In this document: positions 1-33,680 of the stretch, in pieces | Position numbering within the stretch: the stretch's first letter is position 1 | Layout: each line of letters starts with the position of its first letter | IMG/VR virus record: IMGVR_UViG_2526164670_000016 | Location: 1 to 33,680 of that record | Direction: 5' to 3' (one strand) | Source of the DNA: a virus | Lineage: Duplodnaviria > Heunggongvirae > Uroviricota > Caudoviricetes | DNA length: 33,680 nucleotides | Made by a program: the position numbers and the translations under genes | The notes under the pieces: generated by a model | Seen by the model: only the letters and a program-made list of their open reading frames with translations | What the model was told of the DNA's origin: nothing | Databases searched by the model: none

Positions 1-1362
1 ATGTTTAAACCGGAACTCCTTTCCCCGGCGGGAACGCTGAAAAATATGCGTTACGCTTTCGCTTATGGCGCAGATGCTGTTTATGCGGGCCAGCCGCGTT
101 ATTCCCTGCGTGTGCGCAACAACGAATTCAACCACGAAAATCTTCAGCTCGGCATCAATGAAGCCCACGCGCTGGGGAAAAAGTTTTATGTCGTGGTCAA
201 CATTGCACCGCACAACGCCAAGCTGAAAACCTTTATCCGTGACCTGAAACCGGTGGTGGAAATGGGGCCGGATGCGCTGATTATGTCCGATCCAGGGCTG
301 ATTATGCTGGTGCGTGAGCACTTCCCTGAAATGCCGATCCACCTTTCGGTGCAGGCTAACGCCGTGAACTGGGCGACGGTGAAATTCTGGCAGCAAATGG
401 GCCTGACCCGCGTGATCCTCTCTCGCGAGCTGTCGCTGGAAGAGATTGAAGAGATCCGCAATCAGGTGCCGGATATGGAGATCGAGATCTTCGTTCACGG
501 CGCGCTGTGCATGGCCTACTCCGGTCGCTGCCTGCTCTCTGGCTATATCAACAAGCGCGACCCGAACCAGGGCACCTGCACCAACGCCTGCCGCTGGGAG
601 TACAACGTCCAGGAAGGGAAAGAAGATGATGTTGGCAACATCGTACACAAGTACGAGCCGATTCCGGTGCAAAATGTTGAGCCGACGCTGGGTATCGGCG
701 CACCAACCGACAAAGTGTTTATGATCGAAGAGGCCCAGCGTCCGGGCGAGTATATGACCGCGTTTGAAGATGAGCACGGCACTTACATCATGAACTCGAA
801 AGATCTGCGCGCCATCGCCCATGTAGAACGCCTGACCAAAATGGGCGTGCATTCGCTGAAAATCGAAGGTCGTACCAAATCTTTCTACTATTGTGCACGC
901 ACCGCACAGGTTTACCGCAAAGCTATCGATGACGCCGCTGCGGGAAAACCGTTCGATACCAGCCTGCTGGAAACTCTGGAAGGTCTGGCGCATCGTGGCT
1001 ATACCGAAGGTTTCCTGCGTCGTCATACTCACGACGATTATCAGAACTACGAATACGGTTATTCAGTTTCTGACCGCCAGCAGTTTGTTGGTGAGTTTAC
1101 CGGTGAGCGCAAGGGGGACCTCGCGGCGGTAGCGGTGAAAAATAAATTCTCCGTTGGCGACAGCCTTGAGCTGATGACGCCGCAAGGCAACATTAATTTT
1201 ACCCTTGAGCACATGGAAAACGCCAAAGGCGAAGCTATGCCGATAGCACCAGGCGATGGTTATACTGTGTGGCTCCCGGTCCCGCAGGATCTTGAGCTCA
1301 ATTACGCGCTGCTGATGCGTAATTTCTCCGGGGAAACCACGCGTAATCCCCACGGTAAGTGA
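1..1362 (+). CDS. yegQ: U32-family peptidase-like protein YegQ (tRNA hydroxylation protein TrhP family), 453 aa
   Basis: Full-length ORF from ATG at position 1; protein recognised as E. coli YegQ from memory; high-GC host-like composition; followed by cyaR as in E. coli K-12. Confidence 0.9.
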   Translation: MFKPELLSPAGTLKNMRYAFAYGADAVYAGQPRYSLRVRNNEFNHENLQLGINEAHALGKKFYVVVNIAPHNAKLKTFIRDLKPVVEMGPDALIMSDPGLIMLVREHFPEMPIHLSVQANAVNWATVKFWQQMGLTRVILSRELSLEEIEEIRNQVPDMEIEIFVHGALCMAYSGRCLLSGYINKRDPNQGTCTNACRWEYNVQEGKEDDVGNIVHKYEPIPVQNVEPTLGIGAPTDKVFMIEEAQRPGEYMTAFEDEHGTYIMNSKDLRAIAHVERLTKMGVHSLKIEGRTKSFYYCARTAQVYRKAIDDAAAGKPFDTSLLETLEGLAHRGYTEGFLRRHTHDDYQNYEYGYSVSDRQQFVGEFTGERKGDLAAVAVKNKFSVGDSLELMTPQGNINFTLEHMENAKGEAMPIAPGDGYTVWLPVPQDLELNYALLMRNFSGETTRNPHGK

Positions 1363-1446
1363 TTAATTTCGATTATTTTTCCCGGATGGAAAATTCTTAG
1401 AAACCGATCACATACAGCTGTATTTATTAAGGTTATCATCCGTTTC

Positions 1447-1533
1447 GCTGAAAAACATAACCCATAAAATGCTAGCTGTACCAGGAACCACCTCCTTAGC
1501 CTGTGTAATCTCCCTTACACGGGCTTATTTTTT
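1447..1533 (+). ncRNA. cyaR: CyaR (RyeE) Hfq-dependent small RNA, about 87 nt
   Basis: Sequence GCTGAAAAACATAACCCATAAAATGCTAGCTGTACCAGGAACCACCTCCTTAGCCTGTGTAATCTCCCTTACACGGGCTTATTTTTT matches my recollection of CyaR, including the CCUCC seed-like motif and the terminator hairpin (CCTGTGTAA / TTACACGGG) plus U-run. Confidence 0.8.
1507..1533. other. P2-type attachment core (attL/attR copy), 27 bp, overlapping the 3' end of cyaR
   Basis: AATCTCCCTTACACGGGCTTATTTTTT is the reverse complement of the 27-nt P2 att core AAAAAATAAGCCCGTGTAAGGGAGATT as I recall it; prophage genes begin immediately to the right. Confidence 0.6.
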
Positions 1534-1573
1534 GCCTGTAATCTACTGAAATAAATGGATTTATTTCTTACAA

Positions 1574-1611
1574 TGTCCACACATTGACCACATCAAACAA
1601 ACCCCGTCCAC
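1574..1611. promoter_or_regulatory. Candidate integrase arm-type binding sites (direct repeats TGTCCACA at 1574-1581 and GTCCACA at 1605-1611)
   Basis: Two direct copies of the reverse complement of TGTGGACA, which I recall as the P2 Int arm-site consensus, about 30 bp apart next to the att core. Confidence 0.35.
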
Positions 1612-1626
1612 AAACGGGGTTTTTTA
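1600..1626 (+). terminator. Rho-independent terminator-like hairpin (AACCCCGT / ACGGGGTT, then TTTTTT)
   Basis: 8-bp GC-rich stem, 6-nt loop and a run of six T on the plus strand, about 70 bp downstream of cyaR. Confidence 0.5.
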
Positions 1627-1678
1627 ATACTTTCCCCTCCCCCTTCGCTGTAGATCCTTTTATTAAAACTTCATGCAT

Positions 1679-1980
1679 CATTTTGCAAAACCCAGAGCAC
1701 AGCAAACCAGCCGCCAGCCCGCGCCGCGCAAGGCTTCGACATATCCGCGACCCAAAACTACCAGATGCCACCGAGTCATTTTGATCGTCACGAAAACCAA
1801 AACGATCCTTTTAAAAACATCATGTTATCCAGTCGGTTAGCGACTGGCGACGCGGTGACTTTTGCAAAGTGCTGCAAATCTTTGCGCAGCGTGCAAACGC
1901 CCGCAGGATACAAAAGCCCAGCAGCGGCGCAGGCTGGCGGGGTGCTTTGCGCAAAATTTCTTTTGCAAAATTTTTATGAT
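1679..1980. repeat. Non-coding att-adjacent region with repeated TTTGCAAA / TTTGCGCAAA palindromic motifs
   Basis: TTTTGCAAAA near 1681, 1860 and 1961, TTTGCGCAAAA near 1946, plus related TGCAAA units; the ORFs predicted here overlap each other and lack ribosome-binding sites. Confidence 0.4.
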
Positions 1981-2071
1981 CCAAACTGCGCAGGCGGGTG
2001 CGGTGTAGTGCCGTTTCCGTCTTGGATCCGCTTCCGTCTGCCTGCTGTCGCTTACGCTGTGGGCCGCTGTT

Positions 2072-2108
2072 GAACGAACGAAAGAAAGGCCGCACGGTGG
2101 CGGCCTTT
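2072..2108 (-). terminator. Rho-independent terminator at the end of the minus-strand tail operon (possibly bidirectional)
   Basis: Hairpin AAAGGCCGC-ACGGTG-GCGGCCTTT at 2085-2108; on the minus strand it is followed by TTTCTTTCGTTCG, about 65 bp after the stop of the 2175-3899 gene. Confidence 0.55.
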
Positions 2109-2174
2109 AATATTTGCGCCTGCTGTGGCGCGTTCTGTGGTGTCTGGTGAGATCTGCGGTACTGCCGCTTTTTG

Positions 2175-3899
2175 TCAGGCTATCAGGGGACCGTATTTGC
2201 TTTTCAATGTATCGGTTTTAGTGGCCGCTGCGGTGAACTGCGCAGCCTGCCCGCTGGCCCCTGTATTGGGGTGAGTATGTGACGCGGCGGTCTCTGCCAG
2301 TTCCCTCACCACGTCCAGGGTGTCAGTGAGTAGTGTCAGTACGTTAATTTCTTCGCTTCCCAGTTTTACCACCGGGGCAATCAGCTGTTGCGCCTGGGCC
2401 ACACTTCGGCGGATACCGCTGATTTTCTCAGTCAGTGCGCCGCTGACGTTTGACGTGACATTCCCTTTCACGTCGTCTGTAACATCGCCCGCGACGTCCC
2501 GTTTTGCGTTCCGGCCAACACTGACGGAATTGTCCTTGCTGCAGGTTACTGTCAGGTTGCCGGATGTGCCGATACTGTAATCACCCTCGCTGATATGGAC
2601 CACCGCCCCGGCCAGAAGAGTGGCCGTGCCAAGCACGGTTGTTTTATCCGTTGCCTGGACCGTAGTTTCACGGACAACCACTTTGCGGATCTCTTCGTCG
2701 GTGGTGACTTCGCGCATCATGGAGTTTTCGCGGATTGTCTGGTCCGTCTGGCGTTCCCAGTCTCCGGCAACCGTCACGCGCTGCGATACACCATCGCGCT
2801 GTTGCTGCAACTGCTCGCCGGGTTTAACCGCTGGCAGGTTATGACCCTCCGCCATAATCTGGCGCACGAAGGGCTTATCCTGCCGCCCCTCAGTGAACCC
2901 GATTTCAACCAGCGTGCCAGGGGGCGGAAACTGGAACATTCCCGACTCGCTGCCCGCCATTGGTACAGGTAGCGGAACGGCAGAATAAACCGGCGTATTT
3001 GCGGCTGGCTTGCCGTATTCGTCAAGCAGCTGGAGATCCACGGCATAGCGCGGGCGGAATGGATCGGCAATATTACCCCCTGAAACATCCTCGCTTGGCG
3101 CTTCCACCCTGGCGAATTTTGGAAGATGCAGGCCGCTTGCCAGCTCCGGGAATGCGTTTTCAATCTGCCGCTGAATGGGTGATTTTTGCAATGGCTGGCC
3201 GTTGGCTTTGTTGCGTGGCTGCCAGGTGATTGTCATGTCGTCGTTATTTAGCCGGACCTGGTTTAACCGCTGGCCGTTCACCTCAGCACCCGGGCGCAGG
3301 CTCTGAATCATCGGCACAACCATTGAATTGCCGCCTGCCGATGCCTGGCTAAATTCGTGCGGGATCTCTACTGGTTTACCCGCAAAAAGACTGTGCTCAG
3401 CAGCACCGACGAAGACATCCCCGTCCGGCAGCTGATACCAAAGATAATCCGTCATTGAAAATGCTCGGCCCAGACTGGCAAAAAGCTGGTAGCCCGTGCC
3501 GCTGTGCGTAAAGTGGGGGATCGGTTTATCTGCATAAGCAGCGCCGACCGGCGTTGTGACGGTCAGCCCGCTTTGCTCACTTATCCAGTCAGTAATCTGG
3601 CGCAACGTTGGATGCTGGAAAGAACACGGCCACAATTTATCAAAGATGCCGACCAGCTCACGCACGAACAACCGGCATGTTCCATTATCAGCAGGCTGTG
3701 ACCGTTCGACGTACCCGGTAAACCAGCGCAGGACCAGACCATCATAACCAACATCGATACGCACCATTTTGCCGGTGTAATCTGTCTCTGTCCCCGCCGT
3801 AATAAACCCCCGACCGCACGCGTTCAGCTCCAGCACGATATTGCAGTCAATCAGATGGACCGGATCAGAGGAAAGGTACAGGCGTTTAATTGGTTTCAT
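2175..3899 (-). CDS. Baseplate hub-spike fusion protein (gpD/gp27-like hub fused to gpV/gp5-like spike), 574 aa
   Basis: Last gene of the tail operon next to att; length is roughly P2 D plus V; C-terminal segment (GTLVEIGF..., ...HTHPNTGASGQ) resembles spike proteins from memory. Family assignment not confirmed by search. Confidence 0.55.
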   Translation of the reverse strand: MKPIKRLYLSSDPVHLIDCNIVLELNACGRGFITAGTETDYTGKMVRIDVGYDGLVLRWFTGYVERSQPADNGTCRLFVRELVGIFDKLWPCSFQHPTLRQITDWISEQSGLTVTTPVGAAYADKPIPHFTHSGTGYQLFASLGRAFSMTDYLWYQLPDGDVFVGAAEHSLFAGKPVEIPHEFSQASAGGNSMVVPMIQSLRPGAEVNGQRLNQVRLNNDDMTITWQPRNKANGQPLQKSPIQRQIENAFPELASGLHLPKFARVEAPSEDVSGGNIADPFRPRYAVDLQLLDEYGKPAANTPVYSAVPLPVPMAGSESGMFQFPPPGTLVEIGFTEGRQDKPFVRQIMAEGHNLPAVKPGEQLQQQRDGVSQRVTVAGDWERQTDQTIRENSMMREVTTDEEIRKVVVRETTVQATDKTTVLGTATLLAGAVVHISEGDYSIGTSGNLTVTCSKDNSVSVGRNAKRDVAGDVTDDVKGNVTSNVSGALTEKISGIRRSVAQAQQLIAPVVKLGSEEINVLTLLTDTLDVVRELAETAASHTHPNTGASGQAAQFTAAATKTDTLKSKYGPLIA

Positions 3900-3906
3900 C
3901 GTTTAA

Positions 3907-4449
3907 TTACCCCAGCGCATCGTTGACCGGCTTTAAGACCTTTTCTTCAAACCAGCTCATTTTGTCGGCTGGTTCATCAGCACCTGCAGCCGGACCCGCG
4001 CCCTTTGCCCCTGTTTGCCTGGTGGTGGCCGTCGCGTTGCCTTTTCTGGCCTGTCGTTTTTCCGGGACGCTGCCTTTTTCACGCAGGGTGAAACTTACCT
4101 GCCAGGCAAGGCGATCCTCCTGCGGTACGGCATCAATCTGACCGGTGAACGTGGCTTCACGAAGGTTGATAGCCGTTGCCGTCGCATTGGCAACACGGTA
4201 CTTTTTCAGTGCGCCGCTGGCTTCGGTTGCGGATGCCAGCTGGAAAAGCCGCTGTAAAACGGCTTCATCGTCGAATGTCACCAGACCCGACACGCGCAGC
4301 TCTTTGGCCTTGATACCCTGTTCAGCATTGGCCGTGCTCGATGTCTGGCCCGACTGGTCCTTCTCCTGAAACTGCATGGAAGGTGAAACCAGCATGTTCT
4401 GCATGGCGATCCCTTCACCATCAAGCGCGAGTAATGCGGTCTGGCTCAT
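3907..4449 (-). CDS. Tail/baseplate-associated protein, function unassigned, 180 aa
   Basis: ORF in the tail operon between Tfa-like and hub-spike genes; GC content matches the surrounding structural genes; no family recognised. Confidence 0.4.
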   Translation of the reverse strand: MSQTALLALDGEGIAMQNMLVSPSMQFQEKDQSGQTSSTANAEQGIKAKELRVSGLVTFDDEAVLQRLFQLASATEASGALKKYRVANATATAINLREATFTGQIDAVPQEDRLAWQVSFTLREKGSVPEKRQARKGNATATTRQTGAKGAGPAAGADEPADKMSWFEEKVLKPVNDALG

Positions 4450-5143
4450 GTAGCATCCTCCCTAAGTCAGATAACGAATCCCCGATAAACATCATCGCGG
4501 CGGTATGCACTGCCGTTGTTTGCGGGATGCATTTCAGCAATTCAGCGGCAGCAACGGCATAACTCCCGCTGTAACTGAATGAAAAAATATTCGCACTGGC
4601 GGCTTTCAGGTCGTCCAGTCCCTGGCTGAGTGAGGACAGCAAACCGGCCCGTTCCTGAATAAATCCCGTCACCTGGTTTTTTAGATCTGTTGTGGTGGTA
4701 CTGACTGCGGCGGCCAGCTGCGCGGCGGCAACACGCTGGGCATTCAGCGCCAGCCGGTTGGTTGAGACTGATAACGGCGCACTGGCTGGCAATACATCGG
4801 CTTTAACCGGCAACTGCATTTTTACCGTGCTGAGTTCTGCGGCGGCTGCCGCCATGCGGCTTACCTGCGTAAAAGCGGGGGCAGGAAATACGGTGGACAG
4901 TTTATTCAGCCCCTGCATAAATGCGTCGTGGGTATTCTCCGCTACCATCATGACGATGACATCGCCGCTACCGCCACCGGATAACAGCTTTTTAGCAAGA
5001 TATTCCATCGCATTGGCCGGACTAAGATAAGCGCCTGAATCCGTGGACTGACCCAGCCCATACACCCACGGATGGGCCGGAATGATTGAACAGGATAATG
5101 CCGACATATCATCGGCAATCCTTATAATTGAATCACGCCACAT
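4421..5143 (-). CDS. Tail-module protein, function unassigned (about 240 aa from the ATG at 5143; track ORF extends to a TTG at 5191)
   Basis: Long ORF in the tail operon; ATG at 5143 has GGAG about 10 nt upstream and overlaps the Tfa stop by 11 nt; no family recognised. Confidence 0.35.
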   Translation of the reverse strand: MWRDSIIRIADDMSALSCSIIPAHPWVYGLGQSTDSGAYLSPANAMEYLAKKLLSGGGSGDVIVMMVAENTHDAFMQGLNKLSTVFPAPAFTQVSRMAAAAAELSTVKMQLPVKADVLPASAPLSVSTNRLALNAQRVAAAQLAAAVSTTTTDLKNQVTGFIQERAGLLSSLSQGLDDLKAASANIFSFSYSGSYAVAAAELLKCIPQTTAVHTAAMMFIGDSLSDLGRMLHEPDRITRA

Positions 5144-5570
5144 CGGCAGGTTGCTCCGGCCAGACAATATCTGTCGCTGAGTCGGTATCAATGCGCATCA
5201 GCGATACCCTGTATTCACGCCAGGCAGTAAAAAGCGCTTTTTCTGCGTCCGTCGCTTTACCCAGATCAACGGCATCCTGCAAAGGTGCCAGGATATTGCT
5301 GGCCGCAGCCATCAGGGCAGATTTTTGCGTCTCAGCCCTTACGATTGATTCTTCTTCAGAAAGCGGCAGGGGGTCAGAAAGGACCGGCTGACCATATTCA
5401 TTTGGGATGATGATACGCCCTGAACTCTTATCAATCAGATACTGATACCAGCGCTCAGAAATCAACAAGGCGTCAGCAGGCCAGCCCAGTTCCGATTTTT
5501 CATAATCTGGCTTCAACGAAAGGAAGAAAAATCCATTCATGGAAGCACTGTAATAATATTGCTCATCCAT
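5133..5570 (-). CDS. Tail fibre assembly protein (Tfa / P2 gpG-like chaperone), 145 aa
   Basis: Small ORF directly downstream of the tail fibre gene (4-bp gap); sequence resembles Tfa-family proteins; position is conserved. Confidence 0.7.
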   Translation of the reverse strand: MDEQYYYSASMNGFFFLSLKPDYEKSELGWPADALLISERWYQYLIDKSSGRIIIPNEYGQPVLSDPLPLSEEESIVRAETQKSALMAAASNILAPLQDAVDLGKATDAEKALFTAWREYRVSLMRIDTDSATDIVWPEQPADVA

Positions 5571-5573
5571 TTT

Positions 5574-7496
5574 TTAATATCCCGTTGCCAGCCAGAACAA
5601 AGGAAAGCCCTGGTTTGCGTTAAGCCTTGCCGTCGTATTGGAATATTGCGACACCGAACATTCGAGCGTCCCGGCCACATTCGAGGTAAAAGGCGTGACC
5701 TGAATATTCCGGCACGCATTCGGGAATGCGATCGGGAACGTAATATTTTGATAACCGGACGTCTGGTTCGTGTAACCCCACTGACGGATCCTTCCTGTTG
5801 TTCCGTCGCGCTCCCAGCCGTTTTGCCCCAGGCTGGCCGTATTTTTCAGGTTATAGCGTGCGTCGCTCTCGGCTTTTGTATACGACCCAATCGACCCCGC
5901 CGAAATGGTGATGTTTGCTGTACCGTTAAATGCCACGCCGTTGATGGTGCGGGCGGTTTGCAATTGTGACGCTGAAACCGCATTACCATTTGACGCAAGA
6001 GCGCCAATCTCTGCCGGGGTGGGCTTGTTCGCCACATCATAGGCTTTTGTCCATGCAGACCAGGTGCCACCATAAAGCGTTCGGGCATAACTGCGGGAAT
6101 TGTTGTACACGCGATAAATTTGCGTGATTCCGGCATGCTTAAGGACTTCAAGAGAACCCGCGATCGCCTCCGGATAATTCGTCCCGGTTTGCGCCTGCGC
6201 GTTCGCGGGCTGGTAATAAAGCCCTGGCGTGGTGTAGTTGTTCAGATTTGCTGCATTACCAATCCCTTCGGCCAACCGAAAAATATCAGACGGGAAAAGA
6301 TCGATATTACTCGATAGCGCTCGACCGTTAACCGTTCGTGTTGAGGGCACGCGACTATTAGCATTATCGTTAGCCGCCTTAACTGCTTTCGGCGTCGCGG
6401 CGACGGCTTCCGACTCGCTGTCGGTGGCGCTGCTCAGTTGAATAATCCCTTTCTGCGCTGTCGTAGCGTCCTGCGCGGTGTATTTACCTTTCGCCAGGTC
6501 ATAGGTTGCCTTAACCGCTTTCGGCGTTGCCGCTACTTCTTCAGAATCGCTATCCGTGGCGCTGCTTAATTGCGTGAATCCCTTTGCGGTTGTGGTGGCG
6601 TCCGGGTGGTTGCGTGATTGTTCGTGTTTTTTCAGCGCATCACTGGCCTGTTGCTCGTTCAGCGTACCTTTTGGACGAAGATCGGTAATGACGCCGTTTG
6701 CGTCGATACTCGCAAGGGCAAACACGAAATGTTGCTCACCATTCTGCACGTAATCTTTAAGGTCGGCGGCAACCGTGATTTTGCTTTGTACCGCCCAAAT
6801 GCTCGTAAGCGTTCCCATCCACGCCACATCCAGCCAGACCTTAACCGGCTTTGTTGACACGGTAATATTCTGGTTTGCGGCCAACACTGAACGCAGACCG
6901 GCAAGGTATCCAGTACCTTTAGTGACAAAATACTGGGTGCCTGTTTTCGCGACCAGATAACCCGCATCAAAGAACGACGCCGCACCATACAGATCGATAT
7001 TTTCGCGGCGCTGGCGTTCATCCATTGCCGCCAGACGGGCAGTAAAATCAATCTGCCATGTCTCTGCCGGGGTGGTAATTTCCGTTGCTTCCCTGGCTCC
7101 GCTGTATTCCATCAGCATGGAACGGACCAGAACGTTTCCCTGCTGGCCGTTCGCATTTTTGATTTTACGCTGGGTCGGGGCATGAATAATCATCGCCAGT
7201 GTACCGGTGGCTTTATTTGCCAGACCGATCCAGTTGAAATCAAAATCACCCACATCTGCCCCCATCGTGACGGAATAAACGACAGAGTTTTCATTCACAA
7301 CACCGGATTTACTCACCACCTGACGATAAACAATTTTATCCGCTGCGGGTGCTGTCTCGGTATTATCAATCGGCTTATCAGCATCCAGCCCCGGAATATA
7401 CGCGAAAATAAATTCATCCAGCGCGACGGGCTGATTATTAATAGCCTGCTGGGCTTTCCACTCTGTAAATGCTTTTGTAATAACAGCCTGTGACAT
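5574..7496 (-). CDS. Tail fibre protein (P2 gpH-like), 640 aa
   Basis: Contains the duplicated motif HEQSRNHPDATTTAKGFTQLSSATDS...AATPKAVKA that I recall from P2 gpH; Gly/Asn/Thr-rich C-terminal receptor-binding region. Confidence 0.8.
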   Translation of the reverse strand: MSQAVITKAFTEWKAQQAINNQPVALDEFIFAYIPGLDADKPIDNTETAPAADKIVYRQVVSKSGVVNENSVVYSVTMGADVGDFDFNWIGLANKATGTLAMIIHAPTQRKIKNANGQQGNVLVRSMLMEYSGAREATEITTPAETWQIDFTARLAAMDERQRRENIDLYGAASFFDAGYLVAKTGTQYFVTKGTGYLAGLRSVLAANQNITVSTKPVKVWLDVAWMGTLTSIWAVQSKITVAADLKDYVQNGEQHFVFALASIDANGVITDLRPKGTLNEQQASDALKKHEQSRNHPDATTTAKGFTQLSSATDSDSEEVAATPKAVKATYDLAKGKYTAQDATTAQKGIIQLSSATDSESEAVAATPKAVKAANDNANSRVPSTRTVNGRALSSNIDLFPSDIFRLAEGIGNAANLNNYTTPGLYYQPANAQAQTGTNYPEAIAGSLEVLKHAGITQIYRVYNNSRSYARTLYGGTWSAWTKAYDVANKPTPAEIGALASNGNAVSASQLQTARTINGVAFNGTANITISAGSIGSYTKAESDARYNLKNTASLGQNGWERDGTTGRIRQWGYTNQTSGYQNITFPIAFPNACRNIQVTPFTSNVAGTLECSVSQYSNTTARLNANQGFPLFWLATGY

Positions 7497-7507
7497 AGGT
7501 TTTTCCT

Positions 7508-8107
7508 CTACTTCAAACTTGCGCTGTATGTTATTTGGGGCTGGTTATTCACATCGCCCAGGGTGGCAGGCCAGCAAATATATTCCCCCTGATACCAGCC
7601 AATATTGATATTCAGTGGCAGGGATGTGATCACTTCAAACTGGTAACGGCGGCATGTACGCCCATATTTACGGATGATTTCCAGCAGGAGATCGCCATTT
7701 TCCGCAATCTGGCTGTTTGTCACCCGAACAACAATCACGTCCCAGTCGAGTCCGTCCTGCCGCTCCAGCAATTCAACGTAACCAATCCCCAGTCGCTCAA
7801 AAATGGCAATAAAGCCCGCCACCTCTCCGGCCTGCTGCGCATTGATAAATGCGTAGCTCACCCGTTTGCGGAAGATGTCGAGCGGCTCCCCCTTAAACCG
7901 ATCGATATCGCGTTCCCAGGCAATCAGGTTTAACAGCGGTTCGGGGCAGACCAGCGGGTCAAACTGCTTTAACGGCCAGGAGATCCACCCGTACACCTGC
8001 GACCAGAACTTCACGCAGGCCCGCACCAGCCTGGCGGGGTCGCCTTTGTTCAGCCACGACGGCAATTTCAGACCGGCAAGCAACTTTGAAAACTCAGTCA
8101 TTCTCAA
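7508..8107 (-). CDS. Baseplate/tail protein (P2 gpI-like or Mu gp48/DUF2313-like), 199 aa
   Basis: Position between the J-like baseplate gene and the tail fibre gene; overlaps the J-like stop; size and position fit gpI/gp48-type proteins. Confidence 0.5.
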   Translation of the reverse strand: MRMTEFSKLLAGLKLPSWLNKGDPARLVRACVKFWSQVYGWISWPLKQFDPLVCPEPLLNLIAWERDIDRFKGEPLDIFRKRVSYAFINAQQAGEVAGFIAIFERLGIGYVELLERQDGLDWDVIVVRVTNSQIAENGDLLLEIIRKYGRTCRRYQFEVITSLPLNINIGWYQGEYICWPATLGDVNNQPQITYSASLK

Positions 8108-9278
8108 TCTCCACCGTTAACCCTGACAGGCGCGGGACCGACAGTTCGCTGACAATATCCGTCAGTGAAAAATGCAGTGAATCGACAACCGGAAAAGCTT
8201 TGTGGATCTCGCGGCCCAGATTCGAAAAGGAATAGCGCGAATAGGGCTGCGTCTTCTTAACGTCGTAATTGGCGTTCTCGCGAAACGCGCAACGAATCAG
8301 GTCGGTAATACCGGTTTTTAACGCGCTCAGGTCTTCCGCTTCCATGTTTTCCACGCTTTTGACGTATACCGTTACCGTCAGGGTGTGGCTGGTTTCCGGC
8401 ATGGTATAACACTGCAAATCATCACCGTGTCCGTGGTGGCCCTGGGTATTCACATAGTCGTTAACCGCATCAATAAAGGGTTGTGATATTTCGCCACTGT
8501 CCAGCAACAGGTAAGCATTTGCCGTACCCGGTCCCCGTGGGGCATCGTGCAAAAAGTAAATGCGATCAACGCTCAGGCCCAGCACGCTGGCAATCATGCT
8601 GCGGTAAATAGCGTCAGAGTGATAATTCCCCACCAGATTAAACTGGTTGCGGGTACGGTCGCGCAGCTCGTCGTCGCTTTCCTCGTTGGCTCCCGGCGTA
8701 ATCAGCCATTCGTCCTCATTGACCGCGCTGGCAATCCCGGCCACCGCAACGGGTAAAATCCGGTAATAGCCTGGCGCAAGGTTATAGCCGCTGCCGGTGC
8801 CGGTCGCCGTGACGGTAACCAGCCCGCTTTCAACCCCGGCAGGCAGCGTCACGTCTTCATTCACCGCCAGCACATAAACCACGCCGTTAATGCGCTCGGT
8901 TTGCACCAGTGTTCCGGCAGGCACGACGACCACATCCGCCGCGTTCAGCTTGTAGAACCGCAGCACGCCAGCGGCAGCGCTGGCCGGTTTAGGCACGATA
9001 TGAACCGCCCAGGCCAGCAGGCGCAGCATGGGACCGGTGGCCGTCGCAACAAACATATTGCGCAGGACCACATCGATCATCGCCGCCCGCAGCCATAACA
9101 CCGGCGTGGTGACAATCTTCGAAATCAGCCGCCAGAAAGGCGACATCCTCGACGTGTTTGTAACGAACCCTTCCGCCTGCACGGTGGCTTTAAACGCTGC
9201 CGTAATTTCGGCCTCTGTCGCGGGCATCCCGCTGTCATTCAGTACCTTTTCGAAATCAACGTCGGGTTTCTCAGTCAT
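8094..9278 (-). CDS. Baseplate J-like protein (P2 gpJ / Mu gp47 family), 394 aa
   Basis: Size and position immediately after the small W/gp46-like gene (ATGACTGA start/stop overlap). Confidence 0.65.
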   Translation of the reverse strand: MTEKPDVDFEKVLNDSGMPATEAEITAAFKATVQAEGFVTNTSRMSPFWRLISKIVTTPVLWLRAAMIDVVLRNMFVATATGPMLRLLAWAVHIVPKPASAAAGVLRFYKLNAADVVVVPAGTLVQTERINGVVYVLAVNEDVTLPAGVESGLVTVTATGTGSGYNLAPGYYRILPVAVAGIASAVNEDEWLITPGANEESDDELRDRTRNQFNLVGNYHSDAIYRSMIASVLGLSVDRIYFLHDAPRGPGTANAYLLLDSGEISQPFIDAVNDYVNTQGHHGHGDDLQCYTMPETSHTLTVTVYVKSVENMEAEDLSALKTGITDLIRCAFRENANYDVKKTQPYSRYSFSNLGREIHKAFPVVDSLHFSLTDIVSELSVPRLSGLTVEIEND

Positions 9279-9607
9279 AGTTAACCTCTGTACTGACAGG
9301 GCCGAAATCGTAGGTTTCCGCCGTGATATACAACCTCGAAAGGGTTTCTTCGGTGATCACTATGGTTCCTGGGACCAGACGTTCGTCGCTTTCCACCAGT
9401 AAGGACAGTTGTGTCAGCACGTCACCGCGCATTGTCGGGCTACGTTCACCGATCAGGCGGGTGGTGATACCGCTTTCCAGAATGCTGTGAATAATGTCCT
9501 GGGTGATGCTGTCGCGGTTATCGCAACGGCGCGGCTCGTTGCCCGCTGTCCAGCGTGAAATCGCCGTCAGTGATCAAAAGGTCGATGTATAACGGTTCGG
9601 TACTCAT
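9271..9607 (-). pseudogene. Small baseplate protein gene (gp46/W-like, about 111 aa) interrupted by a 1-nt frameshift
   Basis: ATG at 9607 overlaps the tape-measure stop (ATGA); frame 0 reads MSTEPLYIDLLITDGDFTLDSGQRAAPLR then stops; the +1 frame continues NEPRRCDNRDSITQDIIHSILESGITTRLIGERSP...TEVNYD and ends in a TGA overlapping the J-like ATG. One extra base near the GGGC run (about 9540) explains it. The track shows no ORF of 60 aa or more here. Confidence 0.5.
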
Positions 9608-11718
9608 CCTGCGTTAAGCTCCTGCCATTCAGCCAACTGGGCCGGGGTGATTCCATTGGGGGCGTTGATGTAGGTATCGCCCCACGTTTTACGGTTATCA
9701 ACAGCGGTTTTGCTGTCGCTTTTAACTTGACTCATCAGGCCGCCGCGTGGGATGCCTGCATTAATTCGGTTCCCCGTCAGCACGGACGGGCTGTTCAGCT
9801 TCGATGAACCTGCAGCACTGTCAGGAATGACCGCATTTGCCGGAACGGCAGCCGCTGCCGATGGCGAAACGGTTTTCAGGTCGATGTTGACGCCGGGGAT
9901 CTTGTTTAACTTCTCAACAATCCAGTTATAGGTAGACGCAAAGGTATTTTTGAGGACGTCAAAAAGTTTGCTGAATACCCCGCCGATGGTTTGTGCGAAC
10001 CCTTCAAAGGTGGCAAGCGGGGAAAGACCGGCAAAGAAATCAACCACCACGGCCCAGCCGTCTGTGATGGACTGCCAGACCTGCGCAAACACCTGGCCTA
10101 CCTGTTCAGCGACCGACATCACCCAGGCAAAAGCCGACGTATCCATGATTGCTGCTGCCAGTTCTTCCCAGTGGGTGATGACGTACCAGACCCCCACGGC
10201 CAGAAGTGCCAGCCCGGCAACGATCAGGGTGATCGGACTCATCAGGAGTTGCATTGCCGCCCCGGCAAACATGGTCGCCGCACCGTAAACCCGCATGGCA
10301 ATGGCTCCGGCCTTTAACGCGATATTCCATGCAGCAAGCGCGATGCGGCAGACGCCAGTCCACAGCGCCAGTAATTTTGACTGGATCCACAATGCAGCCA
10401 GACCGATGCGCGTCGTCAGCAGGGACAGACGCAACAGGTTTAGCGTCCATAACAGGAGTTTCCATGCCCCGCCCAGCACTTTTGCAATTGCGGCCAGCCC
10501 TGTCATGGTGAAGCCAAAGCCCCCCATCACGATATTGACCGCCGCCCCGGCCAGCCCGAAGGACAACACGCCCAGGGTGATGTAACCCAGCCAGCGGGCA
10601 ATATTCGGGAACATATCCAGCCAGCGGGCAAATTTTGTCCCCACGTCGGCAATACGGTTCATCAGCGGCGACAGGATAGGGATCAGCGTGTTACCAATCG
10701 CCACACGAATGGCAAAGAATGTCGCTTTGATACGTTCCCACGGCTCGGCCATTCGTTCGGCCATTTCCTGGGCGCGTTTCATCCCGTCATTTCGGCCCAG
10801 TTCGGTAATGCTGCGATTTAATTTATCCTGCTGGCCGTACAGCTTTTTGATAACGTCAGCGCCGCCACCGAATGCGGCGTCCAGCGCCTGTTGTGCCTTG
10901 ACGTTCCCTTCAATGCTCTGCCCGTATTTGCTCTGGAGTTTTTGCAGAATGTCACCCATCGGCAGCATTTTGCCGGTGGCATCGACAAAGCTCATACCCA
11001 GCTTTTCAGCGGCAGCCGGGGCGCTGCGTAAAAACTGCTCGTAGATCCCGCTGGCCTCAGTACCCAGCGTGCGCGAAAGTGTCCCCAGGACGACGAACTG
11101 TTCATCCAGGCTGACGCCAAAGTCAGCACCGGCGCTTTTCGTCCCCTCGATAAGCTCCTGCATGGTCTGCATTTTCACGCCAAAGTTTTGCACCATGTAC
11201 GCCGTTTTCCCTGCCAGCTCTTCGGCAAAACGCACATGGCCCAGACTGGACAGCTCCGCGTTGAAGCGTGACGCCATCGCGCCGATGTATTCGCCTGCCT
11301 CTTCGCCGCTGGCCTTGACGCCTGCGGCCAGGGTATTGGCCGCGATGGTAACGCGGGGCAGGTCCAGATCGGACAGGCCCGCCATTGCGCCTTTCATCGC
11401 GTAGCTTGACCGGACCACATCAACGGCCCCTTTGCCGTAGCGCATACTGAATCGCATGGCTTCGCCGGACAGACGCTTCAGCGCGTCCTCTGCCACGCCT
11501 TTGGAACCCACTTCTGCAAGCGCGGCGTTCATCTCATACGCCGGACCCACCACGCCCGCGATGGACTGCGCCACGCCCCAGACAGCAGCCGCACCGATCC
11601 CGATTTTTGTAAAAGACGCCTGCGATTTTTCGGCAAAGCCGGACAGCGAAGACTGGGCCGTCTTTAATGGCCGCGTCAGCTTATCGATCAGGCTCAGGGT
11701 AAAATCCAGGTGGCTCAT
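9604..11718 (-). CDS. Tail tape measure protein, 704 aa
   Basis: Largest ORF in the tail module; Ala/Gly-rich with a long hydrophobic central segment; preceded by a frameshifting chaperone gene pair. Confidence 0.8.
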   Translation of the reverse strand: MSHLDFTLSLIDKLTRPLKTAQSSLSGFAEKSQASFTKIGIGAAAVWGVAQSIAGVVGPAYEMNAALAEVGSKGVAEDALKRLSGEAMRFSMRYGKGAVDVVRSSYAMKGAMAGLSDLDLPRVTIAANTLAAGVKASGEEAGEYIGAMASRFNAELSSLGHVRFAEELAGKTAYMVQNFGVKMQTMQELIEGTKSAGADFGVSLDEQFVVLGTLSRTLGTEASGIYEQFLRSAPAAAEKLGMSFVDATGKMLPMGDILQKLQSKYGQSIEGNVKAQQALDAAFGGGADVIKKLYGQQDKLNRSITELGRNDGMKRAQEMAERMAEPWERIKATFFAIRVAIGNTLIPILSPLMNRIADVGTKFARWLDMFPNIARWLGYITLGVLSFGLAGAAVNIVMGGFGFTMTGLAAIAKVLGGAWKLLLWTLNLLRLSLLTTRIGLAALWIQSKLLALWTGVCRIALAAWNIALKAGAIAMRVYGAATMFAGAAMQLLMSPITLIVAGLALLAVGVWYVITHWEELAAAIMDTSAFAWVMSVAEQVGQVFAQVWQSITDGWAVVVDFFAGLSPLATFEGFAQTIGGVFSKLFDVLKNTFASTYNWIVEKLNKIPGVNIDLKTVSPSAAAAVPANAVIPDSAAGSSKLNSPSVLTGNRINAGIPRGGLMSQVKSDSKTAVDNRKTWGDTYINAPNGITPAQLAEWQELNAG

Positions 11719-11719
11719 A

Positions 11720-11917
11720 TCAGTTTCCGTTAAATGCGATTGCTATCCCTTCCGCCGTCTTACTGGCGCGGGTCTGGGCGAAATATTCATCCAGCCACAG
11801 GGCGCGGGCGATGCTTTCTTCGTCGTCGTCTTCGTGCGGGAGGTAATAGCGGCGCAGGGCAAGGTATTGCTCAAGCACATTCTTGCGAATGGCCGCCACC
11901 CGCGCCGTCAGTTTTTT
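11720..11917 (-). other. E'-like extension frame reached by programmed -1 ribosomal frameshift at slippery heptamer A_AAA_AAC (minus strand, 11911-11917)
   Basis: The -1 frame is open for 64 codons (KKLTARVAAIRKNVLEQYLALRRYYLPHEDDDEESIARALWLDEYFAQTRASKTAEGIAIAFNGN) from the heptamer, placed just before the stop of the 89-aa ORF, to a TGA one nucleotide before the tape-measure ATG. Confidence 0.55.
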
Positions 11918-12177
11918 ACTTCGATCTCAAGTTTGGGGGAGTAAATCTCGTTCACCTTCTCGACGATCTGCATTTCGCAACCCGGATAATCTTCCATCAG
12001 CTTGTTGAGCGCCTCTTTACACTCGGCATCAACAATGCGGCCCAGATAAGTCACCATCGGGGCAACCTTATTGGTCATGGTCATTTCGTTAAGCAGGTTG
12101 TTAAACGCGGTTTTATTCGGCTCAAAGCTCAGATTTACGCCCGCCACGGTCATGGCGATTTTTTTCGATTTGCTCAT
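11908..12177 (-). CDS. Tail assembly chaperone (P2 gpE-like / lambda G-like), 89 aa
   Basis: Small ORF immediately upstream of the tape measure gene; ends ...EIEVKN with the slippery heptamer inside its last codons. Confidence 0.55.
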   Translation of the reverse strand: MSKSKKIAMTVAGVNLSFEPNKTAFNNLLNEMTMTNKVAPMVTYLGRIVDAECKEALNKLMEDYPGCEMQIVEKVNEIYSPKLEIEVKN

Positions 12178-12470
12178 TGTGCTAATTCCTTACGTTGTCG
12201 AATTATGCCCACCAGGGCGTTATGTCGGGCGGCGCAGTCGGTATACATCAGCCGGTAGGCTTTCAGCGCCGCGTCAAAGTCATTTCCGGTCGGTCCGGCC
12301 AGACGTGGCAGCGTGACCGGGCAAAGTGTCAGCTGGTTTTCCTGATAATTTTCGTTCGGCTTGATCTGCACTTTCGTTGAACAACCGGACGTAATCATCA
12401 GAAGCGCAAACGTTGCTAAAAACCGGCTTAATGGTTTCCGTGCGGATAACCCGTTCCGTGTGAATTTCAT
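12174..12470 (-). CDS. o-spanin (Rz1-like outer-membrane lipoprotein), up to 98 aa
   Basis: N-terminal signal-like segment with lipobox-like LMITSGC; overlaps the 3' half of the i-spanin gene in another frame; start uncertain. Confidence 0.5.
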   Translation of the reverse strand: MKFTRNGLSARKPLSRFLATFALLMITSGCSTKVQIKPNENYQENQLTLCPVTLPRLAGPTGNDFDAALKAYRLMYTDCAARHNALVGIIRQRKELAQ

Positions 12471-12663
12471 TGGCCCTCAGCTCCGCGAGTTTTGCTTCCA
12501 GCGCTTCACCAGACTGCTGTGTCACCTCAACAACAATCTGGCGCGTTTGTTCTGCCGCTTCACTGGCAGCGAGTTTCAGCTTTGCGTCGTGCCAGTCATG
12601 CGCCTGCCAGCCCGCTGACATCGCAGCGACGAGAATCAGCAAAAGACCCAGCAAATTGCGCAT
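12280..12663 (-). CDS. i-spanin (Rz-like inner-membrane protein), 127 aa
   Basis: N-terminal transmembrane helix (LLGLLLILVAAMSAGW) followed by a charged coiled-coil-like periplasmic domain; directly downstream of the endolysin gene. Confidence 0.55.
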   Translation of the reverse strand: MRNLLGLLLILVAAMSAGWQAHDWHDAKLKLAASEAAEQTRQIVVEVTQQSGEALEAKLAELRANEIHTERVIRTETIKPVFSNVCASDDYVRLFNESADQAERKLSGKPADTLPGHAATSGRTDRK

Positions 12664-13001
12664 CAGCGAACCCCGTTATGCTCAAGACTGAAATGGTTGC
12701 CGTCCGGCTTACTGAAACGTCCACCCCACGATCCGCCGATAGATTCCCAGTATTCGCCCAGGGGGCGGTATGCGGCGCTGTCGGCCTGGTATTCGCCGTT
12801 AATAAACAGGTTAAAATCCACCGCGAGGCGCTGGGTATGCAGGCTGTTAGCAATGCCACTCCCTTTTTTTGCGTTAAGCGCGGCCTGTTCCGGCGTGCGG
12901 TACGCTTCGCCAAACGTCAGGCGATAGCCCTTTTCTTCGGCAAAATGAATCAGGCTGGCGATCATCACCGTGAAAAGTTGCTGTTTTTCACTCAGTTTCA
13001 T
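12663..13001 (-). CDS. Endolysin, L-alanyl-D-glutamate peptidase-like (peptidase M15 family), 112 aa
   Basis: Small protein with Zn-binding-like motifs (SLHTQRLAVD, DGNHFS) typical of M15 phage endolysins; sits between holin and spanins. Confidence 0.65.
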   Translation of the reverse strand: MKLSEKQQLFTVMIASLIHFAEEKGYRLTFGEAYRTPEQAALNAKKGSGIANSLHTQRLAVDFNLFINGEYQADSAAYRPLGEYWESIGGSWGGRFSKPDGNHFSLEHNGVR

Positions 13002-13299
13002 TGCGCTTGCTCTCCCATCGCTTGATATACATATCCAGGCAGCGCTTTAACCCTGCCTCAATAAACGCGCTTCCCAGAATGCCCAGGGCGCAGGCCAGCC
13101 CAATGACGACCAGTTCCGGCATATCGGGGAATTTCAGCAGAGGGATTGCGGCCAGCGGTGCGACCGCAGATCCCAGAATCATCCGCCCGACCAGCAGGCG
13201 GGTTGTGATTCGCTCATTGCCGACCATCAGTTGCCCCAGGCCAATCACGGCCCCGATAAGCAACAGCTTTTCAAGCAGTGACGTTTCTCCGTTCATCAT
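12988..13299 (-). CDS. Holin, 103 aa
   Basis: Three predicted hydrophobic helices and a charged C-terminus (KRWESKRNETE); immediately upstream of the endolysin, overlapping by 14 nt. Confidence 0.6.
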   Translation of the reverse strand: MMNGETSLLEKLLLIGAVIGLGQLMVGNERITTRLLVGRMILGSAVAPLAAIPLLKFPDMPELVVIGLACALGILGSAFIEAGLKRCLDMYIKRWESKRNETE

Positions 13300-13303
13300 C
13301 GTG

Positions 13304-13759
13304 TCAGCCTTTCAAATCGCGAGTGTCGCGGGCTGACAGGTACGGCACGCCGTCAATCGCGACAAAGTCCGGGCTTGTCACCATGAATTTAATTTTCTTC
13401 GTGGTTTTGCTGGCCTCGTTGGGGTTGATGTTGACGATGTCGGACAGCGTCGGAACGCAGCCAAACACCTCGATTTTTTCTTCGTCGTCCCCGGCGTTGG
13501 CGTAGAACAAAAAGTCCTTTGCCGGAATGGATCGCCAGGAACCTGCGGCACGGGCCACGGCGGTAAACTTTTTAAAGTTCTGGGAGTCGACTTCGACTTC
13601 CACATCCGCCGAAACTGACCCTTTCGTGTGGCCGTTCGGGATGCCACGCGACTGCGCAACGGCGCTGTTATCCGTAATGGTGACGGTGGCGTTTTCGACG
13701 TGAATCATGATGCTGTCGTAGTTCACATCGAACGATCCACCGCTGATACGTTCAGTCAT
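13304..13759 (-). CDS. Putative tail tube protein, 151 aa
   Basis: Position directly downstream of the putative sheath gene; size fits tube proteins; no strong motif recognised. Confidence 0.45.
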   Translation of the reverse strand: MTERISGGSFDVNYDSIMIHVENATVTITDNSAVAQSRGIPNGHTKGSVSADVEVEVDSQNFKKFTAVARAAGSWRSIPAKDFLFYANAGDDEEKIEVFGCVPTLSDIVNINPNEASKTTKKIKFMVTSPDFVAIDGVPYLSARDTRDLKG

Positions 13760-13762
13760 TGA

Positions 13763-14905
13763 TTAGCTCTCCAGTGAGGTGTCCAGTTCGATGCTGACGC
13801 TGATTTCTTTCGCGCTCTCATACGGTCGAACCACAAGGTAAATCTGCACCGCTTCGCTACTGGTCCAGGTGATGGTGATGTCGCCGTCCTTTGGTGGCTT
13901 CACTTCGCCCGGAAATTCGACGCCATTGATCTGGGTTGAAATCGCCATTTCGCGCAGCGGCTTGCCGAAATAGGTTTCATGCGCGGCGATGCTGCCCGGT
14001 GTGCTGTTCAGTGAACGATCGGCAATTTTTGGGATTGCACGCAGACGGACGCGGCGGGAGGCTTTATCAACCACGCGCACGTTTTCAATCACCTGATAAT
14101 CACCGCCTTCAACGTCCAGGGTGCGACCGTCAGCCCAGTAGATGCCGTCATAATCGTGATACCACATCGGCACGCTGTAGCGGTTCGCCTGCAAGGACTG
14201 CAACACGGCCAGATCAATTTCGGCCCCCGTCCCGTCGACCGGCAGGCCGTCGCTCCCCAGCGCGGTGACTGCGCCGGTTGCGACGCGGGCGGGGCTGTCT
14301 GCCACCGTCACCGAACGGTTACACAGGCGACCGACCAGGACGCCGGGTTCGTTACCCCACAGACGCGGGACCAGTTGCACCCCAGGCGATGCAATACCGT
14401 CCTGGAGTGCTGCCAGACGCGTCACATAGTCGCTCCACGCTTCGTCCTTTTCCGGCCCACCCACAGCAAGGGCAAACCAGATAAAACGCCCAAAACTGGC
14501 CTGTAAGGTGACGCGCATTTCCGTTGCACGGTTGATGGTGGCCTTGTCGGTGGTATCAAAAGCCAGAAGGATCCCTTCCACGGATGCCACGCTCTGGGCC
14601 TGTTTGACCGCGCTCATCCAGTCTTCGTCTGGTTTATAGCCCTCGGCTTCCGTGTCCGGTTGTTCCAGTACGTGCACATAAGCAAACCAGTTCTGACCGG
14701 CGTTATTGGCCGCAGCGGCCACAATGCTTTTTAACAGGCTGTCTTTGTCGCCCAGGGCTTTATCCAGATCGCTGTCGGTATTCAGCGACTGGGTTTTCCC
14801 GATGTTAGTGTCGCCGTAACCCACAAAGAGGATGACGCGCTCGACGTCGTTCGTTGTGCCGTTGAAGCGGTTTTTCTGACTGACGTTGACTGTAGGCCAG
14901 GTCAT
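13763..14905 (-). CDS. Putative contractile tail sheath protein, 380 aa
   Basis: Position after the R/S-like tail completion genes and before the tube gene; size fits small sheath proteins; family not verified. Confidence 0.45.
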   Translation of the reverse strand: MTWPTVNVSQKNRFNGTTNDVERVILFVGYGDTNIGKTQSLNTDSDLDKALGDKDSLLKSIVAAAANNAGQNWFAYVHVLEQPDTEAEGYKPDEDWMSAVKQAQSVASVEGILLAFDTTDKATINRATEMRVTLQASFGRFIWFALAVGGPEKDEAWSDYVTRLAALQDGIASPGVQLVPRLWGNEPGVLVGRLCNRSVTVADSPARVATGAVTALGSDGLPVDGTGAEIDLAVLQSLQANRYSVPMWYHDYDGIYWADGRTLDVEGGDYQVIENVRVVDKASRRVRLRAIPKIADRSLNSTPGSIAAHETYFGKPLREMAISTQINGVEFPGEVKPPKDGDITITWTSSEAVQIYLVVRPYESAKEISVSIELDTSLES

Positions 14906-14907
14906 TT

Positions 14908-15603
14908 TTACCCCCTGATATGCTGCGCGTTGACGTCCCAGCCGAAGCCGATTGCCTGCATTTGCCGCGCAATAATTTGGTTAAATTCGTCGTTGCTCAC
15001 CCCCAGAAAAACGCGTCCAGGAATATCAATGGTCCATGTGCGTTTTGAGGGTGTGCCTTTCAGTTTTCGAATCAGTAATCCCGCCTGGGCCATGCTCATG
15101 GTTTCCATGATTTGCCTGCTGGACGGCTTAACCCAGCGCTTGCCCTTGCGGGTTTTGTAGCCCAGCGCCCGCAGGCGCTTGGCCTGTCGCGGTAGCGCGG
15201 GCTTGTCAGCCTGCGGCTTGCGCGGGGCGTTACTGGCTTTCATCTGGATCCGTGCGCCGTCCTGCTGGACCGCACCGACCAGACCCGCCGCAATGGGCTT
15301 CGTCCCGTTCCGGTAGTTCCCGCCCTTGAGGTAAATTCTTACCCCCTGAATCTCCGGCATTTCACGCACGGCCAGCAGTTTGGGCAGCCCTTTTAGCATC
15401 TTCCCTTTGCCACGCTTGCGCGGCTCCCACGACGTACCGTCCGGGGCCGCCTGCTGGCGCTGGTGACGTTTTGCCGCTGCAACAATGCCCAGCTTTGCAA
15501 TACGCCATAAAAGGCGCTGGCGCTTACGCGGGGGAAGGTCAGCTTTTGCCAGCGTTTCCCGCATCTGCTTTAGCTGTTGCTGGTTCAGCTCCCCACGGAT
15601 CAC
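14908..15603 (-). CDS. Virion morphogenesis / tail completion protein (P2 gpS-like or Mu G-like), 231 aa
   Basis: Position after the R-like gene; basic, Lys/Arg-rich central insert; weak motif similarity (DGTSWEP) to virion morphogenesis family proteins. Confidence 0.45.
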   Translation of the reverse strand: MIRGELNQQQLKQMRETLAKADLPPRKRQRLLWRIAKLGIVAAAKRHQRQQAAPDGTSWEPRKRGKGKMLKGLPKLLAVREMPEIQGVRIYLKGGNYRNGTKPIAAGLVGAVQQDGARIQMKASNAPRKPQADKPALPRQAKRLRALGYKTRKGKRWVKPSSRQIMETMSMAQAGLLIRKLKGTPSKRTWTIDIPGRVFLGVSNDEFNQIIARQMQAIGFGWDVNAQHIRG

Positions 15604-16076
15604 GACGCGTCACCACGCTGGACAATAAATTCCAGTTGCGACGCCTCCCAGATTTCGGGGTTTACGATGTCCCATTTCTTGCCCTTGAAAGGGATCGGTC
15701 CTTTTTCCACTTCACGCAGGACCAGCGGATCAACCAGCGGGACAACCACATCCAGAATACATGACCCTTCGTCGTCGAACTCCGGGTCCACGGTGGGATC
15801 GGCTAACTTCAGCTCGTCGCGCAGTTCGTTGGCGAATTCATCCACCCAGGCCAGCACCAGGGCATAAATCAGCCCCGGCGAATATTTGCGGTAGGGGAAG
15901 TCATCCCACGACAAACGGGCGGTATAAGTCAGCACCCCGATCCGGCGCTGGTTGTTCCCCAGCGCTTTGGCGTTGCGTACCAGCTCGCAATCCTCCATTG
16001 AACTGGAAAACATCTGCATGGCATCAGGCGGCAGATTTGCCGTAATAAACGCCGTCAGGCTTTCAAGCTGGCTCAT
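15600..16076 (-). CDS. Tail completion protein (P2 gpR-like), 158 aa
   Basis: Immediately after the head completion gene; size and a VLAW-containing motif are similar to gpR from memory. Confidence 0.45.
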   Translation of the reverse strand: MSQLESLTAFITANLPPDAMQMFSSSMEDCELVRNAKALGNNQRRIGVLTYTARLSWDDFPYRKYSPGLIYALVLAWVDEFANELRDELKLADPTVDPEFDDEGSCILDVVVPLVDPLVLREVEKGPIPFKGKKWDIVNPEIWEASQLEFIVQRGDAS

Positions 16077-16606
16077 ATCAAATGCACCCCAACGCGTGGT
16101 TGTCGCAGCATGTTTCGCATCACGTTGGCCGCCTCGGCCAGCAGGCTGGCGCGGGTGTCCTGGCTTTCCTGCCCCGGATGCGATTCACGCCGCCCGATGG
16201 TGGCGAACTCCCCCAGTAAATCGGCCTTTGCGCGGGCGTAGACCGCTTTTTTGTACTGGGCTGTTAACTGGGTTTCGTCGCCCATCTTTGCACCCGGTAC
16301 ATCTGCGGCCCGCTCGCAGGCTTTCGCGTTCCAGTACGTCACCACGTCGGCCAGCGCGTCGTTTACCTCCGCAATAGCGGCCAGCAGGGCCACGCCTGCG
16401 GTTTCTGGCGGCAGATCAGCGGGCAGCGTGCGCACCTTCTGAAACTCGGCCAGATCGAGATCGGGCCAGAACGTCACGCCGTTGGTGATCGCTGTTGGCG
16501 TCACCGTCACTGGCTTGCCGCTGATACTGAAACTTGGGCCACTCATTGGCGTACCTCGGTTTTGCAATAGAAACGGGCTAACGGGTTCCACGGCCAACAA
16601 CCGCAT
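16073..16606 (-). CDS. L: Head completion/stabilisation protein (P2 gpL-like), up to 177 aa
   Basis: Follows the small terminase gene as in the P2 head operon; true start may be the internal ATG (MSGPSF...). Confidence 0.6.
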   Translation of the reverse strand: MRLLAVEPVSPFLLQNRGTPMSGPSFSISGKPVTVTPTAITNGVTFWPDLDLAEFQKVRTLPADLPPETAGVALLAAIAEVNDALADVVTYWNAKACERAADVPGAKMGDETQLTAQYKKAVYARAKADLLGEFATIGRRESHPGQESQDTRASLLAEAANVMRNMLRQPRVGVHLI

Positions 16607-16648
16607 GGTTGATGCCTCCCCCGCGCCCGTCCCGGCTAGCGGGAGTCT

Positions 16649-17350
16649 TTAAAGCTGGGTCAGGCCGTTAATCCGGGCGCGGATTTTTTCGCGCATGGTC
16701 TTAACTCCGGCGTTTTTGTTGTACGCCGCCGCCTGGGCCAAAAGGGCGTCGGCCTGCTCCAGCGTGTTCACATCATCCACGGCAGTGGCTCGCGGCTGCC
16801 CCTTCTCGTCGCGCAGCAGGTAAAGACCGGCGAACTTGAACCACTTCGCGTTAATGTCTTCGTGCAAACGCCACTTTTCGCGGATGTTTTCAAAGGTGCG
16901 GCTGAAATAGGGCTCGATGCTGTGACCGGCTTCCGCCTGCATGATCGCCCACTCCAGCACCGTGTCGGCCACAAAGGCAGGCAGGTTGCTTTTGAAGTTT
17001 TCCGGCGTGGCCTGGCTCTCACTGATAGCCACATCAGCCCAGTCCAGCGCCTTGCCCATTTCCCCCGTATCGAACAGCCAGATCACGCAGTAAACCAGGG
17101 CCGGATTGGCAAAGCGGGCATCACCGGAAAGGTATGCTTCAACGGTTGGCATCCAGCGCGGCAAAAGAACATCGCACTTCATGTCCATACGGTCAGCGCG
17201 TGTCAGATTGCGAAGCCGTTCAACATCCTTTTCCAGTTCCAGCATTTGAATGTGAAAGCTGACCGGCGATGCCGTCAGGGCTTCGCACTTATCCAGCGCC
17301 TTTGCGGCTTTAATGCGTGCTCGGTGTCGCTGACACGGGGTCATAGCCAT
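16649..17350 (-). CDS. M: Terminase endonuclease (small) subunit (P2 gpM-like), 233 aa
   Basis: Conserved P2 order O-N-M-L; sequence resembles gpM-family proteins. Confidence 0.7.
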   Translation of the reverse strand: MAMTPCQRHRARIKAAKALDKCEALTASPVSFHIQMLELEKDVERLRNLTRADRMDMKCDVLLPRWMPTVEAYLSGDARFANPALVYCVIWLFDTGEMGKALDWADVAISESQATPENFKSNLPAFVADTVLEWAIMQAEAGHSIEPYFSRTFENIREKWRLHEDINAKWFKFAGLYLLRDEKGQPRATAVDDVNTLEQADALLAQAAAYNKNAGVKTMREKIRARINGLTQL

Positions 17351-17352
17351 TT

Positions 17353-18375
17353 TTACGCGCCCCCTCCCGGTGCAACTTCGCCGGTCGCAAGGGTGATTTT
17401 GTCGAATGCCGCATACAGCTCGTCATGCTCGACGCCGTAACCTTCCATGCGCAGATAGTTGTTCTCGAAGCGCTTGCGGTCGTCGTTCCATTCCGCTTTA
17501 CGCTTACGTGTACCCTGCTGGGTGTAGATATGCAGGTTGTCCAGCGTGGTGACGATAAGGCGACCCTCCGGCATAAACGGCGGGGTGTACACGGTACGGC
17601 CAGCAACCTGGCGGCCAATAAGCTGCGCGGCAACTTTCTCAGTCGGGCGATCAATCTTATTCATCATTGTGGTGGCGTCGTTGCCGATAAGGTCAGCGGA
17701 AGCCAGCACGACCAGGCGTGGGTCATTGCGGAATGGCTCATAAATGCAGGTGTGCACAAGGTCCGTGACTGCCGCGTCCAGCCCAATAAAGTCAGCCCCT
17801 GACGCACCGATAGTGACGGCATCAGAAATAATCTGCTCAGATGAACGGTCTTTAACGATTTTGTGCCAGCCGATGTTGACGTCTTCGCCGTTCGGGTTAG
17901 CTTCCGGGTCGGTGTCTTCTGCAACACTCGTACCGTTGAACGCCACGCGTAACATGTCCAGCGCGAAAGATTCGTTGCTGAATGCCTGAATACGCTGGAA
18001 AAACTCCTCTTCGCTGCCCGCGTTCGCCCAGACAACCAGCAGGGAGTAAGGCAGATACGAACCAGAATCCGTTTCTACCAGCTTGTACTCGTTACCGGAC
18101 ACACCCAGGGCGCGAGAGAAACGACCGTCTTTTTTACGTCCGGTATAAATACCCGGTTTACCGGTGCTGACCACCTGGCCGGTGATCTGGTCCACATCCA
18201 GCACGTTAGGCAGCAGACGCAGGAACTCAGAACTTTGCAGCAGGGCATTGCGCAGCTGGGTTTCTTTCGGATTGGTCAGCGAGAAGTAGCGCGACGTGTC
18301 CACCTGGCCGTTAGCTTTCGCCAGGCCTGCGGCAAACTTACGCAGCATCTGCTCTGCTTTTGGGGTTAATTGCAT
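17353..18375 (-). CDS. N: Major capsid protein (P2 gpN family), 340 aa
   Basis: Size and position between scaffold and small terminase; motifs comparable to P2 gpN (for example the DPRLVVL region) from memory, but diverged. Confidence 0.8.
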   Translation of the reverse strand: MQLTPKAEQMLRKFAAGLAKANGQVDTSRYFSLTNPKETQLRNALLQSSEFLRLLPNVLDVDQITGQVVSTGKPGIYTGRKKDGRFSRALGVSGNEYKLVETDSGSYLPYSLLVVWANAGSEEEFFQRIQAFSNESFALDMLRVAFNGTSVAEDTDPEANPNGEDVNIGWHKIVKDRSSEQIISDAVTIGASGADFIGLDAAVTDLVHTCIYEPFRNDPRLVVLASADLIGNDATTMMNKIDRPTEKVAAQLIGRQVAGRTVYTPPFMPEGRLIVTTLDNLHIYTQQGTRKRKAEWNDDRKRFENNYLRMEGYGVEHDELYAAFDKITLATGEVAPGGGA

Positions 18376-18403
18376 AATCTTTTATTCCTGAAAAGAATGG
18401 CTG

Positions 18404-19465
18404 TTAAACAAACTCAAACGGTTCTTTGCTTCCGCCTGGCGCACTGCCAGGGCGGCGCGTATTGCCGTTTTCCATCGCTGACAACTTGGTCAGGACGGTA
18501 GTCAGCTGCGTGGTAAGGTTGTCCATCTGGTTGCCAGCTGGCTGGCGACGGGCGGAAAAGTCACGGCGACGGCTGGCGCGTGGGCGCTTCGCTGGCGTCA
18601 CATTGAATGACTTCATGACTTTTGCCAAGTTGGCTTTGGCGGCGCTGAATTCTTCTGCTTTGACTTCGTCTTCCGGGTTTTCGATAACGTCCTGCGCCAG
18701 CTCGGCCACCTCGTCGGCAGCATCAGCGATCTGGGCGGCAACATCTGCCACCACATCAGCGGCCTGTTCCGGGGTATCAACCGTGTCAGCATCACCCGTT
18801 GCGGCGTCTTTACCGCTTTTAAGCAGATCCAGCATTTGCTGAATGAGCGCTTTTAATTCTTCCATTTTTTCTCCGTCGCCCTCGGTGGGCTTATCAGTGT
18901 TTGGCTCTGGCGTTGGCGTAAAATCTTTACTGGCCGAAAATAAACGCGACCAGAAAGAATCTTTTTTATCCGGTTTACTTGTCTGTAATTTTCCTAAGCT
19001 GAATGTTTCCAGACTCCCGCGCTCGGCGTCTTTTTCTTCACCGGCTAAAACAAATTTAATTTTTTCCGTTCCCAGACTTGCCGGAATATCCGTCACAGCC
19101 AGCCCGAAAAGATATTCACGACCACTGCCTGCAAAATCAGTGACAAATTCGGCTGACGTAAATAACTTTTGCCCCATACGGTTGGCATCAATTAAAAATT
19201 GATTCGGGATTAACTGGGCATATAACTTCGTGACGTCACCTTCCGTTTCCACTTTCAGCGCGTCCACTTCACCCAGGTTGCAGGTAAATTCACGCTCGCC
19301 GATATCGTATTGCGGGTGGTGCGGCCAAATCATGGCGGTGTAGGTTTTGCGGGTGTAGGTTTCTGCCGCATCAATCAACCATTGCGGTTCAATGGTGCGA
19401 CCGTCCACAGCCTGTCCAGATGTGGCAATACATAGCCAATCCGTGCGGTAATGAGATTGCGGCAT
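18404..19465 (-). CDS. O: Capsid scaffolding protein (P2 gpO family), 353 aa
   Basis: First gene of the minus-strand head operon, divergent from P; acidic Ala/Asp/Glu-rich central region typical of scaffold proteins. Confidence 0.75.
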   Translation of the reverse strand: MPQSHYRTDWLCIATSGQAVDGRTIEPQWLIDAAETYTRKTYTAMIWPHHPQYDIGEREFTCNLGEVDALKVETEGDVTKLYAQLIPNQFLIDANRMGQKLFTSAEFVTDFAGSGREYLFGLAVTDIPASLGTEKIKFVLAGEEKDAERGSLETFSLGKLQTSKPDKKDSFWSRLFSASKDFTPTPEPNTDKPTEGDGEKMEELKALIQQMLDLLKSGKDAATGDADTVDTPEQAADVVADVAAQIADAADEVAELAQDVIENPEDEVKAEEFSAAKANLAKVMKSFNVTPAKRPRASRRRDFSARRQPAGNQMDNLTTQLTTVLTKLSAMENGNTRRPGSAPGGSKEPFEFV

Positions 19466-19642
19466 AGCTGACCTTTAATAATGAATTTAAATAACAATAA
19501 TTCGTTTGTGGTGGTCAGTATTGCGAATTGATTAAAACAGCGCGACCGCTTTATTTCTTATGTATTCGGTTATAACTGGATAGCCACTTTATACCGATAT
19601 TTAATCATCAATTTTGCAAAATAATCCCGCCATAATAGCCGC
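19466..19642. promoter_or_regulatory. Divergent intergenic region between the O-like and P-like genes; expected site of Ogr-dependent late promoters
   Basis: 177-bp AT-rich spacer between divergently transcribed late operons; I did not find a perfect TGT-N12-ACA dyad by eye. Confidence 0.3.
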
Positions 19643-21454
19643 ATGGCTAAATATTCCGATGAATTAAAAGAAGCGGCCCGCACGCTTTATATAAAAAGCT
19701 GGACGCCGAAAGATATTGCGCAGGAACTGAATATTCCACCGCGTACAATTTACCACTGGGCTGACGTCGGGAAGTGGGCATCACTGCAGCCTGTTGAATC
19801 GGTGGAAAATGTCATCGCCCGCCGTATCGACCAGCTCTCCCGCCGCGAGAAAAAAACAGCGCTGGAACTGGAAGAACTGCGCGATCTAATTGCTCACCAT
19901 GTGAAACTCATGGCGCAGCGCAACAAGCACGCCGAAAAGCTGGCAGAAATTCAGGCCCAGAAAACGGCTTATGATGGTGAAGGGTACTGCCTCAGCAGCG
20001 CAGGCGGGGAACCAGGGGAAAGAAAGCGCCGGTATAAGAAAAACGACGTTTCCGGTATTACAGCGGAAATGCTCGACACCTGGGCGCAGGAACATCTCTT
20101 CGAGTACCAGCTGCACTGCCGCGAACATAAAGGCGAAGACTGGCGCTTCATTCTGAAAAGCCGCCAGGTGGGTATGACCTATTATTTCGCCTGGGAAGCA
20201 TTCGAAGACGCCGTCATTACCGGTGACAACCAGGTCTTTTTCTCTGCAAGCCGATCCCAGTCGGAAATCTTCCGCGAATACATCGTCCAGATCGCCCAGA
20301 ACCATTTCGGCGTGACGCTGACGGGTAAAAATATCCGCCTCAGTAACGGCGCAATACTGCGCTTTTTGTCCACGAACGCCAGCACCGCGCAGGGCTTTAA
20401 CGGCCACCTGTATGGCGATGAGGTTTTCTGGATCCCGAAATTCACGCGCCTGCATGAAGTTGCCAGCGCAATGGCAACGCATAACAAATACCGCACGACC
20501 TACTTTTCGACGCCCAGCGCGAAAACGCACCAGGCTTACCCGGTCTGGACTGGCGAAGCCTGGCGCGGGGACGACCCGAAACGCAAAGGTGTGAAGTTCC
20601 CGAACGAAAGCGAAATGTGCCAGGGCATTCTTTGCCCGGACCAGATCTGGCGCTACATCATCACGATGGAAGACGCTATCGAAGGCGGCCTCGGGGCGCT
20701 TGTCGATATTGAACGGCTGCGCAACAAATACAGCCCGACCGCGTTCGCCATGCTCTACATGTGCCAGTTTGTTGACAGTAAGGACGCGGTTTTCAAGTTC
20801 TCCGCGCTTGTCGGCTGTGAAGTGGACCGGGCCACATGGGGCGACTTTGATCTGACCGCTACGCGGCCTTTCGGCAATCGCGAAGTATGGGCAGGTTTTG
20901 ACCCGTCGCGCTCCGGCGACAACTCAACATTTGTGTTAATCGCGCCCCCTATAGAGGACGGCGAGCGCTTCCGCGTGCTGGCCGTCTGGCAATGGCAGGG
21001 TTTTAACTTCAGCTGGCAGGCCGACCAGATAAAGCAGCTTATGCGCCGCTTTAACATCACTTACATCGGGATCGATACAACCGGCATAGGTAAAGGCGTT
21101 TATGACCTTGTCAGCAAATTTGCGCCACGCGAAGCCACACCAATTCTTTACAGCGTCGAAAGCAAAAACCGCCTGGTGATGAAGATGATCGACGTTGTCG
21201 AGCGTAAGCGCATCGAATGGGCAAAAGACGCCGTAGACGAAACGAACAAGGAGCGCGTCGAAATTCCGGCCAGCTTTATGGCTATCCGGCGCACGACAAC
21301 CAACAGCGGCAATGCGCTGACGTTTGTTGCCGAACGTTCAGACGCGACCGGCCATGCAGATGTTTTCTTCGCTATCTCGCACGCCGTAATTAACGAACCT
21401 ATCGATCACGAATATGACCGCCCATCGGGCTGGTACTTTGGGAAAGCAGCATGA
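19643..21454 (+). CDS. P: Terminase ATPase (large) subunit (P2 gpP family), 603 aa
   Basis: Length and P2-like position, divergent from O and followed by the portal gene with an ATGA overlap. Confidence 0.85.
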   Translation: MAKYSDELKEAARTLYIKSWTPKDIAQELNIPPRTIYHWADVGKWASLQPVESVENVIARRIDQLSRREKKTALELEELRDLIAHHVKLMAQRNKHAEKLAEIQAQKTAYDGEGYCLSSAGGEPGERKRRYKKNDVSGITAEMLDTWAQEHLFEYQLHCREHKGEDWRFILKSRQVGMTYYFAWEAFEDAVITGDNQVFFSASRSQSEIFREYIVQIAQNHFGVTLTGKNIRLSNGAILRFLSTNASTAQGFNGHLYGDEVFWIPKFTRLHEVASAMATHNKYRTTYFSTPSAKTHQAYPVWTGEAWRGDDPKRKGVKFPNESEMCQGILCPDQIWRYIITMEDAIEGGLGALVDIERLRNKYSPTAFAMLYMCQFVDSKDAVFKFSALVGCEVDRATWGDFDLTATRPFGNREVWAGFDPSRSGDNSTFVLIAPPIEDGERFRVLAVWQWQGFNFSWQADQIKQLMRRFNITYIGIDTTGIGKGVYDLVSKFAPREATPILYSVESKNRLVMKMIDVVERKRIEWAKDAVDETNKERVEIPASFMAIRRTTTNSGNALTFVAERSDATGHADVFFAISHAVINEPIDHEYDRPSGWYFGKAA

Positions 21455-22512
21455 CAAAGAAACAGCGTAAAAATAAAAAATTCGGGTCCATGACCGGCAG
21501 CCGGGTTGAAACCTTCACGCCAGGGCGCGGAAGCGTGATCACATTTGGCGAACCAGAACCCATCCTGACGACCGGCACGGATTATCACAATATCTGGTAT
21601 GACAATGAGTATGACCACTGGCGACTTCCGATTGATCGCCTGGCGCTGGCCCAGTTGCCGAACCTTAACGGCCAGCATGGTGGTGTACTGTATGCGCGGC
21701 GCAATATGGTGGCCGGTGGCTACATCGGCGGCGGCCTGACGCCTGACCAGGTCGAACAGGCTGTCTTTGATTACCTGCTGTTTGGTGACGTTGCTATCCT
21801 GAAAATTCGTAACGTATTCGGGGAAGTGATCGACCTGCTGCCGCTGCCGTCGCTGTATCTTCGCTGCCGAAAAGACGGGTCGTTTGCTGTTTTGCAGGAA
21901 GGGCCAGCACTTATCTATGACCCGGAAGACATCGTCTTTTTTAAAATGTACGACCCGCGCCAGCAGGTGTATGGCCTGCCTGACTATATTGGCGGCATCC
22001 ATTCGGTGTTACTCAACAGTGAGGCAACCATCTTCCGACGCCGTTACTACAACAACGGGGCGCACATGGGCTTTATTCTCTATACCAGCGATCCGAATCT
22101 TACTCTGGAAATGGAAAACGAAATCAAAGAGAAGATCGCCCAGTCCAAAGGGCTGGGTAACTTCCGAAATATGTTTATCAACATCCCGAAGGGCGACCCG
22201 GAAGGGGTTAAAATCCTGCCGGTGGGCGAAGTCAGCGCAAAGGACGAATTTGCCAACATCAAAGGGATCACCGCACAGGATATCTTTACCGCTCACCGTT
22301 TCCCCGCTGGCCTGGCGGGTATCATCCCGACCAACGGCGCGGTAATGGGCAACCCTGAAACCGCCCGCACAACCTATCGCAAGGATGAAGTTATCCCCTT
22401 GCAGCGCAAGCTAATGAACGGCGTCAACAATGACCCGGAGATCCCCGCACACTTGCACCTGGTTTTTGACGTGGATATCCCGGCAATTACCACCGAAAAG
22501 GGCGAAAAATGA
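21451..22512 (+). CDS. Q: Portal protein (P2 gpQ family), 353 aa
   Basis: Size and position after the large terminase gene, with translational coupling. Confidence 0.85.
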   Translation: MTKKQRKNKKFGSMTGSRVETFTPGRGSVITFGEPEPILTTGTDYHNIWYDNEYDHWRLPIDRLALAQLPNLNGQHGGVLYARRNMVAGGYIGGGLTPDQVEQAVFDYLLFGDVAILKIRNVFGEVIDLLPLPSLYLRCRKDGSFAVLQEGPALIYDPEDIVFFKMYDPRQQVYGLPDYIGGIHSVLLNSEATIFRRRYYNNGAHMGFILYTSDPNLTLEMENEIKEKIAQSKGLGNFRNMFINIPKGDPEGVKILPVGEVSAKDEFANIKGITAQDIFTAHRFPAGLAGIIPTNGAVMGNPETARTTYRKDEVIPLQRKLMNGVNNDPEIPAHLHLVFDVDIPAITTEKGEK

Positions 22513-22568
22513 ACGCAGTTAAGTTAAAATCATCCCCACTGTTAGCAATGGCGTGCGGGATGGTGAAC

Positions 22569-22835
22569 ATGCGAGTTTTTAAAATTAAATGTCCTGAATG
22601 CGGCTCACCGGCCATCATTCGTAAATCTGACTGGAAAGACAAAAAACTGGCTGATTTATACTGCGCCTGCACGGAAGTTGAATGCGGCCACACCTTTGTT
22701 TTTAACGCCCAGTTTTCACATACCCTCAGCCCCAGCGGGCTGACCGGCAACAAGCTGGTTAAATTCCTGATTGACCGACTCAAGCCGGAAGAACGGCAAT
22801 TCGCGCTGGACCTGCTCAACGGCCAGACGGCATAA
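22569..22835 (+). CDS. ogr: Ogr/Delta-family zinc-finger late-gene transcriptional activator, 88 aa
   Basis: MRVFKIKCPECGSPAIIRK...YCACTEVECGH gives a C-x2-C-x22-C-x4-C motif as in P2 Ogr; ATG at 22569 with GGGATGG upstream (track ORF starts earlier at 22509). Confidence 0.75.
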   Translation: MRVFKIKCPECGSPAIIRKSDWKDKKLADLYCACTEVECGHTFVFNAQFSHTLSPSGLTGNKLVKFLIDRLKPEERQFALDLLNGQTA

Positions 22836-22837
22836 AC

Positions 22838-22869
22838 GAAGCCCGCATAAAGCGGGCTTCTTTTCATTT
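22838..22869 (+). terminator. Rho-independent terminator after ogr
   Basis: GAAGCCCGC-ATAAA-GCGGGCTTC hairpin followed by TTTTCATTT, starting 3 nt after the ogr stop. Confidence 0.65.
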
Positions 22870-22943
22870 AGAGTGATGTAATGTTATCCGCTATTTTGTT
22901 ACATTCATGGTGGATTTTGCCCTAATATCTGAGGAAAGAAGAT

Positions 22944-24299
22944 ATGCGAATGACCGCTCCAACCAAATCCTTTACTGATGGATTTTGTGAGAATGATGAT
23001 ATTTTTGAAAGAAAAAAACTCCACGATATCATTATGCGGGTTGCCACTAACGCCCCTGATAAAAGTTTAGTTTTAGCATTAGATGATAAATGGGGTAATG
23101 GGAAAACTTCATTTGTAAAAATGATGGAGTCAGAGATAAACAAAAACCACTCCGACGATTTCGAAGTCATCTATTTTGATGCTTTTAAAAGTGATTATCA
23201 GTCTGATCCATTTGTGGCATTAACTTCTAGCATATATTCTCTTATAAACAAAAGTGATGGAAAGTTAAAAACGCTATGTAAGGAACTGTTAGACATTGGA
23301 AAAAAACTTGGTGCCTCATTTGCTATAAATGGTGCGAAGTTTGCAATCAGTACACTTTCAGGTGGGTTACTATCTGGAACCGTTTTTGATAAGGCTACAG
23401 ACACAATAACTGACTCTATCTCTTCGCCCGTAGAGGAATATATAGAAAGCAAAATAAAAAATAGTGAAAGTGAAATCGCGATTATTGAGCGGTTTGGTGA
23501 TTTATTAACTAAAATTTGTGAACAAAGTGGTAAGAAAATATTTTTTATAATCGATGAGCTTGATCGTGCCCGCCCTGACTTTTCATTAGACTTATTAGAG
23601 AAAATAAAACATATATTTTCGGTTAAAGGTGTTATTTTCCTGTTGGTTGTTAATCGTGAACAATTTGAAAAAAGCATTGAATGTCGATATGGCAATATTA
23701 ACGCAAGGCTGTACCTTAATAAATTTGTCCATTACTGGTTTAGTCTTCCGAAGAGAAGCTATCTTTCTGAGGATTGTTTAAATAGATTTAAGCACTCCAC
23801 TATAAAACAATACCTTCTCACTATAGATAATGGTAATAATTTCTTCGTTCGCAATGGCTCCCTTGTAAATACGCTGGCGTATTTGTTAGAAGTCAATGGT
23901 TGTTCACTACGAGAGGCTGAGCGTTGTTACTCTGTGTTTGCAGTTATTGCAAATCCGAATAAAATAAACGAGTACAGTACCGATGCTTATAAAGTTGCAA
24001 TGGGACTAGTTGCATTTCTGAAAGTTCATAACCCTCAAATTCTATCTGATATCATATATAAGCGATATGAATTAAAAGAAATTCTACCAAAGCTATCAAT
24101 CAAAAGAGAACATTTAGAATATATCTCGGAGGTCTACTTACTTGATCACTTACTACAGTACCACTACAAATCAGATGAAGAATTAAAAAACCCTGAGAAC
24201 CAAAATCAATTTTCTGACTTACAAGGTTATTTTGGTCGAAGAGCCCCTGTTTTAGAAATGATGTTTGAAACAGTTGAAGGGTTTAATATTAGTTATTAA
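22944..24299 (+). CDS. KAP-family P-loop NTPase (PifA-like), 451 aa; candidate phage-exclusion protein
   Basis: Walker A WGNGKTS (aa 50-56) and Walker B IFFIIDELDRARPD (about aa 200) in the KAP style, with a hydrophobic insert between them (ASFAINGAKFAISTLSGGLLSGTVF); low-GC gene with its own RBS (GAGGAAAG) in the cargo island. Confidence 0.6.
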   Translation: MRMTAPTKSFTDGFCENDDIFERKKLHDIIMRVATNAPDKSLVLALDDKWGNGKTSFVKMMESEINKNHSDDFEVIYFDAFKSDYQSDPFVALTSSIYSLINKSDGKLKTLCKELLDIGKKLGASFAINGAKFAISTLSGGLLSGTVFDKATDTITDSISSPVEEYIESKIKNSESEIAIIERFGDLLTKICEQSGKKIFFIIDELDRARPDFSLDLLEKIKHIFSVKGVIFLLVVNREQFEKSIECRYGNINARLYLNKFVHYWFSLPKRSYLSEDCLNRFKHSTIKQYLLTIDNGNNFFVRNGSLVNTLAYLLEVNGCSLREAERCYSVFAVIANPNKINEYSTDAYKVAMGLVAFLKVHNPQILSDIIYKRYELKEILPKLSIKREHLEYISEVYLLDHLLQYHYKSDEELKNPENQNQFSDLQGYFGRRAPVLEMMFETVEGFNISY

Positions 24300-24346
24300 A
24301 CCGTAAAAACATTATTTGCAGGCTCTTTGCCGCCCGCACCCGCAGA

Positions 24347-24389
24347 ATCCTGCAGGCCGACGCAAACAGTTGCGACGTCCTGCAGGATT
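24347..24389. repeat. GC-rich inverted repeat (AATCCTGCAGG ... CCTGCAGGATT with a partly palindromic 22-nt centre)
   Basis: Perfect 11-bp arms at 24347-24357 and 24379-24389 between the convergent KAP gene and the 24394-25104 ORF. Confidence 0.5.
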
Positions 24390-24393
24390 GCAT

Positions 24394-25050
24394 TCATTCT
24401 TTTGGGGGGCGACCTTCTGCACCCGCCAGCATTTTTTGATACTCCCCGACCGGATCAAACCGCAGACGCGTGGCATCTATGCCGTGGTTTTCCCGCAGAC
24501 GTTCCCATAATTTATTCACCATCCGTGACTCGTCGGGTAATTGACGCGTTATCAACTGGCCGCCAGCACTGGCCCGATAAACTTTTCCGCCAATCTCCAG
24601 ACGGCTCCCCATTAACAGCGAAACGGCCTGAATCTCTGAAATCTCAACCGAACACAACACCGCATCTGCCAGCAGACTGGCAACCGCAGGGGCAAGCGCT
24701 GCCTGCCTAGCTTTTTCAGCCTCCGATCTGGCCTCGGTTTTTTCAACGGCAGAACGCCAGGCGACATCTAATTCGCTTCCTGGCTCATAAGGTGATCCGC
24801 TTTGCCGCCTTTTGAATGGTGTTTCACGTAGTCGCCGCATCAATTTGCGCCGCGTTGGCTGGTCCATATCTTCAAAATCGACGATTTCATCGTCTGAATC
24901 TTCTGTCGTTAACTCTCCGTCAGCTGGCACAGCCATTTCTGACATTGAAAAATCGGTGATTTTTTCGTCTTCCGTAGAGTTATTGACAGAACTCGAACTC
25001 AAACACTCTGTACATTTTTGTGCAGTATAAAAAGTCTTCATGTTGATCAT
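24394..25050 (-). CDS. Hypothetical protein, acidic N-terminal region; start uncertain (ATG at 25050 or 25041; track ORF starts at a GTG at 25104)
   Basis: Single open frame across a GC-rich segment that contrasts with the AT-rich flanking cargo genes; no strong RBS; no family recognised. Confidence 0.3.
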   Translation of the reverse strand: MINMKTFYTAQKCTECLSSSSVNNSTEDEKITDFSMSEMAVPADGELTTEDSDDEIVDFEDMDQPTRRKLMRRLRETPFKRRQSGSPYEPGSELDVAWRSAVEKTEARSEAEKARQAALAPAVASLLADAVLCSVEISEIQAVSLLMGSRLEIGGKVYRASAGGQLITRQLPDESRMVNKLWERLRENHGIDATRLRFDPVGEYQKMLAGAEGRPPKE

Positions 25051-25118
25051 CAGTGCATAGACTTTTATGATTAGTTCAAAATGGCATTGTGCAGTATGCT
25101 CCACAACGGGTGAGACTT

Positions 25119-25682
25119 ATGAACATTCAAACCGAGACAATTTTTAGCATTGGGCATGGTGCTCGCAGGCTAGAAGAATTTATAGCTTTGTTGAAAAAAT
25201 ATCATATCAGATATGTTATAGACGTTCGTTCAAAACCCAGATCTAGGTTTCACCCACATTTTAATCGTGAAGCTTTGACTCTTCATTTGAAAGAAGCAGG
25301 CATTCGATACGTATTCATGGGAGAACAATTAGGTGGTATTCCTAAAGATGATCAATGTTACGATGAAGACGGACGGGTTGATTACGAAAAAATAAAAAAC
25401 AAAGCTTTTTTCCATGAGGGAATTGAGAGAATAAAAACGGCTCATTCAAAAAATTTAAAAATTGCATGTATGTGTAGCGAGCTATCCCCTTGCGATTGCC
25501 ATAGAAGTAAATTAATTGGTGATTACTTGCAATCACTCGGGATAGAAATGCAGCATATAGATAAGAAAGGAGATATTAGTTCACAAAATGACGTAATGAA
25601 GGAAGTGCTCGGCTCAAACGGTGAATTGGACCTATTTTCGGACAACACCAAAAAATTAAAATCAAGAAAATCGTATCGTTGA
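25119..25682 (+). CDS. DUF488-like protein, 187 aa
   Basis: N-terminal IFSIGHGARRLEEFIALLKK...VIDVRSKPRSRFHPHFNRE and later CMCSE..PCDCHR match what I recall as the DUF488 signature; ATG at 25119 with GGTGAG upstream (track ORF starts at a GTG at 25089); low GC. Confidence 0.55.
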   Translation: MNIQTETIFSIGHGARRLEEFIALLKKYHIRYVIDVRSKPRSRFHPHFNREALTLHLKEAGIRYVFMGEQLGGIPKDDQCYDEDGRVDYEKIKNKAFFHEGIERIKTAHSKNLKIACMCSELSPCDCHRSKLIGDYLQSLGIEMQHIDKKGDISSQNDVMKEVLGSNGELDLFSDNTKKLKSRKSYR

Positions 25683-25697
25683 ATAAAGGGTATTGAG

Positions 25698-26309
25698 ATG
25701 AATACTGATGTAATAATTCTTTCCAGAACAAAAATGTCTGGAGATAAAATTTGCGTAGGTGGATTAGATCTTAATAGTGGGAAGATGTTAAGATTATTGG
25801 ATAATAGAGCAAGTGCTTTGACTTCAGCTTATCCATATAGTATTGGCGAAACATACTCAATAGAGTTTGCTGAAAGGTATCAAGTAGCAGCCCCACATGT
25901 TGAAGATGTAGCTGTTTATGACTACAGCTTAGCGAAAAGTTTTAATAAAGTAGATCTAGATACTATCGTCCATAAACACTCTGGTACATATAACAATCTT
26001 AGTGAACTCTTCTCTGGAAAACTTCACTGGCAAAACTCCAAGGGATATGCTTTGGAGTCAGACCCTCCGGAATTTAGCGTTCAAATAGCAAAAATTAATA
26101 AAATCCTAGTTAGAAATGGAACTGACTTTCAAGAGTTCGGCTCACTCAATCCGCGCAAAGTTAAATATGTTGGCGAACTTGATATAAATAGACTCCCTAG
26201 TAGAATAAATCCTGGCACACCTATTAGATTTTCTTTAGCTCGACCTTGGGATAAGGATAATAATGGTATTAAAGTGTGTTATTTACAACTATCTGGAGTT
26301 TACATTTAA
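25698..26309 (+). CDS. Hypothetical protein, 203 aa, co-operonic partner of the DUF488-like gene
   Basis: ATG 15 bp after the DUF488 stop with AAAGGG..GAG upstream; AT-rich; no family recognised. Confidence 0.5.
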   Translation: MNTDVIILSRTKMSGDKICVGGLDLNSGKMLRLLDNRASALTSAYPYSIGETYSIEFAERYQVAAPHVEDVAVYDYSLAKSFNKVDLDTIVHKHSGTYNNLSELFSGKLHWQNSKGYALESDPPEFSVQIAKINKILVRNGTDFQEFGSLNPRKVKYVGELDINRLPSRINPGTPIRFSLARPWDKDNNGIKVCYLQLSGVYI

Positions 26310-26428
26310 AAATTATTTAATATTAGAATAACGCGCTCAGCATTAACTTATTTTATAAAATGCAGAGCGCCTTATGAAATATAACTATTCAAACCTTTCG
26401 TTGAATCAATATCATTTATATTCGAAAA

Positions 26429-28927
26429 TTACTCTATCGCCTTTCTCCAGCGACTGAGCAACTCATCAACTCTATGCCTTGCCAGCGTTTTACGCCAGTT
26501 CATATCCGCACCGGTCACAATCAACTCCCCTGTAATTTGGTTGGCACGGTAAGTAGTATCAAGCGCAGTCACTTCTCTCCCTTGTACCAGCTTTAGCACT
26601 TGCACAGGTGTGATTTGGATCTTTCTTAACTTCGCCCAATCCAGTACCTGAGCAACTAGGGCTGTAACGTTCTTATCTACTACGCTTTCTTCCTGGCGGA
26701 GCGCATACGCGGCTTTTAAATAGCTTTCCGCTCTAGCTCGGTTATATTCGGTGCACTCACCCACAGTGATACTGTACGCAAGTGACTCAAACTCATCTGC
26801 TGCTGAAACACGCTGCGTTTGTTTGTGGATTTTCAGGCCTTCAGCAATCTCTTTTTTCTGTTCCCACCTTAATTTGCCGATTTCAAATTGCTCTGGAGAT
26901 TCATCCCTAGTCGGCAAAGTCAGATCTGGCCGATAAACAACCTGGCAATCTGTTTGTTTTTTGTACTCAGTACAGTTATTGACACGAGTCCTAGAGGGCG
27001 CAGACGCGCCCTTAAGGTCAACAGCAAGGTCAACGGCCTTGCCTGAATCGTTAATAATCTCCGGTTTCTTACGCACAATCCGATAAGAATGTAGGCGGGT
27101 TTCAACTGGCGGCATGAAGATGTGAGGCATCACCAGTCCTTTAATTAAGGTCTGGTATTCACCGTGATCGTTTGGCTGGTCTTTTTGTTGATACCAGATG
27201 CGCAGTGGCAGATCACAACGGGCAACCAACGCCCCACCCTGCAATTGGGTGTATTGCTGCCAGTCGCCAGCATCCGCTGCACGGTGCAGCTCGGCAAACA
27301 ACGGGTTAATCTGGTCTGCCTTTTCCTGATTGCGGAATCGACGTAGCTCGCGCCAGACTGAAACAGGCGCACCACCAAGGAACTGGAATTGACGAATACC
27401 CCAGCATGATGCCCAGGCCGTCGCATGTTTTGAGGTTTCTTTTAATGGTCTGCCGTTCTCGTCATCTGTTTCACCGTCGAGCGCGTAACCATCAATATTC
27501 TTGCTGATATACTTCACCACATAACCGGTGGCGCTTCCGATTTCATGATCGATAGGCTTCATTTCGAAACGTGGACGAATGCCATGCTTACCCTGCAATT
27601 CGTCCTCATCCTCGCGGGTGGCGTAGTCCTTCATCACTTCCAACAATTCAGCTGAATGTTCTGGTAAGGAAAACAGAAGACCATGCCAGTGTGGCGTTCC
27701 GTCGTGGTGAGATTCAGCCACGCGAAGCCCAAACACCTGAATATCGCGGCGGGCCAACTCAGCGCGGATCTGTTGCCAGACTCGATTAAGATAACGTTGC
27801 GTGGTTCTTGGACTGGCCCCGTTCCATTTGCCATTACGATGACCGAAGACGGTATAGGCATGATATTTGGAAGGTGCTGTCATGGTGAAAAACTGCCCTG
27901 CATAGCCACTTTCGGTAGCGACTTTCTCGAAGCCACCGATGCGAGTCATAAGCTCAACGCGGCGCAAAGCTGGGTTAGATATGCTCTTATCTATTTGCTC
28001 AATGAGTGAAATGCGTTCTTTGGTTTCCTGATCTTCCAGCTCAAGCCTGGCCATAATCGCCCGGCTGCGTTTCCGCCTAGTGTCCCACTCTTCAACATGA
28101 TGCTTACTGCAATATGGCGCAGCGCCTCGCTTCACATCACCAAAAGCGATGTGCAGATGTTCACGCCAGCGCGTGCCGTACTTTTTAAGATTTCGGTGCC
28201 AGTAGCGATCATCCAGCATCTTGCTGATACCGGTCGTCGCCTCATCAATAAACAATTTACCCCGGCAATACTTTTCCCAGTTCGGTGGCGTTAGAAAGAA
28301 AAGACGCGCAAGTTGTGCCGCCTCGGTGTAAAGGTATTCGGCATACCGGCGATCACTTTGCGTCTCTACCGTTTCGTGTACCTCGCTCAGCACCGACCGC
28401 ATATAGATCGCAATATCCTGCGCTAATAGTTCAACATCTTCCGGCGTGTAGTCCGGCAGCCTGTTGAATCTCTCAACTAAACCGTTAAGGGTATCAAATA
28501 CATGGTAAAGCGGGTTTAACTTTTTGAATGCTGTTTCAGCTTGTGATTTTGCGTCTTCGGTCATCGCAATTGCGTATTGAGCATTCACCATATTGATGGG
28601 CGGCAGCTCTCTGCGGATGATGTCTCTTACTGCCTGACGGGCAATATGTCGGCCCTTCATCGTGTGAATACTGTCAATGCGAGAAGCCAAGCGCAGGCGT
28701 ATAAAGCGAGGAAGTCTCGAAAGGGTAAGTTTCACCCACGACAAAAACTCTTGTTCTTGACCCAATTCGAATAGATCAACAACAGGAGTCTTATCAACAT
28801 AAATAGCTGCATTAGGCTTTTGCCACTCGTAATCGTAATTGATATCAGCAGCAGAATTAGACATACCCCTGCCGCCAACTAACTGGCGGCGATTGTTACT
28901 CGGCCGAACAAACGCGGAGTCTGTCAC
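26429..28927 (-). CDS. A: Replication initiation endonuclease (P2 gpA-like rolling-circle initiator), 832 aa from the GTG at 28927
   Basis: HUH motif (DGTPHWHGLLF) and catalytic tyrosine motif (GYVVKYISKNIDGYALDG) as I recall from P2 gpA; GTGA overlap with the Dam stop, alternative ATG at 28864. Confidence 0.85.
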   Translation of the reverse strand: MTDSAFVRPSNNRRQLVGGRGMSNSAADINYDYEWQKPNAAIYVDKTPVVDLFELGQEQEFLSWVKLTLSRLPRFIRLRLASRIDSIHTMKGRHIARQAVRDIIRRELPPINMVNAQYAIAMTEDAKSQAETAFKKLNPLYHVFDTLNGLVERFNRLPDYTPEDVELLAQDIAIYMRSVLSEVHETVETQSDRRYAEYLYTEAAQLARLFFLTPPNWEKYCRGKLFIDEATTGISKMLDDRYWHRNLKKYGTRWREHLHIAFGDVKRGAAPYCSKHHVEEWDTRRKRSRAIMARLELEDQETKERISLIEQIDKSISNPALRRVELMTRIGGFEKVATESGYAGQFFTMTAPSKYHAYTVFGHRNGKWNGASPRTTQRYLNRVWQQIRAELARRDIQVFGLRVAESHHDGTPHWHGLLFSLPEHSAELLEVMKDYATREDEDELQGKHGIRPRFEMKPIDHEIGSATGYVVKYISKNIDGYALDGETDDENGRPLKETSKHATAWASCWGIRQFQFLGGAPVSVWRELRRFRNQEKADQINPLFAELHRAADAGDWQQYTQLQGGALVARCDLPLRIWYQQKDQPNDHGEYQTLIKGLVMPHIFMPPVETRLHSYRIVRKKPEIINDSGKAVDLAVDLKGASAPSRTRVNNCTEYKKQTDCQVVYRPDLTLPTRDESPEQFEIGKLRWEQKKEIAEGLKIHKQTQRVSAADEFESLAYSITVGECTEYNRARAESYLKAAYALRQEESVVDKNVTALVAQVLDWAKLRKIQITPVQVLKLVQGREVTALDTTYRANQITGELIVTGADMNWRKTLARHRVDELLSRWRKAIE

Positions 28928-29910
28928 CGCTCAGACTCCACGCCACATGTCGCAGCCGTTGCCAGCATTTCGTTATAGGTCGCGTTACCCATTACAGGGC
29001 CACAATCAGGGCAACCACCACCACCGGCACGACCACAGCCGCTACACAATTTGAGGACGCCGATCACTTCACTGGCGGCCCCTCGGGTAATGGCGTTCGC
29101 GCTAACAGAACGGTTAACGCTGATTTCCTGGAAGTTGAAACAGCGATAAATCTCGCGGGTGACTGGGGTGTCGCTATTGGACAGGATCACCGGCGAACCA
29201 GTAAGGCGGTTAATATCCAGCAGGACGGCAGCTAACTGGCGATGTTCTTTAATGCCAAACGGGGCTGTGTGATATTGGGTGAAATTAGCTGTTTCGCTTG
29301 TTGGCAGGTATGGCGGATCGCAGTAGATAACCGCGTCACTACCAATCATGATTTTTAACGTGCTCTGGAAATCGCAGCACACGAAAATGGCTTTCGTGTC
29401 GTTAGCTTTTTCAGAGAATAAACGGATCTGTTCTTCCGGGAAGTAAGGCGGGGTTTTGTGACGCCCAAAGGGAACGTTATATCCACCCTGTTGGTTGTAG
29501 CGTACTACGCCGTTATATCCGTGACGGTTCAGGTAAAGAAATTGTGCTGCACGAAGAATCTTGCCCGCGTCCGGCCCATCTTCAAACACACTGCGCAATG
29601 ACAGTAGGTCACGTGCGCGGGCGTTGAAATCATCGCGGATCCATTTATAGCCGTCTTTATCGCCGTACACTTTAAACAGTGGGCGAGCAGCGTCGATCAC
29701 CGCATCAGGCCAGCGGGTTATCTGGCGATACAGGTTAATTAAATCTGGGTTGATATCACCCAGGATATAACGGCGATATTCAGTATTGAGGAAAACAGAA
29801 GCACCGCCGACAAACGGTTCCACCAGGCAATCGGCTTTCGGCAGAATCGGCAGCAAATCAGGCATAACGCGGCCTTTACCACCGGGCCATTTAACGAGAG
29901 ATCGAATCAT
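28924..29910 (-). CDS. DNA adenine methyltransferase, Dam-like, with a Cys-rich C-terminal extension, 328 aa
   Basis: WPGGKGRV...EPFVGGASVF (SAM-binding) and IYCDPPY (catalytic DPPY) closely resemble E. coli Dam from memory; extra tail CSGCGRAGGGGCPDCGP; GGAG RBS before the ATG at 29910. Confidence 0.85.
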   Translation of the reverse strand: MIRSLVKWPGGKGRVMPDLLPILPKADCLVEPFVGGASVFLNTEYRRYILGDINPDLINLYRQITRWPDAVIDAARPLFKVYGDKDGYKWIRDDFNARARDLLSLRSVFEDGPDAGKILRAAQFLYLNRHGYNGVVRYNQQGGYNVPFGRHKTPPYFPEEQIRLFSEKANDTKAIFVCCDFQSTLKIMIGSDAVIYCDPPYLPTSETANFTQYHTAPFGIKEHRQLAAVLLDINRLTGSPVILSNSDTPVTREIYRCFNFQEISVNRSVSANAITRGAASEVIGVLKLCSGCGRAGGGGCPDCGPVMGNATYNEMLATAATCGVESER

Positions 29911-29980
29911 TTTTACTTTCTCCAGGGTGCAAGAAGCCCGACGCGTTAGCGCCTGTTTCTTTTTTGTGGGTAGTTAGTTG

Positions 29981-30376
29981 TTAATTTACTGCGTTATCTG
30001 GCGCGGGTGGTTTGTCGCGTATCGCCTGAATTTCGGCGCGTGGTGCGGCGTAGTCCTCAAATTCCCACGGCATTGATGCTGCAAATTCGGAAAGGCGCTT
30101 AATGCCCATCAAAAGGCACGTTTGCTCCTTTTCGGTTAGATTTTCGTAAGTACAACCCAGCTGTTTGGCGGTCAGCTTCGGCATTCCGACTATGTATCTG
30201 GACGCATCGTTTGCCAGGATGAAAATCACCTTTTTGCAGGCATCATCCAGGCGGTTAAAACGGGTTGCAGTGTCATTCACGCGTGAGGCGTTCAAACTGG
30301 CTTGCAGCCGCGCCCGTTGCTCTAAGAACTGGCGGCGACCTGGCTGTTGTTCTGTCTTATCCATCAACATAACCAC
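29981..30376 (-). CDS. Hypothetical early-operon protein, up to 131 aa (sits where P2 has gene B, but not recognised as B)
   Basis: ORF in the early operon between the 97-aa ORF and the Dam gene; several candidate starts; no family recognised. Confidence 0.4.
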   Translation of the reverse strand: MVMLMDKTEQQPGRRQFLEQRARLQASLNASRVNDTATRFNRLDDACKKVIFILANDASRYIVGMPKLTAKQLGCTYENLTEKEQTCLLMGIKRLSEFAASMPWEFEDYAAPRAEIQAIRDKPPAPDNAVN

Positions 30377-30385
30377 CTCCCCGAA

Positions 30386-30679
30386 CTACGCAAAGATGCC
30401 CATTAAGCGGGAAAACCAGCGGCGCTTATTACGCGGGCGCGACATGAACGGTACACGGTAGTTTTTAACAAATTGAACATCTAACGCTTTCGGCTGGAAG
30501 AACCTCCCGTCCGGGGTTTCAATCCAGCCACGTTGATGCTGACGGTGGGTGATCTGCTGGCCGTGGGTGAGCAGGCTGGCGAGTGAAGGGCACTGTGTTA
30601 AGTCCATGATGATCTCCGTCATATTGAAAAGATGCCGGGATATAACCCCACGCCCGGCACGTGTTTCCTGTGATAACAT
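30386..30679 (-). CDS. Hypothetical early-operon protein, 72-97 aa depending on start
   Basis: ORF with an internal ATG (MDLTQ...) preceded by GGAG; basic C-terminus; no family recognised. Confidence 0.3.
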   Translation of the reverse strand: MLSQETRAGRGVISRHLFNMTEIIMDLTQCPSLASLLTHGQQITHRQHQRGWIETPDGRFFQPKALDVQFVKNYRVPFMSRPRNKRRWFSRLMGIFA

Positions 30680-30745
30680 CGCTATGCCTGTGAAACTTTG
30701 GAGAGTGAATCAGGCATAACAATCACCAACACAGAAGGAGTTGTA

Positions 30746-31225
30746 ATGAAATTCAATGTATTTTTTAAAAAAGACCACGGATCACACTGGGTGCTTTCCG
30801 ATGGTGCCCCCCTCTTTGAAAGTCCACTATTTGAAACAAGACCTAAAGCCATTGATGACCTTGAGAACTTTGTAGGCCTTATGGAATCGCCAATCTTTAT
30901 TAAGGCTGGTGACGATATTAATTCTGGCGATACAGAAAACTGTCCATCTGTAGTTATTTCTTTAAAACAGCATGAATCGCTATGGGGCTGGGAATTATTT
31001 ATCTCAAAAAATGGACAACTGTCTAAAGTTACCGAAAGTTCAGGAAATGGCTTTGACTCATTAGAATTAGCAAAGCAAAATGCCCAGTTTTTCCTTAATG
31101 CCATTATCGACGCTCCTATTCTGGATCAAGCCGATGTCGCTATCCCCAGCATGCACTTCTCAAAATCTTTCGAGGAAACGCACCACATTGGTGACACTCA
31201 CCCATCTAGTAAATGGTTCAAATAA
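30746..31225 (+). CDS. YegP-like protein with two DUF1508-like repeats, 159 aa
   Basis: Strong RBS AAGGAG 6 nt before the ATG at 30746; two repeats (...HWVLSDGAPLFESPLFETRPKAIDDLENFV and ...WGWELFISKNGQLSKVTESSGNGFDSLELAKQNAQFF) resemble YegP from memory; low GC; opposite strand to the early operon. Confidence 0.5.
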   Translation: MKFNVFFKKDHGSHWVLSDGAPLFESPLFETRPKAIDDLENFVGLMESPIFIKAGDDINSGDTENCPSVVISLKQHESLWGWELFISKNGQLSKVTESSGNGFDSLELAKQNAQFFLNAIIDAPILDQADVAIPSMHFSKSFEETHHIGDTHPSSKWFK

Positions 31226-31229
31226 TCCA

Positions 31230-31586
31230 TCACTGTGGCGTTATCGTTTTTCTTGTGCGAGGTGGTACATCTCGCACGGTTTCTTCATCAACAATCAACT
31301 CATAAACTCTGATGCTGTTATCACCTTTTGATACGTCATCAAATACCTGAAAAAGAAAACTCATGAATTGCTCATAAGTGACGCTGGGTTCAACATACCC
31401 ACCTGTAACCTCAATTAATGGTGTTAGTCCTGAATTATCTGCTAACGAAACGCAGTCCAACTTATCCAAACGGAAAAAGTAATTACCGCAAGGTGTTCTT
31501 TTATCCTTAATCCGTATAAACACATTTGATAACGCTGTATGACTATCTGAGAGTTTAAAGATTTTTGCCGTGTCCATTTTATTCAA
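31230..31586 (-). CDS. Hypothetical protein, 118 aa, immediately downstream of cox
   Basis: AT-rich ORF in the position occupied by orf78 in P2; no family recognised. Confidence 0.35.
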   Translation of the reverse strand: MNKMDTAKIFKLSDSHTALSNVFIRIKDKRTPCGNYFFRLDKLDCVSLADNSGLTPLIEVTGGYVEPSVTYEQFMSFLFQVFDDVSKGDNSIRVYELIVDEETVRDVPPRTRKTITPQ

Positions 31587-31599
31587 CCCTGTAAGTTGC

Positions 31600-31875
31600 T
31601 TATGATGGATTGCCCAGACCCAACCACATTAACCACCCTTCCCTAATTTCCTTCGGGCGGCTCTCATACGCCATTTTCATGCCGTTGTTCCAGGCTGGAA
31701 GATAGACCCAGTACTCACCTGCCCGCCCGGAAGTTGATTGCGGATCGGTCATTTCAACTACAGGTAGCTTTCCTTTTTCAATCATCCCCTTCACCGCTGC
31801 CGGTGTTTTACCAATGAGTTTTGCGAACTCCTGATATGGGACGGCATCTGTGCTTAACGCGATCTGTTTAACCAT
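31600..31875 (-). CDS. cox: Cox (P2-type excisionase and transcriptional regulator), 91 aa
   Basis: Near-identical by memory to P2 Cox (...DAVPYQEFAKLIGK...GKLPVVEMTDPQSTSGRAGEYWVYLPAWNNG...AYESRPKEIREGWLMWLGLG); divergent from C. Confidence 0.85.
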   Translation of the reverse strand: MVKQIALSTDAVPYQEFAKLIGKTPAAVKGMIEKGKLPVVEMTDPQSTSGRAGEYWVYLPAWNNGMKMAYESRPKEIREGWLMWLGLGNPS

Positions 31876-31937
31876 TTAAGGCCCTCACAAGTTTAAGAAT
31901 CGTCACCAATGGCTTATAGTTGCTTTTGATGTTCATT

Positions 31938-31991
31938 TCTAAACATCAAACAGTCTACATCTAAATCAAATAGTATTGAGATCTAAACACC
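31938..31991. promoter_or_regulatory. Immunity switch region: three direct repeats of TCTAAA(C/T) spaced exactly 22 bp (starts 31938, 31960, 31982); candidate C-repressor operators overlapping the Pe/Pc promoters
   Basis: Direct repeats with two-helical-turn spacing in the cox-C intergenic region; P2 C is known to bind paired direct repeats flanking the early promoter -10. Confidence 0.45.
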
Positions 31992-32291
31992 ATGTCAAAC
32001 GCCTTAAACGAGAAAATTGTACTCATCAGAAAGTCTGAGTATCTCAGCAGACAGCAACTTGCTGATTTAACAGGCATTCCCTATGGCACTTTAAGTTATT
32101 ACGAAAGTGGTCGTTCTACACCGCCCACGGACGTAATGATGAGGATTTTGCAAATGCCCCAGTTCAGCAAATACACGTTGTGGTTTATGACCGATCAGGT
32201 TGCTCCCGAAGCCGGTCAGATAGCACCGGCCCTCGCACACTTTGGGCAAGATGTAACAACATCGCAGCACTCAGACCAAAAGATTGGTTAA
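31992..32291 (+). CDS. C: Immunity repressor C (P2-type), 99 aa
   Basis: Near-identical by memory to P2 C (MSN...EKIVL.RKSEYLSRQQLADLTG.PYGTLSYYESGRSTPPTDVMM); 99 aa as in P2; followed by int. Confidence 0.85.
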   Translation: MSNALNEKIVLIRKSEYLSRQQLADLTGIPYGTLSYYESGRSTPPTDVMMRILQMPQFSKYTLWFMTDQVAPEAGQIAPALAHFGQDVTTSQHSDQKIG

Positions 32292-32436
32292 CCATTCACC
32301 AGGCGCATCTTTATTACAAAATTTGTTTACTTGTTGCCAAATACAACAAGCACAACAAGTTTGTGAAATCTAAGCGCAAGGGAAAATTAACAGCAGCAAA
32401 GAAAACTCAACCTAGCACCATTCATTTGGGGGTCTT

Positions 32437-33221
32437 ATGACAATTAAGAAACTCGATGATGGTCGTTATGAAGTGGATATCAGACCTGCAGGGCGCAACG
32501 GAAAGCGCATCCGCAGGAAATTTGACAAGAAAAGTGAGGCTGTAGCTTTTGAGAAACACACTCAATACAACCATCACGATAAAGAATGGCTAGCTAAACC
32601 GACAGATAAGCGGCATCTGTCTGAATTAACAAAAGTCTGGTGGGATCTGAAAGGCAAGCATGAAGAACACGGAAAATCCAATTTGGGTAAGATTGAAATC
32701 TTTACCCGGATCACTGATGACCCTTGCGCGTTCCAGATAACCAAAGCGCTTATTAGCCAGTACAGCATGACTCGCAGAGGGCAAGGCATAAAACCGGCCA
32801 GTATTAACCGCGACCTTACCTGCCTGAGTGGTATGTTTACTGCGCTAATTGATGCGGAACTGTTTTTTGGCGAACACCCTTTCAGAGGGATGAAAAAGCT
32901 CAAGGAGCAGAAACCAGAAACAGGCTATCTGACGCAGGAAGAAATAACATTGTTACTTGCCAATCTTGACGGGGACAACAAGAAAATCGCGATCCTCTGT
33001 TTAAGTACCGGCGCTCGATGGGGTGAAGCCGCGAAACTGAAAGCTGAGAACGTAATACAGAATCGGGTGACGTTCGTTAAAACAAAGACGAACAAACCGC
33101 GCACAGTCCCTATCTCTGAGGAAGTTGCTGTAATGATTGCGGGTAAAGGTTATCTGTTCCCTGATGCCTCATATCCGAAGTTCAGGCGAACAATGAAAGA
33201 TGTAAAACCAGATCTACCGAG
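32437..33221 (+). pseudogene. int: Tyrosine integrase (P2 Int-like), 3'-truncated by IS insertion; about 261 of an expected ~337 aa retained
   Basis: N-terminal 260 aa strongly resemble P2 Int from memory up to ...KDVKPDLPS; after about 33221 the frame reads unrelated sequence (LYIDLCNCLILICS...) into the IS; the C-terminal catalytic region is absent. Confidence 0.8.
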
Positions 33222-33680
33222 CCTGTACATAGATTTGTGTAATTGCCTGATTTTGATATGTTCAATCCAGCATCAAATGAAGGTTAATTTATGGACGAAA
33301 AACAGTTACAGGCTCTGGCTAACGAACTGGCCAAAAACCTCAAAACCCCTGAAGACCTCAGTCAGTTTGATCGGCTGCTGAAAAAACTCAGCGTTGAAGC
33401 CGCTCTCAATGCTGAGATGACACACCATCTTGGGTATGAGAAAAATCAGTCCAGACCAGGAGCTAACTCCCGCAACGGTTATTCCACAAAGACCGTTATC
33501 ACAGGCGACGGTCCACTGGAACTGCGTACTCCGCGCGATCGTGACGGTACCTTCGAACCGCAACTGGTAAAGAAAAATCAGACCCGTATTACCGGGATGG
33601 ATAACCAGATCCTGTCGTTGTATGCCAAAGGGATGACCACCCGTGAGATAGCTACTGCGTTCAAAGAACTGTATGACGCA
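33221..33680 (+). mobile_element. IS256-family insertion sequence (IS1414/IS285-like), left end and 5' part; continues beyond the window
   Basis: Transposase ORF begins at 33291, about 70 bp inside the inferred left end; the boundary is placed where the integrase homology stops (plus or minus 10 bp). Confidence 0.7.
33291..33680 (+). CDS. IS256-family transposase, N-terminal 130 aa (partial, runs off the window)
   Basis: MDEKQLQALANELAKNLKTPEDLSQFDRLLKKL...NSRNGYSTKTVITGDGPLELRTPRDRDGTFEPQLVKKNQTRITGMDNQILSLYAKGMTTREI is the typical IS256/Mutator-like transposase N-terminus; no stop before the window end. Confidence 0.8.
   Translation, partial: MDEKQLQALANELAKNLKTPEDLSQFDRLLKKLSVEAALNAEMTHHLGYEKNQSRPGANSRNGYSTKTVITGDGPLELRTPRDRDGTFEPQLVKKNQTRITGMDNQILSLYAKGMTTREIATAFKELYDA

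Follow-up and report, generated by a model that had tools for sequence, protein, structure and literature searches.

The interval 1447-1626 of the window (the whole 33,680-nt stretch of DNA analysed here) is, judged by its sequence, the junction between the host small-RNA gene cyaR and a prophage that entered by P2-type site-specific recombination. It is held with high confidence that this junction results from P2-type integration by Int and IHF in the terminator of cyaR, that the gene is preserved, the phage core and the host attB being one sequence, and that the prophage is now probably immobilised by a copy of IS1414. An earlier note, made from the letters of the window, had placed a prophage at the P2 att core inside the 3′ end of cyaR, and the core, the IHF site, the P arm, the phage genes and the integrase all fit that placement. 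The finding is already known, cyaR being a published P2-type insertion site: 'cyaR RNA' is given as the insertion site of P2-type prophages in Escherichia coli W, K-12 and B (PMC3032704). The result is a confirmation of the cyaR 3′ end as a P2-type attachment site, with little import beyond annotation.

On the host side, yegQ (trhP) occupies positions 1-1362 (+) upstream of cyaR, as given by the open reading frame list and the K-12 annotation, and the annotated yegQ of several complete E. coli genomes is 100% identical to the copy in the window. Since several complete E. coli genomes match the window at 100% over 1-1533, the host is an ordinary E. coli. The cyaR gene itself lies at 1447-1533 (+), downstream of yegQ as expected for CyaR/RyeE, and its 87 nt show no differences from the annotated cyaR of K-12 MG1655. 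The Rfam family CyaR_RyeE (RF00112) aligns over its full model (positions 1-85 of 85) to 1445-1530 (+), with 100.7 bits against a gathering score of 47, and is the sole Rfam family above threshold across the whole window. The gene ends in an intrinsic terminator at 1498-1533 (+), recognised by a terminator scan and by RNA folding (-19.8 kcal/mol, z -3.0) and made of an 11-bp stem and a 6-nt loop (1498-1525) followed by the U-rich tail UUAUUUUUU (1526-1533); the intrinsic terminator with the U tail needed by CyaR for Hfq binding is thus in place.

The att core, which forms the left prophage junction, comprises the last 27 nt of cyaR (1507-1533, +; AATCTCCCTTACACGGGCTTATTTTTT) and runs from the final 2 nt of the terminator's 5′ stem arm through the loop and the entire 3′ stem arm, the U tail included. 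The earlier note had equated it with the reverse complement of the P2 att core, which is what it proves to be: positions 24356-24382 of the P2 record AF063097, annotated 'attP' and 'Int attP core', agree with it at 27/27 positions when that record is read on its other strand. With up to 3 mismatches allowed, the window contains a single copy of the 27-mer (0 expected), and no second att copy is found there at that tolerance. The core is common to phage attP and host attB, and the same 27-mer terminates cyaR in an unoccupied-type site rebuilt from the flanks of the prophage of E. coli GN06156; when the unoccupied-site sequence is set against the window, divergence begins exactly past the core. 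The left boundary of the prophage is 1533/1534. Phage DNA follows directly, as had been claimed, and the first recognisable phage gene, for a baseplate protein, is met at 2175-3899 (-; phrog_2258, E 1.8e-274). The comparison with K-12 that had been proposed as a check finds cyaR identical and the cryptic prophage PR-X annotated in the MG1655 record as starting inside cyaR. That the small RNA stays intact at the junction with a terminator rebuilt by the att core is likewise borne out by the full-length Rfam match, the identity to K-12 and the equality of core and attB; cyaR is unharmed and full-length in this lysogen because core and attB share one sequence.

Over the 90 nt that follow the core on its right, the window can be aligned base for base with the P side of the P2 attP, so that beyond an identical core the annotated P2 sites find their counterparts in the window. 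By homology, an IHF binding site is predicted at 1532-1565 (P2 'protein_bind IHF', 24324-24357) and an Int arm-type site, the P arm, at 1569-1596 (P2 'protein_bind Int, P arm', 24293-24320). The P arm contains two direct repeats with starts 11 nt apart, TGTCCACA at 1574-1581 and TGACCACA at 1585-1592, which both fit, on the other strand, the P2-type arm consensus tgTGGaCa (PMC3448106). In an alignment of ten sequences, either attP or host junctions (the window, GN06156, K-12 PR-X, P2, TP, P2_2H4, P2_4C9, P2_4E6b, YpM46 and 11W), three of which are phages with a wholly different core, GAAATAAAnGGATTTATTTCT of the IHF site and GTCCACACATTGACCACAT of the arm pair are invariant in 10/10 sequences. 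As GTCCACACATTGACCACAT is invariant even among phages with a different core, 1574-1581 and 1585-1592 form the true arm pair, and the arrangement of a P2-type att site, an IHF site and two direct arm repeats beside the core, is present. The earlier note had paired 1574-1581 with 1605-1611; its first repeat stands as the homologue of the P2 P arm, while the second lies in a terminator stem-loop and is not conserved, and TGACCACA at 1585-1592, absent from that note, is a third copy of the motif.

The stem-loop in question is a two-way hairpin terminator of phage origin at 1599-1626, supported by folding, by the terminator scan and by the P2 annotation. It occupies the position of the P2 ogr (F-operon) terminator with a different sequence, and folds with -13.4 kcal/mol on the + strand, where U6 follows, and -15.0 kcal/mol on the - strand, none of 200 shuffles doing as well. 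The octamer cGTCCACa (1605-1612), a 7/8 match to the arm motif, straddles its 5′ stem arm and loop. Were it a genuine third Int arm-type site, Int binding would overlap the phage hairpin terminator, and several points speak for this: the octamer agrees with all strongly conserved positions of tgTGGaCa (PMC3448106), CGTCCACA is the second P-arm repeat in the attP of phage SI7 itself, and three same-strand copies within 39 nt are unlikely by chance, about 0.012 copies being expected in such a stretch (by arithmetic from the window-wide count). The three-copy grouping is a real cluster, although in the window as a whole the motif is not enriched at up to 1 mismatch (20 found versus 23 expected). 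However, the position of the octamer has no homology to any annotated P2 Int site, and the octamer is missing from it in P2, K-12 PR-X, P2_2H4, P2_4C9, HYM1, EC11 and KV7; its start is 20 nt from that of the second repeat, against 11 nt in every verified pair; half of it makes up the terminator stem; and the sole other carrier, GN06156, is a near-identical relative and so provides no independent observation. A third arm-type site is accordingly considered improbable, and the pair 1574-1581 and 1585-1592 is retained as the P arm.

Other candidate features around the P arm were set aside. An Rfam search of 1500-2200 at permissive thresholds returned sub-threshold matches only, the best being to isrJ at 1560-1623 (+) with 23.1 bits, below the gathering score of 37 (E 0.02-0.07), which was treated as chance; isrJ is a Salmonella small RNA, and its match, which takes in both P arm and hairpin, probably owes its score to the terminator alone. 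At 1546-1574 (+), a promoter-like match is at chance level (1 found versus 1.0 expected), and nothing supports gene status for the open reading frames that overlap the P arm, 1568-1771 (-) and 1584-1784 (+).

In the mechanism proposed, a temperate myovirus of the P2 family (Peduoviridae) would insert at the cyaR 3′ end through tyrosine-recombinase site-specific recombination, its attachment site carrying a core nearly identical to the last 27 nt of cyaR. One side of this core would bear the IHF site and the two Int arm-type repeats (the P arm, now 1532-1596), and the other a further two arm repeats (the P′ arm) within the int 3′ end; Int would bridge arm and core sites, IHF would bend the DNA, and strand exchange would take place inside the core. 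As core and attB carry the same sequence, the junction would restore the cyaR terminator from its loop through the 3′ stem arm to the U tail and leave the small RNA unchanged. Int and IHF binding at these sites, the crossover position and the loss of excision discussed below are what we infer from the letters of the DNA.

The other end of such an element can be read in relatives. The prophage of E. coli GN06156 (NZ_CP095529, 2998.7-3031.9 kb), which lies between yegQ-cyaR and yegR, has 94-96% nucleotide identity to the window prophage and an intact int. Its cyaR-side core (locus L004, 1227-1253) is again 27/27, and its yegR-side core, AAACGCCCTTACACGGGCTTATTTTTT (L004, 34361-34387), is 25/27 and lies 80 nt past the int stop codon, with TGTCCACAnnnTGTCCACA of the P′ arm within the int 3′ end. 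The second copy of the P2 core for which the earlier note asked is thus present in this relative, but not as the exact 27-mer. EC11 and HYM1 likewise possess, at the far end of the element, a further core copy accompanied by a P′ arm, and the same AAACG variant appears at their yegR side as in GN06156, so that the five leftmost bases of the cyaR-side core are host-derived. The phage's own core probably matches cyaR at 25/27 positions, and since it probably differs at 2/27, the full identity to P2 at the left junction probably reflects host sequence in part.

EC11 also bears on the crossover. Its cyaR-side copy (locus L016, about 1474-1500) differs in the 3′ stem arm by two substitutions, ACGCAGGC replacing ACACGGGC, which both preserve pairing (U.G to U-A and U-A to U.G), and its yegR-side copy (locus L018) carries the host version, with the standard sequence. 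This reciprocal pattern would fit strand exchange within CCCTTAC, core positions 6-12, and suggests that the cyaR terminator is open to rewriting by the core half that comes from the phage. In KV7 (locus L017, 1634-2854), a P2-type P arm at cyaR is followed by a pseudogene of a group II intron reverse transcriptase/maturase, in place of the phage late genes.

At the right end of the window, the P2-type integrase gene is truncated, with only codons 1-261 at 32437-33219 (+). The encoded part has 86% identity to P2 Int and agrees at 261/261 residues with the GN06156 prophage's Int, which is intact at 335 aa, and DNA similarity to that prophage ends at 33219, codon 261. From 33220 to 33680 (+) follows IS1414 (IS256-like), inserted in int: this stretch, the first 461 nt of the element and the only part of it within the window, is 100% identical over its 461 nt to annotated plasmid copies ('IS256-like element IS1414 family transposase'), and the transposase open reading frame, which carries a Transposase_mut domain (Pfam PF00872), starts at 33291 and runs off the window end. 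The insertion creates a chimeric Int open reading frame of 314 aa. An IS at the right end had been noticed before and is there, from 33220 to the window end, but it sits inside int and not beyond the prophage. The 74 C-terminal codons missing here contain, in GN06156, an H-x-x-R motif and the Tyr of 'MVYAHF', which we take to be catalytic residues of tyrosine recombinases. Because IS1414 removes this catalytic end, self-excision would be unlikely, and the prophage has most likely become immobile, barring help in trans from another P2-type Int; the suggestion that excision could change the cyaR 3′ context therefore fares poorly for this element, whose int is cut after codon 261. The window forms the final 33.7 kb of contig AERU01000033.1 (GCA_000193995.2), which ends inside IS1414, 300 nt past the chimeric open reading frame, so that the second att copy of this very element is unreadable here, and the right end may conceivably have been deleted or inverted through the IS. 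For annotation, the useful points are that cyaR is intact, that the prophage should be flagged as probably excision-defective and that its right end is to be looked for on another contig; biologically, the element is a prophage probably fixed in the chromosome by IS insertion in int.

Between the two ends, about 31.7 kb of contiguous phage genes follow the junction, for a prophage of roughly 32 kb. The late genes (2175-19465, -), assigned from PHROGs and Pfam matches and from 94-96% nucleotide synteny with the RefSeq-annotated GN06156 prophage, cover the capsid, its scaffold, head completion and the small terminase, the tail with its baseplate, fibre, tape measure and sheath, and lysis; the region also encodes a baseplate wedge protein (PHROGs) and an HP1_ORF34 baseplate protein (Pfam). 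Its main break relative to GN06156 is a tail-fibre/assembly segment at 5288-6517, with about 67% identity or no match, which is the usual exchange of a host-range cassette. The large terminase, the portal and an Ogr/Delta late activator follow on the + strand (19643-22835; PHROGs, Pfam PF04606), the activator lying at 22509-22835 after the portal gene and not beside att as in P2. A replication nickase of gpA type and a Dam-type methylase (26429-29910, -; phrog_91, 4.9e-239; Pfam), a Cox-like excisionase/repressor (31600-31875, -; phrog_272, 7.2e-45; Pfam Phage_Cox) and a C-type immunity repressor (31992-32291, +; Pfam HTH_3) precede int. The set of structural and replication genes typical of a complete phage is present.

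A cargo island (22944-26309) sits between the Ogr/Delta gene and the replication genes, with contents that differ from the GN06156 cargo. According to PADLOC and Pfam it encodes a KAP NTPase (PADLOC candidate system PDC-S20, 6.7e-70), a 218-aa protein of no family (24394-25050, -), a DUF488 protein (PADLOC PDC-M45B, 1.2e-54) and a DuOB protein, and it is probably an anti-phage defence hotspot. In GN06156, an AbiH abortive-infection gene (L004, 1419-2384) separates the P-arm terminator from the conserved non-coding region; nothing is inserted at the equivalent place in the window (1623-1627), and this att-adjacent position looks like a second cargo hotspot.

The phage non-coding region between att and the late genes (1679-2174) was delimited by alignment with GN06156 and SI7. 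Its highest conservation falls at about 1780-2160, where identity to the GN06156 prophage and to SI7 is about 99%, exceeding that of the flanking genes, with indels of 1 and 7 nt. Two small open reading frames, 1765-2073 (+) and 1820-2095 (-), lack a Pfam match and, given these 1- and 7-nt indels, were treated as non-coding. A late-operon terminator was found at 2085-2108 (-) by the terminator scan, and the stretch holds three TTTTGCAAAA palindromes (1681, 1860 and 1961) together with G-rich direct repeats. A candidate cos (packaging) site lies near 1996-2002: the ends of the SW5 record map to 2001/2002 of the window, and SI7 is without exactly 7 nt (GGTGTAG) near this position. The site could thus lie between the tail genes and att, which is the arrangement of HP1. 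The P2 cos has no significant similarity to 1627-2174, so that the cos idea draws on phage record ends alone.

What kind of phage occupies the site is decided by the genome as a whole. In K-12 the same succession of cyaR, core, IHF site and P arm is followed by a 0.6-kb remnant, and the junction by itself would suit a short cryptic remnant like PR-X (ogrK and a gene D fragment) beside cyaR; yet about 31.7 kb of phage genes from baseplate to int follow the junction here, and the stretch is 95% identical to viable Salmonella phages. A K-12-like remnant is rejected by this gene content and retains practically no probability. An assignment to bacteriophage P2 itself or to a near relative within Peduovirus would be in keeping with the identical core, arm sites of the P2 type and an Int 86% identical to that of P2, and the element does encode a P2-type tyrosine integrase, albeit truncated, together with Cox. 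Against this, the matches found by BLASTN with the whole P2 genome are confined to att (80%), cox-C-int (73%) and a pair of short patches, where genome-wide similarity would mark the species Peduovirus P2; no ogr, nor the ogr-D pair of P2, stands beside att, the Ogr/Delta gene following the portal gene; and the phages that match best, SI7, SW5 and SW3 of Salmonella (Irrigatiovirus), show 95.4% identity over 87% of window 1534-25000. P2 proper is very unlikely and was rejected, membership of the family Peduoviridae being upheld. The high identity over most of the genome is that expected of an SI7-like Irrigatiovirus, with an int/att module that is not shared; since SI7 has a different core and a divergent int/immunity region, the window prophage is best described as an SI7-like body carrying a P2-type int/att module aimed at cyaR. 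It represents a textbook module swap, a P2-type integration cassette in an SI7-like phage, and exchange of integration modules of this kind among P2-like phages has been described (PMC3448106).

A further matter is whether the prophage alters the output of cyaR. Read-through of the cyaR terminator would stop at the hairpin 1599-1626 and yield a lysogen-specific, 3′-extended CyaR of about 180 nt, and the hairpin would also prevent transcription from cyaR entering the phage late region in antisense. In an hfq mutant, a double-terminator assay on a plasmid gave 41% read-through of the cyaR terminator (PMC9765468), the phage hairpin that follows is strong on the + strand with its U6, and the coordinates singled out in the earlier note, 1447-1626, are exactly those of the hypothetical transcript. 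However, the position of the P2 ogr/late-operon terminator suffices to explain the hairpin, and the mature 87-nt CyaR sequence is unchanged; an effect on output by this route is rather unlikely but worth keeping in view. The broader proposition, that cyaR-site prophages are not neutral, through the read-through isoform and, in some lysogens, through a phage-derived core half that rewrites the terminator stem, is more doubtful still. If it held, P2-type phages could tune the termination efficiency or the Hfq loading of a global CRP-dependent regulator. A possible effect of prophage sequence, downstream of or within the cyaR terminator, on CyaR 3′ ends is the sole biological lead of some interest.

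Occupancy of the site was surveyed in 5,426 complete E. coli genomes with an artificial 'empty' site made by joining the cyaR side and the yegR side of GN06156. This query is found in one place in 4,562/5,426 genomes, a count that includes K-12-type remnants of up to 750 nt, with a best match of 99.8% identity; its halves are split in about 860 of the 5,426 genomes (16%), in which a larger insert is present. The P-arm variant of the window type occurs in 24 genomes. The flank of the second core copy of GN06156, positions 34388-34440 of L004, has the same sequence in most E. coli. Within this unoccupied-site flank lies a P2-type P arm in degenerate form, CTGGTCACCGTCTTCCATTGACCACATCGA, whose IHF-site region is deleted, and the degenerate arm is the scar of an older P2-type integration common to most E. 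coli.

Among known systems, the prophages of GN06156 and of about 20 other complete E. coli genomes occupy the same site with 94-96% identity, the GN06156 Int being identical over the retained 261 codons; GN06156, the closest relative with an intact int, differs in that gene, in the AbiH gene beside att and in other tail-fibre and cargo segments. With P2, the window phage shares the 27-nt core, the order core, IHF site, two arm repeats and terminator, the P2-type Int (86%) and Cox; it differs from P2 in the rest of the genome, which is unrelated at the nucleotide level, in the ogr that P2 has beside att, in the terminator sequence and in a phage-borne core that here is probably 25/27. With SI7, SW5 and SW3 it shares the conserved non-coding region beside att and the P2-type TGTCCACA arm repeats; SI7 has another att core and a divergent int/immunity module and should, as its core and int differ, integrate elsewhere. 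K-12 PR-X (ogrK, yegZ), Wphi2 of E. coli W and P2*B of E. coli B share with it both the insertion point in cyaR and the architecture of the junction, PR-X amounting to 0.6 kb of a true P2-type phage against the 31.7 kb or so of SI7-like phage in the window. Phage 186 (tRNA-Ile), Fels-2 and SopE-phi (ssrA) and P2-type prophages at rybB likewise have a core that duplicates the 3′ end of an RNA gene, and the RNA gene survives insertion since the phage core copies its 3′ end (PMC3448106; PMC3032704). In principle, the cyaR case does not differ from phage integration into the 3′ ends of tRNA, tmRNA and other small-RNA genes.

What the first reader, a model, noticed from the sequence alone, without database searches (positions are those of the whole stretch)
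1535..33221. Mosaic, probably defective P2-family prophage that retains accessory cargo
Regulatory (C, cox, int), replication (A) and head (Q, P, O, N, M, L) genes are P2-type, while the tail module has a different order and a fused hub-spike. Two independent lesions (int cut by the IS, frameshift in the gp46/W-like gene) coexist with apparently intact cargo: KAP NTPase, DUF488 operon, Dam methyltransferase and YegP-like gene. This pattern fits a grounded prophage kept for its accessory functions.
Basis: inference. Interest (0 to 1): 0.5.

Follow-up and report, generated by a model that had tools for sequence, protein, structure and literature searches.

The report
Freshly broken P2-family prophage, ordinary
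This is a common type of P2-family prophage sitting at the classic P2 attachment site of E. coli. In this one strain an insertion sequence has cut its integrase and a one-base insertion has broken a tail gene. Otherwise identical copies in other strains carry the same extra genes and have the integrase intact, and 99.8-99.98% identical copies have the tail gene intact, so nothing shows it is being "kept" for that cargo.

Summary
Window 1507-33219 is a ~32-kb Peduoviridae prophage at the P2 att site (3' end of cyaR, between yegQ and yegR) in E. coli EC4100B.

- **Structural genes:** 88-100% aa identical to Salmonella phages SI7/SW3/SW5 deposited as complete genomes (Irrigatiovirus), and colinear gene for gene with Haemophilus phage HP1. 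This includes the VgrG-like fused hub-spike.
- **Lysogeny genes:** cox, C and int are 80-86% identical to P2 itself.
- **Lesions:** both are real in the sequence. IS1414 cuts int after codon 261. An extra C at 9544 frameshifts the DUF2590 gene, which I show has the gp25/W sheath-initiator fold.
- **The lesions are private.** A sister contig is 100% identical over 20,276 nt with the same cargo and an intact int. Fifteen other copies all have an intact DUF2590.
- **Interpretation:** this is a just-inactivated ordinary prophage, so "kept for its cargo" is unsupported. The frameshift could be a sequencing error.
- **Cargo:** the KAP NTPase (PADLOC PDC-S20) and the DUF488-DuOB pair sit in the known gpA-gpQ defence hotspot. 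Dam is backbone. "YegP-like" is unconfirmed.
a 680-bp remnant of the original A gene shows that a foreign A + DUF488-DuOB block was imported.

Interest is low.

The parts
1..1362 (+). Host gene yegQ/trhP (flank, not part of the prophage)
   Evidence: Annotated as yegQ/trhP under the matches in E. coli genomes; Peptidase_U32.
1445..1530 (+). Host sRNA gene cyaR (ryeE); its 3' terminator is the att core
   Evidence: Rfam RF00112, 100.7 bits, full-length match 1-85/85.
1507..1533 (.). attL core, identical to the P2 attP core; a P-arm-like sequence follows to ~1622
   Evidence: 27/27 match to P2 24356-24382, then ~80% identity over 118 nt. attR in intact sister L003 is AAACGCCCTTACACGGGCTTATTTTTT, 79 nt after the int stop.
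2175..3899 (-). Fused baseplate hub-spike (VgrG-like; HP1 orf35 family)
   Evidence: 97% aa to SI7 and 41% to HP1 orf35. Foldseek hits VgrG, Pvc8, Afp8 and Mu gp44. Weak Phage_base_V and Gp5_C Pfam hits.
3907..4449 (-). HP1 ORF34-type baseplate protein
   Evidence: PF25759, 7.5e-54.
4421..5143 (-). HP1 orf33-like tail protein
   Evidence: 92% aa to SI7 gp22, 27% to HP1 orf33; phrog_1677.
5133..5570 (-). Tail fibre assembly protein
   Evidence: Caudo_TAP, 3.5e-30.
5574..7496 (-). Tail fibre; its C-terminal half (~5279-6508) is unrelated to SI7 (host-range cassette)
   Evidence: blastn gap versus SI7; Phage_tail_fib, Phage_fiber_2 and Gp53-like_C.
7508..8101 (-). gpI-like baseplate protein
   Evidence: Tail_P2_I, 9.7e-5; 53% aa to HP1 orf30.
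8094..9278 (-). gpJ-like baseplate wedge protein
   Evidence: Baseplate_J, 1.3e-28.
9271..9607 (-). DUF2590 gene (gp25/W-type sheath initiator), broken by an extra C at 9544 (lesion 2)
9604..11718 (-). Tape measure protein
   Evidence: PhageMin_Tail; 98% aa to SI7.
11720..12177 (-). Tail assembly chaperone (TAC_10) with a programmed -1 frameshift (A_AAA_AAC at 11917-11911) into the DUF6890 ORF
   Evidence: Sequence read directly; Pfam families. Analogue of P2 E/E+E'.
12174..13299 (-). Lysis cassette: holin, M15 endolysin and overlapping Rz/Rz1-like spanins
   Evidence: Phage_holin_3_2 and Peptidase_M15_4. Lipobox ITSGC in the 98-aa ORF.
13304..14905 (-). Tail tube (HP1 Orf24 family) and sheath (DUF2586)
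   Evidence: Pfam; 52-53% aa to HP1 orf24/orf23.
14908..16546 (-). Tail completion gpS-like and gpR, and head completion gpL
   Evidence: Phage_tail_S, P2_Phage_GpR and Phage_GPL.
16649..19465 (-). gpM small terminase, gpN major capsid, gpO scaffold
   Evidence: Pfam; 96-98% aa to SI7, 23-36% to P2.
19643..22512 (+). gpP large terminase and gpQ portal
   Evidence: Pfam; 40% and 33% aa to P2.
22509..22835 (+). Ogr/Delta zinc-finger late activator
   Evidence: PF04606, 2.6e-17.
22944..24299 (+). Cargo 1: KAP-family P-loop NTPase, apparently soluble, 34% GC
   Evidence: KAP_NTPase 2.6e-40. PADLOC PDC-S20 6.7e-70, PifA 4e-16, QatA 9e-13. No TM segment.
24318..24997 (-). Remnant of the resident SI7-type A gene (last 199 codons, frame still open) plus its downstream sequence
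   Evidence: 95% nt to SI7 27805-28484; 94% aa to SI7 gpA residues 680-878.
25119..26309 (+). Cargo 2: DUF488 + DuOB gene pair, 36% GC
   Evidence: Pfam; PADLOC PDC-M45B 1.4e-54. The pair is conserved in an Enterobacter peduovirus prophage and in Pseudomonas and Acinetobacter chromosomes.
26429..28927 (-). Full-length gpA replicase of a different allele (imported together with cargo 2)
   Evidence: Phage_GPA. Only 34% aa to SI7 gpA. 74% nt colinear with Enterobacter prophage L015 over 25023-28222.
28924..29910 (-). Dam (D12) methyltransferase, a backbone gene of this lineage
   Evidence: PF02086, 5.5e-58; 97% aa to SI7 gp32.
29981..30679 (-). Early genes: orf131 (unknown function) and Fil-like cell-division inhibitor
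   Evidence: Phage_186_Fil, 1.3e-11; phrog_7428.
   Evidence: phrog_9021. No DUF1508 support. 40% GC.
31230..32291 (.). orf115, cox (-) and C repressor (+): P2-type immunity switch
   Evidence: Cox 80% and C 84% aa to P2; Phage_Cox and HTH_3.
32437..33219 (+). int, first 261 codons only (lesion 1)
   Evidence: 86% aa to P2 Int. The intact 335-aa version is in L003 and L006.
33220..33680 (+). Left end of IS1414 (IS256 family); the window and the source contig both end inside it
   Evidence: 100% identical to IS1414 copies in E. coli; Transposase_mut.

Best explanation
**What it is**
- An ordinary temperate peduovirus (P2-family) prophage of about 32 kb.
- Its virion and lysis genes are of the HP1/Irrigatiovirus type. 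Its immunity-integration module (cox, C, int, att) is of the P2 type.
- It is integrated by P2-type Int at the P2 attachment site formed by the 3' end of cyaR, between yegQ and yegR.

**How it works as a lysogen (inferred from P2 biology)**
- The C repressor keeps the early operon off.
- Low-GC 'moron' genes are expressed from the prophage. These are a soluble KAP NTPase and a DUF488-DuOB pair in the hotspot between A and ogr/Q, and orf159 in the early region.
- They most likely act as superinfection-exclusion or anti-phage functions, as old and tin do in P2.

**What happened in this strain (E. coli EC4100B)**
- Two very recent private events disabled the prophage.
- IS1414 inserted after int codon 261 and separated the catalytic His/Arg/Tyr residues. 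Int-Cox excision is therefore impossible.
- A +1 insertion truncated the gp25/W-type sheath initiator after codon 22. Even a complemented genome could not build contractile tails, provided the extra base is real.

**What did not happen**
- Every other gene is intact and base-for-base the same as in sister prophages elsewhere.
- The element is therefore a freshly grounded phage, not a domesticated cargo carrier.

**An earlier event in this lineage (shared by all sisters)**
- A block holding a foreign A replicase allele plus the DUF488-DuOB cassette replaced most of the resident A region.
- This left a 680-bp A stump and put two cargo cassettes in tandem.
For: **Identity**
- 95.4% nt identity to phages SI7, SW3 and SW5.
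- Protein table against SI7, HP1, P2, 186 and Mu.
- HP1 gene order.
- P2 att core 27/27.
- cyaR.

**Lesions**
-.

**Lesions are private and recent**
- L003 has 0 mismatches over 20,276 nt, the same cargo and an intact 335-aa int plus attR. L006 likewise has an intact int.
- L008-L012 are 99.8-99.98% identical over window 1-18279 (the yegQ flank plus the left 16.7 kb of the prophage) and all lack the extra C.
- Ten more copies have a 111-aa DUF2590.
- The 53-aa broken product is seen with its upstream sequence only in this assembly.

**Recently mobile lineage**
- yegQ differs by about 26-28 SNPs in four host backgrounds, while the 16.7 kb of prophage differs by 2-6.

**Hotspot**
- The same position holds HicAB, GmrSD_N+HEPN, methylases, another KAP NTPase or large unknown proteins in sister prophages.
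- The literature places the P2 defence hotspot between gpA and gpQ (PMC9122126).
- PADLOC candidate matches.
- Cargo is 34-36% GC against 55% for the backbone.

**Block import**
-.
Against: - No experiment: lack of excision and lack of particles are inferred from P2 and T4 biology.
- The frameshift lies in a short G/C run in a draft assembly, and the window gives no read-level support, so it may be an error.
- For the 100%-identical sister contigs I could only show an intact int. Their DUF2590 region lay outside the DNA I could fetch.
- The other IS junction, the int 3' part and attR of this strain are outside the window, so a larger rearrangement cannot be excluded.
- Anti-phage activity of the cargo is unproven. 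PDC-S20 and PDC-M45 are candidates only, and DuOB matched no PADLOC model.
Confidence: 0.85

Rival explanations
1. One reading: a grounded prophage that the host retains under selection because its cargo (KAP NTPase, DUF488 operon, Dam, YegP-like gene) is useful. This would be a domesticated defence island in the making.
For: - Two lesions coexist with intact cargo ORFs.
- The cargo resembles candidate defence genes.
- Defective P2-like elements with conserved defence genes are described in bioRxiv 10.64898/2026.02.27.708500.
Against: - The structural genes are just as intact as the cargo. There is no differential decay.
- Lesion-free sisters are 100% identical over 20 kb and carry the same cargo, so no time has passed in which selection could act.
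- The lesions are seen in one assembly only.
- Dam is phage backbone.
Confidence: 0.08
2. Only the int disruption is real. The extra C at 9544 is a sequencing or assembly error in a draft genome, so the prophage is excision-defective but structurally complete.
For: - The insertion turns GG into GGG (phage coding strand) in a draft assembly.
- None of the 15 other copies examined has it, including one that differs from the window by only 3 SNPs in 18 kb.
- The only other record of the 53-aa product is a 1-kb contig that does not reach the site.
Against: - A run of three is short for a typical homopolymer error.
- The base is present in version 2 of the public assembly.
- I had no reads to test it.
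Confidence: 0.3
3. Both lesions are artefacts (a chimeric contig end at a repeated IS plus a base-call error), and the strain carries a fully functional phage.
For: - The contig ends inside the IS. Contig ends at repeats are where assemblers fail.
- Identical sister prophages have int intact.
Against: - The int/IS junction is a clean break at the exact first base of IS1414, with 460 nt of perfect IS sequence following.
- Assemblers break at repeats. They seldom join unique sequence to a repeat without read support.
Confidence: 0.04

Closest known systems
Salmonella phages SI7, SW3, SW5 (Peduoviridae, genus Irrigatiovirus)
   Same: - 93.6-97.5% nt identity in the major blocks.
- Structural, lysis, Dam, fil and ogr genes are 86-100% aa identical, in the same order.
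   Different: - The immunity/integration module differs: SI7 cox, C and int are only 43-47% aa identical.
- The A allele differs (34% aa).
- The fibre tip and its chaperone differ.
- SI7 carries methyltransferases where this element carries KAP and DUF488-DuOB.
- Overall intergenomic similarity is about 69%, at the edge of the 70% genus line.
Haemophilus phage HP1 (Hpunavirus) and relatives HP2, K139, F108, phiO18P
   Same: - Identical order of about 21 genes, from portal to hub-spike (orf15-orf35).
- This includes sheath-tube-lysis-chaperone-TMP-DUF2590-J-I-fibre-assembly-orf33-orf34-orf35.
- 23-59% aa identity.
   Different: - The early region, repressor type and att site are unrelated.
- The lysis enzymes are different.
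Phage P2 (Peduovirus)
   Same: - Int 86%, C 84% and Cox 80% aa identical.
- Identical 27-nt att core.
- Same logic of Q-P / O-N-M-L, Ogr and gpA.
- Accessory genes sit between A and Q, as old and tin do.
   Different: - None of the tail genes gives a BLAST hit.
- P2 has separate D (hub) and V (spike) genes in different operons, and a PF04965-type W.
- ogr here lies next to Q rather than next to att.
P2-like prophage defence hotspot (Rousset et al. 2022, PMC9122126; bioRxiv 10.64898/2026.02.27.708500)
   Same: - Variable low-GC cargo lies between gpA and gpQ.
- Sister prophages carry different defence-type genes at the same place.
   Different: - Two cassettes lie in tandem, separated by a stump of gpA.
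- The cargo matches only candidate systems (PDC-S20, PDC-M45B), not validated ones.
The cryptic P2 remnant at the same site in E. coli K-12 (ogrK, yegZ) — recalled from memory, not tested here
   Same: Same chromosomal site next to yegQ/cyaR. It shows what long-term decay of a P2-type prophage there looks like.
   Different: The K-12 remnant retains only a few genes. The element here is complete apart from two point-like lesions.

Membership tests
Peduoviridae (P2-like temperate myoviruses) | Divergent Q-P and O-N-M-L capsid/packaging operons with P2-family portal, terminase, scaffold, capsid and head-completion proteins | tested here: met
   Pfam families. 23-40% aa to P2 and 186, 33-52% to HP1.
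Peduoviridae (P2-like temperate myoviruses) | gpA-type rolling-circle replicase and Ogr/Delta zinc-finger late activator | tested here: met
   Phage_GPA; Ogr_Delta 2.6e-17.
Peduoviridae (P2-like temperate myoviruses) | C/Cox transcriptional switch with a tyrosine integrase | tested here: met
   80-86% aa to P2 Cox, C and Int. The int copy in this window is truncated.
Peduoviridae (P2-like temperate myoviruses) | cos-type packaging with cohesive ends | tested here: inconclusive
   No match to P2, 186 or HP1 cos. A C-rich cos-like motif near 1630 was not tested.
Genus Irrigatiovirus (type SI7) | At least 70% nucleotide similarity over the whole genome (ICTV genus rule, from general knowledge) | tested here: inconclusive
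   About 21.4 kb of identical aligned bases. This is 67% of the prophage, 71% of SI7 and 69% symmetric.
HP1-type morphogenesis module | Colinear orf15-orf35 gene order, including DUF2586 sheath, HP1_Orf24 tube, DUF2590, HP1_ORF34 and a single hub-spike gene at the end | tested here: met
VgrG-like fused hub-spike | gp27/gp44-like hub domains followed by a gp5 OB fold and a beta-helix in one polypeptide | tested here: met
   - Foldseek: VgrG, Pvc8 and Afp8 over about 480-690 columns at E 1e-9 to 1e-7; Mu gp44 at 2.6e-6.
- Phage_base_V at residues 310-345 and Gp5_C at 450-498, both below Pfam thresholds.
- The beta-helix part of the model has low confidence.
gp25 / gpW / TssE sheath initiators (for DUF2590) | gp25-like alpha/beta fold, about 100-130 aa, encoded next to the gp6/J-like wedge gene | tested here: met
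- The gene overlaps J.
- Sequence-level tests fail: hhalign against W/M/gp46 gives E 0.16, and Foldseek finds nothing.
Defective (grounded) prophage | Inactivating lesion in a gene needed for excision or virion assembly | tested here: met
   int is cut by IS1414 before the catalytic residues. DUF2590 is frameshifted.
Defective (grounded) prophage | No excision and no infectious particles on induction | not testable with these tools
   Needs the strain.
Domesticated prophage retained for cargo | Lesions shared by descent across strains, and structural genes decaying while cargo stays conserved | tested here: not met
   - The lesions are private.
- All structural ORFs are intact.
- The sequence is identical to intact-int sister L003 over 20,276 nt.
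Peduovirus gpA-gpQ anti-phage hotspot cargo | Variable genes at this position among otherwise near-identical prophages | tested here: met
   Different cargo in GF31, SI7 and L024-L033.
Peduovirus gpA-gpQ anti-phage hotspot cargo | Demonstrated protection against phage infection | not testable with these tools
   Only PADLOC candidate models match. No paper on DUF488-DuOB defence was found.
YegP / DUF1508 (for orf159) | Significant match to the DUF1508 domain | tested here: not met
   - No Pfam hit at E<=10, for orf159 or for 10 homologues.
- BLASTP against host YegP gives E 2.2.
- hhalign gives E 0.032 at 1.6% probability.
- The motif resemblance seen by eye remains only a lead.

The most novel reading that the evidence does not exclude
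The two low-GC cassettes sitting in tandem in the A-Q hotspot are two uncharacterised anti-phage systems carried by a very common enterobacterial phage lineage. One is a soluble KAP-family NTPase (PADLOC candidate PDC-S20). The other is the conserved DUF488 + dual-OB (DuOB) pair. The A-gene stump between them records a mechanism of hotspot growth: import of a 'replicase + defence cassette' block from another peduovirus lineage by one homologous and one illegitimate crossover.
Probability: 0.4. Interest if true: 0.45.

Novelty: new member of a known kind. Interest (0 to 1): 0.18.

Why it matters
**Main value: a correction.**
- The 'odd' tail is the standard HP1/Irrigatiovirus layout.
- The damage is strain-private and recent.
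- Prophage pseudogenes of this kind are the norm: 98% of P2-like elements have at least one, according to bioRxiv 10.64898/2026.02.27.708500.
- This window therefore gives no evidence for domestication.

**Modest positive value:**
- It documents a P2-type lysogeny module driving an HP1-type virion into the cyaR att site.
- It assigns the gp25/W sheath-initiator fold to Pfam DUF2590.
- It flags two candidate defence cassettes, and a stump that shows how such cassettes can be swapped together with the neighbouring replicase gene.

Tried and rejected
**Searches that found nothing useful**
- An exact search for the int/IS junction in genome contigs found nothing, because that collection holds one genome per species.
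- Megablast of the cargo against 5,426 complete E. coli genomes, and blastn against phage records, found only the A stump.
- PDB sequence searches for KAP, DUF488 and DuOB gave nothing useful.
- Literature searches for DUF488/DuOB defence, and for the assembly accession, found nothing relevant.
- No P2, 186 or HP1 cos sequence was found in the window.
- Rfam found only host cyaR.
- The promoter/terminator scan of the cargo region was not above shuffled expectation for promoters.

**DUF2590**
- DUF2590 against P2 W / 186 M / Mu gp46 by hhalign was not significant.

**YegP-like claim**
- It failed four tests.

**Ideas rejected**
- A Mu-like origin of the tail module was rejected. There are no Mu hits except short fibre and chaperone pieces.
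It is not. That site is separate, at 11917-11911.

**Not attempted**
- dN/dS on cargo versus structural genes. The intact sisters are identical, so there is no divergence to measure.

Full report
**What is there**

The window is the end of contig AERU01000033.1 of assembly GCA_000193995.2 (100% identity). One source names the strain Escherichia coli EC4100B.

The layout from the left is as follows.
- The window begins with host yegQ/trhP at 1-1362.
- The sRNA gene cyaR follows at 1445-1530 (Rfam, 100.7 bits).
- The last 24 bases of cyaR lie inside a 27/27 copy of the P2 attP core at 1507-1533. About 90 nt of P-arm-like sequence follow.
- From there to 33219 runs a prophage.
- At 33220 the sequence switches to the left end of IS1414. 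It is 100% identical to E. coli IS1414 copies from 33221 to the window end, and both the contig and the window end inside it.
- There are no tRNA genes.

**What kind of phage**

Megablast finds Salmonella phages SI7, SW3 and SW5 at 95.4% identity over 82% of the first 25 kb. These are 30-kb complete genomes; SI7 was isolated from irrigation water and is classified in Peduoviridae, genus Irrigatiovirus. It also finds 18 complete E. coli genomes with a related prophage between yegQ and yegR.

I compared every ORF with SI7, HP1, P2, 186 and Mu.
- The portal-to-hub-spike block is 88-100% aa identical to SI7.
- That block is colinear, gene for gene, with HP1 orf15-orf35 at 23-59% identity.
- Only the head genes and the holin hit P2 and 186 (23-40%).
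- No tail gene hits P2, 186 or Mu, apart from short fibre and chaperone pieces.
- In contrast, Cox, C and Int are 80%, 84% and 86% identical to those of P2 itself, and only 43-47% identical to SI7's.

The element is therefore a hybrid of an HP1/Irrigatiovirus-type virion with a P2-type lysogeny and integration module. This explains why it uses the P2 core sequence.

The lineage is extremely common. Its gpR protein is indexed in 12,930 blocks of the assembly collection.

The tail order does differ from P2, but it is the normal HP1 order.

The 574-aa protein at 2175-3899 is a fused hub-spike.
- An AlphaFold model has mean pLDDT 62.6. The N-terminal 250 residues are good, and the beta-helix region is poor, as expected for a monomer model of a trimer.
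- Foldseek places it with T6SS VgrG spikes, Pvc8, Afp8 and the Mu gp44 hub at E 1e-9 to 1e-6.
- Sub-threshold Pfam and PDB sequence hits put a gp5-type OB domain at residues 310-345 and gp5 beta-helix repeats at 440-500.
- The same gene exists in HP1, HP2, F108, phiO18P, K139 and ESSI-2.

**The two lesions**

*Lesion 1: int.*
- The int reading frame is identical to intact sister copies up to codon 261 (…VKPDLP). The IS follows immediately.
- The intact protein continues DGQATHALRHSFATHF…MVYAHF…. The conserved His-x-x-Arg-His box and the tyrosine nucleophile are therefore lost.

*Lesion 2: DUF2590.*
- Over 15.8 kb of alignment to SI7 there are only two indels.
- One is intergenic. The other is an extra C at 9544, inside the DUF2590 gene (9271-9607, minus strand).
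- The extra base shifts the frame after codon 22 and produces a stop seven codons later.

*Is DUF2590 'W-like'?*
- hhalign against P2 W, 186 M and Mu gp46 is not significant.
- Foldseek is not significant either.
- gp25/W/TssE proteins are essential for contractile-tail assembly (established knowledge), so the lesion would be disabling.

A separate, normal frameshift also exists. The chaperone gene ends …GTA AAA AAC TGA, with the slippery heptamer A_AAA_AAC. Its -1 frame runs into the DUF6890 ORF, as with P2 E/E+E'.

**How old are the lesions?**

The exact KAP NTPase protein occurs on 15 contigs.
- One of them, SRR17945687_11 (L003), is identical to the window at 20,276 of 20,276 bases (12944-33219).
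- It then continues with the rest of int (335 aa), an attR core 79 nt downstream, and yegR.
- L006 also has an intact int.

Five NCBI E. coli assemblies (L008-L012) are 99.8-99.98% identical to window 1-18279, and all lack the extra C.
- One of them differs from the window by only three SNPs.
- In the other four, yegQ differs by about 26-28 SNPs, while 16.7 kb of prophage differs by 2-6.
- This is the signature of recent horizontal spread of an active phage.

Ten further copies have a 111-aa DUF2590. The 53-aa broken product is recorded, with its upstream sequence, only in this assembly.

Both lesions are therefore private and recent. Apart from them, no structural gene differs in length from its sister copies. 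The +1 insertion could also be a sequencing error in a draft assembly, which I could not test.

**The cargo**

Between ogr (22509-22835) and A lie three features.
- A 451-aa KAP-family NTPase (Pfam 2.6e-40). It matches PADLOC candidate PDC-S20 at 6.7e-70, with weaker matches to PifA and QatA. Its Walker motifs are intact, it has no hydrophobic segment, and its GC content is 34%.
- A 680-bp stretch that is 95% identical to the 3' end of the SI7 A gene. It encodes the last 199 residues with the frame still open.
- A DUF488 gene (PADLOC PDC-M45B, 1.4e-54) followed by a dual-OB (DuOB) gene, at 36% GC.

The full A gene next to them (26429-28927) is only 34% identical to SI7's A protein.

The block 25023-28222 is colinear at 74% nt with an Enterobacter peduovirus prophage. 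That prophage has the same DUF488-DuOB-A-Dam arrangement. The DUF488-DuOB pair also occurs on its own in Pseudomonas and Acinetobacter chromosomes.

I read this as import of a foreign 'A + cassette' block that left a stump of the resident A gene. All sister copies share it.

At the same position, sister prophages carry quite different genes: a 930-aa protein, HicAB plus a methylase, GmrSD_N plus HEPN, or another KAP NTPase. This matches the published P2 defence hotspot between gpA and gpQ (PMC9122126).

- Dam is 97% identical to SI7 gp32 and sits in the early operon upstream of A in SI7, in GF31 and in the Enterobacter prophage, so it is backbone.
- The 'YegP-like' gene (orf159, 30746-31225, opposite strand, 40% GC) belongs to a small family of unknown function (phrog_9021). 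It failed every DUF1508 test I could run.

**Verdict**

- The central idea, a grounded prophage kept for its cargo, is not supported. Structural genes and cargo are equally intact, and lesion-free copies are identical in sequence.
- A recent preprint reports that 98% of P2-like elements carry at least one pseudogene. It discusses defective P2 elements with conserved defence genes as an open question (bioRxiv 10.64898/2026.02.27.708500). This window cannot address that question.
- The remaining interest lies in the untested cargo cassettes and the replicase-plus-cassette import.

Noticed in passing
window 1445-1533: The host sRNA gene cyaR (ryeE) ends in the P2 att core. The prophage's attL regenerates a full-length cyaR (Rfam 1-85/85), so integration does not disrupt it.
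   Followed up: partly
window 24318-24997 (ORF 24394-25104, minus strand): A stump of a second, SI7-type A replicase gene (last 199 codons, still open) lies between the two cargo cassettes. In P2 the ori nick site lies 427 nt before the end of A, so the stump may still hold an orphan origin.
   Followed up: partly
window 11908-11920 (minus strand): A canonical -1 slippery heptamer, A_AAA_AAC, sits immediately before the stop of the tail chaperone gene. The -1 frame continues into the DUF6890 ORF (11720-11899). This is the E/E+E' analogue.
   Followed up: yes
window 5279-6508: The distal half of the tail fibre and its assembly chaperone share no DNA similarity with SI7, although the flanks are 94-95% identical. 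Short pieces resemble P2 H, 186 K and Mu S. This looks like a host-range cassette exchange.
   Followed up: no
window ~1625-1650: A C-rich motif, CTTTCCCCTCCCCC, lies next to the att arm. It resembles the reverse complement of the P2 cos end (CTTTCCCCGCC) and sits where HP1 has its cos site. It is a possible cos site. If so, the cargo hotspot here is not cos-adjacent as it is in P2.
   Followed up: no
L008-L012 versus window 1-18279: The prophage is nearly identical (2-6 differences in 16.7 kb) in E. coli hosts whose adjacent yegQ differs by about 26-28 SNPs. This points to recent spread between lineages.
   Followed up: partly
L024-L033 (sister prophages), position next to ogr: The hotspot holds different cargo in each: a 930-aa protein, HicA/HicB plus a methylase, GmrSD_N plus a HEPN protein, a 611-aa protein, or a 449-aa KAP NTPase allele.
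   Followed up: no
window 30746-31225 and homologues P0349-P0370: The orf159 family (about 150-175 aa) has two W-containing beta-rich repeats and a conserved C-terminal D-x-HPS motif. Its function is unknown. It lies on the opposite strand inside the early operon.
   Followed up: partly
window 12174-12663: There is an overlapping spanin pair. The 98-aa ORF has a lipobox (ITSGC) and starts inside the 127-aa Rz-like gene.
   Followed up: no
L019 (Acinetobacter), 5001-6663: Here the DuOB gene is preceded by two DUF488 genes, one with a DUF488-N3a domain. The cassette therefore varies in copy number.
   Followed up: no

Follow-up and report, generated by a model that had tools for sequence, protein, structure and literature searches.

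A probable single-chain baseplate hub and spike at the end of an HP1-type contractile-tail operon

Phage P2 builds its baseplate hub and its cell-puncturing spike from two proteins, gpD and gpV. Does the last tail gene of the prophage studied here encode both in a single polypeptide? An earlier note on the window, by which we mean the whole 33,680-nucleotide stretch of DNA that was analysed, had read the gene in this way. We find that one chain, most likely the outcome of a fusion of adjacent genes, very probably provides both the central hub and the puncturing spike of an HP1-type contractile tail.

The last gene of the tail operon and its prophage

The end of the tail operon is made up of the following elements:

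2175..3899, minus strand: hub-spike gene, orthologue of HP1 orf35
3907..4449, minus strand: gene of the orf34-like protein, 180 aa (Pfam HP1_ORF34, E 7.5e-54)
4421..5191, minus strand: gene of the orf33-like protein, 256 aa (phrog_1677, no known function, E 2.7e-78), overlapping the orf34-like gene by 29 nt
2108-2085, minus strand: terminator-like hairpin closing the tail operon, by consensus match only, ~67 nt beyond the hub-spike stop codon

In the program-made list of open reading frames, the hub-spike gene is an ATG-started frame of 574 aa plus stop, which begins 7 nt after the stop of the orf34-like gene. The hairpin downstream has a stem of 9 bp, six of them G-C pairs, followed by CTTTCGTT, and marks the hub-spike gene as the last of the tail operon. 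The terminal position and the length given for the gene by the earlier note are therefore borne out, and its proposal that the protein is about as long as a hub and a spike combined holds as well, with 574 aa against the 598 aa of P2 gpD (387 aa) plus gpV (211 aa).

The protein matches the profile phrog_2258 ('baseplate protein') along its whole length (E 1.8e-274), residues 1-574 being aligned with all 544 profile positions. Among 8000 candidates scored, 1152 were homologues at E<=1e-5, and an exhaustive HMMER search, run against 1.84 billion cluster representatives (50% identity), returned 676 relatives at E<=1e-3. Judged by its sequence, the frame is thus a genuine gene and not a chance one, given the full-length profile match and the many homologues. 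In a tblastn search against phage records, the protein matched 75 records, including the following:

Salmonella phage SI7 (Irrigatiovirus, Peduoviridae; QEI25453): 97% identity
Yersinia phages and ESSI-2-type Escherichia and Cronobacter phages: about 63-65% identity
HP1 and HP2: 41-42% identity (HP1 orf35 41%, coverage 100%, E 8e-127)
Pasteurella and Aeromonas phages: about 40% identity
Vibrio phages K139 and Kappa: 36% identity (K139 orf39 over the aligned part)
Pseudomonas phage phi3: 34% identity

The HP1 orthologue, orf35 (UniProt P51739), is the final tail gene of that phage; further orthologues are K139 orf39, Kappa kp45 and a protein of Cronobacter phage ESSI-2. We class the 574-aa protein, encoded by a P2/HP1-type prophage, in the HP1 orf35 family. 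Roughly 19 complete E. coli genomes, from a total of 5426, harbour a prophage segment of ~94% identity, and the gene is labelled 'hypothetical protein' in the RefSeq/GenBank records of E. coli, Salmonella and SI7.

Within the window, the tail genes run in the order gpR-like, S-like, sheath (DUF2586), tube (HP1 Orf24), holin, endolysin, spanin, chaperone, tape measure, DUF2590 (W-like), J, I, fibre, Tfa, orf33-like, orf34-like and orf35-like. The earlier note had described this order correctly as differing from that of P2. It is exactly that of HP1 orf21 to orf35 and also that of SI7, and equals the known arrangement of the HP1 subgroup, which has been discussed as a deep split within the Peduoviridae (PMC10612066).

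The state of the prophage can be read from further elements in the window:

1-1362, plus strand: putative yegQ-type U32 peptidase gene, read from the sequence
1445-1530, plus strand: CyaR/RyeE sRNA (Rfam, 100.7 bits)
9271-9607, minus strand: W-like gene (DUF2590, sheath-initiator-type), its frame broken by a 1-nt insertion relative to SI7 (GGG vs GG) at ~9544
32437-33381, plus strand: integrase gene, whose product aligns with that of SI7 up to residue 261 of 314 and no further
33381-33680: Mutator-family transposase fragment (Pfam Transposase_mut, E 9e-26), running off the window

The CyaR gene and the frame at 1-1362 lie beyond the hub-spike gene, which places it at the left edge of the prophage, and from its sequence the element appears to share the cyaR insertion site of P2-like elements. 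A search of the window revealed no att direct repeats of at least 10 nt between the two prophage ends; the right end probably lies outside the window or was displaced by the IS element that appears to interrupt the integrase gene. The W-like gene was either truly inactivated by mutation or only looks broken through an error in sequencing. If both lesions are real, the element is defective, and the intact hub-spike gene may be a relic here.

The prophage also carries a low-GC (0.35-0.46) cargo block at 22944-26309, with the portal gene on one side and the gpA replication gene on the other. The block encodes a DuOB dual-OB protein, a KAP P-loop NTPase (match to PADLOC candidate system PDC-S20 at E 6.7e-70) and a DUF488 protein (match to PDC-M45B at E 1.4e-54), and is probably an anti-phage defence hotspot. 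In related E. coli prophages (~94% identical; genomes H41-H48, e.g. NZ_CP172152.1), an AbiH-family abortive-infection gene that is absent from the window lies in the vicinity of both the hub-spike gene and the end of the prophage. Next to the gpA replication gene, as in SI7, is a gene for a D12-class, Dam-type N6-adenine methyltransferase (28924-29910, minus strand).

Modules of the 574-aa protein

Structure prediction, alignments and profile matches divide the protein, from its N- to its C-terminus, into these modules, all on the minus strand:

3225..3899: hub module, residues 1-225, gp27/Mu gp44/gpD fold
3180..3224: linker, residues 226-240, PRNKANGQPLQKSP, confined to fused forms, as seen when these are aligned to the split ACA1 and PV94 genes
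3054..3179: N-terminal segment of the spike, residues 241-282, short helices and a strand in the AlphaFold2 model; standalone spikes start here
2745..3053: spike OB-fold of gpV/gp5/VgrG type, residues ~283-385, from Phage_base_V, the family profile and the beta strands of the model
2355..2744: triple beta-helix region, residues ~386-515, from phmmer matches to gp5, Gp5_trimer_C/Gp5_C and the family profile
2178..2354: tip module, residues 516-574, helix-HxH-helix
2271..2279: codons of H541-T542-H543, the putative metal-binding apex motif

The AlphaFold2 monomer model was computed from a 59-sequence alignment whose first row lacks Met1, so that model numbering equals true numbering minus one. 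Mean pLDDT is 82.7, with values above 90 across residues 1-230 and a decrease to about 75-79 in the linker between the end of the hub and the start of the spike. The beta-helix and the tip are poorly modellable in a monomer prediction, and residues ~386-515 carry no assigned strands, as expected if this fold forms only in the trimer. Comparison of the model with known structures gave the following matches (score; residues aligned):

Hub, MuSo2 43 kDa protein (3CDD): 19.3; 216, at 2.5 Å
Hub, Neisseria Mu-like 43 kDa protein: 18.5; 216
Hub, Mu gp44 (1WRU): 18.0; 220
Hub, phiCD508 XkdQ-like protein: 17.9; 220
Hub, E217 gp41: 17.2; 219
Hub, pyocin R2 hub (6U5H): 15.8; 215
Hub, Pam3 gp19 (229-aa hub): 10.9; 182
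Spike, Mu gp45 (9KI1_V): 9.3; 179 of 194
Spike, P2 gpV (3QR8): 7.9; 150 of 157
Spike, pyocin R2 spike (4S37): 7.9; 152 of 168

Foldseek placed full-length fused spikes at its top ranks, namely AlgoCIS 7aef_q (7e-19), a Bacteroides VgrG (2e-18) and Pvc8 (1e-17), and further full-length matches included Anabaena CIS, Afp8 and P. aeruginosa VgrG1. The model and the fold comparison thus bear out the reading of hub and spike in one chain, with a gp27-like hub, a gp5-like OB-fold and a beta-helix, under the proviso that the hub is compact (~225 aa) and recognised by its fold. The VgrG-like architecture that the earlier note set against P2 is likewise confirmed by the full-length matches; in P2 the two proteins are separate and come from different operons (V with W-J-I-H-G; D after T-U).

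Profile searches, which the earlier note had proposed for each half separately, recovered the spike half, which reaches the Phage_base_V, gp5 and VgrG families, and not the hub half, for which Pfam and NCBIfam gave no hub match. For the protein itself the spike matches are weak. Pfam Phage_base_V (PF04717) aligns with residues 310-345 at E 0.011 and 16.5 bits, below its gathering cut-off of 23.8, and Gp5_C/Gp5_trimer_C align below cut-off with residues 450-498. Among the 59 relatives, Phage_base_V was found in 46 (E<=0.05; best E 9e-06), Gp5_trimer_C in 19 and the Pfam GpV Apex motif in one, while the phrog_4011 (spike) match is confined to residues 240-571 of the hub-spike protein. With the single protein as query, phmmer against the PDB reached the gp5 beta-helix (residues 438-496 aligned to T4 gp5) and VgrG at no better than E~0.04-0.3. 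The family profile matched Salmonella VgrS (E 9.8e-05, positions 285-454), P. aeruginosa VgrG1 (E 1.9e-04, positions 311-476) and T4 gp5 (E 2.5e-04), overall across positions ~285-480. Pfam and NCBIfam returned no lysozyme family match, and from gp5 only the beta-helix part aligns; T4 gp5, in contrast, carries a lysozyme domain between OB-fold and beta-helix. Together with the invariant HxH at 541-543, the weak profile matches uphold the spike-like C-terminus proposed for the gene.

The tip differs in its layout from that of gpV. Both histidines of the motif belong to the 45 alignment columns that are invariant across the 59 sequences, and the sequence around them, SHTHPNTGASG, resembles LHTHKHPGDSGG at the apex of P2 gpV. 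The HxH motif itself occurs in gpV as well; the two predicted helices that flank it here (519-539 and 551-571 in model numbering), placing it ~33 residues from the C-terminus, are absent there. The tip module, a hallmark of the family, has a G-x-x-x-N-(V/L)-L helix before the HxH and a helix ending ...L.P(I/V)(I/V)E after it; among the representatives, it is kept by 11 of the 13 fused proteins and by 56 of the 61 standalone spikes. The HxH lies 33-48 residues from the C-terminus in the same 11 fused and in 55 of the standalone spikes, and 19 residues from it in the 56th, P0275. A minority of K139/PV94 type, fused and split, instead has a Cys/His-containing end, ..CPFTG.PH..TVFAGK, without helix-HxH-helix. 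Examples of a different tip are PV94 gp47 (L003 6654-7418) and the representatives P0225 and P0227. From these alignments, we suggest that tip modules are exchangeable within the family. In gpV and phi92 gp138, the HxH motifs of the three chains reportedly bind an iron ion at the spike tip. By analogy with P2 gpV, the six histidines of a hub-spike trimer would probably hold a metal ion in the same way.

The hub half is recognised differently. No significant Pfam or NCBIfam hub match was found for residues 1-225; Phage_GPD (PF05954) was absent from the protein at E<=0.1 and from the 59 relatives at E<=0.05, and the family profile found nothing in the PDB for this half. An hhalign comparison of the family alignment with P2 gpD gave a probability of 0.3%, where a single-sequence target is too weak and the result uninformative rather than negative; the comparisons with single P2 gpV and gpU sequences, targets of equally weak type, gave no signal. 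The sole sequence hint for the N-terminal half is a weak match of phrog_196 'baseplate hub' to residues 25-145. Since significant sequence matches are lacking, the identity of the hub half rests on predicted structure, and the model supports reading residues 1-225 as a compact hub with the gp27/Mu gp44/gpD fold, recognisable by fold alone.

Compared with Mu gp44 (crystal structure of about 325 aa) or P2 gpD (387 aa), this module falls short by ~100-160 aa, and only about 216-220 of its residues align with canonical hubs, so that part of a canonical hub may be missing here or may come from another protein. These same features would fit residues 1-225 being a mere 'mounting' or adaptor domain, with the true hub wholly or partly another protein such as the orf33-like one. 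The ACA1 authors named the split N-terminal homologue 'cell puncturing device mounting domain', and the orf33-like protein is without assigned function (no Pfam, NCBIfam or PDB match) and has a homologue, ACA1 gp46, for which a GenBank note records detection by mass spectrometry. We regard this reading as very improbable. No other tail-module frame in the window matches a hub or spike family. The orf33-like protein is probably a virion or baseplate component.

Fused and split forms of hub and spike

The best 150 of the 676 relatives were classified as fused (12), standalone hubs (12) or standalone spikes (70), the remainder being fragments. The standalone hubs are 225-244 aa long and end at query residues 226-232, and residues 1-9 of the standalone spikes align to query positions 234-262, mostly 239-242. 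Annotated two-gene pairs are found in Pseudoalteromonas phage ACA1 (gp48/gp49) and Vibrio phage PV94 (gp46/gp47), with modules, order and neighbours as in the window. In both, the hub ends ...ITW (query W224 for PV94) and the spike opens with an ..IKR.I..FPEL helix, and ACA1 shares the HxH tip. They differ in having two slightly overlapping genes (in PV94 as ATGGATGTAA), no 226-240 linker and no covalent bond between hub and spike. The fused gene most likely arose from such adjacent, overlapping hub and spike genes, which are still separate in many relatives.

A neighbour-joining tree was built from 159 columns of the OB region, without support values; in it, all 16 fused sequences fall on one side of a single split. 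This crude tree is consistent with one fusion, from the two-gene state, in a common ancestor of the clade that comprises HP1, K139 and the enteric members. Just one standalone spike, P0273 (317 aa), is nested among the fused sequences; it may have split secondarily, or its gene may be frameshifted or wrongly called.

Such a history has to be weighed against two other readings of the long frame. That it is an artefact or recent accident, a frameshift or sequencing error joining two genes, might be suspected because relatives with two overlapping genes exist and because the window holds a 1-nt indel in another tail gene. The chance of this is practically nil: the fused form occurs at full length in hundreds of sequences (representative P0001 comprises 594 member sequences, 400 contigs), and the isolated phages SI7, ESSI-2, HP1, HP2, K139 and Kappa have the fusion, all with the dedicated linker. 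A frameshift-made fusion was rejected because the joined frame is conserved in different genera. It is also highly improbable that the protein is a bacterial VgrG or a tailocin or eCIS spike and not a phage virion protein, although VgrG and eCIS spikes rank first among its full-length structural matches, one UniRef homologue is named 'Actin cross-linking toxin VgrG1' and the prophage is decaying. NCBIfam TIGR01646 (vgr_GE) scores only 16.1 bits against a cut-off of 121.8, over residues 313-363 alone, and the gene is part of a P2/HP1-type module that is complete, including genes for capsid, portal, terminase, lysis and replication. Close homologues occur in plaque-forming phages, and no T6SS or eCIS genes lie nearby, the neighbours being phage tail, head, lysis and replication genes. 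Membership in the T6SS VgrG family was rejected on the curated cut-off and the gene context. A phage hub-spike protein of HP1 type is thus the reading that we follow below.

Baseplate assembly and known systems

The orf34-like protein, whose model has a confident core of ~100 residues and for which phmmer against the PDB found nothing useful, is a probable tube initiator seated on the hub, equivalent to gpU. The order initiator then hub (orf34-orf35) parallels U-D in P2. The genes 43-44-45 of Mu follow the same order of initiator, hub and spike. For the P2 baseplate, three gpD beneath six gpU, with the gpV trimer below, have been described (bioRxiv 10.64898/2026.09.14.750843). By analogy, three copies of the 574-aa protein would form a ring of hub domains (1-225) and a continuous needle made up of the OB-fold collar (~283-385), the triple beta-helix (~386-515) and the helix-HxH-helix tip (516-574). 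The hub ring would dock beneath the hexamer of the orf34-like initiator and nucleate the J/I wedges, and when the sheath contracts, the tube would push the needle across the outer membrane. Should the spikes of P2-type phages normally come off the hub so that DNA can leave, phages with the fused protein would have to eject the two as a unit or cut the linker. The HP1 clade might accordingly differ in its channel-opening step, by VgrG-like joint expulsion or by cleavage within residues 226-240, an idea that we consider unlikely; if true, the pairs of split and fused forms and the unusual helix-HxH-helix tip would offer a ready experimental system.

Among known systems, the HP1 orf35 family is the same family over its full length, with the same fused architecture and the last tail position after orf33 and orf34 homologues; K139-type members differ in their C-terminal tip. 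P2 gpD/gpV and the pyocin R2 hub and spike share folds and roles, and in P2 as here the tail operon closes with the tube initiator followed by the hub. P2 differs in that its two proteins are separate and that gpD is ~160 aa longer than the hub module here. Mu gp44/gp45 and the MuSo2 43 kDa protein are the best structural matches of the respective halves. In Mu, hub and spike are separate proteins whose genes precede the wedge genes, whereas the hub-spike gene follows the fibre genes.

VgrG, Afp8 and Pvc8 are long-known covalent fusions of hub and spike. T6SS VgrG and the eCIS spikes (Afp8, Pvc8, AlgoCIS, Anabaena/Streptomyces CIS) share with the 574-aa protein the covalent succession of hub, OB-fold and beta-helix. 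In contrast to T6SS VgrG, it falls short of the VgrG model, has a shorter hub and lies in a phage locus, and in place of the blunt VgrG-type tip that receives PAAR it ends in helix-HxH-helix.

The hub-spike fusion is already on record for HP1. Table S1 of PMC10612066 lists ACA1 gp48 as gpD and 'P51739N' and gp49 as gpV and 'P51739C', and a published note states that the gpD and gpV homologues of HP1 are one polypeptide. The fusion is typical of the HP1 lineage and ordinary for HP1-type Peduoviridae and, being already noted, opens no new question. The additions made here are incremental: fold-level confirmation, the exact break point, the wide occurrence of the two-gene form, the indication that the fusion arose once, the conserved helix-HxH-helix tip and the assignment of orf34 as a probable tube initiator. 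For annotation, the 'hypothetical protein' can be named baseplate hub-spike (VgrG-like) and its upstream neighbour a probable tube initiator. As a whole, the locus indicates that adjacent, overlapping genes of a phage lineage have most likely also given rise to the VgrG-type fusion known from T6SS and eCIS.

What the first reader, a model, noticed from the sequence alone, without database searches (positions are those of the whole stretch)
6370..6605. Tandem internal duplication in the tail fibre gene
Two imperfect direct repeats of about 130 bp encode the motif KGFTQLSSATDS(D/E)SE(E/A)VAATPKAVKA twice. Such repeats are substrates for recombination that can change fibre length or specificity.
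Basis: seen in the sequence. Interest (0 to 1): 0.25.

Follow-up and report, generated by a model that had tools for sequence, protein, structure and literature searches.

The report
Known tail-fibre repeat, two tandem copies
The two 132-base repeats are real, but they are two copies of a long-known 44-residue phage tail-fibre repeat (Pfam PF03406) in an ordinary E. coli prophage fibre gene, so the finding is correct and unremarkable.

Summary
The minus-strand gene 5574..7496 encodes a 640-aa tail fibre. It holds two in-frame tandem units with a period of 132 nt (44 aa), at aa 299-342 and 343-386. They share 71 of 96 nt (codon shuffles reach at most 50) and 26 of 33 aa (shuffles reach at most 13).

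The units are Pfam PF03406 "phage tail fibre repeat" (126 bits against a cut-off of 22). The same unit occurs in a P2-like gpH (two copies), in P1 gene S (a 132-nt "repeated element a1" in GenBank M81956.1) and in Mu S.

The duplication is old. 25 of 36 mismatches fall at third codon positions, dS is saturated, and the longest exact run is 11 nt. First and last copies also carry position-specific signatures that are shared across relatives.

Among the 120 closest homologues, copy number is 1 (75), 2 (32), 3 (12) or 4 (1), always in 44-aa register. One relative has two neighbouring copies that are 94% identical at DNA level, so copy number is still changing in the family.

Homology to related fibres starts or stops at copy 1. 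The repeat therefore sits at the seam between the baseplate-attachment module and an exchangeable unit made of the receptor-binding part and part of the chaperone gene. A breakpoint at about aa 300 is already published for related phages.

Verdict: already known, low interest.

The parts
5574..7496 (-). Tail fibre gene, 640 aa
   Evidence: ORF listing. Pfam PF12571 + PF03406 x2 + PF21882. PHROG tail fibre families, best phrog_8239 at E 2.6e-205. A matching 640-aa protein (identity shown as 100%) is named 'tail fiber protein [Escherichia coli]' and is seen on 114 contigs.
6471..6602 (-). Repeat copy 1, aa 299-342 (HMM core aa 299-336 = 6489-6602); head KGFTQL, tail ATYDLAKGKYTAQ (inter-repeat linker type)
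6339..6470 (-). Repeat copy 2, aa 343-386 (HMM core aa 343-380 = 6357-6470); head QKGIIQL, tail AANDNANSRVPST (terminal-repeat type)
   Evidence: It aligns to Mu tail fibre protein S residues 103-155 (5YVQ sequence, E 5e-9).
7026..7490 (-). N-terminal tail-collar fibre domain (PF12571, aa 3-157), the presumed baseplate-attachment part
   Evidence: It is conserved in nearly all of the 120 homologues. AF2 gives pLDDT mostly between 70 and 93 here.
5667..6266 (-). Distal region similar to R-type pyocin tail fibres (aa ~411-610), the presumed receptor-binding part
   Evidence: phmmer against PDB sequences: 6CL6, 6CL5 and 6CT8, E about 6e-17.
5577..5798 (-). C-terminal Gp53-like_C domain (PF21882, aa 567-640)
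5133..5570 (-). Tail fibre assembly (chaperone) gene, 145 aa
   Evidence: PF02413 Caudo_TAP, E 3.5e-30. phrog_188.
5289..6516 (-). Exchangeable cassette: the distal two-thirds of the fibre gene plus the 5' two-thirds of tfa. It has no strong BLAST homology to the otherwise collinear E. coli O45:H2 prophage; only 6087-6434 matches, at 67%. Its fibre-side edge lies inside repeat copy 1.
   Evidence: blastn of window 2000-9500 against L001: 6517-9500 at 90.5%, 2792-5288 at 94.2%, and only a 67% match at 6087-6434 in between. Megablast ends fall at 6598/6604 in 22 E. coli genomes and at 6518 in Salmonella phages SI7, SW3 and SW5.

Best explanation
The feature is two tandem copies of the Pfam PF03406 'phage tail fibre repeat', a 44-residue unit. 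They lie in the fibre gene of a P2/HP1-like (Peduoviridae) prophage of E. coli.

Shown here:
- The units sit directly after the conserved N-terminal baseplate-attachment domain and before the variable distal part, which resembles R-pyocin fibres.
- Relatives carry 1 to 4 units in exact 44-aa register.
- The array has a fixed grammar: the first head is KGF, later heads are QKGI/V, internal linkers are YDLAxGKYTAQ, and the last tail is AANDNANGRVPS.
- BLAST-detectable homology to other fibre genes starts or stops at the first unit.

Inferred:
- Each unit is a structural module of the trimeric fibre shaft, so copy number sets shaft length.
- Because the unit is conserved at DNA level among otherwise unrelated fibre genes, it acts as a homology patch. 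Homologous recombination, probably by phage recombinases, joins one attachment module to another unit made of the receptor-binding part and part of the chaperone gene, and so changes host specificity.
- In-register unequal exchange or replication slippage between units adds or removes copies.

The two copies in this gene are ancient and too diverged to recombine efficiently with each other.
For: Identity of the repeat:
- PF03406 scores 126.4 bits (cut-off 22) with two stretches.
- The unit is homologous to Mu S.
- It matches P1 gene S, where GenBank M81956.1 annotates a 132-nt 'repeated element a1'.
- A P2-like gpH has two tandem copies with the same 44-aa period.

Age of the duplication:
- There are 36 mismatches in 114 nt, 25 of them at third codon positions.
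- NG86 gives dN 0.13 with dS not computable, i.e. saturated.
- The longest exact run is 11 nt.

Copy number:
- The 120 closest homologues have 1, 2, 3 or 4 copies in 75, 32, 12 and 1 proteins.
- The gaps in the alignment correspond to one repeat unit each (the hits are spaced 44 aa apart in every array).
- Head and tail types are position-specific in 67 distinct arrays.
- Copies 2 and 3 of the four-copy gene on L005 are 94% identical with a 59-nt exact run. This points to a recent unit duplication.

Seam at the repeat:
- The collinear E. coli O45:H2 prophage matches at 6517-9500 and 2792-5288, with only a weak 67% match (6087-6434) between.
- Megablast ends fall at 6518, 6598 and 6604.
- P0065, P0103 and P0116 share aa 299-640 at 83-87% identity. 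P0065 and P0103 carry a P2-type N-terminus; P0116 (407 aa) lacks that domain. P0065 lies in a P2-type tail gene set.
- DNA homology to L005 runs from 6603 down to 5362, that is from the start of the repeats into tfa. Homology to a P2-like H gene covers only 6374-6628, the repeats themselves.

Literature:
- A GARD breakpoint at about aa 300 is reported in Eganvirus fibres (PMC8986868).
- Phage Rad52-like recombinases recombine short, diverged homologies (PMC3945230).
Against: - No structure of the repeat could be obtained. The AF2 monomer model has pLDDT below 50 over aa 283-370, and in the Mu cryo-EM study only the N-terminus of the fibre protein was modelled (PMC11915804). The 'one unit = one shaft module' step is therefore inference.
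- The fine identity profile against L001 falls from about 70% to about 45% rather than from 90%, so that junction is less sharp than the BLAST summary suggests.
- Other junctions exist further downstream, with HSP ends at aa 405-576. The repeat is one seam among several.
- The 22 E. coli hits may belong to one prophage lineage, so the independent junction events number a few, not dozens.
Confidence: 0.85

Rival explanations
1. A recent, lineage-specific internal tandem duplication that is an active intragenic recombination substrate.
For: The two units are adjacent, in frame and clearly homologous. Recent unit duplication does occur in the family: copies 2 and 3 on L005 are 94% identical. Both copies here share a Val before AATPKAVKA where most relatives have Leu, a weak hint of past homogenisation.
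Against: DNA identity is only 68-74%, the longest exact run is 11 nt, and synonymous sites are saturated. The copies are no more similar to each other than to repeats in other genes: r2 matches P0065 r4 at 78%, against 68% for r1 versus r2. All 17 near-identical proteins (P0001-P0017) and P0018 (86% identical) have two copies.
Confidence: 0.07
2. A template-repeat/variable-repeat pair of a diversity-generating retroelement that targets the fibre gene.
For: DGRs use imperfect direct repeats of about 100-150 bp and often target phage tail fibre genes (established knowledge). The size here is similar.
Against: The mismatches are not adenine-specific: A is in copy 1 at 11 of 36 mismatches and in copy 2 at 7 of 36, and all substitution types occur. 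Both copies are translated in frame in the middle of the gene, not at its 3' end. No reverse-transcriptase domain appeared in the 25 ORFs scanned with Pfam.
Confidence: 0.01
3. Part of a site-specific invertible segment of the Gin/Cin/Min type that switches fibre C-termini.
For: In P1 and Mu the same repeat lies in the constant part of gene S, just upstream of the invertible segment (PMC11915804).
Against: No invertase domain was found in the scanned ORFs. No meaningful inverted repeats flank the fibre and tfa region; there are only 16-21 nt matches consistent with chance. There is no oppositely oriented alternative fibre tip or tfa downstream, because all neighbouring genes are on the minus strand.
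Confidence: 0.01

Closest known systems
Pfam PF03406 Phage_fiber_2 (phage tail fibre repeat; InterPro IPR005068)
   Same: Both units match the full 42-position model (1-41/42) far above threshold. The family is described from lambda Stf and related prophage fibres (PMC3368898).
   Different: Nothing essential differs. The natural period here, including the linker, is 44 aa, against the roughly 40-aa Pfam model.
P2-like tail fibre protein gpH (Escherichia phage P2_AC1, gp23)
   Same: It has two tandem units 44 aa apart with the same grammar, KGF first and KGL second. It lies next to a tail fibre assembly gene and downstream of baseplate J/I genes.
   Different: The repeats start at aa 168 rather than 299, after a shorter N-terminal part. 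The distal part is unrelated at DNA level: only 6374-6628 is shared.
Phage P1 gene S constant segment, 'repeated element a0/a1' (GenBank M81956.1), and Mu tail fibre protein S
   Same: P1's a1 element is exactly 132 nt and encodes YTAQDASTTQKGLVQLSSATNSDSETMAATPKAVKS.... Mu S residues 103-155 align at E 5e-9.
   Different: P1 has one full and one partial unit, and Mu has one. Both have a downstream invertible segment and an invertase, which are absent here.
Fibres of Irrigatiovirus (Salmonella phage SI7) and of the E. coli O45:H2 FWSEC0003 prophage
   Same: The tail gene order is collinear and the N-terminal fibre part is about 83% identical at DNA level.
   Different: They carry one repeat unit, a different distal fibre part and a different tfa 5' part.
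R-type pyocin tail fibres (PDB 6CL5, 6CL6, 6CT8)
   Same: The distal region, aa ~411-610, is homologous at E about 6e-17.
   Different: The match covers only aa ~411-610, distal to the repeats. It says nothing about the repeat itself.

Membership tests
PF03406 Phage_fiber_2 repeat | Sequence match to the family HMM above the curated gathering score | tested here: met
   126.4 bits against a cut-off of 22, E 2.9e-37, two stretches; the best is aa 301-341 on model positions 1-41 of 42.
PF03406 Phage_fiber_2 repeat | A unit of about 40 residues that occurs singly or in tandem arrays | tested here: met
   The period is 44 aa (132 nt) here. Relatives have 1 to 4 units in the same register.
PF03406 Phage_fiber_2 repeat | Found in phage tail fibre proteins | tested here: met
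   The host protein has a PF12571 N-terminus and a Gp53-like C-terminus. Its neighbours are Baseplate_J, Tail_P2_I and Caudo_TAP genes, and the window is otherwise a P2/HP1-like prophage.
PF03406 Phage_fiber_2 repeat | Forms part of a trimeric fibre shaft | not testable with these tools
   Only monomer prediction is available, and it gives pLDDT below 50 across aa 283-370. No solved structure covering the repeat was identified.
Diversity-generating retroelement TR/VR pair | Differences between the repeats restricted to adenines of the template repeat | tested here: not met
   Only 11 of 36 (copy 1) or 7 of 36 (copy 2) mismatches involve A, and 25 of 36 are at third codon positions.
Diversity-generating retroelement TR/VR pair | Reverse-transcriptase gene next to the repeats | tested here: not met
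   No RT domain was found in the 25 ORFs scanned against Pfam, including all ORFs around the fibre gene. Small ORFs were not scanned.
Gin/Cin/Min invertible fibre segment | Serine invertase gene plus inverted crossover sites flanking alternative fibre tips | tested here: not met
   There is no invertase domain, only short inverted matches consistent with chance, and all neighbouring genes lie on one strand.

The most novel reading that the evidence does not exclude
Repeat copy number might be a fast-switching length dial. Unit gain and loss could occur at measurable frequency within prophage populations and be selected to match the depth of the host's O-antigen or capsule layer. The strict 'first / middle / last' grammar would then reflect selection for an evolvable, recombination-ready linker and not only for folding. 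The data do not exclude this: copy number is 1 to 4 among close relatives, and one gene has a 94%-identical neighbouring pair. Nothing here shows a link to host surface structure, and the two copies in this window are too diverged to switch quickly.
Probability: 0.08. Interest if true: 0.35.

Novelty: already known. Interest (0 to 1): 0.08.

Why it matters
The finding matters only as annotation. It marks where the attachment module of this prophage's fibre ends and where the exchangeable unit (receptor-binding part plus part of the chaperone gene) begins. That is a practical splice point for anyone engineering host range in P2-like phages or tailocins. The repeat, its spread across P1, P2, Mu and lambda-type fibres, and a recombination breakpoint at this position are all already described.

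Tried and rejected
- Tandem Repeats Finder, even at minimum score 30, reported only an unrelated 11-nt array. Two copies this diverged probably score below its threshold, so this does not count against the repeat.
- An AlphaFold2 monomer model built from a 65-sequence alignment gave pLDDT below 50 across aa 283-370. It shows only a tentative extended segment plus helix in each unit. I therefore ran no fold search on the repeat.
- The DGR reading was rejected on the mismatch spectrum.
- The invertible-segment reading was rejected: no inverted repeats and no invertase.
- The 1992 papers on P2 H and on P1/p15B fibre genes are not held. I cite them only through the reference list of PMC3945230 and through the annotation of GenBank M81956.1.
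- One literature search failed on a term that was too short.
- No complete E. coli genome in the collection holds this exact fibre variant at 80% coverage or more, although a matching 640-aa protein (identity shown as 100%) is on 114 contigs elsewhere.

Full report
**Observation.**
The window carries a minus-strand ORF at 5574..7496 that encodes 640 aa. Inside it, the repeat finder reports a single long direct-repeat family. It has two 96-nt copies, at 6376-6471 and 6508-6603, that are 74% identical and spaced 132 nt apart. The spacing equals 44 codons, so both copies are read in the same frame. Copy 1 is aa 299-342, DATTTAKGFTQLSSATDSDSEEVAATPKAVKATYDLAKGKYTAQ. Copy 2 is aa 343-386, DATTAQKGIIQLSSATDSESEAVAATPKAVKAANDNANSRVPST.

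The similarity is far beyond chance. 71 of 96 nt match, against at most 50 in 100 codon shuffles. 26 of 33 residues match, against at most 13 in 200 shuffles. Tandem Repeats Finder misses the pair, most likely because two copies this diverged score below its threshold.

**What it is.**
Pfam assigns three families to the protein:
- PF12571, the tail-collar fibre N-terminal domain, at aa 3-157.
- PF03406 Phage_fiber_2, "phage tail fibre repeat", at 126.4 bits against a cut-off of 22, in two stretches.
- PF21882 Gp53-like_C, at aa 567-640.

The region aa ~411-610 is homologous to R-type pyocin fibres (6CL5, 6CL6, 6CT8; E about 6e-17). The gene lies between Baseplate_J and Tail_P2_I genes on one side and a Caudo_TAP tail-fibre assembly gene (5133..5570) on the other.

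The rest of the window is a P2/HP1-like prophage. It has P2-type capsid, scaffold, terminase and portal genes, gpR/gpS/gpL homologues, HP1 Orf24 and ORF34, replication gene A, a Dam-type methylase and an integrase. A host U32 peptidase gene lies at the left end. The nearest isolated phages are Salmonella phages SI7, SW3 and SW5, which belong to Peduoviridae, genus Irrigatiovirus. A matching 640-aa protein (identity shown as 100%) is present on 114 contigs and is named "tail fiber protein [Escherichia coli]", with PF03406 already attached to it.

**The unit is old and widespread.**
The same 44-aa unit is found in several classic fibres:
- Mu tail fibre protein S, residues 103-155 (E 5e-9).
- The constant part of P1 gene S, where GenBank record M81956.1 annotates a 132-nt "repeated element a1" and a partial "a0".
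- A P2-like gpH, which has two tandem copies 44 aa apart (aa 168-205 and 212-248) with the same KGF-then-KGL order.

A tblastn search with the repeat region finds 282 phage records. They are mostly Escherichia, Stx-converting, Yersinia, Salmonella and Peduovirus phages. PMC3368898 lists the domain as "Pf2" (PF03406, IPR005068). It says the domain was first identified in lambda Stf and that little is known about its structure. A 2021 modelling study placed PF03406 among the Pfam repeat families it treated as lacking a known structure (PMC8078820).

**Age of the duplication in this gene.**
Over the 38-codon core there are 36 nucleotide mismatches, 25 of them at third codon positions. Sixteen codon pairs differ synonymously. 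Nei-Gojobori gives dN = 0.13 and cannot compute dS, which means synonymous sites are saturated. The longest exact run shared by the copies is 11 nt.

The two copies are no closer to each other (68% over 114 nt) than to repeats of other genes; copy 2 matches the last repeat of P0065 at 78%. The pair is therefore an ancient arrangement kept by purifying selection on the protein. It is not a recent duplication, and it is a poor substrate for homologous exchange between its own copies.

**Copy number in relatives.**
I built an HMM from the two copies and searched the 120 best homologues. Of these, 75 have one copy, 32 have two, 12 have three and one has four, always 44 aa apart. In an 11-sequence alignment the gaps between one-, two- and three-copy proteins correspond to one unit each.

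Across 67 distinct arrays the grammar is fixed:
- First copies have the KGF/Y head in 28 of 30 cases.
- Later copies have the KGI/L/V head in 44 of 44 cases.
- Internal tails are YDLAxGKYTAQ.
- Last tails are AANDNANGRVPS.
- Single-copy proteins combine a first-type head with a last-type tail.

This is what in-register gain or loss of whole units would produce. The process is still active somewhere in the family. In the four-copy gene on L005, copies 2 and 3 are 94% identical at DNA level and share a 59-nt exact run.

**The repeat as a module seam.**
A collinear prophage in E. coli O45:H2 FWSEC0003 (L001) matches the window at 6517-9500 (90.5%) and at 2792-5288 (94.2%). Between them only a 67% match at 6087-6434 remains. 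The replaced block is the distal two-thirds of the fibre gene plus the 5' two-thirds of tfa, and its fibre-side edge lies inside copy 1. Megablast homology ends at 6598 or 6604 in 22 E. coli genomes and at 6518 in SI7, SW3 and SW5.

The converse also holds. P0065, P0103 and P0116 share aa 299-640 at 83-87% identity; P0065 and P0103 carry a P2-type N-terminus, while P0116 (407 aa) lacks that domain. P0065 sits in a classic P2 tail gene set with gpV, W, J, I, H, tfa, FI and FII homologues. Its DNA homology to the window runs from 6603, the first codon region of copy 1, down to 5362 inside tfa. With a P2-like H gene, the only shared DNA is 6374-6628, which is the repeats themselves.

Two caveats apply. 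A finer identity profile against L001 shows a drop from about 70% to about 45%, not a cliff from 90%. Other junctions lie further downstream, at aa 405-576, so the repeat is one seam among several.

Independently, a GARD analysis of Eganvirus fibres placed the best-supported breakpoint at about aa 300 (PMC8986868). Phage Rad52-like recombinases are known to recombine short, diverged homologies (PMC3945230). That paper also cites the 1992-1994 work on horizontal exchange of fibre genes among P1, P2, Mu and lambda.

**Mechanism.**
Shown here: the identity of the unit, its position between the attachment part and the distal part, the register-exact copy-number variation, and the homology edges at the unit.

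Inferred: each unit is one structural module of the trimeric shaft, so copy number sets length. The conserved DNA of the unit also provides the homology on which recombination swaps the distal fibre and chaperone cassette.

The structural step could not be tested. The AF2 monomer model has pLDDT below 50 over aa 283-370, with only a tentative extended segment plus helix per unit. In the Mu cryo-EM study only the N-terminus of the fibre protein was modelled.

**Rivals.**
- A DGR template/variable repeat pair is excluded. The mismatches are not adenine-specific, the repeats lie in the middle of the gene, and no reverse transcriptase was found.
- An invertible segment of the Gin/Cin type is excluded. 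There is no invertase, no flanking inverted repeats, and no oppositely oriented alternative tip.
- A recent private duplication is contradicted by the divergence data.

**Verdict.**
The feature is nonetheless a textbook element, already in Pfam, in decades-old GenBank annotation and in the literature. Novelty: already known. Interest: low.

Noticed in passing
window 22944-26309 (+), between the portal gene 21451..22512 and replication gene A 26429..28927(-): A cargo block of candidate anti-phage defence genes. 22944..24299 is a KAP-family P-loop NTPase (PF07693) that matches PADLOC candidate PDC-S20 (E 7e-70). 25089..25682 matches PDC-M45B (E 1e-54). 25698..26309 has a DuOB dual-OB domain. From my own knowledge, this is a position where P2-like phages often carry variable defence genes.
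   Followed up: partly
window 2175-5191 (-): Three genes lie downstream of tfa on the same strand. One is a 574-aa protein with no Pfam or PADLOC hit (2175..3899). One is an HP1_ORF34 baseplate-complex protein (3907..4449). One is a 256-aa protein that matches only phrog_1677, of unknown function (4421..5191), and overlaps the 3' end of tfa. All three are conserved in the E. coli O45:H2 prophage and in Salmonella phage SI7, where they are annotated as hypothetical.
   Followed up: partly
window 5133-5570 (-), tfa: The chaperone gene is itself mosaic. Only its 3' end (up to 5288, about the last 52 codons) is homologous to the O45:H2 prophage. Its 5' part down to 5362 travels with the distal fibre part in a P2-like phage (L005). 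The cassette's second junction therefore lies inside tfa.
   Followed up: partly
window 1-1362 (+) and 32437-33381 (+): A host peptidase U32 gene lies at the left edge and a tyrosine integrase near the right edge, so the window spans almost the whole prophage. ARAGORN found no tRNA gene. The attachment sites were not located.
   Followed up: no
L005 3001-4794 (metagenome contig, P2-like phage): This fibre gene has four PF03406 units. Units 2 and 3 are 94% identical at DNA level with a 59-nt exact run, which points to a recent single-unit duplication.
   Followed up: yes
window 28924-29910 (-): A D12-class N6-adenine DNA methyltransferase gene lies next to replication gene A. This is a common prophage-borne orphan methylase.
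   Followed up: no

What the first reader, a model, noticed from the sequence alone, without database searches (positions are those of the whole stretch)
9271..9607. Frameshifted gp46/W-like baseplate gene between tape measure and J-like genes
The slot between the tape-measure stop and the J-like start is bracketed by ATGA and ATGACTGA overlaps typical of coupled genes, but the reading frame breaks after 29 codons and resumes in the +1 frame. A single extra base near 9540 explains this. If real, the prophage cannot build a normal baseplate; otherwise it is a sequencing error at a G/C run.
Basis: seen in the sequence. Interest (0 to 1): 0.5.

Follow-up and report, generated by a model that had tools for sequence, protein, structure and literature searches.

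The report
One-base frameshift in prophage baseplate gene
A small tail-baseplate gene of a P2/HP1-type prophage in E. coli EC4100B is broken by one extra G that no related copy carries, which is either an ordinary recent inactivating mutation or a base-calling error, not a new biological mechanism.

Summary
On the minus strand, between the tape-measure gene (9604-11718) and the Baseplate_J gene (8094-9278), a 337-base slot opens with ATG at 9607, stops after 29 codons (TAA 9520-9518) and continues in the +1 frame to TGA 9273-9271. One extra G (GGC to GGGC; plus-strand CCC 9542-9544) causes this. Removing it restores a 111-aa protein identical to the E. coli homologue.

The gene belongs to Pfam DUF2590 (HP1 orf28 type). 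A confident structure model matches gp25/gpW/Mu gp46-type sheath initiators, so "W/gp46-like" holds at fold level but not at sequence-family level.

Every other copy examined is single-frame. These include 19 complete E. coli genomes, Salmonella phages SI7/SW3/SW5, 13 IMG/VR contigs, over 2000 protein clusters, and a prophage 99.99% identical over 13.9 kb. The broken allele occurs only in the source record (E. coli EC4100B, AERU01000033.1). Programmed recoding is therefore excluded.

Real mutation versus sequencing error cannot be settled without reads. I lean slightly to a real mutation. It is the only indel in 30.7 kb compared with near-identical prophages, and IS1414 already cuts this prophage's integrase. 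Low interest.

The parts
9604..11718 (-). Tail tape-measure gene (704 aa). Its TGA stop overlaps the start of the broken gene (ATGA).
   Evidence: ORF list. Pfam PhageMin_Tail E 9.4e-18. Full length and 98.7% identical to the E. coli 2011C-4251 homologue.
9271..9607 (-). DUF2590 (gp25/W/gp46-like sheath-initiator) gene, 337 bases instead of 336, split over two reading frames.
9518..9607 (-). N-terminal piece in frame 0: 29 codons (the first 22 are native, then 7 out-of-frame residues QRAAPLR) plus TAA.
9542..9544 (-). GGG run holding the one extra G (GGC in all homologues). This is the frameshift site, between codons 22 and 23.
   Evidence: DNA alignment. Indel list against two references. The single gap against the 99.986%-identical L018.
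9271..9541 (-). C-terminal part (residues 23-111 plus TGA) in the +1 frame. It holds nearly all the conserved residues of the family. GenBank annotates only the last 53 codons (9271-9432) as EFW73382.1.
8094..9278 (-). Baseplate J/gp47-family gene (394 aa). Its ATG lies 5 bases before the end of the broken gene (ATGACTGA), and it has its own GAGG Shine-Dalgarno 6 bases upstream.
7508..8101 (-). P2 gpI-like baseplate protein (197 aa), the next gene of the same module.
   Evidence: Pfam Tail_P2_I E 9.7e-5. Full length against the homologue.
32437..33219 (+). Prophage integrase gene, cut after codon 261 of 335. This is a second, independent lesion of the same prophage.
   Evidence: 261/261 identical residues, then divergence. 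Alignments to six near-identical prophages all stop at 33219.
33220..33680 (+). Left end of an IS1414 (IS256-family) element inserted in the integrase gene. The window and the source contig both end inside it.
   Evidence: The coordinate arithmetic comes (window 33680 = contig base 276,939).

Best explanation
The slot holds the DUF2590 gene of an SI7/HP1-type P2-family (Peduoviridae) prophage. The prophage is integrated between yegQ and yegR in E. coli EC4100B.

The protein is a divergent gp25/gpW/gp46-type 'sheath initiator'. This is the small baseplate-wedge protein that works with the J protein and nucleates polymerisation of the contractile sheath.

In this record one extra G (GGC to GGGC after codon 22) shifts the frame. 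Translation then ends after 29 codons, and the 89 residues that carry almost all conserved positions are not made. The gene is normally a single ORF. The break is private to this strain's record and is not a programmed recoding site.

My preferred reading is that the insertion is a genuine, very recent mutation in a prophage that is already decaying, because IS1414 has destroyed its integrase. If so, the prophage cannot excise and cannot assemble a functional contractile tail.

Shown here: the lesion, its uniqueness, the family and fold assignment, and the IS insertion. Inferred: that the base is really in the DNA, and that loss of this protein abolishes tail assembly (by analogy with T4 gp25, P2 gpW and TssE).
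For: **The lesion**
- Frame break and single extra G.

**Homologues are single-frame**
- 19/19 complete E. coli genomes and 4 phage records.
- 218 and then 2005 protein clusters. The 120 listed from each search are 92-126 aa, almost all 108-115 aa.
- 4 closely related prophages encode the 111-aa gene.
- 13 IMG/VR contigs carry the wild-type allele and none carries the frameshift allele.

**Only one record has the break**
- The exact window sequence is E. coli EC4100B, AERU01000033.1.

**Family and fold**
- PF10761 at E 3.5e-42.
- AlphaFold model with pLDDT 85.8.
- The phage ACA1 record calls its homologue 'sheath initiator' and cites HHpred hits to P2 gpW.
- The gene order TMP-DUF2590-J-I-fibre is the same in HP1.

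**In favour of a real mutation**
- This is the only indel in 30.7 kb compared with prophages 99.95-99.99% identical.
- All 153 homopolymer runs of 5 or more bases in those stretches agree in length. The record therefore does not show the signature of homopolymer miscalling.
- An IS1414 insertion cuts the integrase after codon 261 of 335. That cannot be a base-calling error. It shows this copy is already immobilised, so selection on it is relaxed.
- Another strain carries a copy with a large internal deletion (L023), so decay of this prophage type does occur.
Against: - No reads were available. The allele is seen in a single 2011 draft assembly and nowhere else.
- A prophage with only one other difference in 13.9 kb is intact. 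A real mutation would therefore have to be extremely recent.
- The change is a one-base length change in a G run within G+C-rich sequence, which is the commonest kind of consensus error in pyrosequencing-era drafts.
- All 27 other late genes are full length, so there is no independent sign of decay within the structural module.
- That DUF2590 is essential is inferred from other sheath initiators. It has not been tested for this family.
Confidence: 0.55

Rival explanations
1. Sequencing or assembly error. The DNA of EC4100B has GGC like every relative, and the extra G is a consensus miscall at a short G run in a 2011 draft. The gene and the tail module are then intact, although the prophage is still locked in place by the IS1414 insertion in its integrase.
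For: - The allele is unique to one draft record.
- It is absent from viral and metagenome collections, while the wild-type allele is found there.
- A prophage 99.986% identical over 13.9 kb differs by this base and one substitution only.
- All other late genes are intact.
- The change is a homopolymer length change in a G+C-rich context.
- From my own knowledge, not checked here: drafts of that period from this sequencing centre commonly included 454 data.
Against: - No other indel appears in 30.7 kb compared with near-identical prophages.
- None of the 153 runs of 5 or more bases, where such errors concentrate, is discordant. A 2-to-3 miscall would be the least likely kind.
- The record is version 2 of the assembly and still keeps the extra base.
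- The prophage has an undoubted second lesion, which makes a real pseudogene unsurprising.
Confidence: 0.42
2. Programmed or tolerated recoding. Ribosomes shift +1 near GGG-C, or RNA polymerase slips, so that a full-length functional protein is still made from the two-frame gene.
For: Nothing positive. The +1 frame is open from codon 12 to the end, so a shift anywhere in an 18-codon window would give a near-native protein. The same module does use a genuine programmed -1 shift in its tail-chaperone gene.
Against: - No homologue has the two-frame layout. A programmed site would be conserved.
- Read directly from the sequence, there is no known +1 motif. There is no slippery codon followed by a stop or hungry codon at the P/A site, and no upstream Shine-Dalgarno stimulator as in prfB.
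- A run of three G is far too short for transcriptional slippage.
- The frame-0 stop lies 7 codons downstream, after ordinary codons.
Confidence: 0.02

Closest known systems
HP1 orf28 / Salmonella phage SI7 gp17 (Pfam DUF2590, PF10761)
   Same: Same family (E 3.5e-42). It is 97% identical to SI7 gp17 and about 64% identical to HP1 orf28. The length after repair is the same 111 aa. The position between the tape-measure and Baseplate_J genes is the same.
   Different: The window copy has one extra G and is split into a 29-codon stub and an out-of-frame remainder.
P2 gpW / Mu gp46 / T4 gp25 / TssE (GPW_gp25, PF04965; sheath initiators)
   Different: No detectable sequence-family membership. There is no PF04965 hit at E 0.1 or better, and hhalign against P2 gpW gives probability 0.2%. 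In this module the gene follows the tape-measure gene rather than a V-type spike gene.
P2 E/E' tail-chaperone programmed -1 frameshift
   Same: It is a two-frame gene in a P2-family tail module. The equivalent site is present in this same window (A_AAA_AAC at 11911-11917).
   Different: That site has a canonical slippery heptamer, and the two-ORF layout is seen in all relatives examined. The break at 9542-9544 has neither property.
Cryptic or defective prophages of E. coli (pseudogenised late genes, IS insertions)
   Same: IS1414 in the integrase plus a single-base frameshift in a structural gene is the usual pattern of early prophage decay.
   Different: Decay here is minimal. All 27 other late genes are intact, and the copy is 99.95-99.99% identical to intact prophages.

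Membership tests
Pfam DUF2590 (PF10761) | Match to the family HMM above the gathering score (27 bits) | tested here: met
   The sequence with the extra G removed scores 143.1 bits, E 3.5e-42, covering profile positions 1-98 of 100. The 53-aa remnant called in the source record also carries PF10761.
Pfam DUF2590 (PF10761) | Single uninterrupted ORF of about 105-115 aa | tested here: not met
   The window copy stops after 29 codons and resumes in the +1 frame. The listed homologues are 92-126 aa, almost all 108-115 aa, in one frame. The copy is therefore a disrupted member, not a variant architecture.
Pfam DUF2590 (PF10761) | Position between the tape-measure and Baseplate_J genes in HP1-type tail modules | tested here: met
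   The order is the same in E. coli prophages, SI7, HP1 and Pseudoalteromonas phage ACA1.
gp25/gpW/gp46 sheath initiators (Pfam GPW_gp25, PF04965) | Sequence match to GPW_gp25 | tested here: not met
   No PF04965 hit at E 0.1 or better, whereas P2 gpW hits it at 2.3e-14. hhalign of a 30-sequence DUF2590 profile against P2 gpW gives probability 0.2% (shallow test, single target sequence). A GenBank note for phage ACA1 reports an HHpred match to P2 gpW; I did not reproduce it.
gp25/gpW/gp46 sheath initiators (Pfam GPW_gp25, PF04965) | gp25-like fold | tested here: met
gp25/gpW/gp46 sheath initiators (Pfam GPW_gp25, PF04965) | Encoded next to, and upstream of, the J/gp6-type wedge gene | tested here: met
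   The window has DUF2590 then Baseplate_J with an 8-base overlap. P2 has W then J.
gp25/gpW/gp46 sheath initiators (Pfam GPW_gp25, PF04965) | Sits in the baseplate, extends the sheath beta-sheet 'handshake', and is required for sheath polymerisation | not testable with these tools
   This needs virion proteomics, cryo-EM or a knockout. It is inferred from established work on T4 gp25, TssE and R-pyocin PA0617.
Programmed ribosomal frameshift | Two-frame layout conserved among homologues | tested here: not met
   The two-frame layout is absent from 19 E. coli genomes, 4 phage records, 13 IMG/VR contigs, 4 close prophages and the protein clusters searched.
Programmed ribosomal frameshift | Recognisable shift site (slippery or hungry codon with a stimulator) | tested here: not met
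   Read directly from the sequence AGC GGG CAA CGA GCC GCG CCG UUG CGA UAA: there is no known +1 motif. The genuine -1 site A_AAA_AAC in the chaperone gene provides the contrast.
Homopolymer sequencing artefact | Other length discrepancies at homopolymers in the same record | tested here: not met
   There are no other indels over 1-13900 and 16429-33219 against prophages 99.95-99.99% identical. Those stretches contain 153 runs of 5 or more bases and 44 of 6 or more.
Homopolymer sequencing artefact | Reads disagree with the consensus at the site | not testable with these tools
   No read data are accessible. Only one assembly of the strain exists in the collections searched.

The most novel reading that the evidence does not exclude
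The GGGC allele is real and is still decoded into some full-length sheath initiator, by spontaneous +1 slippage of tRNA-Gly at GGG-C or an equivalent bypass. That would give a leaky, low-output tail gene in a locked prophage. A milder version is that the host has selectively disarmed the prophage (integrase plus baseplate) while keeping its candidate defence cargo, PDC-S20 and PDC-M45B.
Probability: 0.02. Interest if true: 0.35.

Novelty: already known. Interest (0 to 1): 0.08.

Why it matters
It matters little beyond annotation. If the extra G is real, this EC4100B prophage is doubly defective: it cannot excise, and it probably cannot build a tail. It should then be scored as cryptic in prophage or induction studies, and the 53-aa 'hypothetical protein' EFW73382.1 should be annotated as a pseudogene fragment. 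If the extra G is an error, the record needs a one-base correction.

One by-product is more widely useful. DUF2590, still labelled 'unknown function' in Pfam, has the gp25-like fold and the position of the sheath initiator in HP1-type tail modules. That supports renaming the family.

Tried and rejected
- **Exact-pattern scans for the frameshift allele:** Genome contigs, metagenome contigs and viral contigs all gave zero hits. The genome-contig scan is uninformative, because the wild-type allele also gave zero there; that collection holds one genome per species. The viral-contig scan has a positive control, with 13 wild-type hits.
- **Look-up of the 53-aa remnant protein:** apart from the source contig, this returned a Logan contig (L006). 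That contig is only 95.8% identical and simply begins at that ATG, so it says nothing about the frameshift.
- **Extending into the host chromosome of EC4100B to measure its frameshift rate:** this failed. The yegQ and phage proteins are shared by hundreds of assemblies, and the source contig was not among those returned. Those loci did supply the near-identical prophages used for the indel comparison.
- **The second protein search with a profile:** it listed only close enterobacterial relatives. A third search with the ACA1 homologue was needed to diversify the alignment.
- **Literature searches:** searches for the WGS accession, DUF2590 and phage SI7 gave almost nothing. One paper gave the submitters of the EC4100B project.
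- **Rejected explanations:** programmed +1 frameshift, phase variation at a three-base run, and functional re-initiation. The first in-frame start after the break is Met59, it has no Shine-Dalgarno, and the resulting fragment would lack the N-terminal strands and helix 1.

Full report
**1. What is in the sequence.** The genes around the finding lie on the minus strand.
- A 704-aa ORF (9604-11718) is a tape-measure protein (Pfam PhageMin_Tail, E 9.4e-18).
- A 394-aa ORF (8094-9278) is a Baseplate_J protein (E 1.3e-28).
- The next ORF (7508-8101) is P2 gpI-like.
- Between the first two lies a 337-base slot. From ATG 9607 it reads MSTEPLYIDLLITDGDFTLDSGQRAAPLR and stops at TAA 9520-9518.
- The +1 frame then carries ...GNEPRRCDNRDSITQDIIHSILESG...STEVNYD to TGA 9273-9271.

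**2. The cause.**
- The region matches 19 complete E. coli genomes at 98.3% identity. It matches Salmonella phages SI7, SW3 and SW5 at 95.4%. Each match spans 700 bases against 701 in the window.
- The alignment shows one extra base. AGC-GGC in the homologues is AGC-GGG-C here (plus-strand CCC 9542-9544).
- The homologues encode one 111-aa protein. Deleting one G from the window gives a protein identical to the E. coli one.

**3. Where the window comes from.**
- The 53-aa ORF that a gene caller makes from the broken gene exists on one long contig only, with which the window is 100% identical. That contig is GCA_000193995.2, AERU01000033.1.
- The protein is EFW73382.1, 'hypothetical protein ECoL_04208 [Escherichia coli EC4100B]'.
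- This is a 2011 whole-genome shotgun project (reference list of PMC3368898).
- Window base 1 is the start of yegQ. Window base 33680 is the last base of the contig (arithmetic).
- The element is a roughly 31.6-kb prophage of the SI7 type (Peduoviridae, Irrigatiovirus) with an HP1-type tail module. It sits between yegQ and yegR, which are adjacent in strains without it.

**4. What the gene is.**
- The repaired protein is a clear member of Pfam DUF2590 (143 bits, cut-off 27) and of PHROG 1237, which has no assigned function.
- Homologues occur in HP1 (orf28), HP2, K139, Kappa, F108, phiO18P, ESSI-2 and others, always after the tape-measure gene and before the J gene.
- It does not hit Pfam GPW_gp25, and a shallow profile comparison with P2 gpW is negative.
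- After adding Pseudoalteromonas, Shewanella and Thalassotalea relatives, the model reached pLDDT 85.8.
- It also returned the sheath initiators of Pa193, XM1, phiCD508, diffocin, Pam3, R2 pyocin, PVC and Afp, plus TssE, at 6.0-7.7. Mu gp46 scored 5.4 with 25% identity over 88 residues.
- The depositors of phage ACA1 call their homologue 'sheath initiator protein' and cite HHpred matches to P2 gpW.
Family membership by sequence is DUF2590.

**5. Is the two-frame layout natural?** No.
- Every homologous protein cluster listed is a single ORF, almost all 108-115 aa.
- The frameshift falls inside a conserved stretch. G22, E24 and C28 are invariant among the 30 close relatives in A2.
- Four closely related prophages at the same chromosomal site have the 111-aa gene.
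- In IMG/VR the wild-type 32-mer occurs in 13 contigs and the frameshift 33-mer in none.
- There is no known +1 shift motif, and a run of three G cannot support transcriptional slippage (read).
- The same module does contain a genuine recoding site. The tail-chaperone gene ends ...GTA AAA AAC TGA, with the heptamer A_AAA_AAC at 11911-11917. Its -1 frame runs into the DUF6890 ORF, as in P2 E/E'. That site has exactly the properties the 9542-9544 site lacks.

**6. Real mutation or error?** This cannot be decided without reads, but several facts bear on it.

Against a systematic error:
- Window 1-13900 differs from one prophage (L018, GCA_036948865.1) by one substitution and this one gap.
- Window 16429-33219 differs from six others by 3-9 substitutions and no gap.
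- Those 30.7 kb contain 153 homopolymer runs of 5 or more bases and 44 of 6 or more, all concordant.
- All 27 other late genes are full length. The only other unpaired indel in the 16-kb late region is intergenic.

In favour of decay:
- The alignments to all relatives stop at 33219, inside the integrase gene.
- The first 261 of 335 integrase residues are identical. After that the sequence is the end of an IS1414 (IS256-family) element, in which the contig ends.
- The missing C-terminal part includes the stretch ...MVYAHF... visible in the intact relative. From general knowledge of tyrosine recombinases, that is where the catalytic tyrosine is expected. I did not map catalytic residues.
- This prophage copy is therefore already immobilised, which relaxes selection on its tail genes.
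- Another strain's copy (L023) has lost everything between the portal gene and the gpI-like gene.

In favour of an error:
- The allele is seen only in one draft.
- The change is a homopolymer length change in G+C-rich sequence.
- The closest intact copy is almost identical, so a real event would have to be very recent.

I put a real mutation at about 0.55, an error at about 0.42, and recoding at about 0.02.

**7. Consequence if real.**
- The stub keeps only 22 native residues. The helices and the C-terminal sheet of the gp25-like domain are lost.
- By analogy with T4 gp25, P2 gpW, R-pyocin PA0617 and TssE (established knowledge, not tested here), no sheath-competent baseplate would form.
- The J gene has its own GAGG six bases upstream of its ATG. 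Its translation need not depend on coupling, so polarity may be mild. This is inference.

**8. Verdict.** This is an ordinary single-base frameshift in a known prophage gene family, private to one draft record. It is already covered by known kinds of event (a prophage pseudogene or a consensus error) and deserves a low score. The only point of wider use is the fold-level assignment of DUF2590 as the sheath initiator of HP1-type tails.

Noticed in passing
window 32437-33680 (+): The prophage integrase gene is cut after codon 261 of 335 by an IS1414 (IS256-family) element at 33219/33220. The window and the source contig both end inside the IS. Near-identical prophages in other strains have the intact 335-aa integrase followed by yegR.
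   Followed up: yes
window 11720-12177 (-), heptamer at 11911-11917: The tail assembly chaperone gene (89 aa) ends with the slippery heptamer A_AAA_AAC just before its stop. The -1 frame continues into the DUF6890 ORF. This looks like a P2 E/E'-type programmed -1 frameshift. Annotations list the two ORFs separately, with differing starts for the second (45, 52 or 59 aa).
   Followed up: partly
window 22944-26309: Between the ogr/Delta-like gene and the gpA-like replication gene lies a cargo block that the E. coli 2011C-4251 and SI7 relatives lack. It holds a KAP-family NTPase (451 aa) matching PADLOC candidate system PDC-S20 (E 6.7e-70), a 236-aa ORF, a DUF488 protein matching PDC-M45B (E 1.4e-54), and a 203-aa DuOB-like protein. 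This is probably a P2-type anti-phage defence hotspot.
   Followed up: partly
L023 (Logan ERR6140632), equivalent to window 8311 joined to 21225: Another strain's copy of this prophage has a deletion of about 12.9 kb that joins the portal gene region to the gpI-like tail gene. It removes the terminase, head, sheath, tube, lysis, tape-measure, DUF2590 and J genes. This is an independent example of decay of the same prophage type.
   Followed up: no
window 5136-6600 (-): The C-terminal part of the tail-fibre gene and the tail-fibre assembly gene are only 54-68% identical to those of the 95-98%-identical relatives 2011C-4251 and SI7. The nearly identical prophages L017-L020 share them. This is a swapped host-range cassette, as is usual in P2-like phages.
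   Followed up: no
window 1615-1625; L004 28378-29444: The related prophage of E. coli 2011C-4251 carries an AbiH-family abortive-infection gene between its last tail gene and yegQ. That segment of about 1.07 kb is absent from the window's prophage.
   Followed up: no
L006 (Logan SRR19716477 contig, 1013 bases): A second contig 'encoding' the same 53-aa protein is merely a contig that starts exactly at the internal ATG of an otherwise 95.8%-identical gene. Exact-protein look-ups of short remnants can therefore return contig-edge artefacts, which should not be counted as independent frameshift alleles.
   Followed up: yes

What the first reader, a model, noticed from the sequence alone, without database searches (positions are those of the whole stretch)
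11720..12177. Programmed -1 frameshift site (A_AAA_AAC) giving a chaperone fusion upstream of the tape measure gene
The 89-aa chaperone ORF ends with the slippery heptamer just before its stop. The -1 frame then stays open for 64 codons and ends one nucleotide before the tape-measure ATG, the classic G/GT or E/E+E' arrangement. The long antisense ORFs the track predicts on the plus strand here are most likely by-products of this.
Basis: partly seen in the sequence, partly recalled or inferred. Interest (0 to 1): 0.45.

Follow-up and report, generated by a model that had tools for sequence, protein, structure and literature searches.

The report
Tail chaperone frameshift site, confirmed
This is a real but ordinary phage feature: a slippery A_AAA_AAC at the very end of the small tail-assembly chaperone gene lets a fraction of ribosomes slip back one base and make a longer fusion protein just upstream of the tape-measure gene. 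Many tailed phages do this, but public records do not annotate it for this phage group.

Summary
On the minus strand, an 89-aa ORF (12177..11908) ends ...GTA AAA AAC TGA. The heptamer A_AAA_AAC (11917..11911) is in the X_XXY_YYZ phase and abuts the stop. The -1 frame is open only from 11926, runs 63 sense codons to TGA 11722..11720, and the tape-measure ATG is at 11718.

- The ORF belongs to Pfam Phage_TAC_10 (E 1e-30), and its predicted fold matches tail assembly chaperones.
- The -1 extension matches Pfam DUF6890 (E 2e-21).
- In 174 unique related loci, down to about 33% identity and including HP1 and K139, A_AAA_AA[C/A] followed directly by a stop is invariant.
- The -1 frame shows third-position variation typical of coding sequence.
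- The peptide is conserved from the slip site onward, and no start codon is conserved.

I found no conserved downstream RNA structure and no upstream Shine-Dalgarno-like stimulator.

It is an analogue of lambda G/GT and P2 E/E+E', but not a sequence homologue of P2 E. No inspected public record annotates the fusion; the -1 ORF is called as a separate small gene or left out.

The plus-strand antisense ORFs are not conserved and are spurious. They are not a by-product of the frameshift.

Verdict: a new, unannotated member of a known kind. Modest interest.

The parts
11908..12177 (-). Tail assembly chaperone gene (short product, 89 aa; analogue of lambda gpG and P2 gpE)
   Evidence: Pfam PF10963 Phage_TAC_10, E 1.2e-30, full-length match. 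phrog_1214. AlphaFold model with pLDDT 82; the top named BFVD hits are tail assembly chaperones, and PDB 3fgx matches at TM 0.76. It lies directly upstream of the tape-measure gene.
11911..11917 (-). Slippery heptamer A_AAA_AAC in X_XXY_YYZ phase; it covers the last two sense codons of the chaperone gene
   Evidence: Sequence. TAAAAAACT is invariant in 80 unique homologous regions, while flanking wobble positions have entropy of about 1. It reads A_AAA_AAC in 128 and A_AAA_AAA in 46 of 174 unique loci.
11908..11910 (-). 0-frame stop codon (TGA), flush with the heptamer
   Evidence: A stop (TGA, TAA or TAG) follows the heptamer directly in 174 of 174 unique loci. The overlapping -1-frame codon is only ever CTA, CTG or ATA, never a synonymous codon that would destroy the stop.
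11911..11926 (-). Overlap window in which a -1 shift can join the two frames
   Evidence: A -1-frame stop at 11929..11927 and the 0-frame stop at 11910..11908 bound it.
11720..11911 (-). -1-frame extension: 63 sense codons plus TGA; the C-terminal domain of the 152-aa fusion (analogue of lambda T and P2 E')
   Evidence: Pfam PF21830 DUF6890, E 2e-21. phrog_7050, E 1e-25. Entropy by codon position is 0.66/0.50/1.28. Residues are conserved from the first codon after the shift, and no start codon is conserved.
9604..11718 (-). Tape measure protein gene (704 aa); its ATG lies 1 nt after the stop of the -1 frame
   Evidence: Pfam PF10145, E 9e-18. phrog_28 tail length tape measure protein. TIGR01760.
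11850..11907 (-). Candidate long-range stem (11907..11899 pairs with 11858..11850) enclosing two small hairpins; NOT supported as a conserved stimulator
   Evidence: Window minimum free energy is -27.6 kcal/mol, z = -1.78. Only 70.5% of cells are paired across 42 homologues, with weak covariation. RNAalifold predicts no consensus pairs.
12174..13299 (-). Context: a lysis cassette (holin 12988..13299, M15 endolysin 12663..13001, i-spanin 12280..12663, probable o-spanin 12174..12470) lies between the tube gene and the chaperone gene
   Evidence: Pfam hits. HP1 has the same order.
13304..14905 (-). Context: tail tube (13304..13759, Phage_HP1_Orf24) and tail sheath (13763..14905, DUF2586)
   Evidence: Pfam E 2e-51 and 2e-132. 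Annotated as tail sheath and tail protein in phage SI7.

Best explanation
This is a programmed -1 ribosomal frameshift site of a tail assembly chaperone gene in an HP1-like (Peduoviridae) prophage.

Most ribosomes translate the 89-aa chaperone and terminate at TGA 11910..11908. A minority slip one base back on A_AAA_AAC. They either slip with tRNA-Lys and tRNA-Asn in the P and A sites, or slip with peptidyl-tRNA-Asn in the P site while the adjacent stop codon waits in the A site. They then read CTG and 62 further codons in the -1 frame. The product is a 152-aa protein made of the whole chaperone plus a C-terminal DUF6890 domain, and it ends 1 nt before the tape-measure start.

By analogy with lambda G/GT and P2 E/E+E' (inferred, not shown here):
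- both products bind the tape-measure protein through the shared N-terminal part;
- the extension of the rare long form recruits the tube protein;
- the low slip rate sets the ratio between the two forms.

Shown: the anatomy, the family membership, the coding status of the -1 frame, and conservation of the signal. Inferred: that the shift happens on the ribosome, its efficiency, and the role of the fusion.
For: - Anatomy.
- The N-terminal part is PF10963 Phage_TAC_10 (E 1e-30) and the -1 part is PF21830 DUF6890 (E 2e-21).
- The heptamer plus T is invariant in 80 unique homologues. This includes three synonymous positions: the wobble base of the preceding Val/Ile/Leu codon, and the third bases of AAA and AAC. 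Neighbouring wobble sites vary.
- In a wider set of 174 unique loci, the heptamer is A_AAA_AAC or A_AAA_AAA and is always followed directly by a stop, with the extension in the -1 frame.
- HP1, K139, Vibrio and Pseudoalteromonas phages have the same arrangement.
- The -1 frame shows a 3-periodic substitution pattern.
- Conserved residues begin at the first post-shift codon. The only early start-capable column has GTG or TTG in 35 of 80 unique sequences and 40 of 174.
- All 67 phage records encode the two halves in two frames; none has them fused or far apart.
- Gene callers give the -1 ORF arbitrary lengths of 45-63 aa and mostly miss it: one cluster is on 2 contigs, against 869 contigs for the chaperone cluster.
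- A_AAA_AAC is a documented bacterial -1 shift site of low efficiency, and a proven IS-element case uses it without an established stimulator (PMC4066793).
- The G/GT-type frameshift is widely conserved in long-tailed phages, and downstream hairpins are usually absent (PMC5009743; PMC3091744).
Against: - No experimental detection of the fusion exists for this phage group, as far as the searchable literature shows.
- A_AAA_AAC is inefficient in E. coli (PMC4066793), and I found no conserved stimulatory RNA structure or SD-like element. The efficiency may therefore be only a fraction of a percent to a few percent.
- Sequence alone cannot separate ribosomal slippage from RNA polymerase slippage on the A6/A7 run.
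- One homologue (L131) carries the extension in the 0 frame behind the stop. It does not fit the model and is most simply a mutation or a sequencing error.
Confidence: 0.88

Rival explanations
1. The -1 ORF is an independent small gene (the 59-aa 'hypothetical protein' of phage SI7, or the 45-aa 'DUF6890 family protein' of PGAP). It would be translated from its own start codon (GTG 11899), or by termination-reinitiation after the chaperone stop. No fusion would be made.
For: This is how public records annotate it. In the window a GTG lies 9 nt after the chaperone stop.
Against: - The GTG/TTG column is start-capable in only 35 of 80 unique homologues and 40 of 174. The others carry GTC, GTT, GTA, TTA, CTG or GCC.
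- Invariant residues (L2, R5, A8/I9, N12) lie upstream of, or around, every candidate start.
- There is no SD-like motif before the GTG.
- Annotated starts differ from record to record, giving lengths of 45-63 aa.
- This model does not explain why synonymous positions of the heptamer are invariant.
Confidence: 0.04
2. The same fusion is made, but by transcriptional slippage. RNA polymerase would add one A in the A6 run (A7 in some relatives), and ribosomes would translate the edited mRNA normally.
For: The site is a homopolymeric A run, and inserting one A gives the same reading frame as a -1 ribosomal shift. Some relatives have A7. Sequence conservation cannot separate the two mechanisms.
Against: - Efficient slippage by bacterial RNA polymerase is documented on runs of about 9 A or T (PMC5009743). 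No homologue among 174 has a run longer than 7.
- The motif is always in the exact X_XXY_YYZ phase.
- The A_AAA_AAC IS cluster listed in PMC4066793 as proven frameshifting was analysed as ribosomal -1 frameshifting.
- The characterised chaperone cases (lambda G/GT, P2 E/E+E') are described as translational frameshifts.
Confidence: 0.06
3. It is a chance juxtaposition: a common A-rich heptamer that happens to lie before an accidentally open frame in a short intergenic gap, with no recoding.
For: AAAAAAC is not over-represented in the window (14 found, 11.2 expected). Open alternative frames are common in GC-rich DNA.
Against: - The -1 frame matches a curated Pfam family at E 2e-21.
- It evolves as coding sequence.
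- The heptamer, the stop and the -1 ORF are conserved from Enterobacteriaceae to Pasteurellaceae and Vibrionaceae phages at about 33-42% protein identity.
Confidence: 0.01

Closest known systems
Phage P2 E / E+E' (-1 frameshift at T_TTT_TTG in the FETUD tail operon)
   Same: - Same virus family (Peduoviridae) and same position directly upstream of the tape-measure gene T.
- Similar sizes: 91 and 142 aa in P2 against 89 and 152 aa here.
- Also a -1 shift near the end of the short ORF, and no downstream hairpin.
   Different: - No detectable sequence homology. P2 is PF10109 + PF06528; this one is PF10963 + PF21830; hhalign probability is 0.1%.
- Different heptamer: T_TTT_TTG against A_AAA_AAC.
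- In P2 the site lies 6 codons before the E stop. Here it is flush with the stop, so the fusion contains the whole short protein.
- Here a lysis cassette separates the tube gene from the chaperone gene.
Phage lambda G / G-T (-1 frameshift at G_GGA_AAG)
   Same: Two chaperone products come from one start. The long form is made by a rare -1 shift. The genes lie between the major tail gene and the tape-measure gene. The G:GT ratio of about 30:1 is needed for tail assembly, and neither product is in the virion (PMC5009743).
   Different: - Lambda is a siphovirus with a different protein family and a different heptamer.
- The function of the extension (binding the tail tube protein) is shown for lambda and only inferred here.
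Haemophilus phage HP1 orf26 and the unannotated gap before orf27 (also K139 orf30, HP2 orf26, F108, phiO18P)
   Same: True homologues. HP1 orf26 scores 133 bits on PF10963. It ends GTA AAA AAC TAA and is followed by a 62-codon -1 frame (counted from the first base of the heptamer) that matches DUF6890. The gene order is also the same: sheath, tube, holin, lysin, spanin, chaperone, tape measure.
   Different: About 42% identity. The -1 ORF is not annotated at all in the HP1, K139 or Yersinia phage 324 records. I could not check whether Xu, Hendrix and Duda (2004) already listed HP1, because that paper is not in the library.
A_AAA_AAC frameshift of bacterial IS elements (cluster A_AAA_AAC_1 in PMC4066793; IS1 insA-insB from my own knowledge)
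   Same: The same heptamer. It has low efficiency in E. coli, is a proven case of programmed frameshifting, and has no established stimulator (PMC4066793).
   Different: A transposase, not a phage chaperone. The identification of that cluster with IS1, and the distance from its heptamer to the 0-frame stop, rest on memory and were not checked here.

Membership tests
G/GT-type programmed -1 frameshift of tail assembly chaperones (lambda G/GT, P2 E/E+E') | Two overlapping ORFs lie between the major tail (tube) gene and the tape-measure gene, directly upstream of the latter | tested here: met
   The chaperone is at 12177..11908, the -1 ORF runs to 11720, and the tape-measure ATG is at 11718. The tube gene is at 13304..13759. 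A lysis cassette lies in between, as in HP1.
G/GT-type programmed -1 frameshift of tail assembly chaperones (lambda G/GT, P2 E/E+E') | [quoted passage not shown] | tested here: met
   A_AAA_AAC at 11917..11911 is the only slippery motif in the 16-nt overlap window 11926..11911.
G/GT-type programmed -1 frameshift of tail assembly chaperones (lambda G/GT, P2 E/E+E') | The downstream frame is protein-coding but has no start signal of its own | tested here: met
   Pfam DUF6890, E 2e-21. Codon-position entropy is 0.66/0.50/1.28. No start codon is conserved, and there is no SD-like motif.
G/GT-type programmed -1 frameshift of tail assembly chaperones (lambda G/GT, P2 E/E+E') | The slippery site and the frame arrangement are conserved among divergent relatives | tested here: met
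   175 of 177 unique loci are canonical. The exceptions are L131 (extension in the 0 frame) and L160 (the chaperone gene itself is broken).
G/GT-type programmed -1 frameshift of tail assembly chaperones (lambda G/GT, P2 E/E+E') | Both the short product and the frameshifted fusion are detected, at a fixed low ratio | not testable with these tools
   This needs protein analysis. I found no proteomic or reporter data for this group in the searchable literature.
G/GT-type programmed -1 frameshift of tail assembly chaperones (lambda G/GT, P2 E/E+E') | Both products are required for tail assembly and are absent from virions | not testable with these tools
   This needs genetics.
Pfam PF10963 (Phage_TAC_10) and PF21830 (DUF6890) | The score exceeds the curated gathering threshold over the full profile | tested here: met
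   105.9 bits against a 25.7 cut-off, profile positions 1-82 of 82. 75.9 bits against a 23.6 cut-off, profile positions 1-44 of 44.
P2 gpE / gpE+E' protein family (PF10109 Phage_TAC_7 and PF06528 Phage_P2_GpE) | Sequence homology to P2 E and E' | tested here: not met
   The window proteins do not hit these Pfam families. P2 E+E' hits them and not PF10963 or PF21830. Profile-to-sequence hhalign probability is 0.1%.
Stimulated bacterial -1 frameshift sites of the dnaX / IS3 / IS911 type | A conserved downstream stem-loop or pseudoknot 5-9 nt after the heptamer | tested here: not met
   RNAalifold gives 0 pairs on 42 homologues. Two candidate structures do no better, or barely better, than controls. 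The mean z-score of the 75 nt downstream is -1.0, and is positive in the Yersinia clade.
Stimulated bacterial -1 frameshift sites of the dnaX / IS3 / IS911 type | A conserved internal Shine-Dalgarno-like sequence upstream of the heptamer | tested here: not met
   GGAG occurs 4-17 nt upstream in 2 of 174 unique loci, and no other SD-like motif occurs in more than 7.

The most novel reading that the evidence does not exclude
The 0-frame stop codon flush with the heptamer is kept in all 174 unique loci, at the cost of using the rare codons CTA and ATA in the -1 frame. It may itself be the stimulator. In this 'shifty stop' model, peptidyl-tRNA-Asn slips back while the release factor is slow to act on the stop. 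The chaperone-to-fusion ratio of all HP1-like phages would then depend on termination efficiency rather than on an RNA structure. As a corollary, DUF6890 would be a previously unrecognised tube-recruiting domain that is never translated on its own.
Probability: 0.3. Interest if true: 0.4.

Novelty: new member of a known kind. Interest (0 to 1): 0.27.

Why it matters
- Annotation. In this group of HP1-like or ESSI-2-like prophages of Salmonella, E. coli, Enterobacter, Yersinia, Vibrio, Haemophilus and others, the long chaperone form is missing from every record I inspected. Its C-terminal half is filed as an orphan 'DUF6890 family protein' with arbitrary start codons, or is not called at all. 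Recognising DUF6890 as the frameshift extension of Phage_TAC_10 chaperones gives a function to a domain of unknown function and corrects hundreds of gene models.
- Mechanism. It adds a well-conserved natural example of A_AAA_AAC (or A_AAA_AAA) abutting a stop codon, working in bacteria without a recognisable stimulator.
- It does not change what is known about phage tail assembly.

Tried and rejected
- Downstream stimulatory structure. I tried single-sequence folds, RNAalifold on 63 and then 42 homologues, pair counting for the window-derived three-way junction and for a hairpin seen in one clade, and z-scores across homologues. There is no family-wide structure. A weak hint of a stem in the GC-rich enteric clade is not convincing.
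- Upstream SD-like stimulator: absent.
- Homology to P2 E+E': none.
- Natural in-frame fusions as 'Rosetta stone' evidence. I found none among 64 chaperone hits, 22 DUF6890 hits or 67 phage records.
Only the 89-aa part was modelled.
- PDB sequence search with the chaperone profile found nothing.
- Literature. There are no papers on DUF6890 or Phage_TAC_10. Christie et al. 2002 (PMC135442) is not held, and I did not look up Xu et al. 2004 directly. I therefore could not establish whether the HP1 site has been listed before.
- The plus-strand antisense ORFs are rejected as genes.

Full report
**1. The observation**

All genes in this part of the window are on the minus strand. The 89-aa ORF 12177..11908 ends ...GAG ATC GAA GTA AAA AAC TGA.

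- The heptamer A_AAA_AAC occupies 11917..11911 in the canonical X_XXY_YYZ phase.
- The 0-frame stop TGA (11910..11908) follows it with no spacer.
- The -1 frame has a stop at 11929..11927 and is open from 11926. After the heptamer it reads CTG and 62 more sense codons, then ends at TGA 11722..11720.
- One base later, at 11718, the 704-aa tape-measure ORF begins.

The two frames can be joined only within 16 nt (11926..11911), and the heptamer is the only slippery motif there.

The motif on its own is not remarkable. AAAAAAC occurs 14 times in the window against 11.2 expected.

**2. What the two reading frames encode**

- The 89-aa protein is a full-length member of Pfam Phage_TAC_10 (PF10963, E 1.2e-30).
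- The -1 extension is a full-length match to Pfam DUF6890 (PF21830, E 2e-21). It also matches phrog_7050.
- The downstream ORF is a tape-measure protein (PF10145, phrog_28, TIGR01760).
- Upstream lie an o-spanin candidate, an i-spanin, an M15 endolysin, a holin, an HP1-Orf24-type tube protein and a DUF2586 sheath protein.
- An AlphaFold model of the 89-aa protein (pLDDT 82) has one significant PDB neighbour: 3fgx, an uncharacterised Bacillus protein, at TM 0.76. Among viral models, nearly every named top hit is a 'tail assembly chaperone' of actinophages, with TM 0.6-0.7.

**3. Where the window comes from**

The region is 96% identical to Salmonella phages SI7, SW3 and SW5 (Peduoviridae, Irrigatiovirus) and 97% identical to prophages in 18 complete E. 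coli genomes.

No inspected record annotates a frameshift:
- SI7 lists a separate 59-aa 'hypothetical protein' that starts at the GTG.
- PGAP lists a 45-aa 'DUF6890 family protein'.
- The Yersinia phage 324, HP1, K139, PY3 and 1.202.O records leave the stretch empty.
- The yong1 record calls a 47-aa 'tail assembly chaperone'.

By contrast, the P2 record carries the joined E+E' CDS.

**4. Comparative test**

I fetched 93 related loci, 50-100% identical to the window chaperone, and later extended the set to 262 loci.

*The heptamer.* In 80 unique versions of the region, the nine bases TAAAAAACT are invariant, while the wobble positions on either side have entropy of about 1 bit. The invariant bases include the third base of the preceding codon, which is always A although the amino acid varies (GTA, ATA, TTA, CTA). 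They also include the third bases of AAA and AAC. That is constraint on the nucleotides, not on the protein.

*The -1 frame.*
- It is open for 65-66 codons, counted from the first base of the heptamer, in every locus.
- Its substitution pattern is 3-periodic, with entropy 0.66/0.50/1.28 for codon positions 1, 2 and 3.
- Its peptide is conserved from the very first post-shift codon: L2, R5, A8, I9, N12, Q16 and so on.

*Start codons.* No start codon is conserved. The GTG used in the SI7 annotation is GTG or TTG in 35 of 80 unique sequences and in 40 of 174 in the wider set, where the others read GTC, GTT, GTA, TTA, CTG or GCC.

*The wider set of 177 unique loci.*
- 175 have A_AAA_AAC or A_AAA_AAA followed at once by a stop, with the extension in the -1 frame. 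re-counted the 174 of these with a full-length flank: 128 A_AAA_AAC and 46 A_AAA_AAA.
- L160 has a broken chaperone gene, but the local arrangement is the same.
- L131 has the extension in the 0 frame behind the stop. This is probably a 1-nt mutation or sequencing error.

*Distant relatives.* HP1 (GTA AAA AAC TAA), K139 (CTA AAA AAC TAA) and the marine Vibrio and Pseudoalteromonas phages (GTA AAA AAA TAG) all conform. All 67 phage records with a homologue encode the halves in two frames, and none has them fused.

*Gene calling.* Protein databases hold the extension only as orphan ORFs of 45-63 aa. One chaperone cluster is seen on 869 contigs and one extension cluster on 2, so gene callers usually miss it.

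**5. Stimulators**

- RNAalifold finds no consensus structure downstream in 42 or 63 homologues.
- The best fold of the window sequence is -27.6 kcal/mol, z = -1.78. Only 70.5% of its pairs are kept across homologues, with weak covariation.
- A hairpin that is perfect in one clade does no better than shuffles across the family.
- Downstream folding z-scores average -1.0 and are positive in the Yersinia clade.
- There is no SD-like motif 4-17 nt upstream.

This matches what is reported for P2 and most tail chaperone frameshifts (PMC3091744). It also matches the proven A_AAA_AAC IS cluster listed by Sharma et al. 2014, which has no established stimulator.

That paper classes A_AAA_AAC as a low-efficiency heptamer in E. 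coli that is nevertheless used for programmed frameshifting. A low rate is what a chaperone ratio of the lambda type (about 30:1; PMC5009743) requires.

The one conserved context feature is the stop codon flush with the heptamer. The -1-frame codon that overlaps it is always CTA, CTG or ATA, never a synonymous codon that would remove the stop. This may simply protect the C-terminus of the short protein. It may also act as a 'shifty stop' (a concept cited in PMC5009743). I cannot decide between these.

**6. Mechanism and rivals**

Best explanation (confidence about 0.88): a ribosomal -1 shift on A_AAA_AAC yields a 152-aa fusion that contains the entire chaperone plus DUF6890. By analogy with lambda and P2, it would work with the short form on the tape-measure protein and recruit the tube protein.

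Rivals:
- Independent initiation of the small ORF. This is contradicted by the lack of a conserved start and by the invariant synonymous sites.
- Transcriptional slippage on A6/A7. It gives the same product and is not excluded by sequence, but the runs are shorter than the roughly 9 known to slip efficiently.
- Chance. This is refuted by conservation.

**7. Comparison with known systems**

- Functionally and architecturally this is the G/GT or E/E+E' arrangement.
- It is not a sequence relative of P2 E/E'. P2 is PF10109 + PF06528 and this one is PF10963 + PF21830; hhalign finds nothing.
- It is a true homologue of HP1 orf26 and the unannotated frame behind it.
- It differs from P2 and lambda in the heptamer, in the heptamer being the last two sense codons, and in the lysis cassette between tube and chaperone genes.

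**8. The antisense ORFs**

The plus-strand ORFs 11456..11944 and 11734..12258 have no Pfam match. They are interrupted by stops in relatives that are 91-98% identical. They are not genes, but they are a general by-product of GC-rich coding DNA on the other strand, not of the frameshift.

**9. Verdict**

- The finding is real and correctly interpreted.
- It is an unannotated member of a well-known class of recoding sites.
- Its practical value is annotation (DUF6890 is the frameshift extension of Phage_TAC_10 chaperones), plus a clean natural example of a heptamer abutting a stop without a recognisable stimulator.
- Interest is modest.

Noticed in passing
window 12174..12470 (-): A 98-aa ORF with a lipoprotein signal (LLMITSGC) and a weak Rz1/LysC Pfam hit (E 0.023). 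It overlaps the i-spanin gene 12280..12663 out of frame, and its TGA overlaps the chaperone ATG (ATGA). It is a probable o-spanin. It is not annotated in the SI7 RefSeq record or the E. coli PGAP records, but it is annotated in Yersinia phage 324.
   Followed up: partly
window 12174..13299 (-): The whole lysis cassette (holin, M15 endolysin, spanins) sits inside the tail operon, between the tube gene and the chaperone gene, exactly as in HP1.
   Followed up: partly
L131 1501..1932 (IMGVR_UViG_2551306561_000001): The only homologue in which the DUF6890 part lies in the 0 frame directly behind the TGA, because of a 1-nt difference about 10 nt after the heptamer. The -1 frame there encodes an unrelated peptide. 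It could be a mutation, a sequencing error, or a switch to stop-codon readthrough.
   Followed up: no
L160 1498..1923 (IMGVR_UViG_2775507053_000001): The chaperone gene itself is interrupted by a frameshift in an internal A-rich stretch. The heptamer, the stop and the -1 ORF are intact.
   Followed up: no
L102 83..661 (Vibrio phage K139 orf30): The annotated 192-aa ORF starts with an Rz1-like lipoprotein signal (LLLSGCANRT) and runs without a stop into the chaperone. Either the o-spanin and the chaperone share one frame there, or the start is mis-annotated.
   Followed up: no
window 11901..11903 (-) and the homologous column in related loci: The Arg codon three codons after the heptamer is almost always CGG, even in AT-rich relatives: first two bases invariant, third-base entropy 0.59. 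From my own knowledge, CGG is a rare codon in enterobacteria. It could be part of a weak pairing with the later CGC CGC codons, or a slow-decoding site. I did not resolve this.
   Followed up: partly
protein clusters P0001 and P0065-P0086: One chaperone cluster (P0001) was seen on 869 contigs, but the most similar cluster for the adjacent -1 ORF (P0065) on only 2. Called lengths range from 45 to 63 aa, which shows that gene finders handle this ORF inconsistently.
   Followed up: yes

What the first reader, a model, noticed from the sequence alone, without database searches (positions are those of the whole stretch)
22569..22869. Ogr-type late activator relocated downstream of the portal gene
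A clear Ogr zinc finger (C-x2-C-x22-C-x4-C) is encoded immediately after Q on the same strand and closed by a strong terminator, rather than between the tail genes and att as in P2 or 186. That could make it co-transcribed with the packaging genes it is supposed to activate, which implies different late-gene timing.
Basis: partly seen in the sequence, partly recalled or inferred. Interest (0 to 1): 0.4.

Follow-up and report, generated by a model that had tools for sequence, protein, structure and literature searches.

The report
Ogr-type late activator after portal gene
The window holds a P2-family prophage whose zinc-finger late-gene activator sits right after the portal gene; this is real, but it is the normal, already published position for the HP1/K139-like branch of these phages, so the finding is ordinary.

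Summary
ORF 22509-22835 (+) encodes a 108-aa protein. It carries an Ogr/Delta zinc finger (Pfam PF04606, 62.9 bits, E 2.6e-17; C-x2-C-x22-C-x4-C). It lies directly after portal gene Q and is closed by a strong intrinsic terminator (-18.4 kcal/mol). It is the only such gene in the window and in complete genomes of the same phage species (Salmonella phages SI7, SW3).

The gene has not moved in this element alone. The order P-Q-ogr-terminator recurs in Irrigatiovirus, ESSI-2, vB_YenM_324, K139/kappa, phiO18P, F108, HP1 and BIBS67. It is published for K139 and Smhb1, with the same "different timing" speculation. RefSeq already names it "ogr/Delta-like zinc finger family protein" next to the portal gene.

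Co-transcription with P-Q is plausible: the genes overlap as ATGA, and I found no promoter or terminator between them. It does not set this phage apart from P2, whose ogr also ends a late operon.

By-products, all inferred:
- A conserved dyad, TTCGG-N14-CCGAA, lies between O and P instead of P2's TGT-N12-ACA.
- Perfect LexA boxes lie upstream of the homologous gene in K139, phiO18P, F108 and ACA2. The window has none.

The parts
19466..19642 (.). Divergent control region between scaffold gene O (- strand) and terminase gene P (+ strand); presumed late promoters PO and PP
   Evidence: Gene map. The phylogenetic footprint across 17 relatives shows conserved blocks. The scan found no sigma-70-like promoter here.
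19565..19588 (.). Conserved dyad-like element TTCGGTTATAACTGGATAGCCACT (family consensus TTCGGATAT-N6-ATATCCGAA); candidate operator of the Ogr-like activator (inferred)
   Evidence: TTCGG and TA.CC are invariant in the footprint. The dyad is perfect in kappa/K139, and related versions occur in HP1, phiO18P and ESSI-2. It is the best-scoring copy in the whole window, HP1 and kappa genomes. Binding was not tested.
19631..19636 (+). Conserved CATAAT (-10-like) 6 nt before the P start codon, with no Shine-Dalgarno sequence; possible PP -10 and leaderless P mRNA (speculative)
   Evidence: Conserved block CATAATAG; sequence.
19643..21454 (+). Gene P, terminase large subunit
   Evidence: Pfam Terminase_6N, Terminase_6C and Terminase_5 (gpP-like).
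21451..22512 (+). Gene Q, portal protein; its start overlaps the P stop codon as ATGA
   Evidence: Pfam Phage_portal; ATGA overlap read.
22498..22502 (+). AAGGG, a Shine-Dalgarno-like sequence 6 nt before ATG 22509. It lies within AAGGGCGAAAAATGA, which is invariant or nearly so in relatives although the portal C-terminus just upstream varies
22509..22835 (+). Ogr/Delta-family zinc-finger protein, long form (108 aa); its start overlaps the Q stop codon as ATGA
   Evidence: PHROG 603 'transcriptional regulator', E 8e-42, matches residues 1-107. The same overlapping start is annotated in SW5, ESSI-2 and vB_YenM_324.
22525..22530 (+). TAAAAT, a -10-like hexamer inside the 5' extension; possible internal promoter for the short form (inferred, weak)
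   Evidence: T1, A2, A5 and T6 are invariant in 34 distinct relatives, including two third-codon positions. A homologous TAAAAT lies in non-coding DNA of L058. It falls below the promoter scan threshold.
22569..22835 (+). Core or short form (88 aa), equivalent to the whole protein in K139, phiO18P and L058
   Evidence: Core dN/dS is 0.03-0.10.
22590..22685 (+). C-x2-C-x22-C-x4-C zinc-finger motif
22838..22864 (+). Intrinsic terminator (stem-loop 22838-22860 plus T run); marks the end of the conserved late module
   Evidence: Homology to SI7 ends at 22863.
22944..24299 (+). First cargo gene after the terminator (KAP-family NTPase); context only, not part of the late operon
   Evidence: Pfam KAP_NTPase; PADLOC PDC-S20.

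Best explanation
ORF 22509-22835 encodes the single Ogr/Delta-family zinc-finger late-gene activator of an HP1-like P2-family prophage. The prophage is about 96% identical in DNA to Salmonella phages SI7, SW3 and SW5 (genus Irrigatiovirus).

The site directly downstream of portal gene Q is the usual one for the HP1/K139-like branch of Peduoviridae. It is not a rearrangement peculiar to this element.

In this enterobacterial clade the gene is the third cistron of the rightward late operon P-Q-ogr. Each junction is an ATGA stop/start overlap, so translation is probably coupled. An intrinsic terminator ends the operon at the border of a variable cargo region.

By analogy with P2 Ogr, 186 B and P4 Delta, the protein should bind upstream of late promoters that lack a -35 element and recruit RNA polymerase. 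Here the most likely target is the conserved dyad at 19565-19588, between the divergent O and P genes. Activating PP would then also raise the protein's own synthesis, a positive-feedback loop. The first molecules would come from basal PP activity or from a weak internal promoter.

Shown: family membership, position, overlaps, terminator, conservation, and purifying selection.
Inferred: co-transcription, the operator, activation and feedback.

The confidence of 0.7 is a blend: about 0.95 for identity and lineage-typical position, about 0.65 for co-transcription, about 0.45 for the dyad as operator.
For: Family membership:
- Pfam PF04606 scores 62.9 bits against a cut-off of 26.3.
- The four Cys are invariant in an alignment with P2 Ogr.
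- The protein matches PHROG 603, 'transcriptional regulator'.

Phage context:
- The window holds gpO, gpP, portal, gpA, Cox, C and int.
- It is 96.5% identical to SW5, SW3 and SI7.

Single copy.

Same position in other phages:
- Seven further genera or phages.
- 53 of 57 IMG/VR relatives keep the ATGA overlap.
- Published for K139 and Smhb1 (PMC8537503).
- RefSeq names the gene as ogr/Delta-like next to the portal gene in 19 E. coli genomes.

Purifying selection: core dN/dS is 0.03-0.10.

Operon reading:
- ATGA overlaps at both junctions.
- AAGGGCGAAAAATGA is invariant or nearly so.
- The scan found no promoter-like site between the P start and the ogr-like ORF on the + strand, and a strong terminator only after it.

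Operator:
- The dyad is conserved from the window to kappa, HP1, phiO18P and ESSI-2, inside otherwise unalignable intergenic DNA.
- It is the best-scoring copy in each whole genome tested.

Precedents:
- P2 ogr ends the late F operon and shares its terminator.
- One palindromic site serves both the PP' and PO' promoters in phage Smp131 (PMC3931495).
Against: - No transcript, binding or activation data exist for this protein or for any HP1-like homologue that I could find.
- The P2 operator TGT-N12-ACA is absent from the O-P region here and in four other HP1-like phages. The target is therefore inferred only from conservation.
- In the window the right half of the dyad is degenerate (13 of 18 positions).
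- The 20-codon N-terminal extension is weakly constrained as protein (dN/dS 0.2-0.8) and has low dS. The long form, and with it translational coupling, is not proven.
- A -10-like TAAAAT inside the extension is conserved at third-codon positions. That hints at an independent promoter.
- Homologues in other genera have a gap after Q that holds their own promoter-like sequence with a LexA box. Co-transcription is therefore not the general rule in this lineage.
- The prophage may be defective, because int is interrupted by a transposase.
Confidence: 0.7

Rival explanations
1. The gene is expressed mainly from its own weak promoter, embedded in the end of Q and in its 5' extension (-35-like GCGAAA 22502-22507, 17-nt spacer, -10 TAAAAT 22525-22530). 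That transcript would yield the short 88-91-aa protein from ATG 22560 or 22569. Under this reading the ATGA overlap and the 'long form' are by-products. Timing would then be set as in other HP1-like phages and P2, by a dedicated promoter. This can coexist with read-through from PP.
For: - The hexamer TA[AG][AG]AT is invariant at T1, A2, A5 and T6 in 34 distinct relatives, even where the encoded Lys changes to Glu or Arg.
- L058 has a homologous TAAAAT in non-coding DNA, downstream of a LexA-like box.
- The extension has low dS and high dN/dS, a sign of nucleotide-level constraint.
- GCGTGCGGGG is conserved just before ATG 22569 and could serve as its ribosome-binding site.
- RefSeq annotates SI7 with a shorter 91-aa form.
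- Homologues in K139, phiO18P, F108, HP1 and ACA2 have their own promoter-like regions.
Against: - The site matches only 8 of 12 consensus positions, and the promoter scan did not report it.
- The -35 match is poor, and it lies in the same nucleotides as the Shine-Dalgarno/ATGA signal.
- The frame stays open with a conserved LKS..LLA pattern as far out as ESSI-2, at 55% identity.
- There is no experimental transcription start site.
Confidence: 0.3
2. One reading: in this element the ogr gene was moved from the D-att end to a site behind Q, producing a new circuit with different late-gene timing.
For: - The position does differ from P2.
- Within the HP1-like branch, only the enterobacterial clades fuse the gene to Q with no gap and no LexA box. 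The wiring of this clade is therefore somewhat distinct.
Against: - The position is shared by at least eight phage genera or lineages and is already described in the literature.
- HP1-like phages also place cos next to attP rather than after Q (PMC2771037). The whole architecture differs by lineage; no single gene has moved.
- P2 ogr is also co-transcribed with a late operon.
Confidence: 0.1
3. The protein is an Ogr-fold zinc finger with another job. It might control the adjacent cargo or defence genes, act on a satellite, or act on the lysis-lysogeny switch. Late genes would then be controlled by something else.
For: - The canonical P2 late-promoter motif is absent.
- The protein fails the NCBIfam Ogr equivalog model (19.8 bits against a cut-off of 116).
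- It sits next to a variable cargo region.
- Some relatives place a LexA box in front of the gene.
Against: - The gene stays attached to the conserved late module while the cargo beyond the terminator changes.
- It is the only Ogr-family gene in these genomes.
- Strong purifying selection acts on it.
- I found no other candidate late activator among the annotated genes.
Confidence: 0.07

Closest known systems
Ogr homologue of Vibrio phage K139/kappa (ORF13 / kp19) and of Salinivibrio phage Smhb1
   Same: - 51% identity over the core.
- The same C4 motif, the HTLSPS motif and the C-terminal L..L.PE.RQ region.
- The same position after P-Q, convergent with the replication operon (PMC8537503).
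- The same dyad between O and P.
   Different: - K139 has a small ORF and a 70-nt gap after Q, holding a perfect LexA box and a promoter-like sequence.
- The window gene has no gap and no box. It carries a 20-codon extension that overlaps the Q stop codon.
'Transcriptional regulator' of Salmonella phages SI7, SW3 and SW5 (Irrigatiovirus)
   Same: - 99% protein identity.
- Identical position and terminator.
   Different: - The cargo after the terminator differs: DNA methylases there, a KAP NTPase plus DUF488/DuOB here.
- The annotated start differs between records: 108 aa in GenBank SW5, 91 aa in RefSeq SI7.
P2 Ogr (also 186 B, P4 Delta, PSP3 Pag)
   Same: - The C-x2-C-x22-C-x4-C zinc finger and the same Pfam family.
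- A small protein of a P2-family phage.
- The last gene of a late operon, followed by a shared terminator.
   Different: - Only 32% identity over 37 residues.
- Located after Q rather than after D and next to att.
- Has a C-terminal helical tail that P2 Ogr lacks.
- The P2 operator TGT-N12-ACA is absent from the late control region.
- The Tyr42 position of P2 Ogr, which I recall as the site of the rpoA109-suppressing ogr mutation, is not conserved. That role of Tyr42 comes from my own knowledge and was not tested here.
phiCTX orf34 and Burkholderia phiE202 gp19 Ogr-like proteins
   Same: Same family and same C4 motif.
   Different: These are encoded in or near the early/replication region, not after Q. 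Ogr gene position therefore varies by lineage across Peduoviridae.

Membership tests
Ogr/Delta zinc-finger late activators (Pfam PF04606) | Four-cysteine motif C-x2-C-x22-C-x4-C | tested here: met
   CPEC-x22-CTEVEC at 22590-22685. The four Cys are invariant in the alignment with P2 Ogr.
Ogr/Delta zinc-finger late activators (Pfam PF04606) | Profile match above the curated threshold | tested here: met
   62.9 bits against a cut-off of 26.3, E 2.6e-17, profile positions 1-47 of 47.
Ogr/Delta zinc-finger late activators (Pfam PF04606) | Small protein encoded by a P2-family phage or its satellite | tested here: met
   88-108 aa. The window carries gpO, gpP, portal, gpA, Cox, C and int, and is 96.5% identical to Peduoviridae phages SW5, SW3 and SI7.
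Ogr/Delta zinc-finger late activators (Pfam PF04606) | Late promoters carry the TGT-N12-ACA dyad centred near -55 | tested here: not met
   No TGT-N11-13-ACA in the O-P region of the window, kappa, HP1, phiO18P or F108. A different dyad, TTCGG-N14-CCGAA, is conserved there.
Ogr/Delta zinc-finger late activators (Pfam PF04606) | Binds zinc, contacts the RNA polymerase alpha subunit, and activates late transcription | not testable with these tools
   This needs biochemistry or genetics. It is inferred only from family membership.
P2 Ogr orthologue (NCBIfam NF007241 equivalog) | Score above the equivalog cut-off | tested here: not met
   19.8 bits against a cut-off of 116. Identity to P2 Ogr is 32% over 37 aa. 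The protein is a family member, not an Ogr equivalog.
Q-adjacent Ogr homologues of HP1-like Peduoviridae (K139 type) | Gene directly downstream of P-Q on the same strand, convergent with the early replication operon | tested here: met
   for the window. for relatives. Described in PMC8537503.
Q-adjacent Ogr homologues of HP1-like Peduoviridae (K139 type) | Shared HTLSPS motif and C-terminal L..L.PE.RQ tail | tested here: met
   Alignment A1; ESSI-2 protein.
Q-adjacent Ogr homologues of HP1-like Peduoviridae (K139 type) | Own promoter region with a LexA box in a gap after Q (seen in K139, phiO18P, F108, ACA2) | tested here: not met
   No box matching at least 7 of 8 positions within 200 nt upstream of either start in the window, and no gap after Q.

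The most novel reading that the evidence does not exclude
HP1-like Peduoviridae may control late genes with an Ogr-family activator that recognises a TTCGGATAT-N6-ATATCCGAA dyad placed once between the divergent O and P operons, rather than P2's TGT-N12-ACA. They may supply that activator through two alternative circuits:
- In K139, phiO18P, F108 and ACA2, a promoter gated by LexA, so that late transcription would be tied to SOS induction or replication stress.
- In the enterobacterial clades (Irrigatiovirus as in this window, ESSI-2, vB_YenM_324), the gene is fused into the P-Q late operon by an ATGA overlap, giving a self-amplifying loop with no LexA input.
Probability: 0.35. Interest if true: 0.45.

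Novelty: already known. Interest (0 to 1): 0.18.

Why it matters
As posed, it matters little. The gene, its family and its position after the portal gene are routine for HP1/K139-like P2-family phages. They are annotated in RefSeq and discussed in print, including the idea that timing might differ.

The by-products are more useful. Late-gene control in the HP1-like branch has, as far as I could find, never been tested. The conserved O-P dyad and the LexA boxes in front of the activator gene in several genera give concrete, cheap experiments. These would show how these widespread prophages couple induction or replication to virion production.

Tried and rejected
- **P2 operator.** I searched the window for TGT-N12-ACA. 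It has 11 hits against 6.9 expected, none in the O-P region. Relaxing the spacing to N11-13 finds none in five O-P regions.
- **P2 cos.** GGCGAGGCGGGGAAAGCAC with up to 3 mismatches gives no hit. HP1-like phages keep cos next to attP.
- **Second Ogr motif.** A six-frame scan of the window finds none in a plausible gene.
- **Extra copies of the dyad** upstream of other late genes. A loose pattern gave only chance-level hits. The 18-position score finds one good copy per genome. The gaps at 12179-12280 and 16548-16649 look GC-rich and unlike promoters.
- **Sigma-70 promoter upstream of the gene.** None reaches the scan threshold.
- **att repeats and tRNA genes at the window ends.** None found. 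The right end turned out to be a transposase inside int.
- **Literature.** Kapfhammer 2002 (PMC135448) and Christie 2002 (PMC135442) are not held. I therefore could not check what was said about K139 late promoters or about a LexA box. Searches for the dyad sequence and for Ogr plus LexA found nothing relevant.
- **Not run.** I skipped structure prediction and the large protein searches, because they would not change the verdict.

Full report
**What is there**

ORF 22509-22835 (+) encodes 108 aa. Pfam Ogr_Delta (PF04606) matches residues 27-73 over the full 47-position profile, at 62.9 bits against a cut-off of 26.3 and E 2.6e-17. PHROG 603, 'transcriptional regulator', matches residues 1-107 at E 8e-42. 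The motif CPEC-x22-CTEVEC lies at 22590-22685. No other motif of this spacing lies in a plausible gene in the six-frame translation of the window.

It corresponds to the start of the more distant homologues, which begin MRVF....

The ORF is followed by a stem-loop at 22838-22860 with a T run. It folds at -18.4 kcal/mol, z = -4.6, and 0 of 200 shuffles fold as well.

**The element**

The window is a P2-family prophage. Its parts are:

| Coordinates | Strand | Content |
|---|---|---|
| 1-1362 | + | host U32 peptidase gene |
| about 1679 | | phage/host junction |
| 2175-19465 | - | tail, lysis and head genes, including HP1_ORF34, Baseplate_J and the gpO scaffold |
| 19643-21454 | + | P, terminase large subunit |
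| 21451-22512 | + | Q, portal |
| 22509-22835 | + | Ogr-like gene |
| about 22864-26400 | | variable cargo |
| 26429-31875 | - | early operon with gpA, Dam, Fil and Cox |
| 31992-32291 | + | C repressor |
| 32437-33381 | + | int, truncated by a Mutator-family transposase |

The region tested is 96.5% identical to Salmonella phages SW5, SW3 and SI7 (Peduoviridae, Irrigatiovirus).

**Is the position unusual?**

It is unusual only relative to P2. In P2, ogr follows D and precedes attP. The order P-Q-Ogr-like gene-terminator, convergent with the replication operon, is found in:
- SW5 and SI7
- Cronobacter phage ESSI-2
- Yersinia phage vB_YenM_324
- Vibrio phage kappa/K139
- Aeromonas phage phiO18P
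- Pasteurella phage F108
- Pseudomonas phage BIBS67
- Haemophilus phage HP1, where the gene is unannotated and split by a frameshift in the record

Of 57 IMG/VR relatives, 53 have the portal gene directly upstream with an ATGA overlap. PhiCTX and phiE202 instead carry their Ogr-like gene in the early region. Position therefore follows lineage.

The literature already states that the K139 and Smhb1 ogr homologue lies between the portal and replication genes and that this 'may suggest a different timing' (PMC8537503). PGAP names the gene 'ogr/Delta-like zinc finger family protein' next to 'phage portal protein' in 19 complete E. coli genomes.

It is negative: complete SW3 and SI7 genomes hold one copy each, and the small genes between the baseplate gene and int are not Ogr-like.

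**Co-transcription**

The evidence in favour:
- P/Q and Q/ogr both overlap as ATGA.
- AAGGGCGAAAAATGA, which holds a Shine-Dalgarno-like sequence and the overlap, is invariant or nearly so across 34 distinct relatives, while the portal C-terminus just upstream varies.
- No sigma-70-like site reaches the scan threshold on the + strand between the P start and the ogr-like ORF. The only strong terminator follows the gene.
- The overlapping long ORF is also annotated in ESSI-2 and vB_YenM_324. Its N-terminus keeps an LKS..(L/I)LA pattern at 55% overall identity.

The evidence that complicates this:
- The 20-codon extension is weakly constrained as protein. Its dN/dS is 0.2-0.8, against 0.03-0.10 for the core, and its dS is lower.
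- It contains a -10-like TAAAAT (22525-22530) whose T1, A2, A5 and T6 never vary, third-codon positions included.
- That hexamer has a non-coding counterpart in relative L058.

An internal promoter that makes the short form therefore remains possible. It could also solve the bootstrap problem of an activator encoded in the operon it activates.

Co-transcription would not by itself distinguish this phage from P2. The P2 record annotates a 'rho-independent terminator for ogr transcript and F operon', so P2 ogr also ends a late operon.

**Likely target**

The P2 operator TGT-N12-ACA (summarised in PMC3931495) is absent from the 177-bp O-P region. It is also absent from the O-P regions of kappa, HP1, phiO18P and F108.

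A footprint over 17 relatives shows an invariant TTCGG(T/A)TA...TA.CC at 19565-19588. In other phages the element reads:

| Phage | Sequence |
|---|---|
| kappa/K139 | TTCGGATATGGGGTTATATCCGAA (perfect palindrome) |
| HP1 | GGCGGATAACGTGCTATATCCGAA, with further GGATAT repeats at 10-bp spacing |
| phiO18P | TTCGGATCCATCAGGAAATCCGAA |
| ESSI-2 | TTCGGATATAACGCTTTTCCCGAA |

Scored over 18 positions, the O-P copy is the best in the whole window, HP1 and kappa genomes. A conserved site in otherwise unalignable promoter DNA, found in phages that share this Ogr subtype, is most simply the activator's operator. Binding is untested. One palindrome serving both the PP and PO promoters has been proposed for phage Smp131.

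A conserved CATAAT lies 6 nt before the P start codon, and there is no Shine-Dalgarno sequence. This hints at a promoter without a -35 element, possibly giving a leaderless mRNA. That is speculative.

**Side observation in related phages**

Perfect SOS boxes (CTGT-N8-ACAG) lie 44-73 nt upstream of the Ogr-like gene in four phages:
- kappa/K139: CTGTACAAAAACACAG
- phiO18P: CTGTATAAAAACACAG
- F108: CTGTATAAAATCACAG
- ACA2: CTGTATATAATGACAG

L058 matches 7 of 8 positions, and HP1 keeps the left half next to TTGATATAAT. The whole kappa genome has only two perfect boxes, against about 0.5 expected. One precedes kp19 (the Ogr-like gene) and the other precedes the convergent kp18. The window and ESSI-2 have neither a box nor a gap. 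I found no mention of this in the papers I could search. Kapfhammer 2002 was not available.

**Verdict**

The sequence observation is correct. The 'relocation' is a lineage trait that is already known and annotated. Co-transcription is plausible but unproven, and it is not a departure in principle from P2. Different timing is not implied by the data. The finding is ordinary, and the score is low. The inferred operator and the LexA boxes in relatives are the only parts that might merit experiments.

Noticed in passing
L059 about 3441-3456 (kappa/K139); L060 (phiO18P) 73 nt before gp19; L068 (F108) 66 nt before Orf17; L071 (ACA2) 44 nt before the Ogr-like gene: Perfect LexA/SOS boxes (CTGT-N8-ACAG) lie just upstream of the Q-adjacent Ogr-like gene in four genera of HP1-like phages, overlapping a putative -35. 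The window clade has none. This suggests SOS-gated expression of the late activator in those phages.
   Followed up: partly
L064 (phage kappa) 11412-11427: The only other perfect SOS box in the kappa genome lies 40 nt upstream of kp18 (81 aa), which is convergent with the Ogr-like kp19. kp18 could be a LexA-controlled antirepressor-type gene.
   Followed up: no
L061 3458-3716 (HP1 record NC_001697, about 10420-10680, - strand): HP1 has an unannotated Ogr-like gene between Q (orf15) and the T31 terminator. In the record it is split by a 1-nt frameshift: MARTTDIYCTVCNSN... in one frame and ...YYCACKNPLCGHRFVMN... in another. This is either a sequencing error or a pseudogene.
   Followed up: partly
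window 22864-26400: A variable cargo region starts exactly after the ogr terminator. It holds a KAP NTPase (PADLOC PDC-S20), DUF488 (PDC-M45B) and a DuOB-domain gene. These replace the DNA methylase genes of SI7. The region is probably an anti-phage defence hotspot, analogous to P2 old/tin.
   Followed up: partly
window 24318-25104 (- strand ORF 24394-25104): A 236-aa ORF is a remnant of the C-terminus of an SI7-type replication protein (95% DNA identity to SI7 27805-28484). It sits next to a second, intact gpA gene at 26429-28927, which marks a mosaic junction.
   Followed up: partly
window about 33260-33680: The integrase gene (32437-33381) is truncated; only positions 2-79 of the 172-position catalytic-domain profile match. 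The window then runs into a Mutator-family (IS256-like) transposase, Pfam PF00872, E 1e-26. The prophage is probably unable to excise.
   Followed up: partly
window 19631-19643: A conserved CATAAT lies 6 nt before the terminase (P) start codon, with no Shine-Dalgarno sequence. The P-Q(-ogr) mRNA may be leaderless.
   Followed up: no
L038 and L056 (both from IMGVR_UViG_3300031110_000610): One 37.8-kb viral contig carries two Ogr-like genes. One follows a portal gene. The other (84% identity) has no portal gene upstream. It may belong to a tandem prophage remnant or a satellite.
   Followed up: no
window 22872-22905: The inverted repeat ATGTAA-N17-TTACAT lies between the ogr terminator and the KAP NTPase gene. 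It looks like an operator and may regulate the cargo gene.
   Followed up: no
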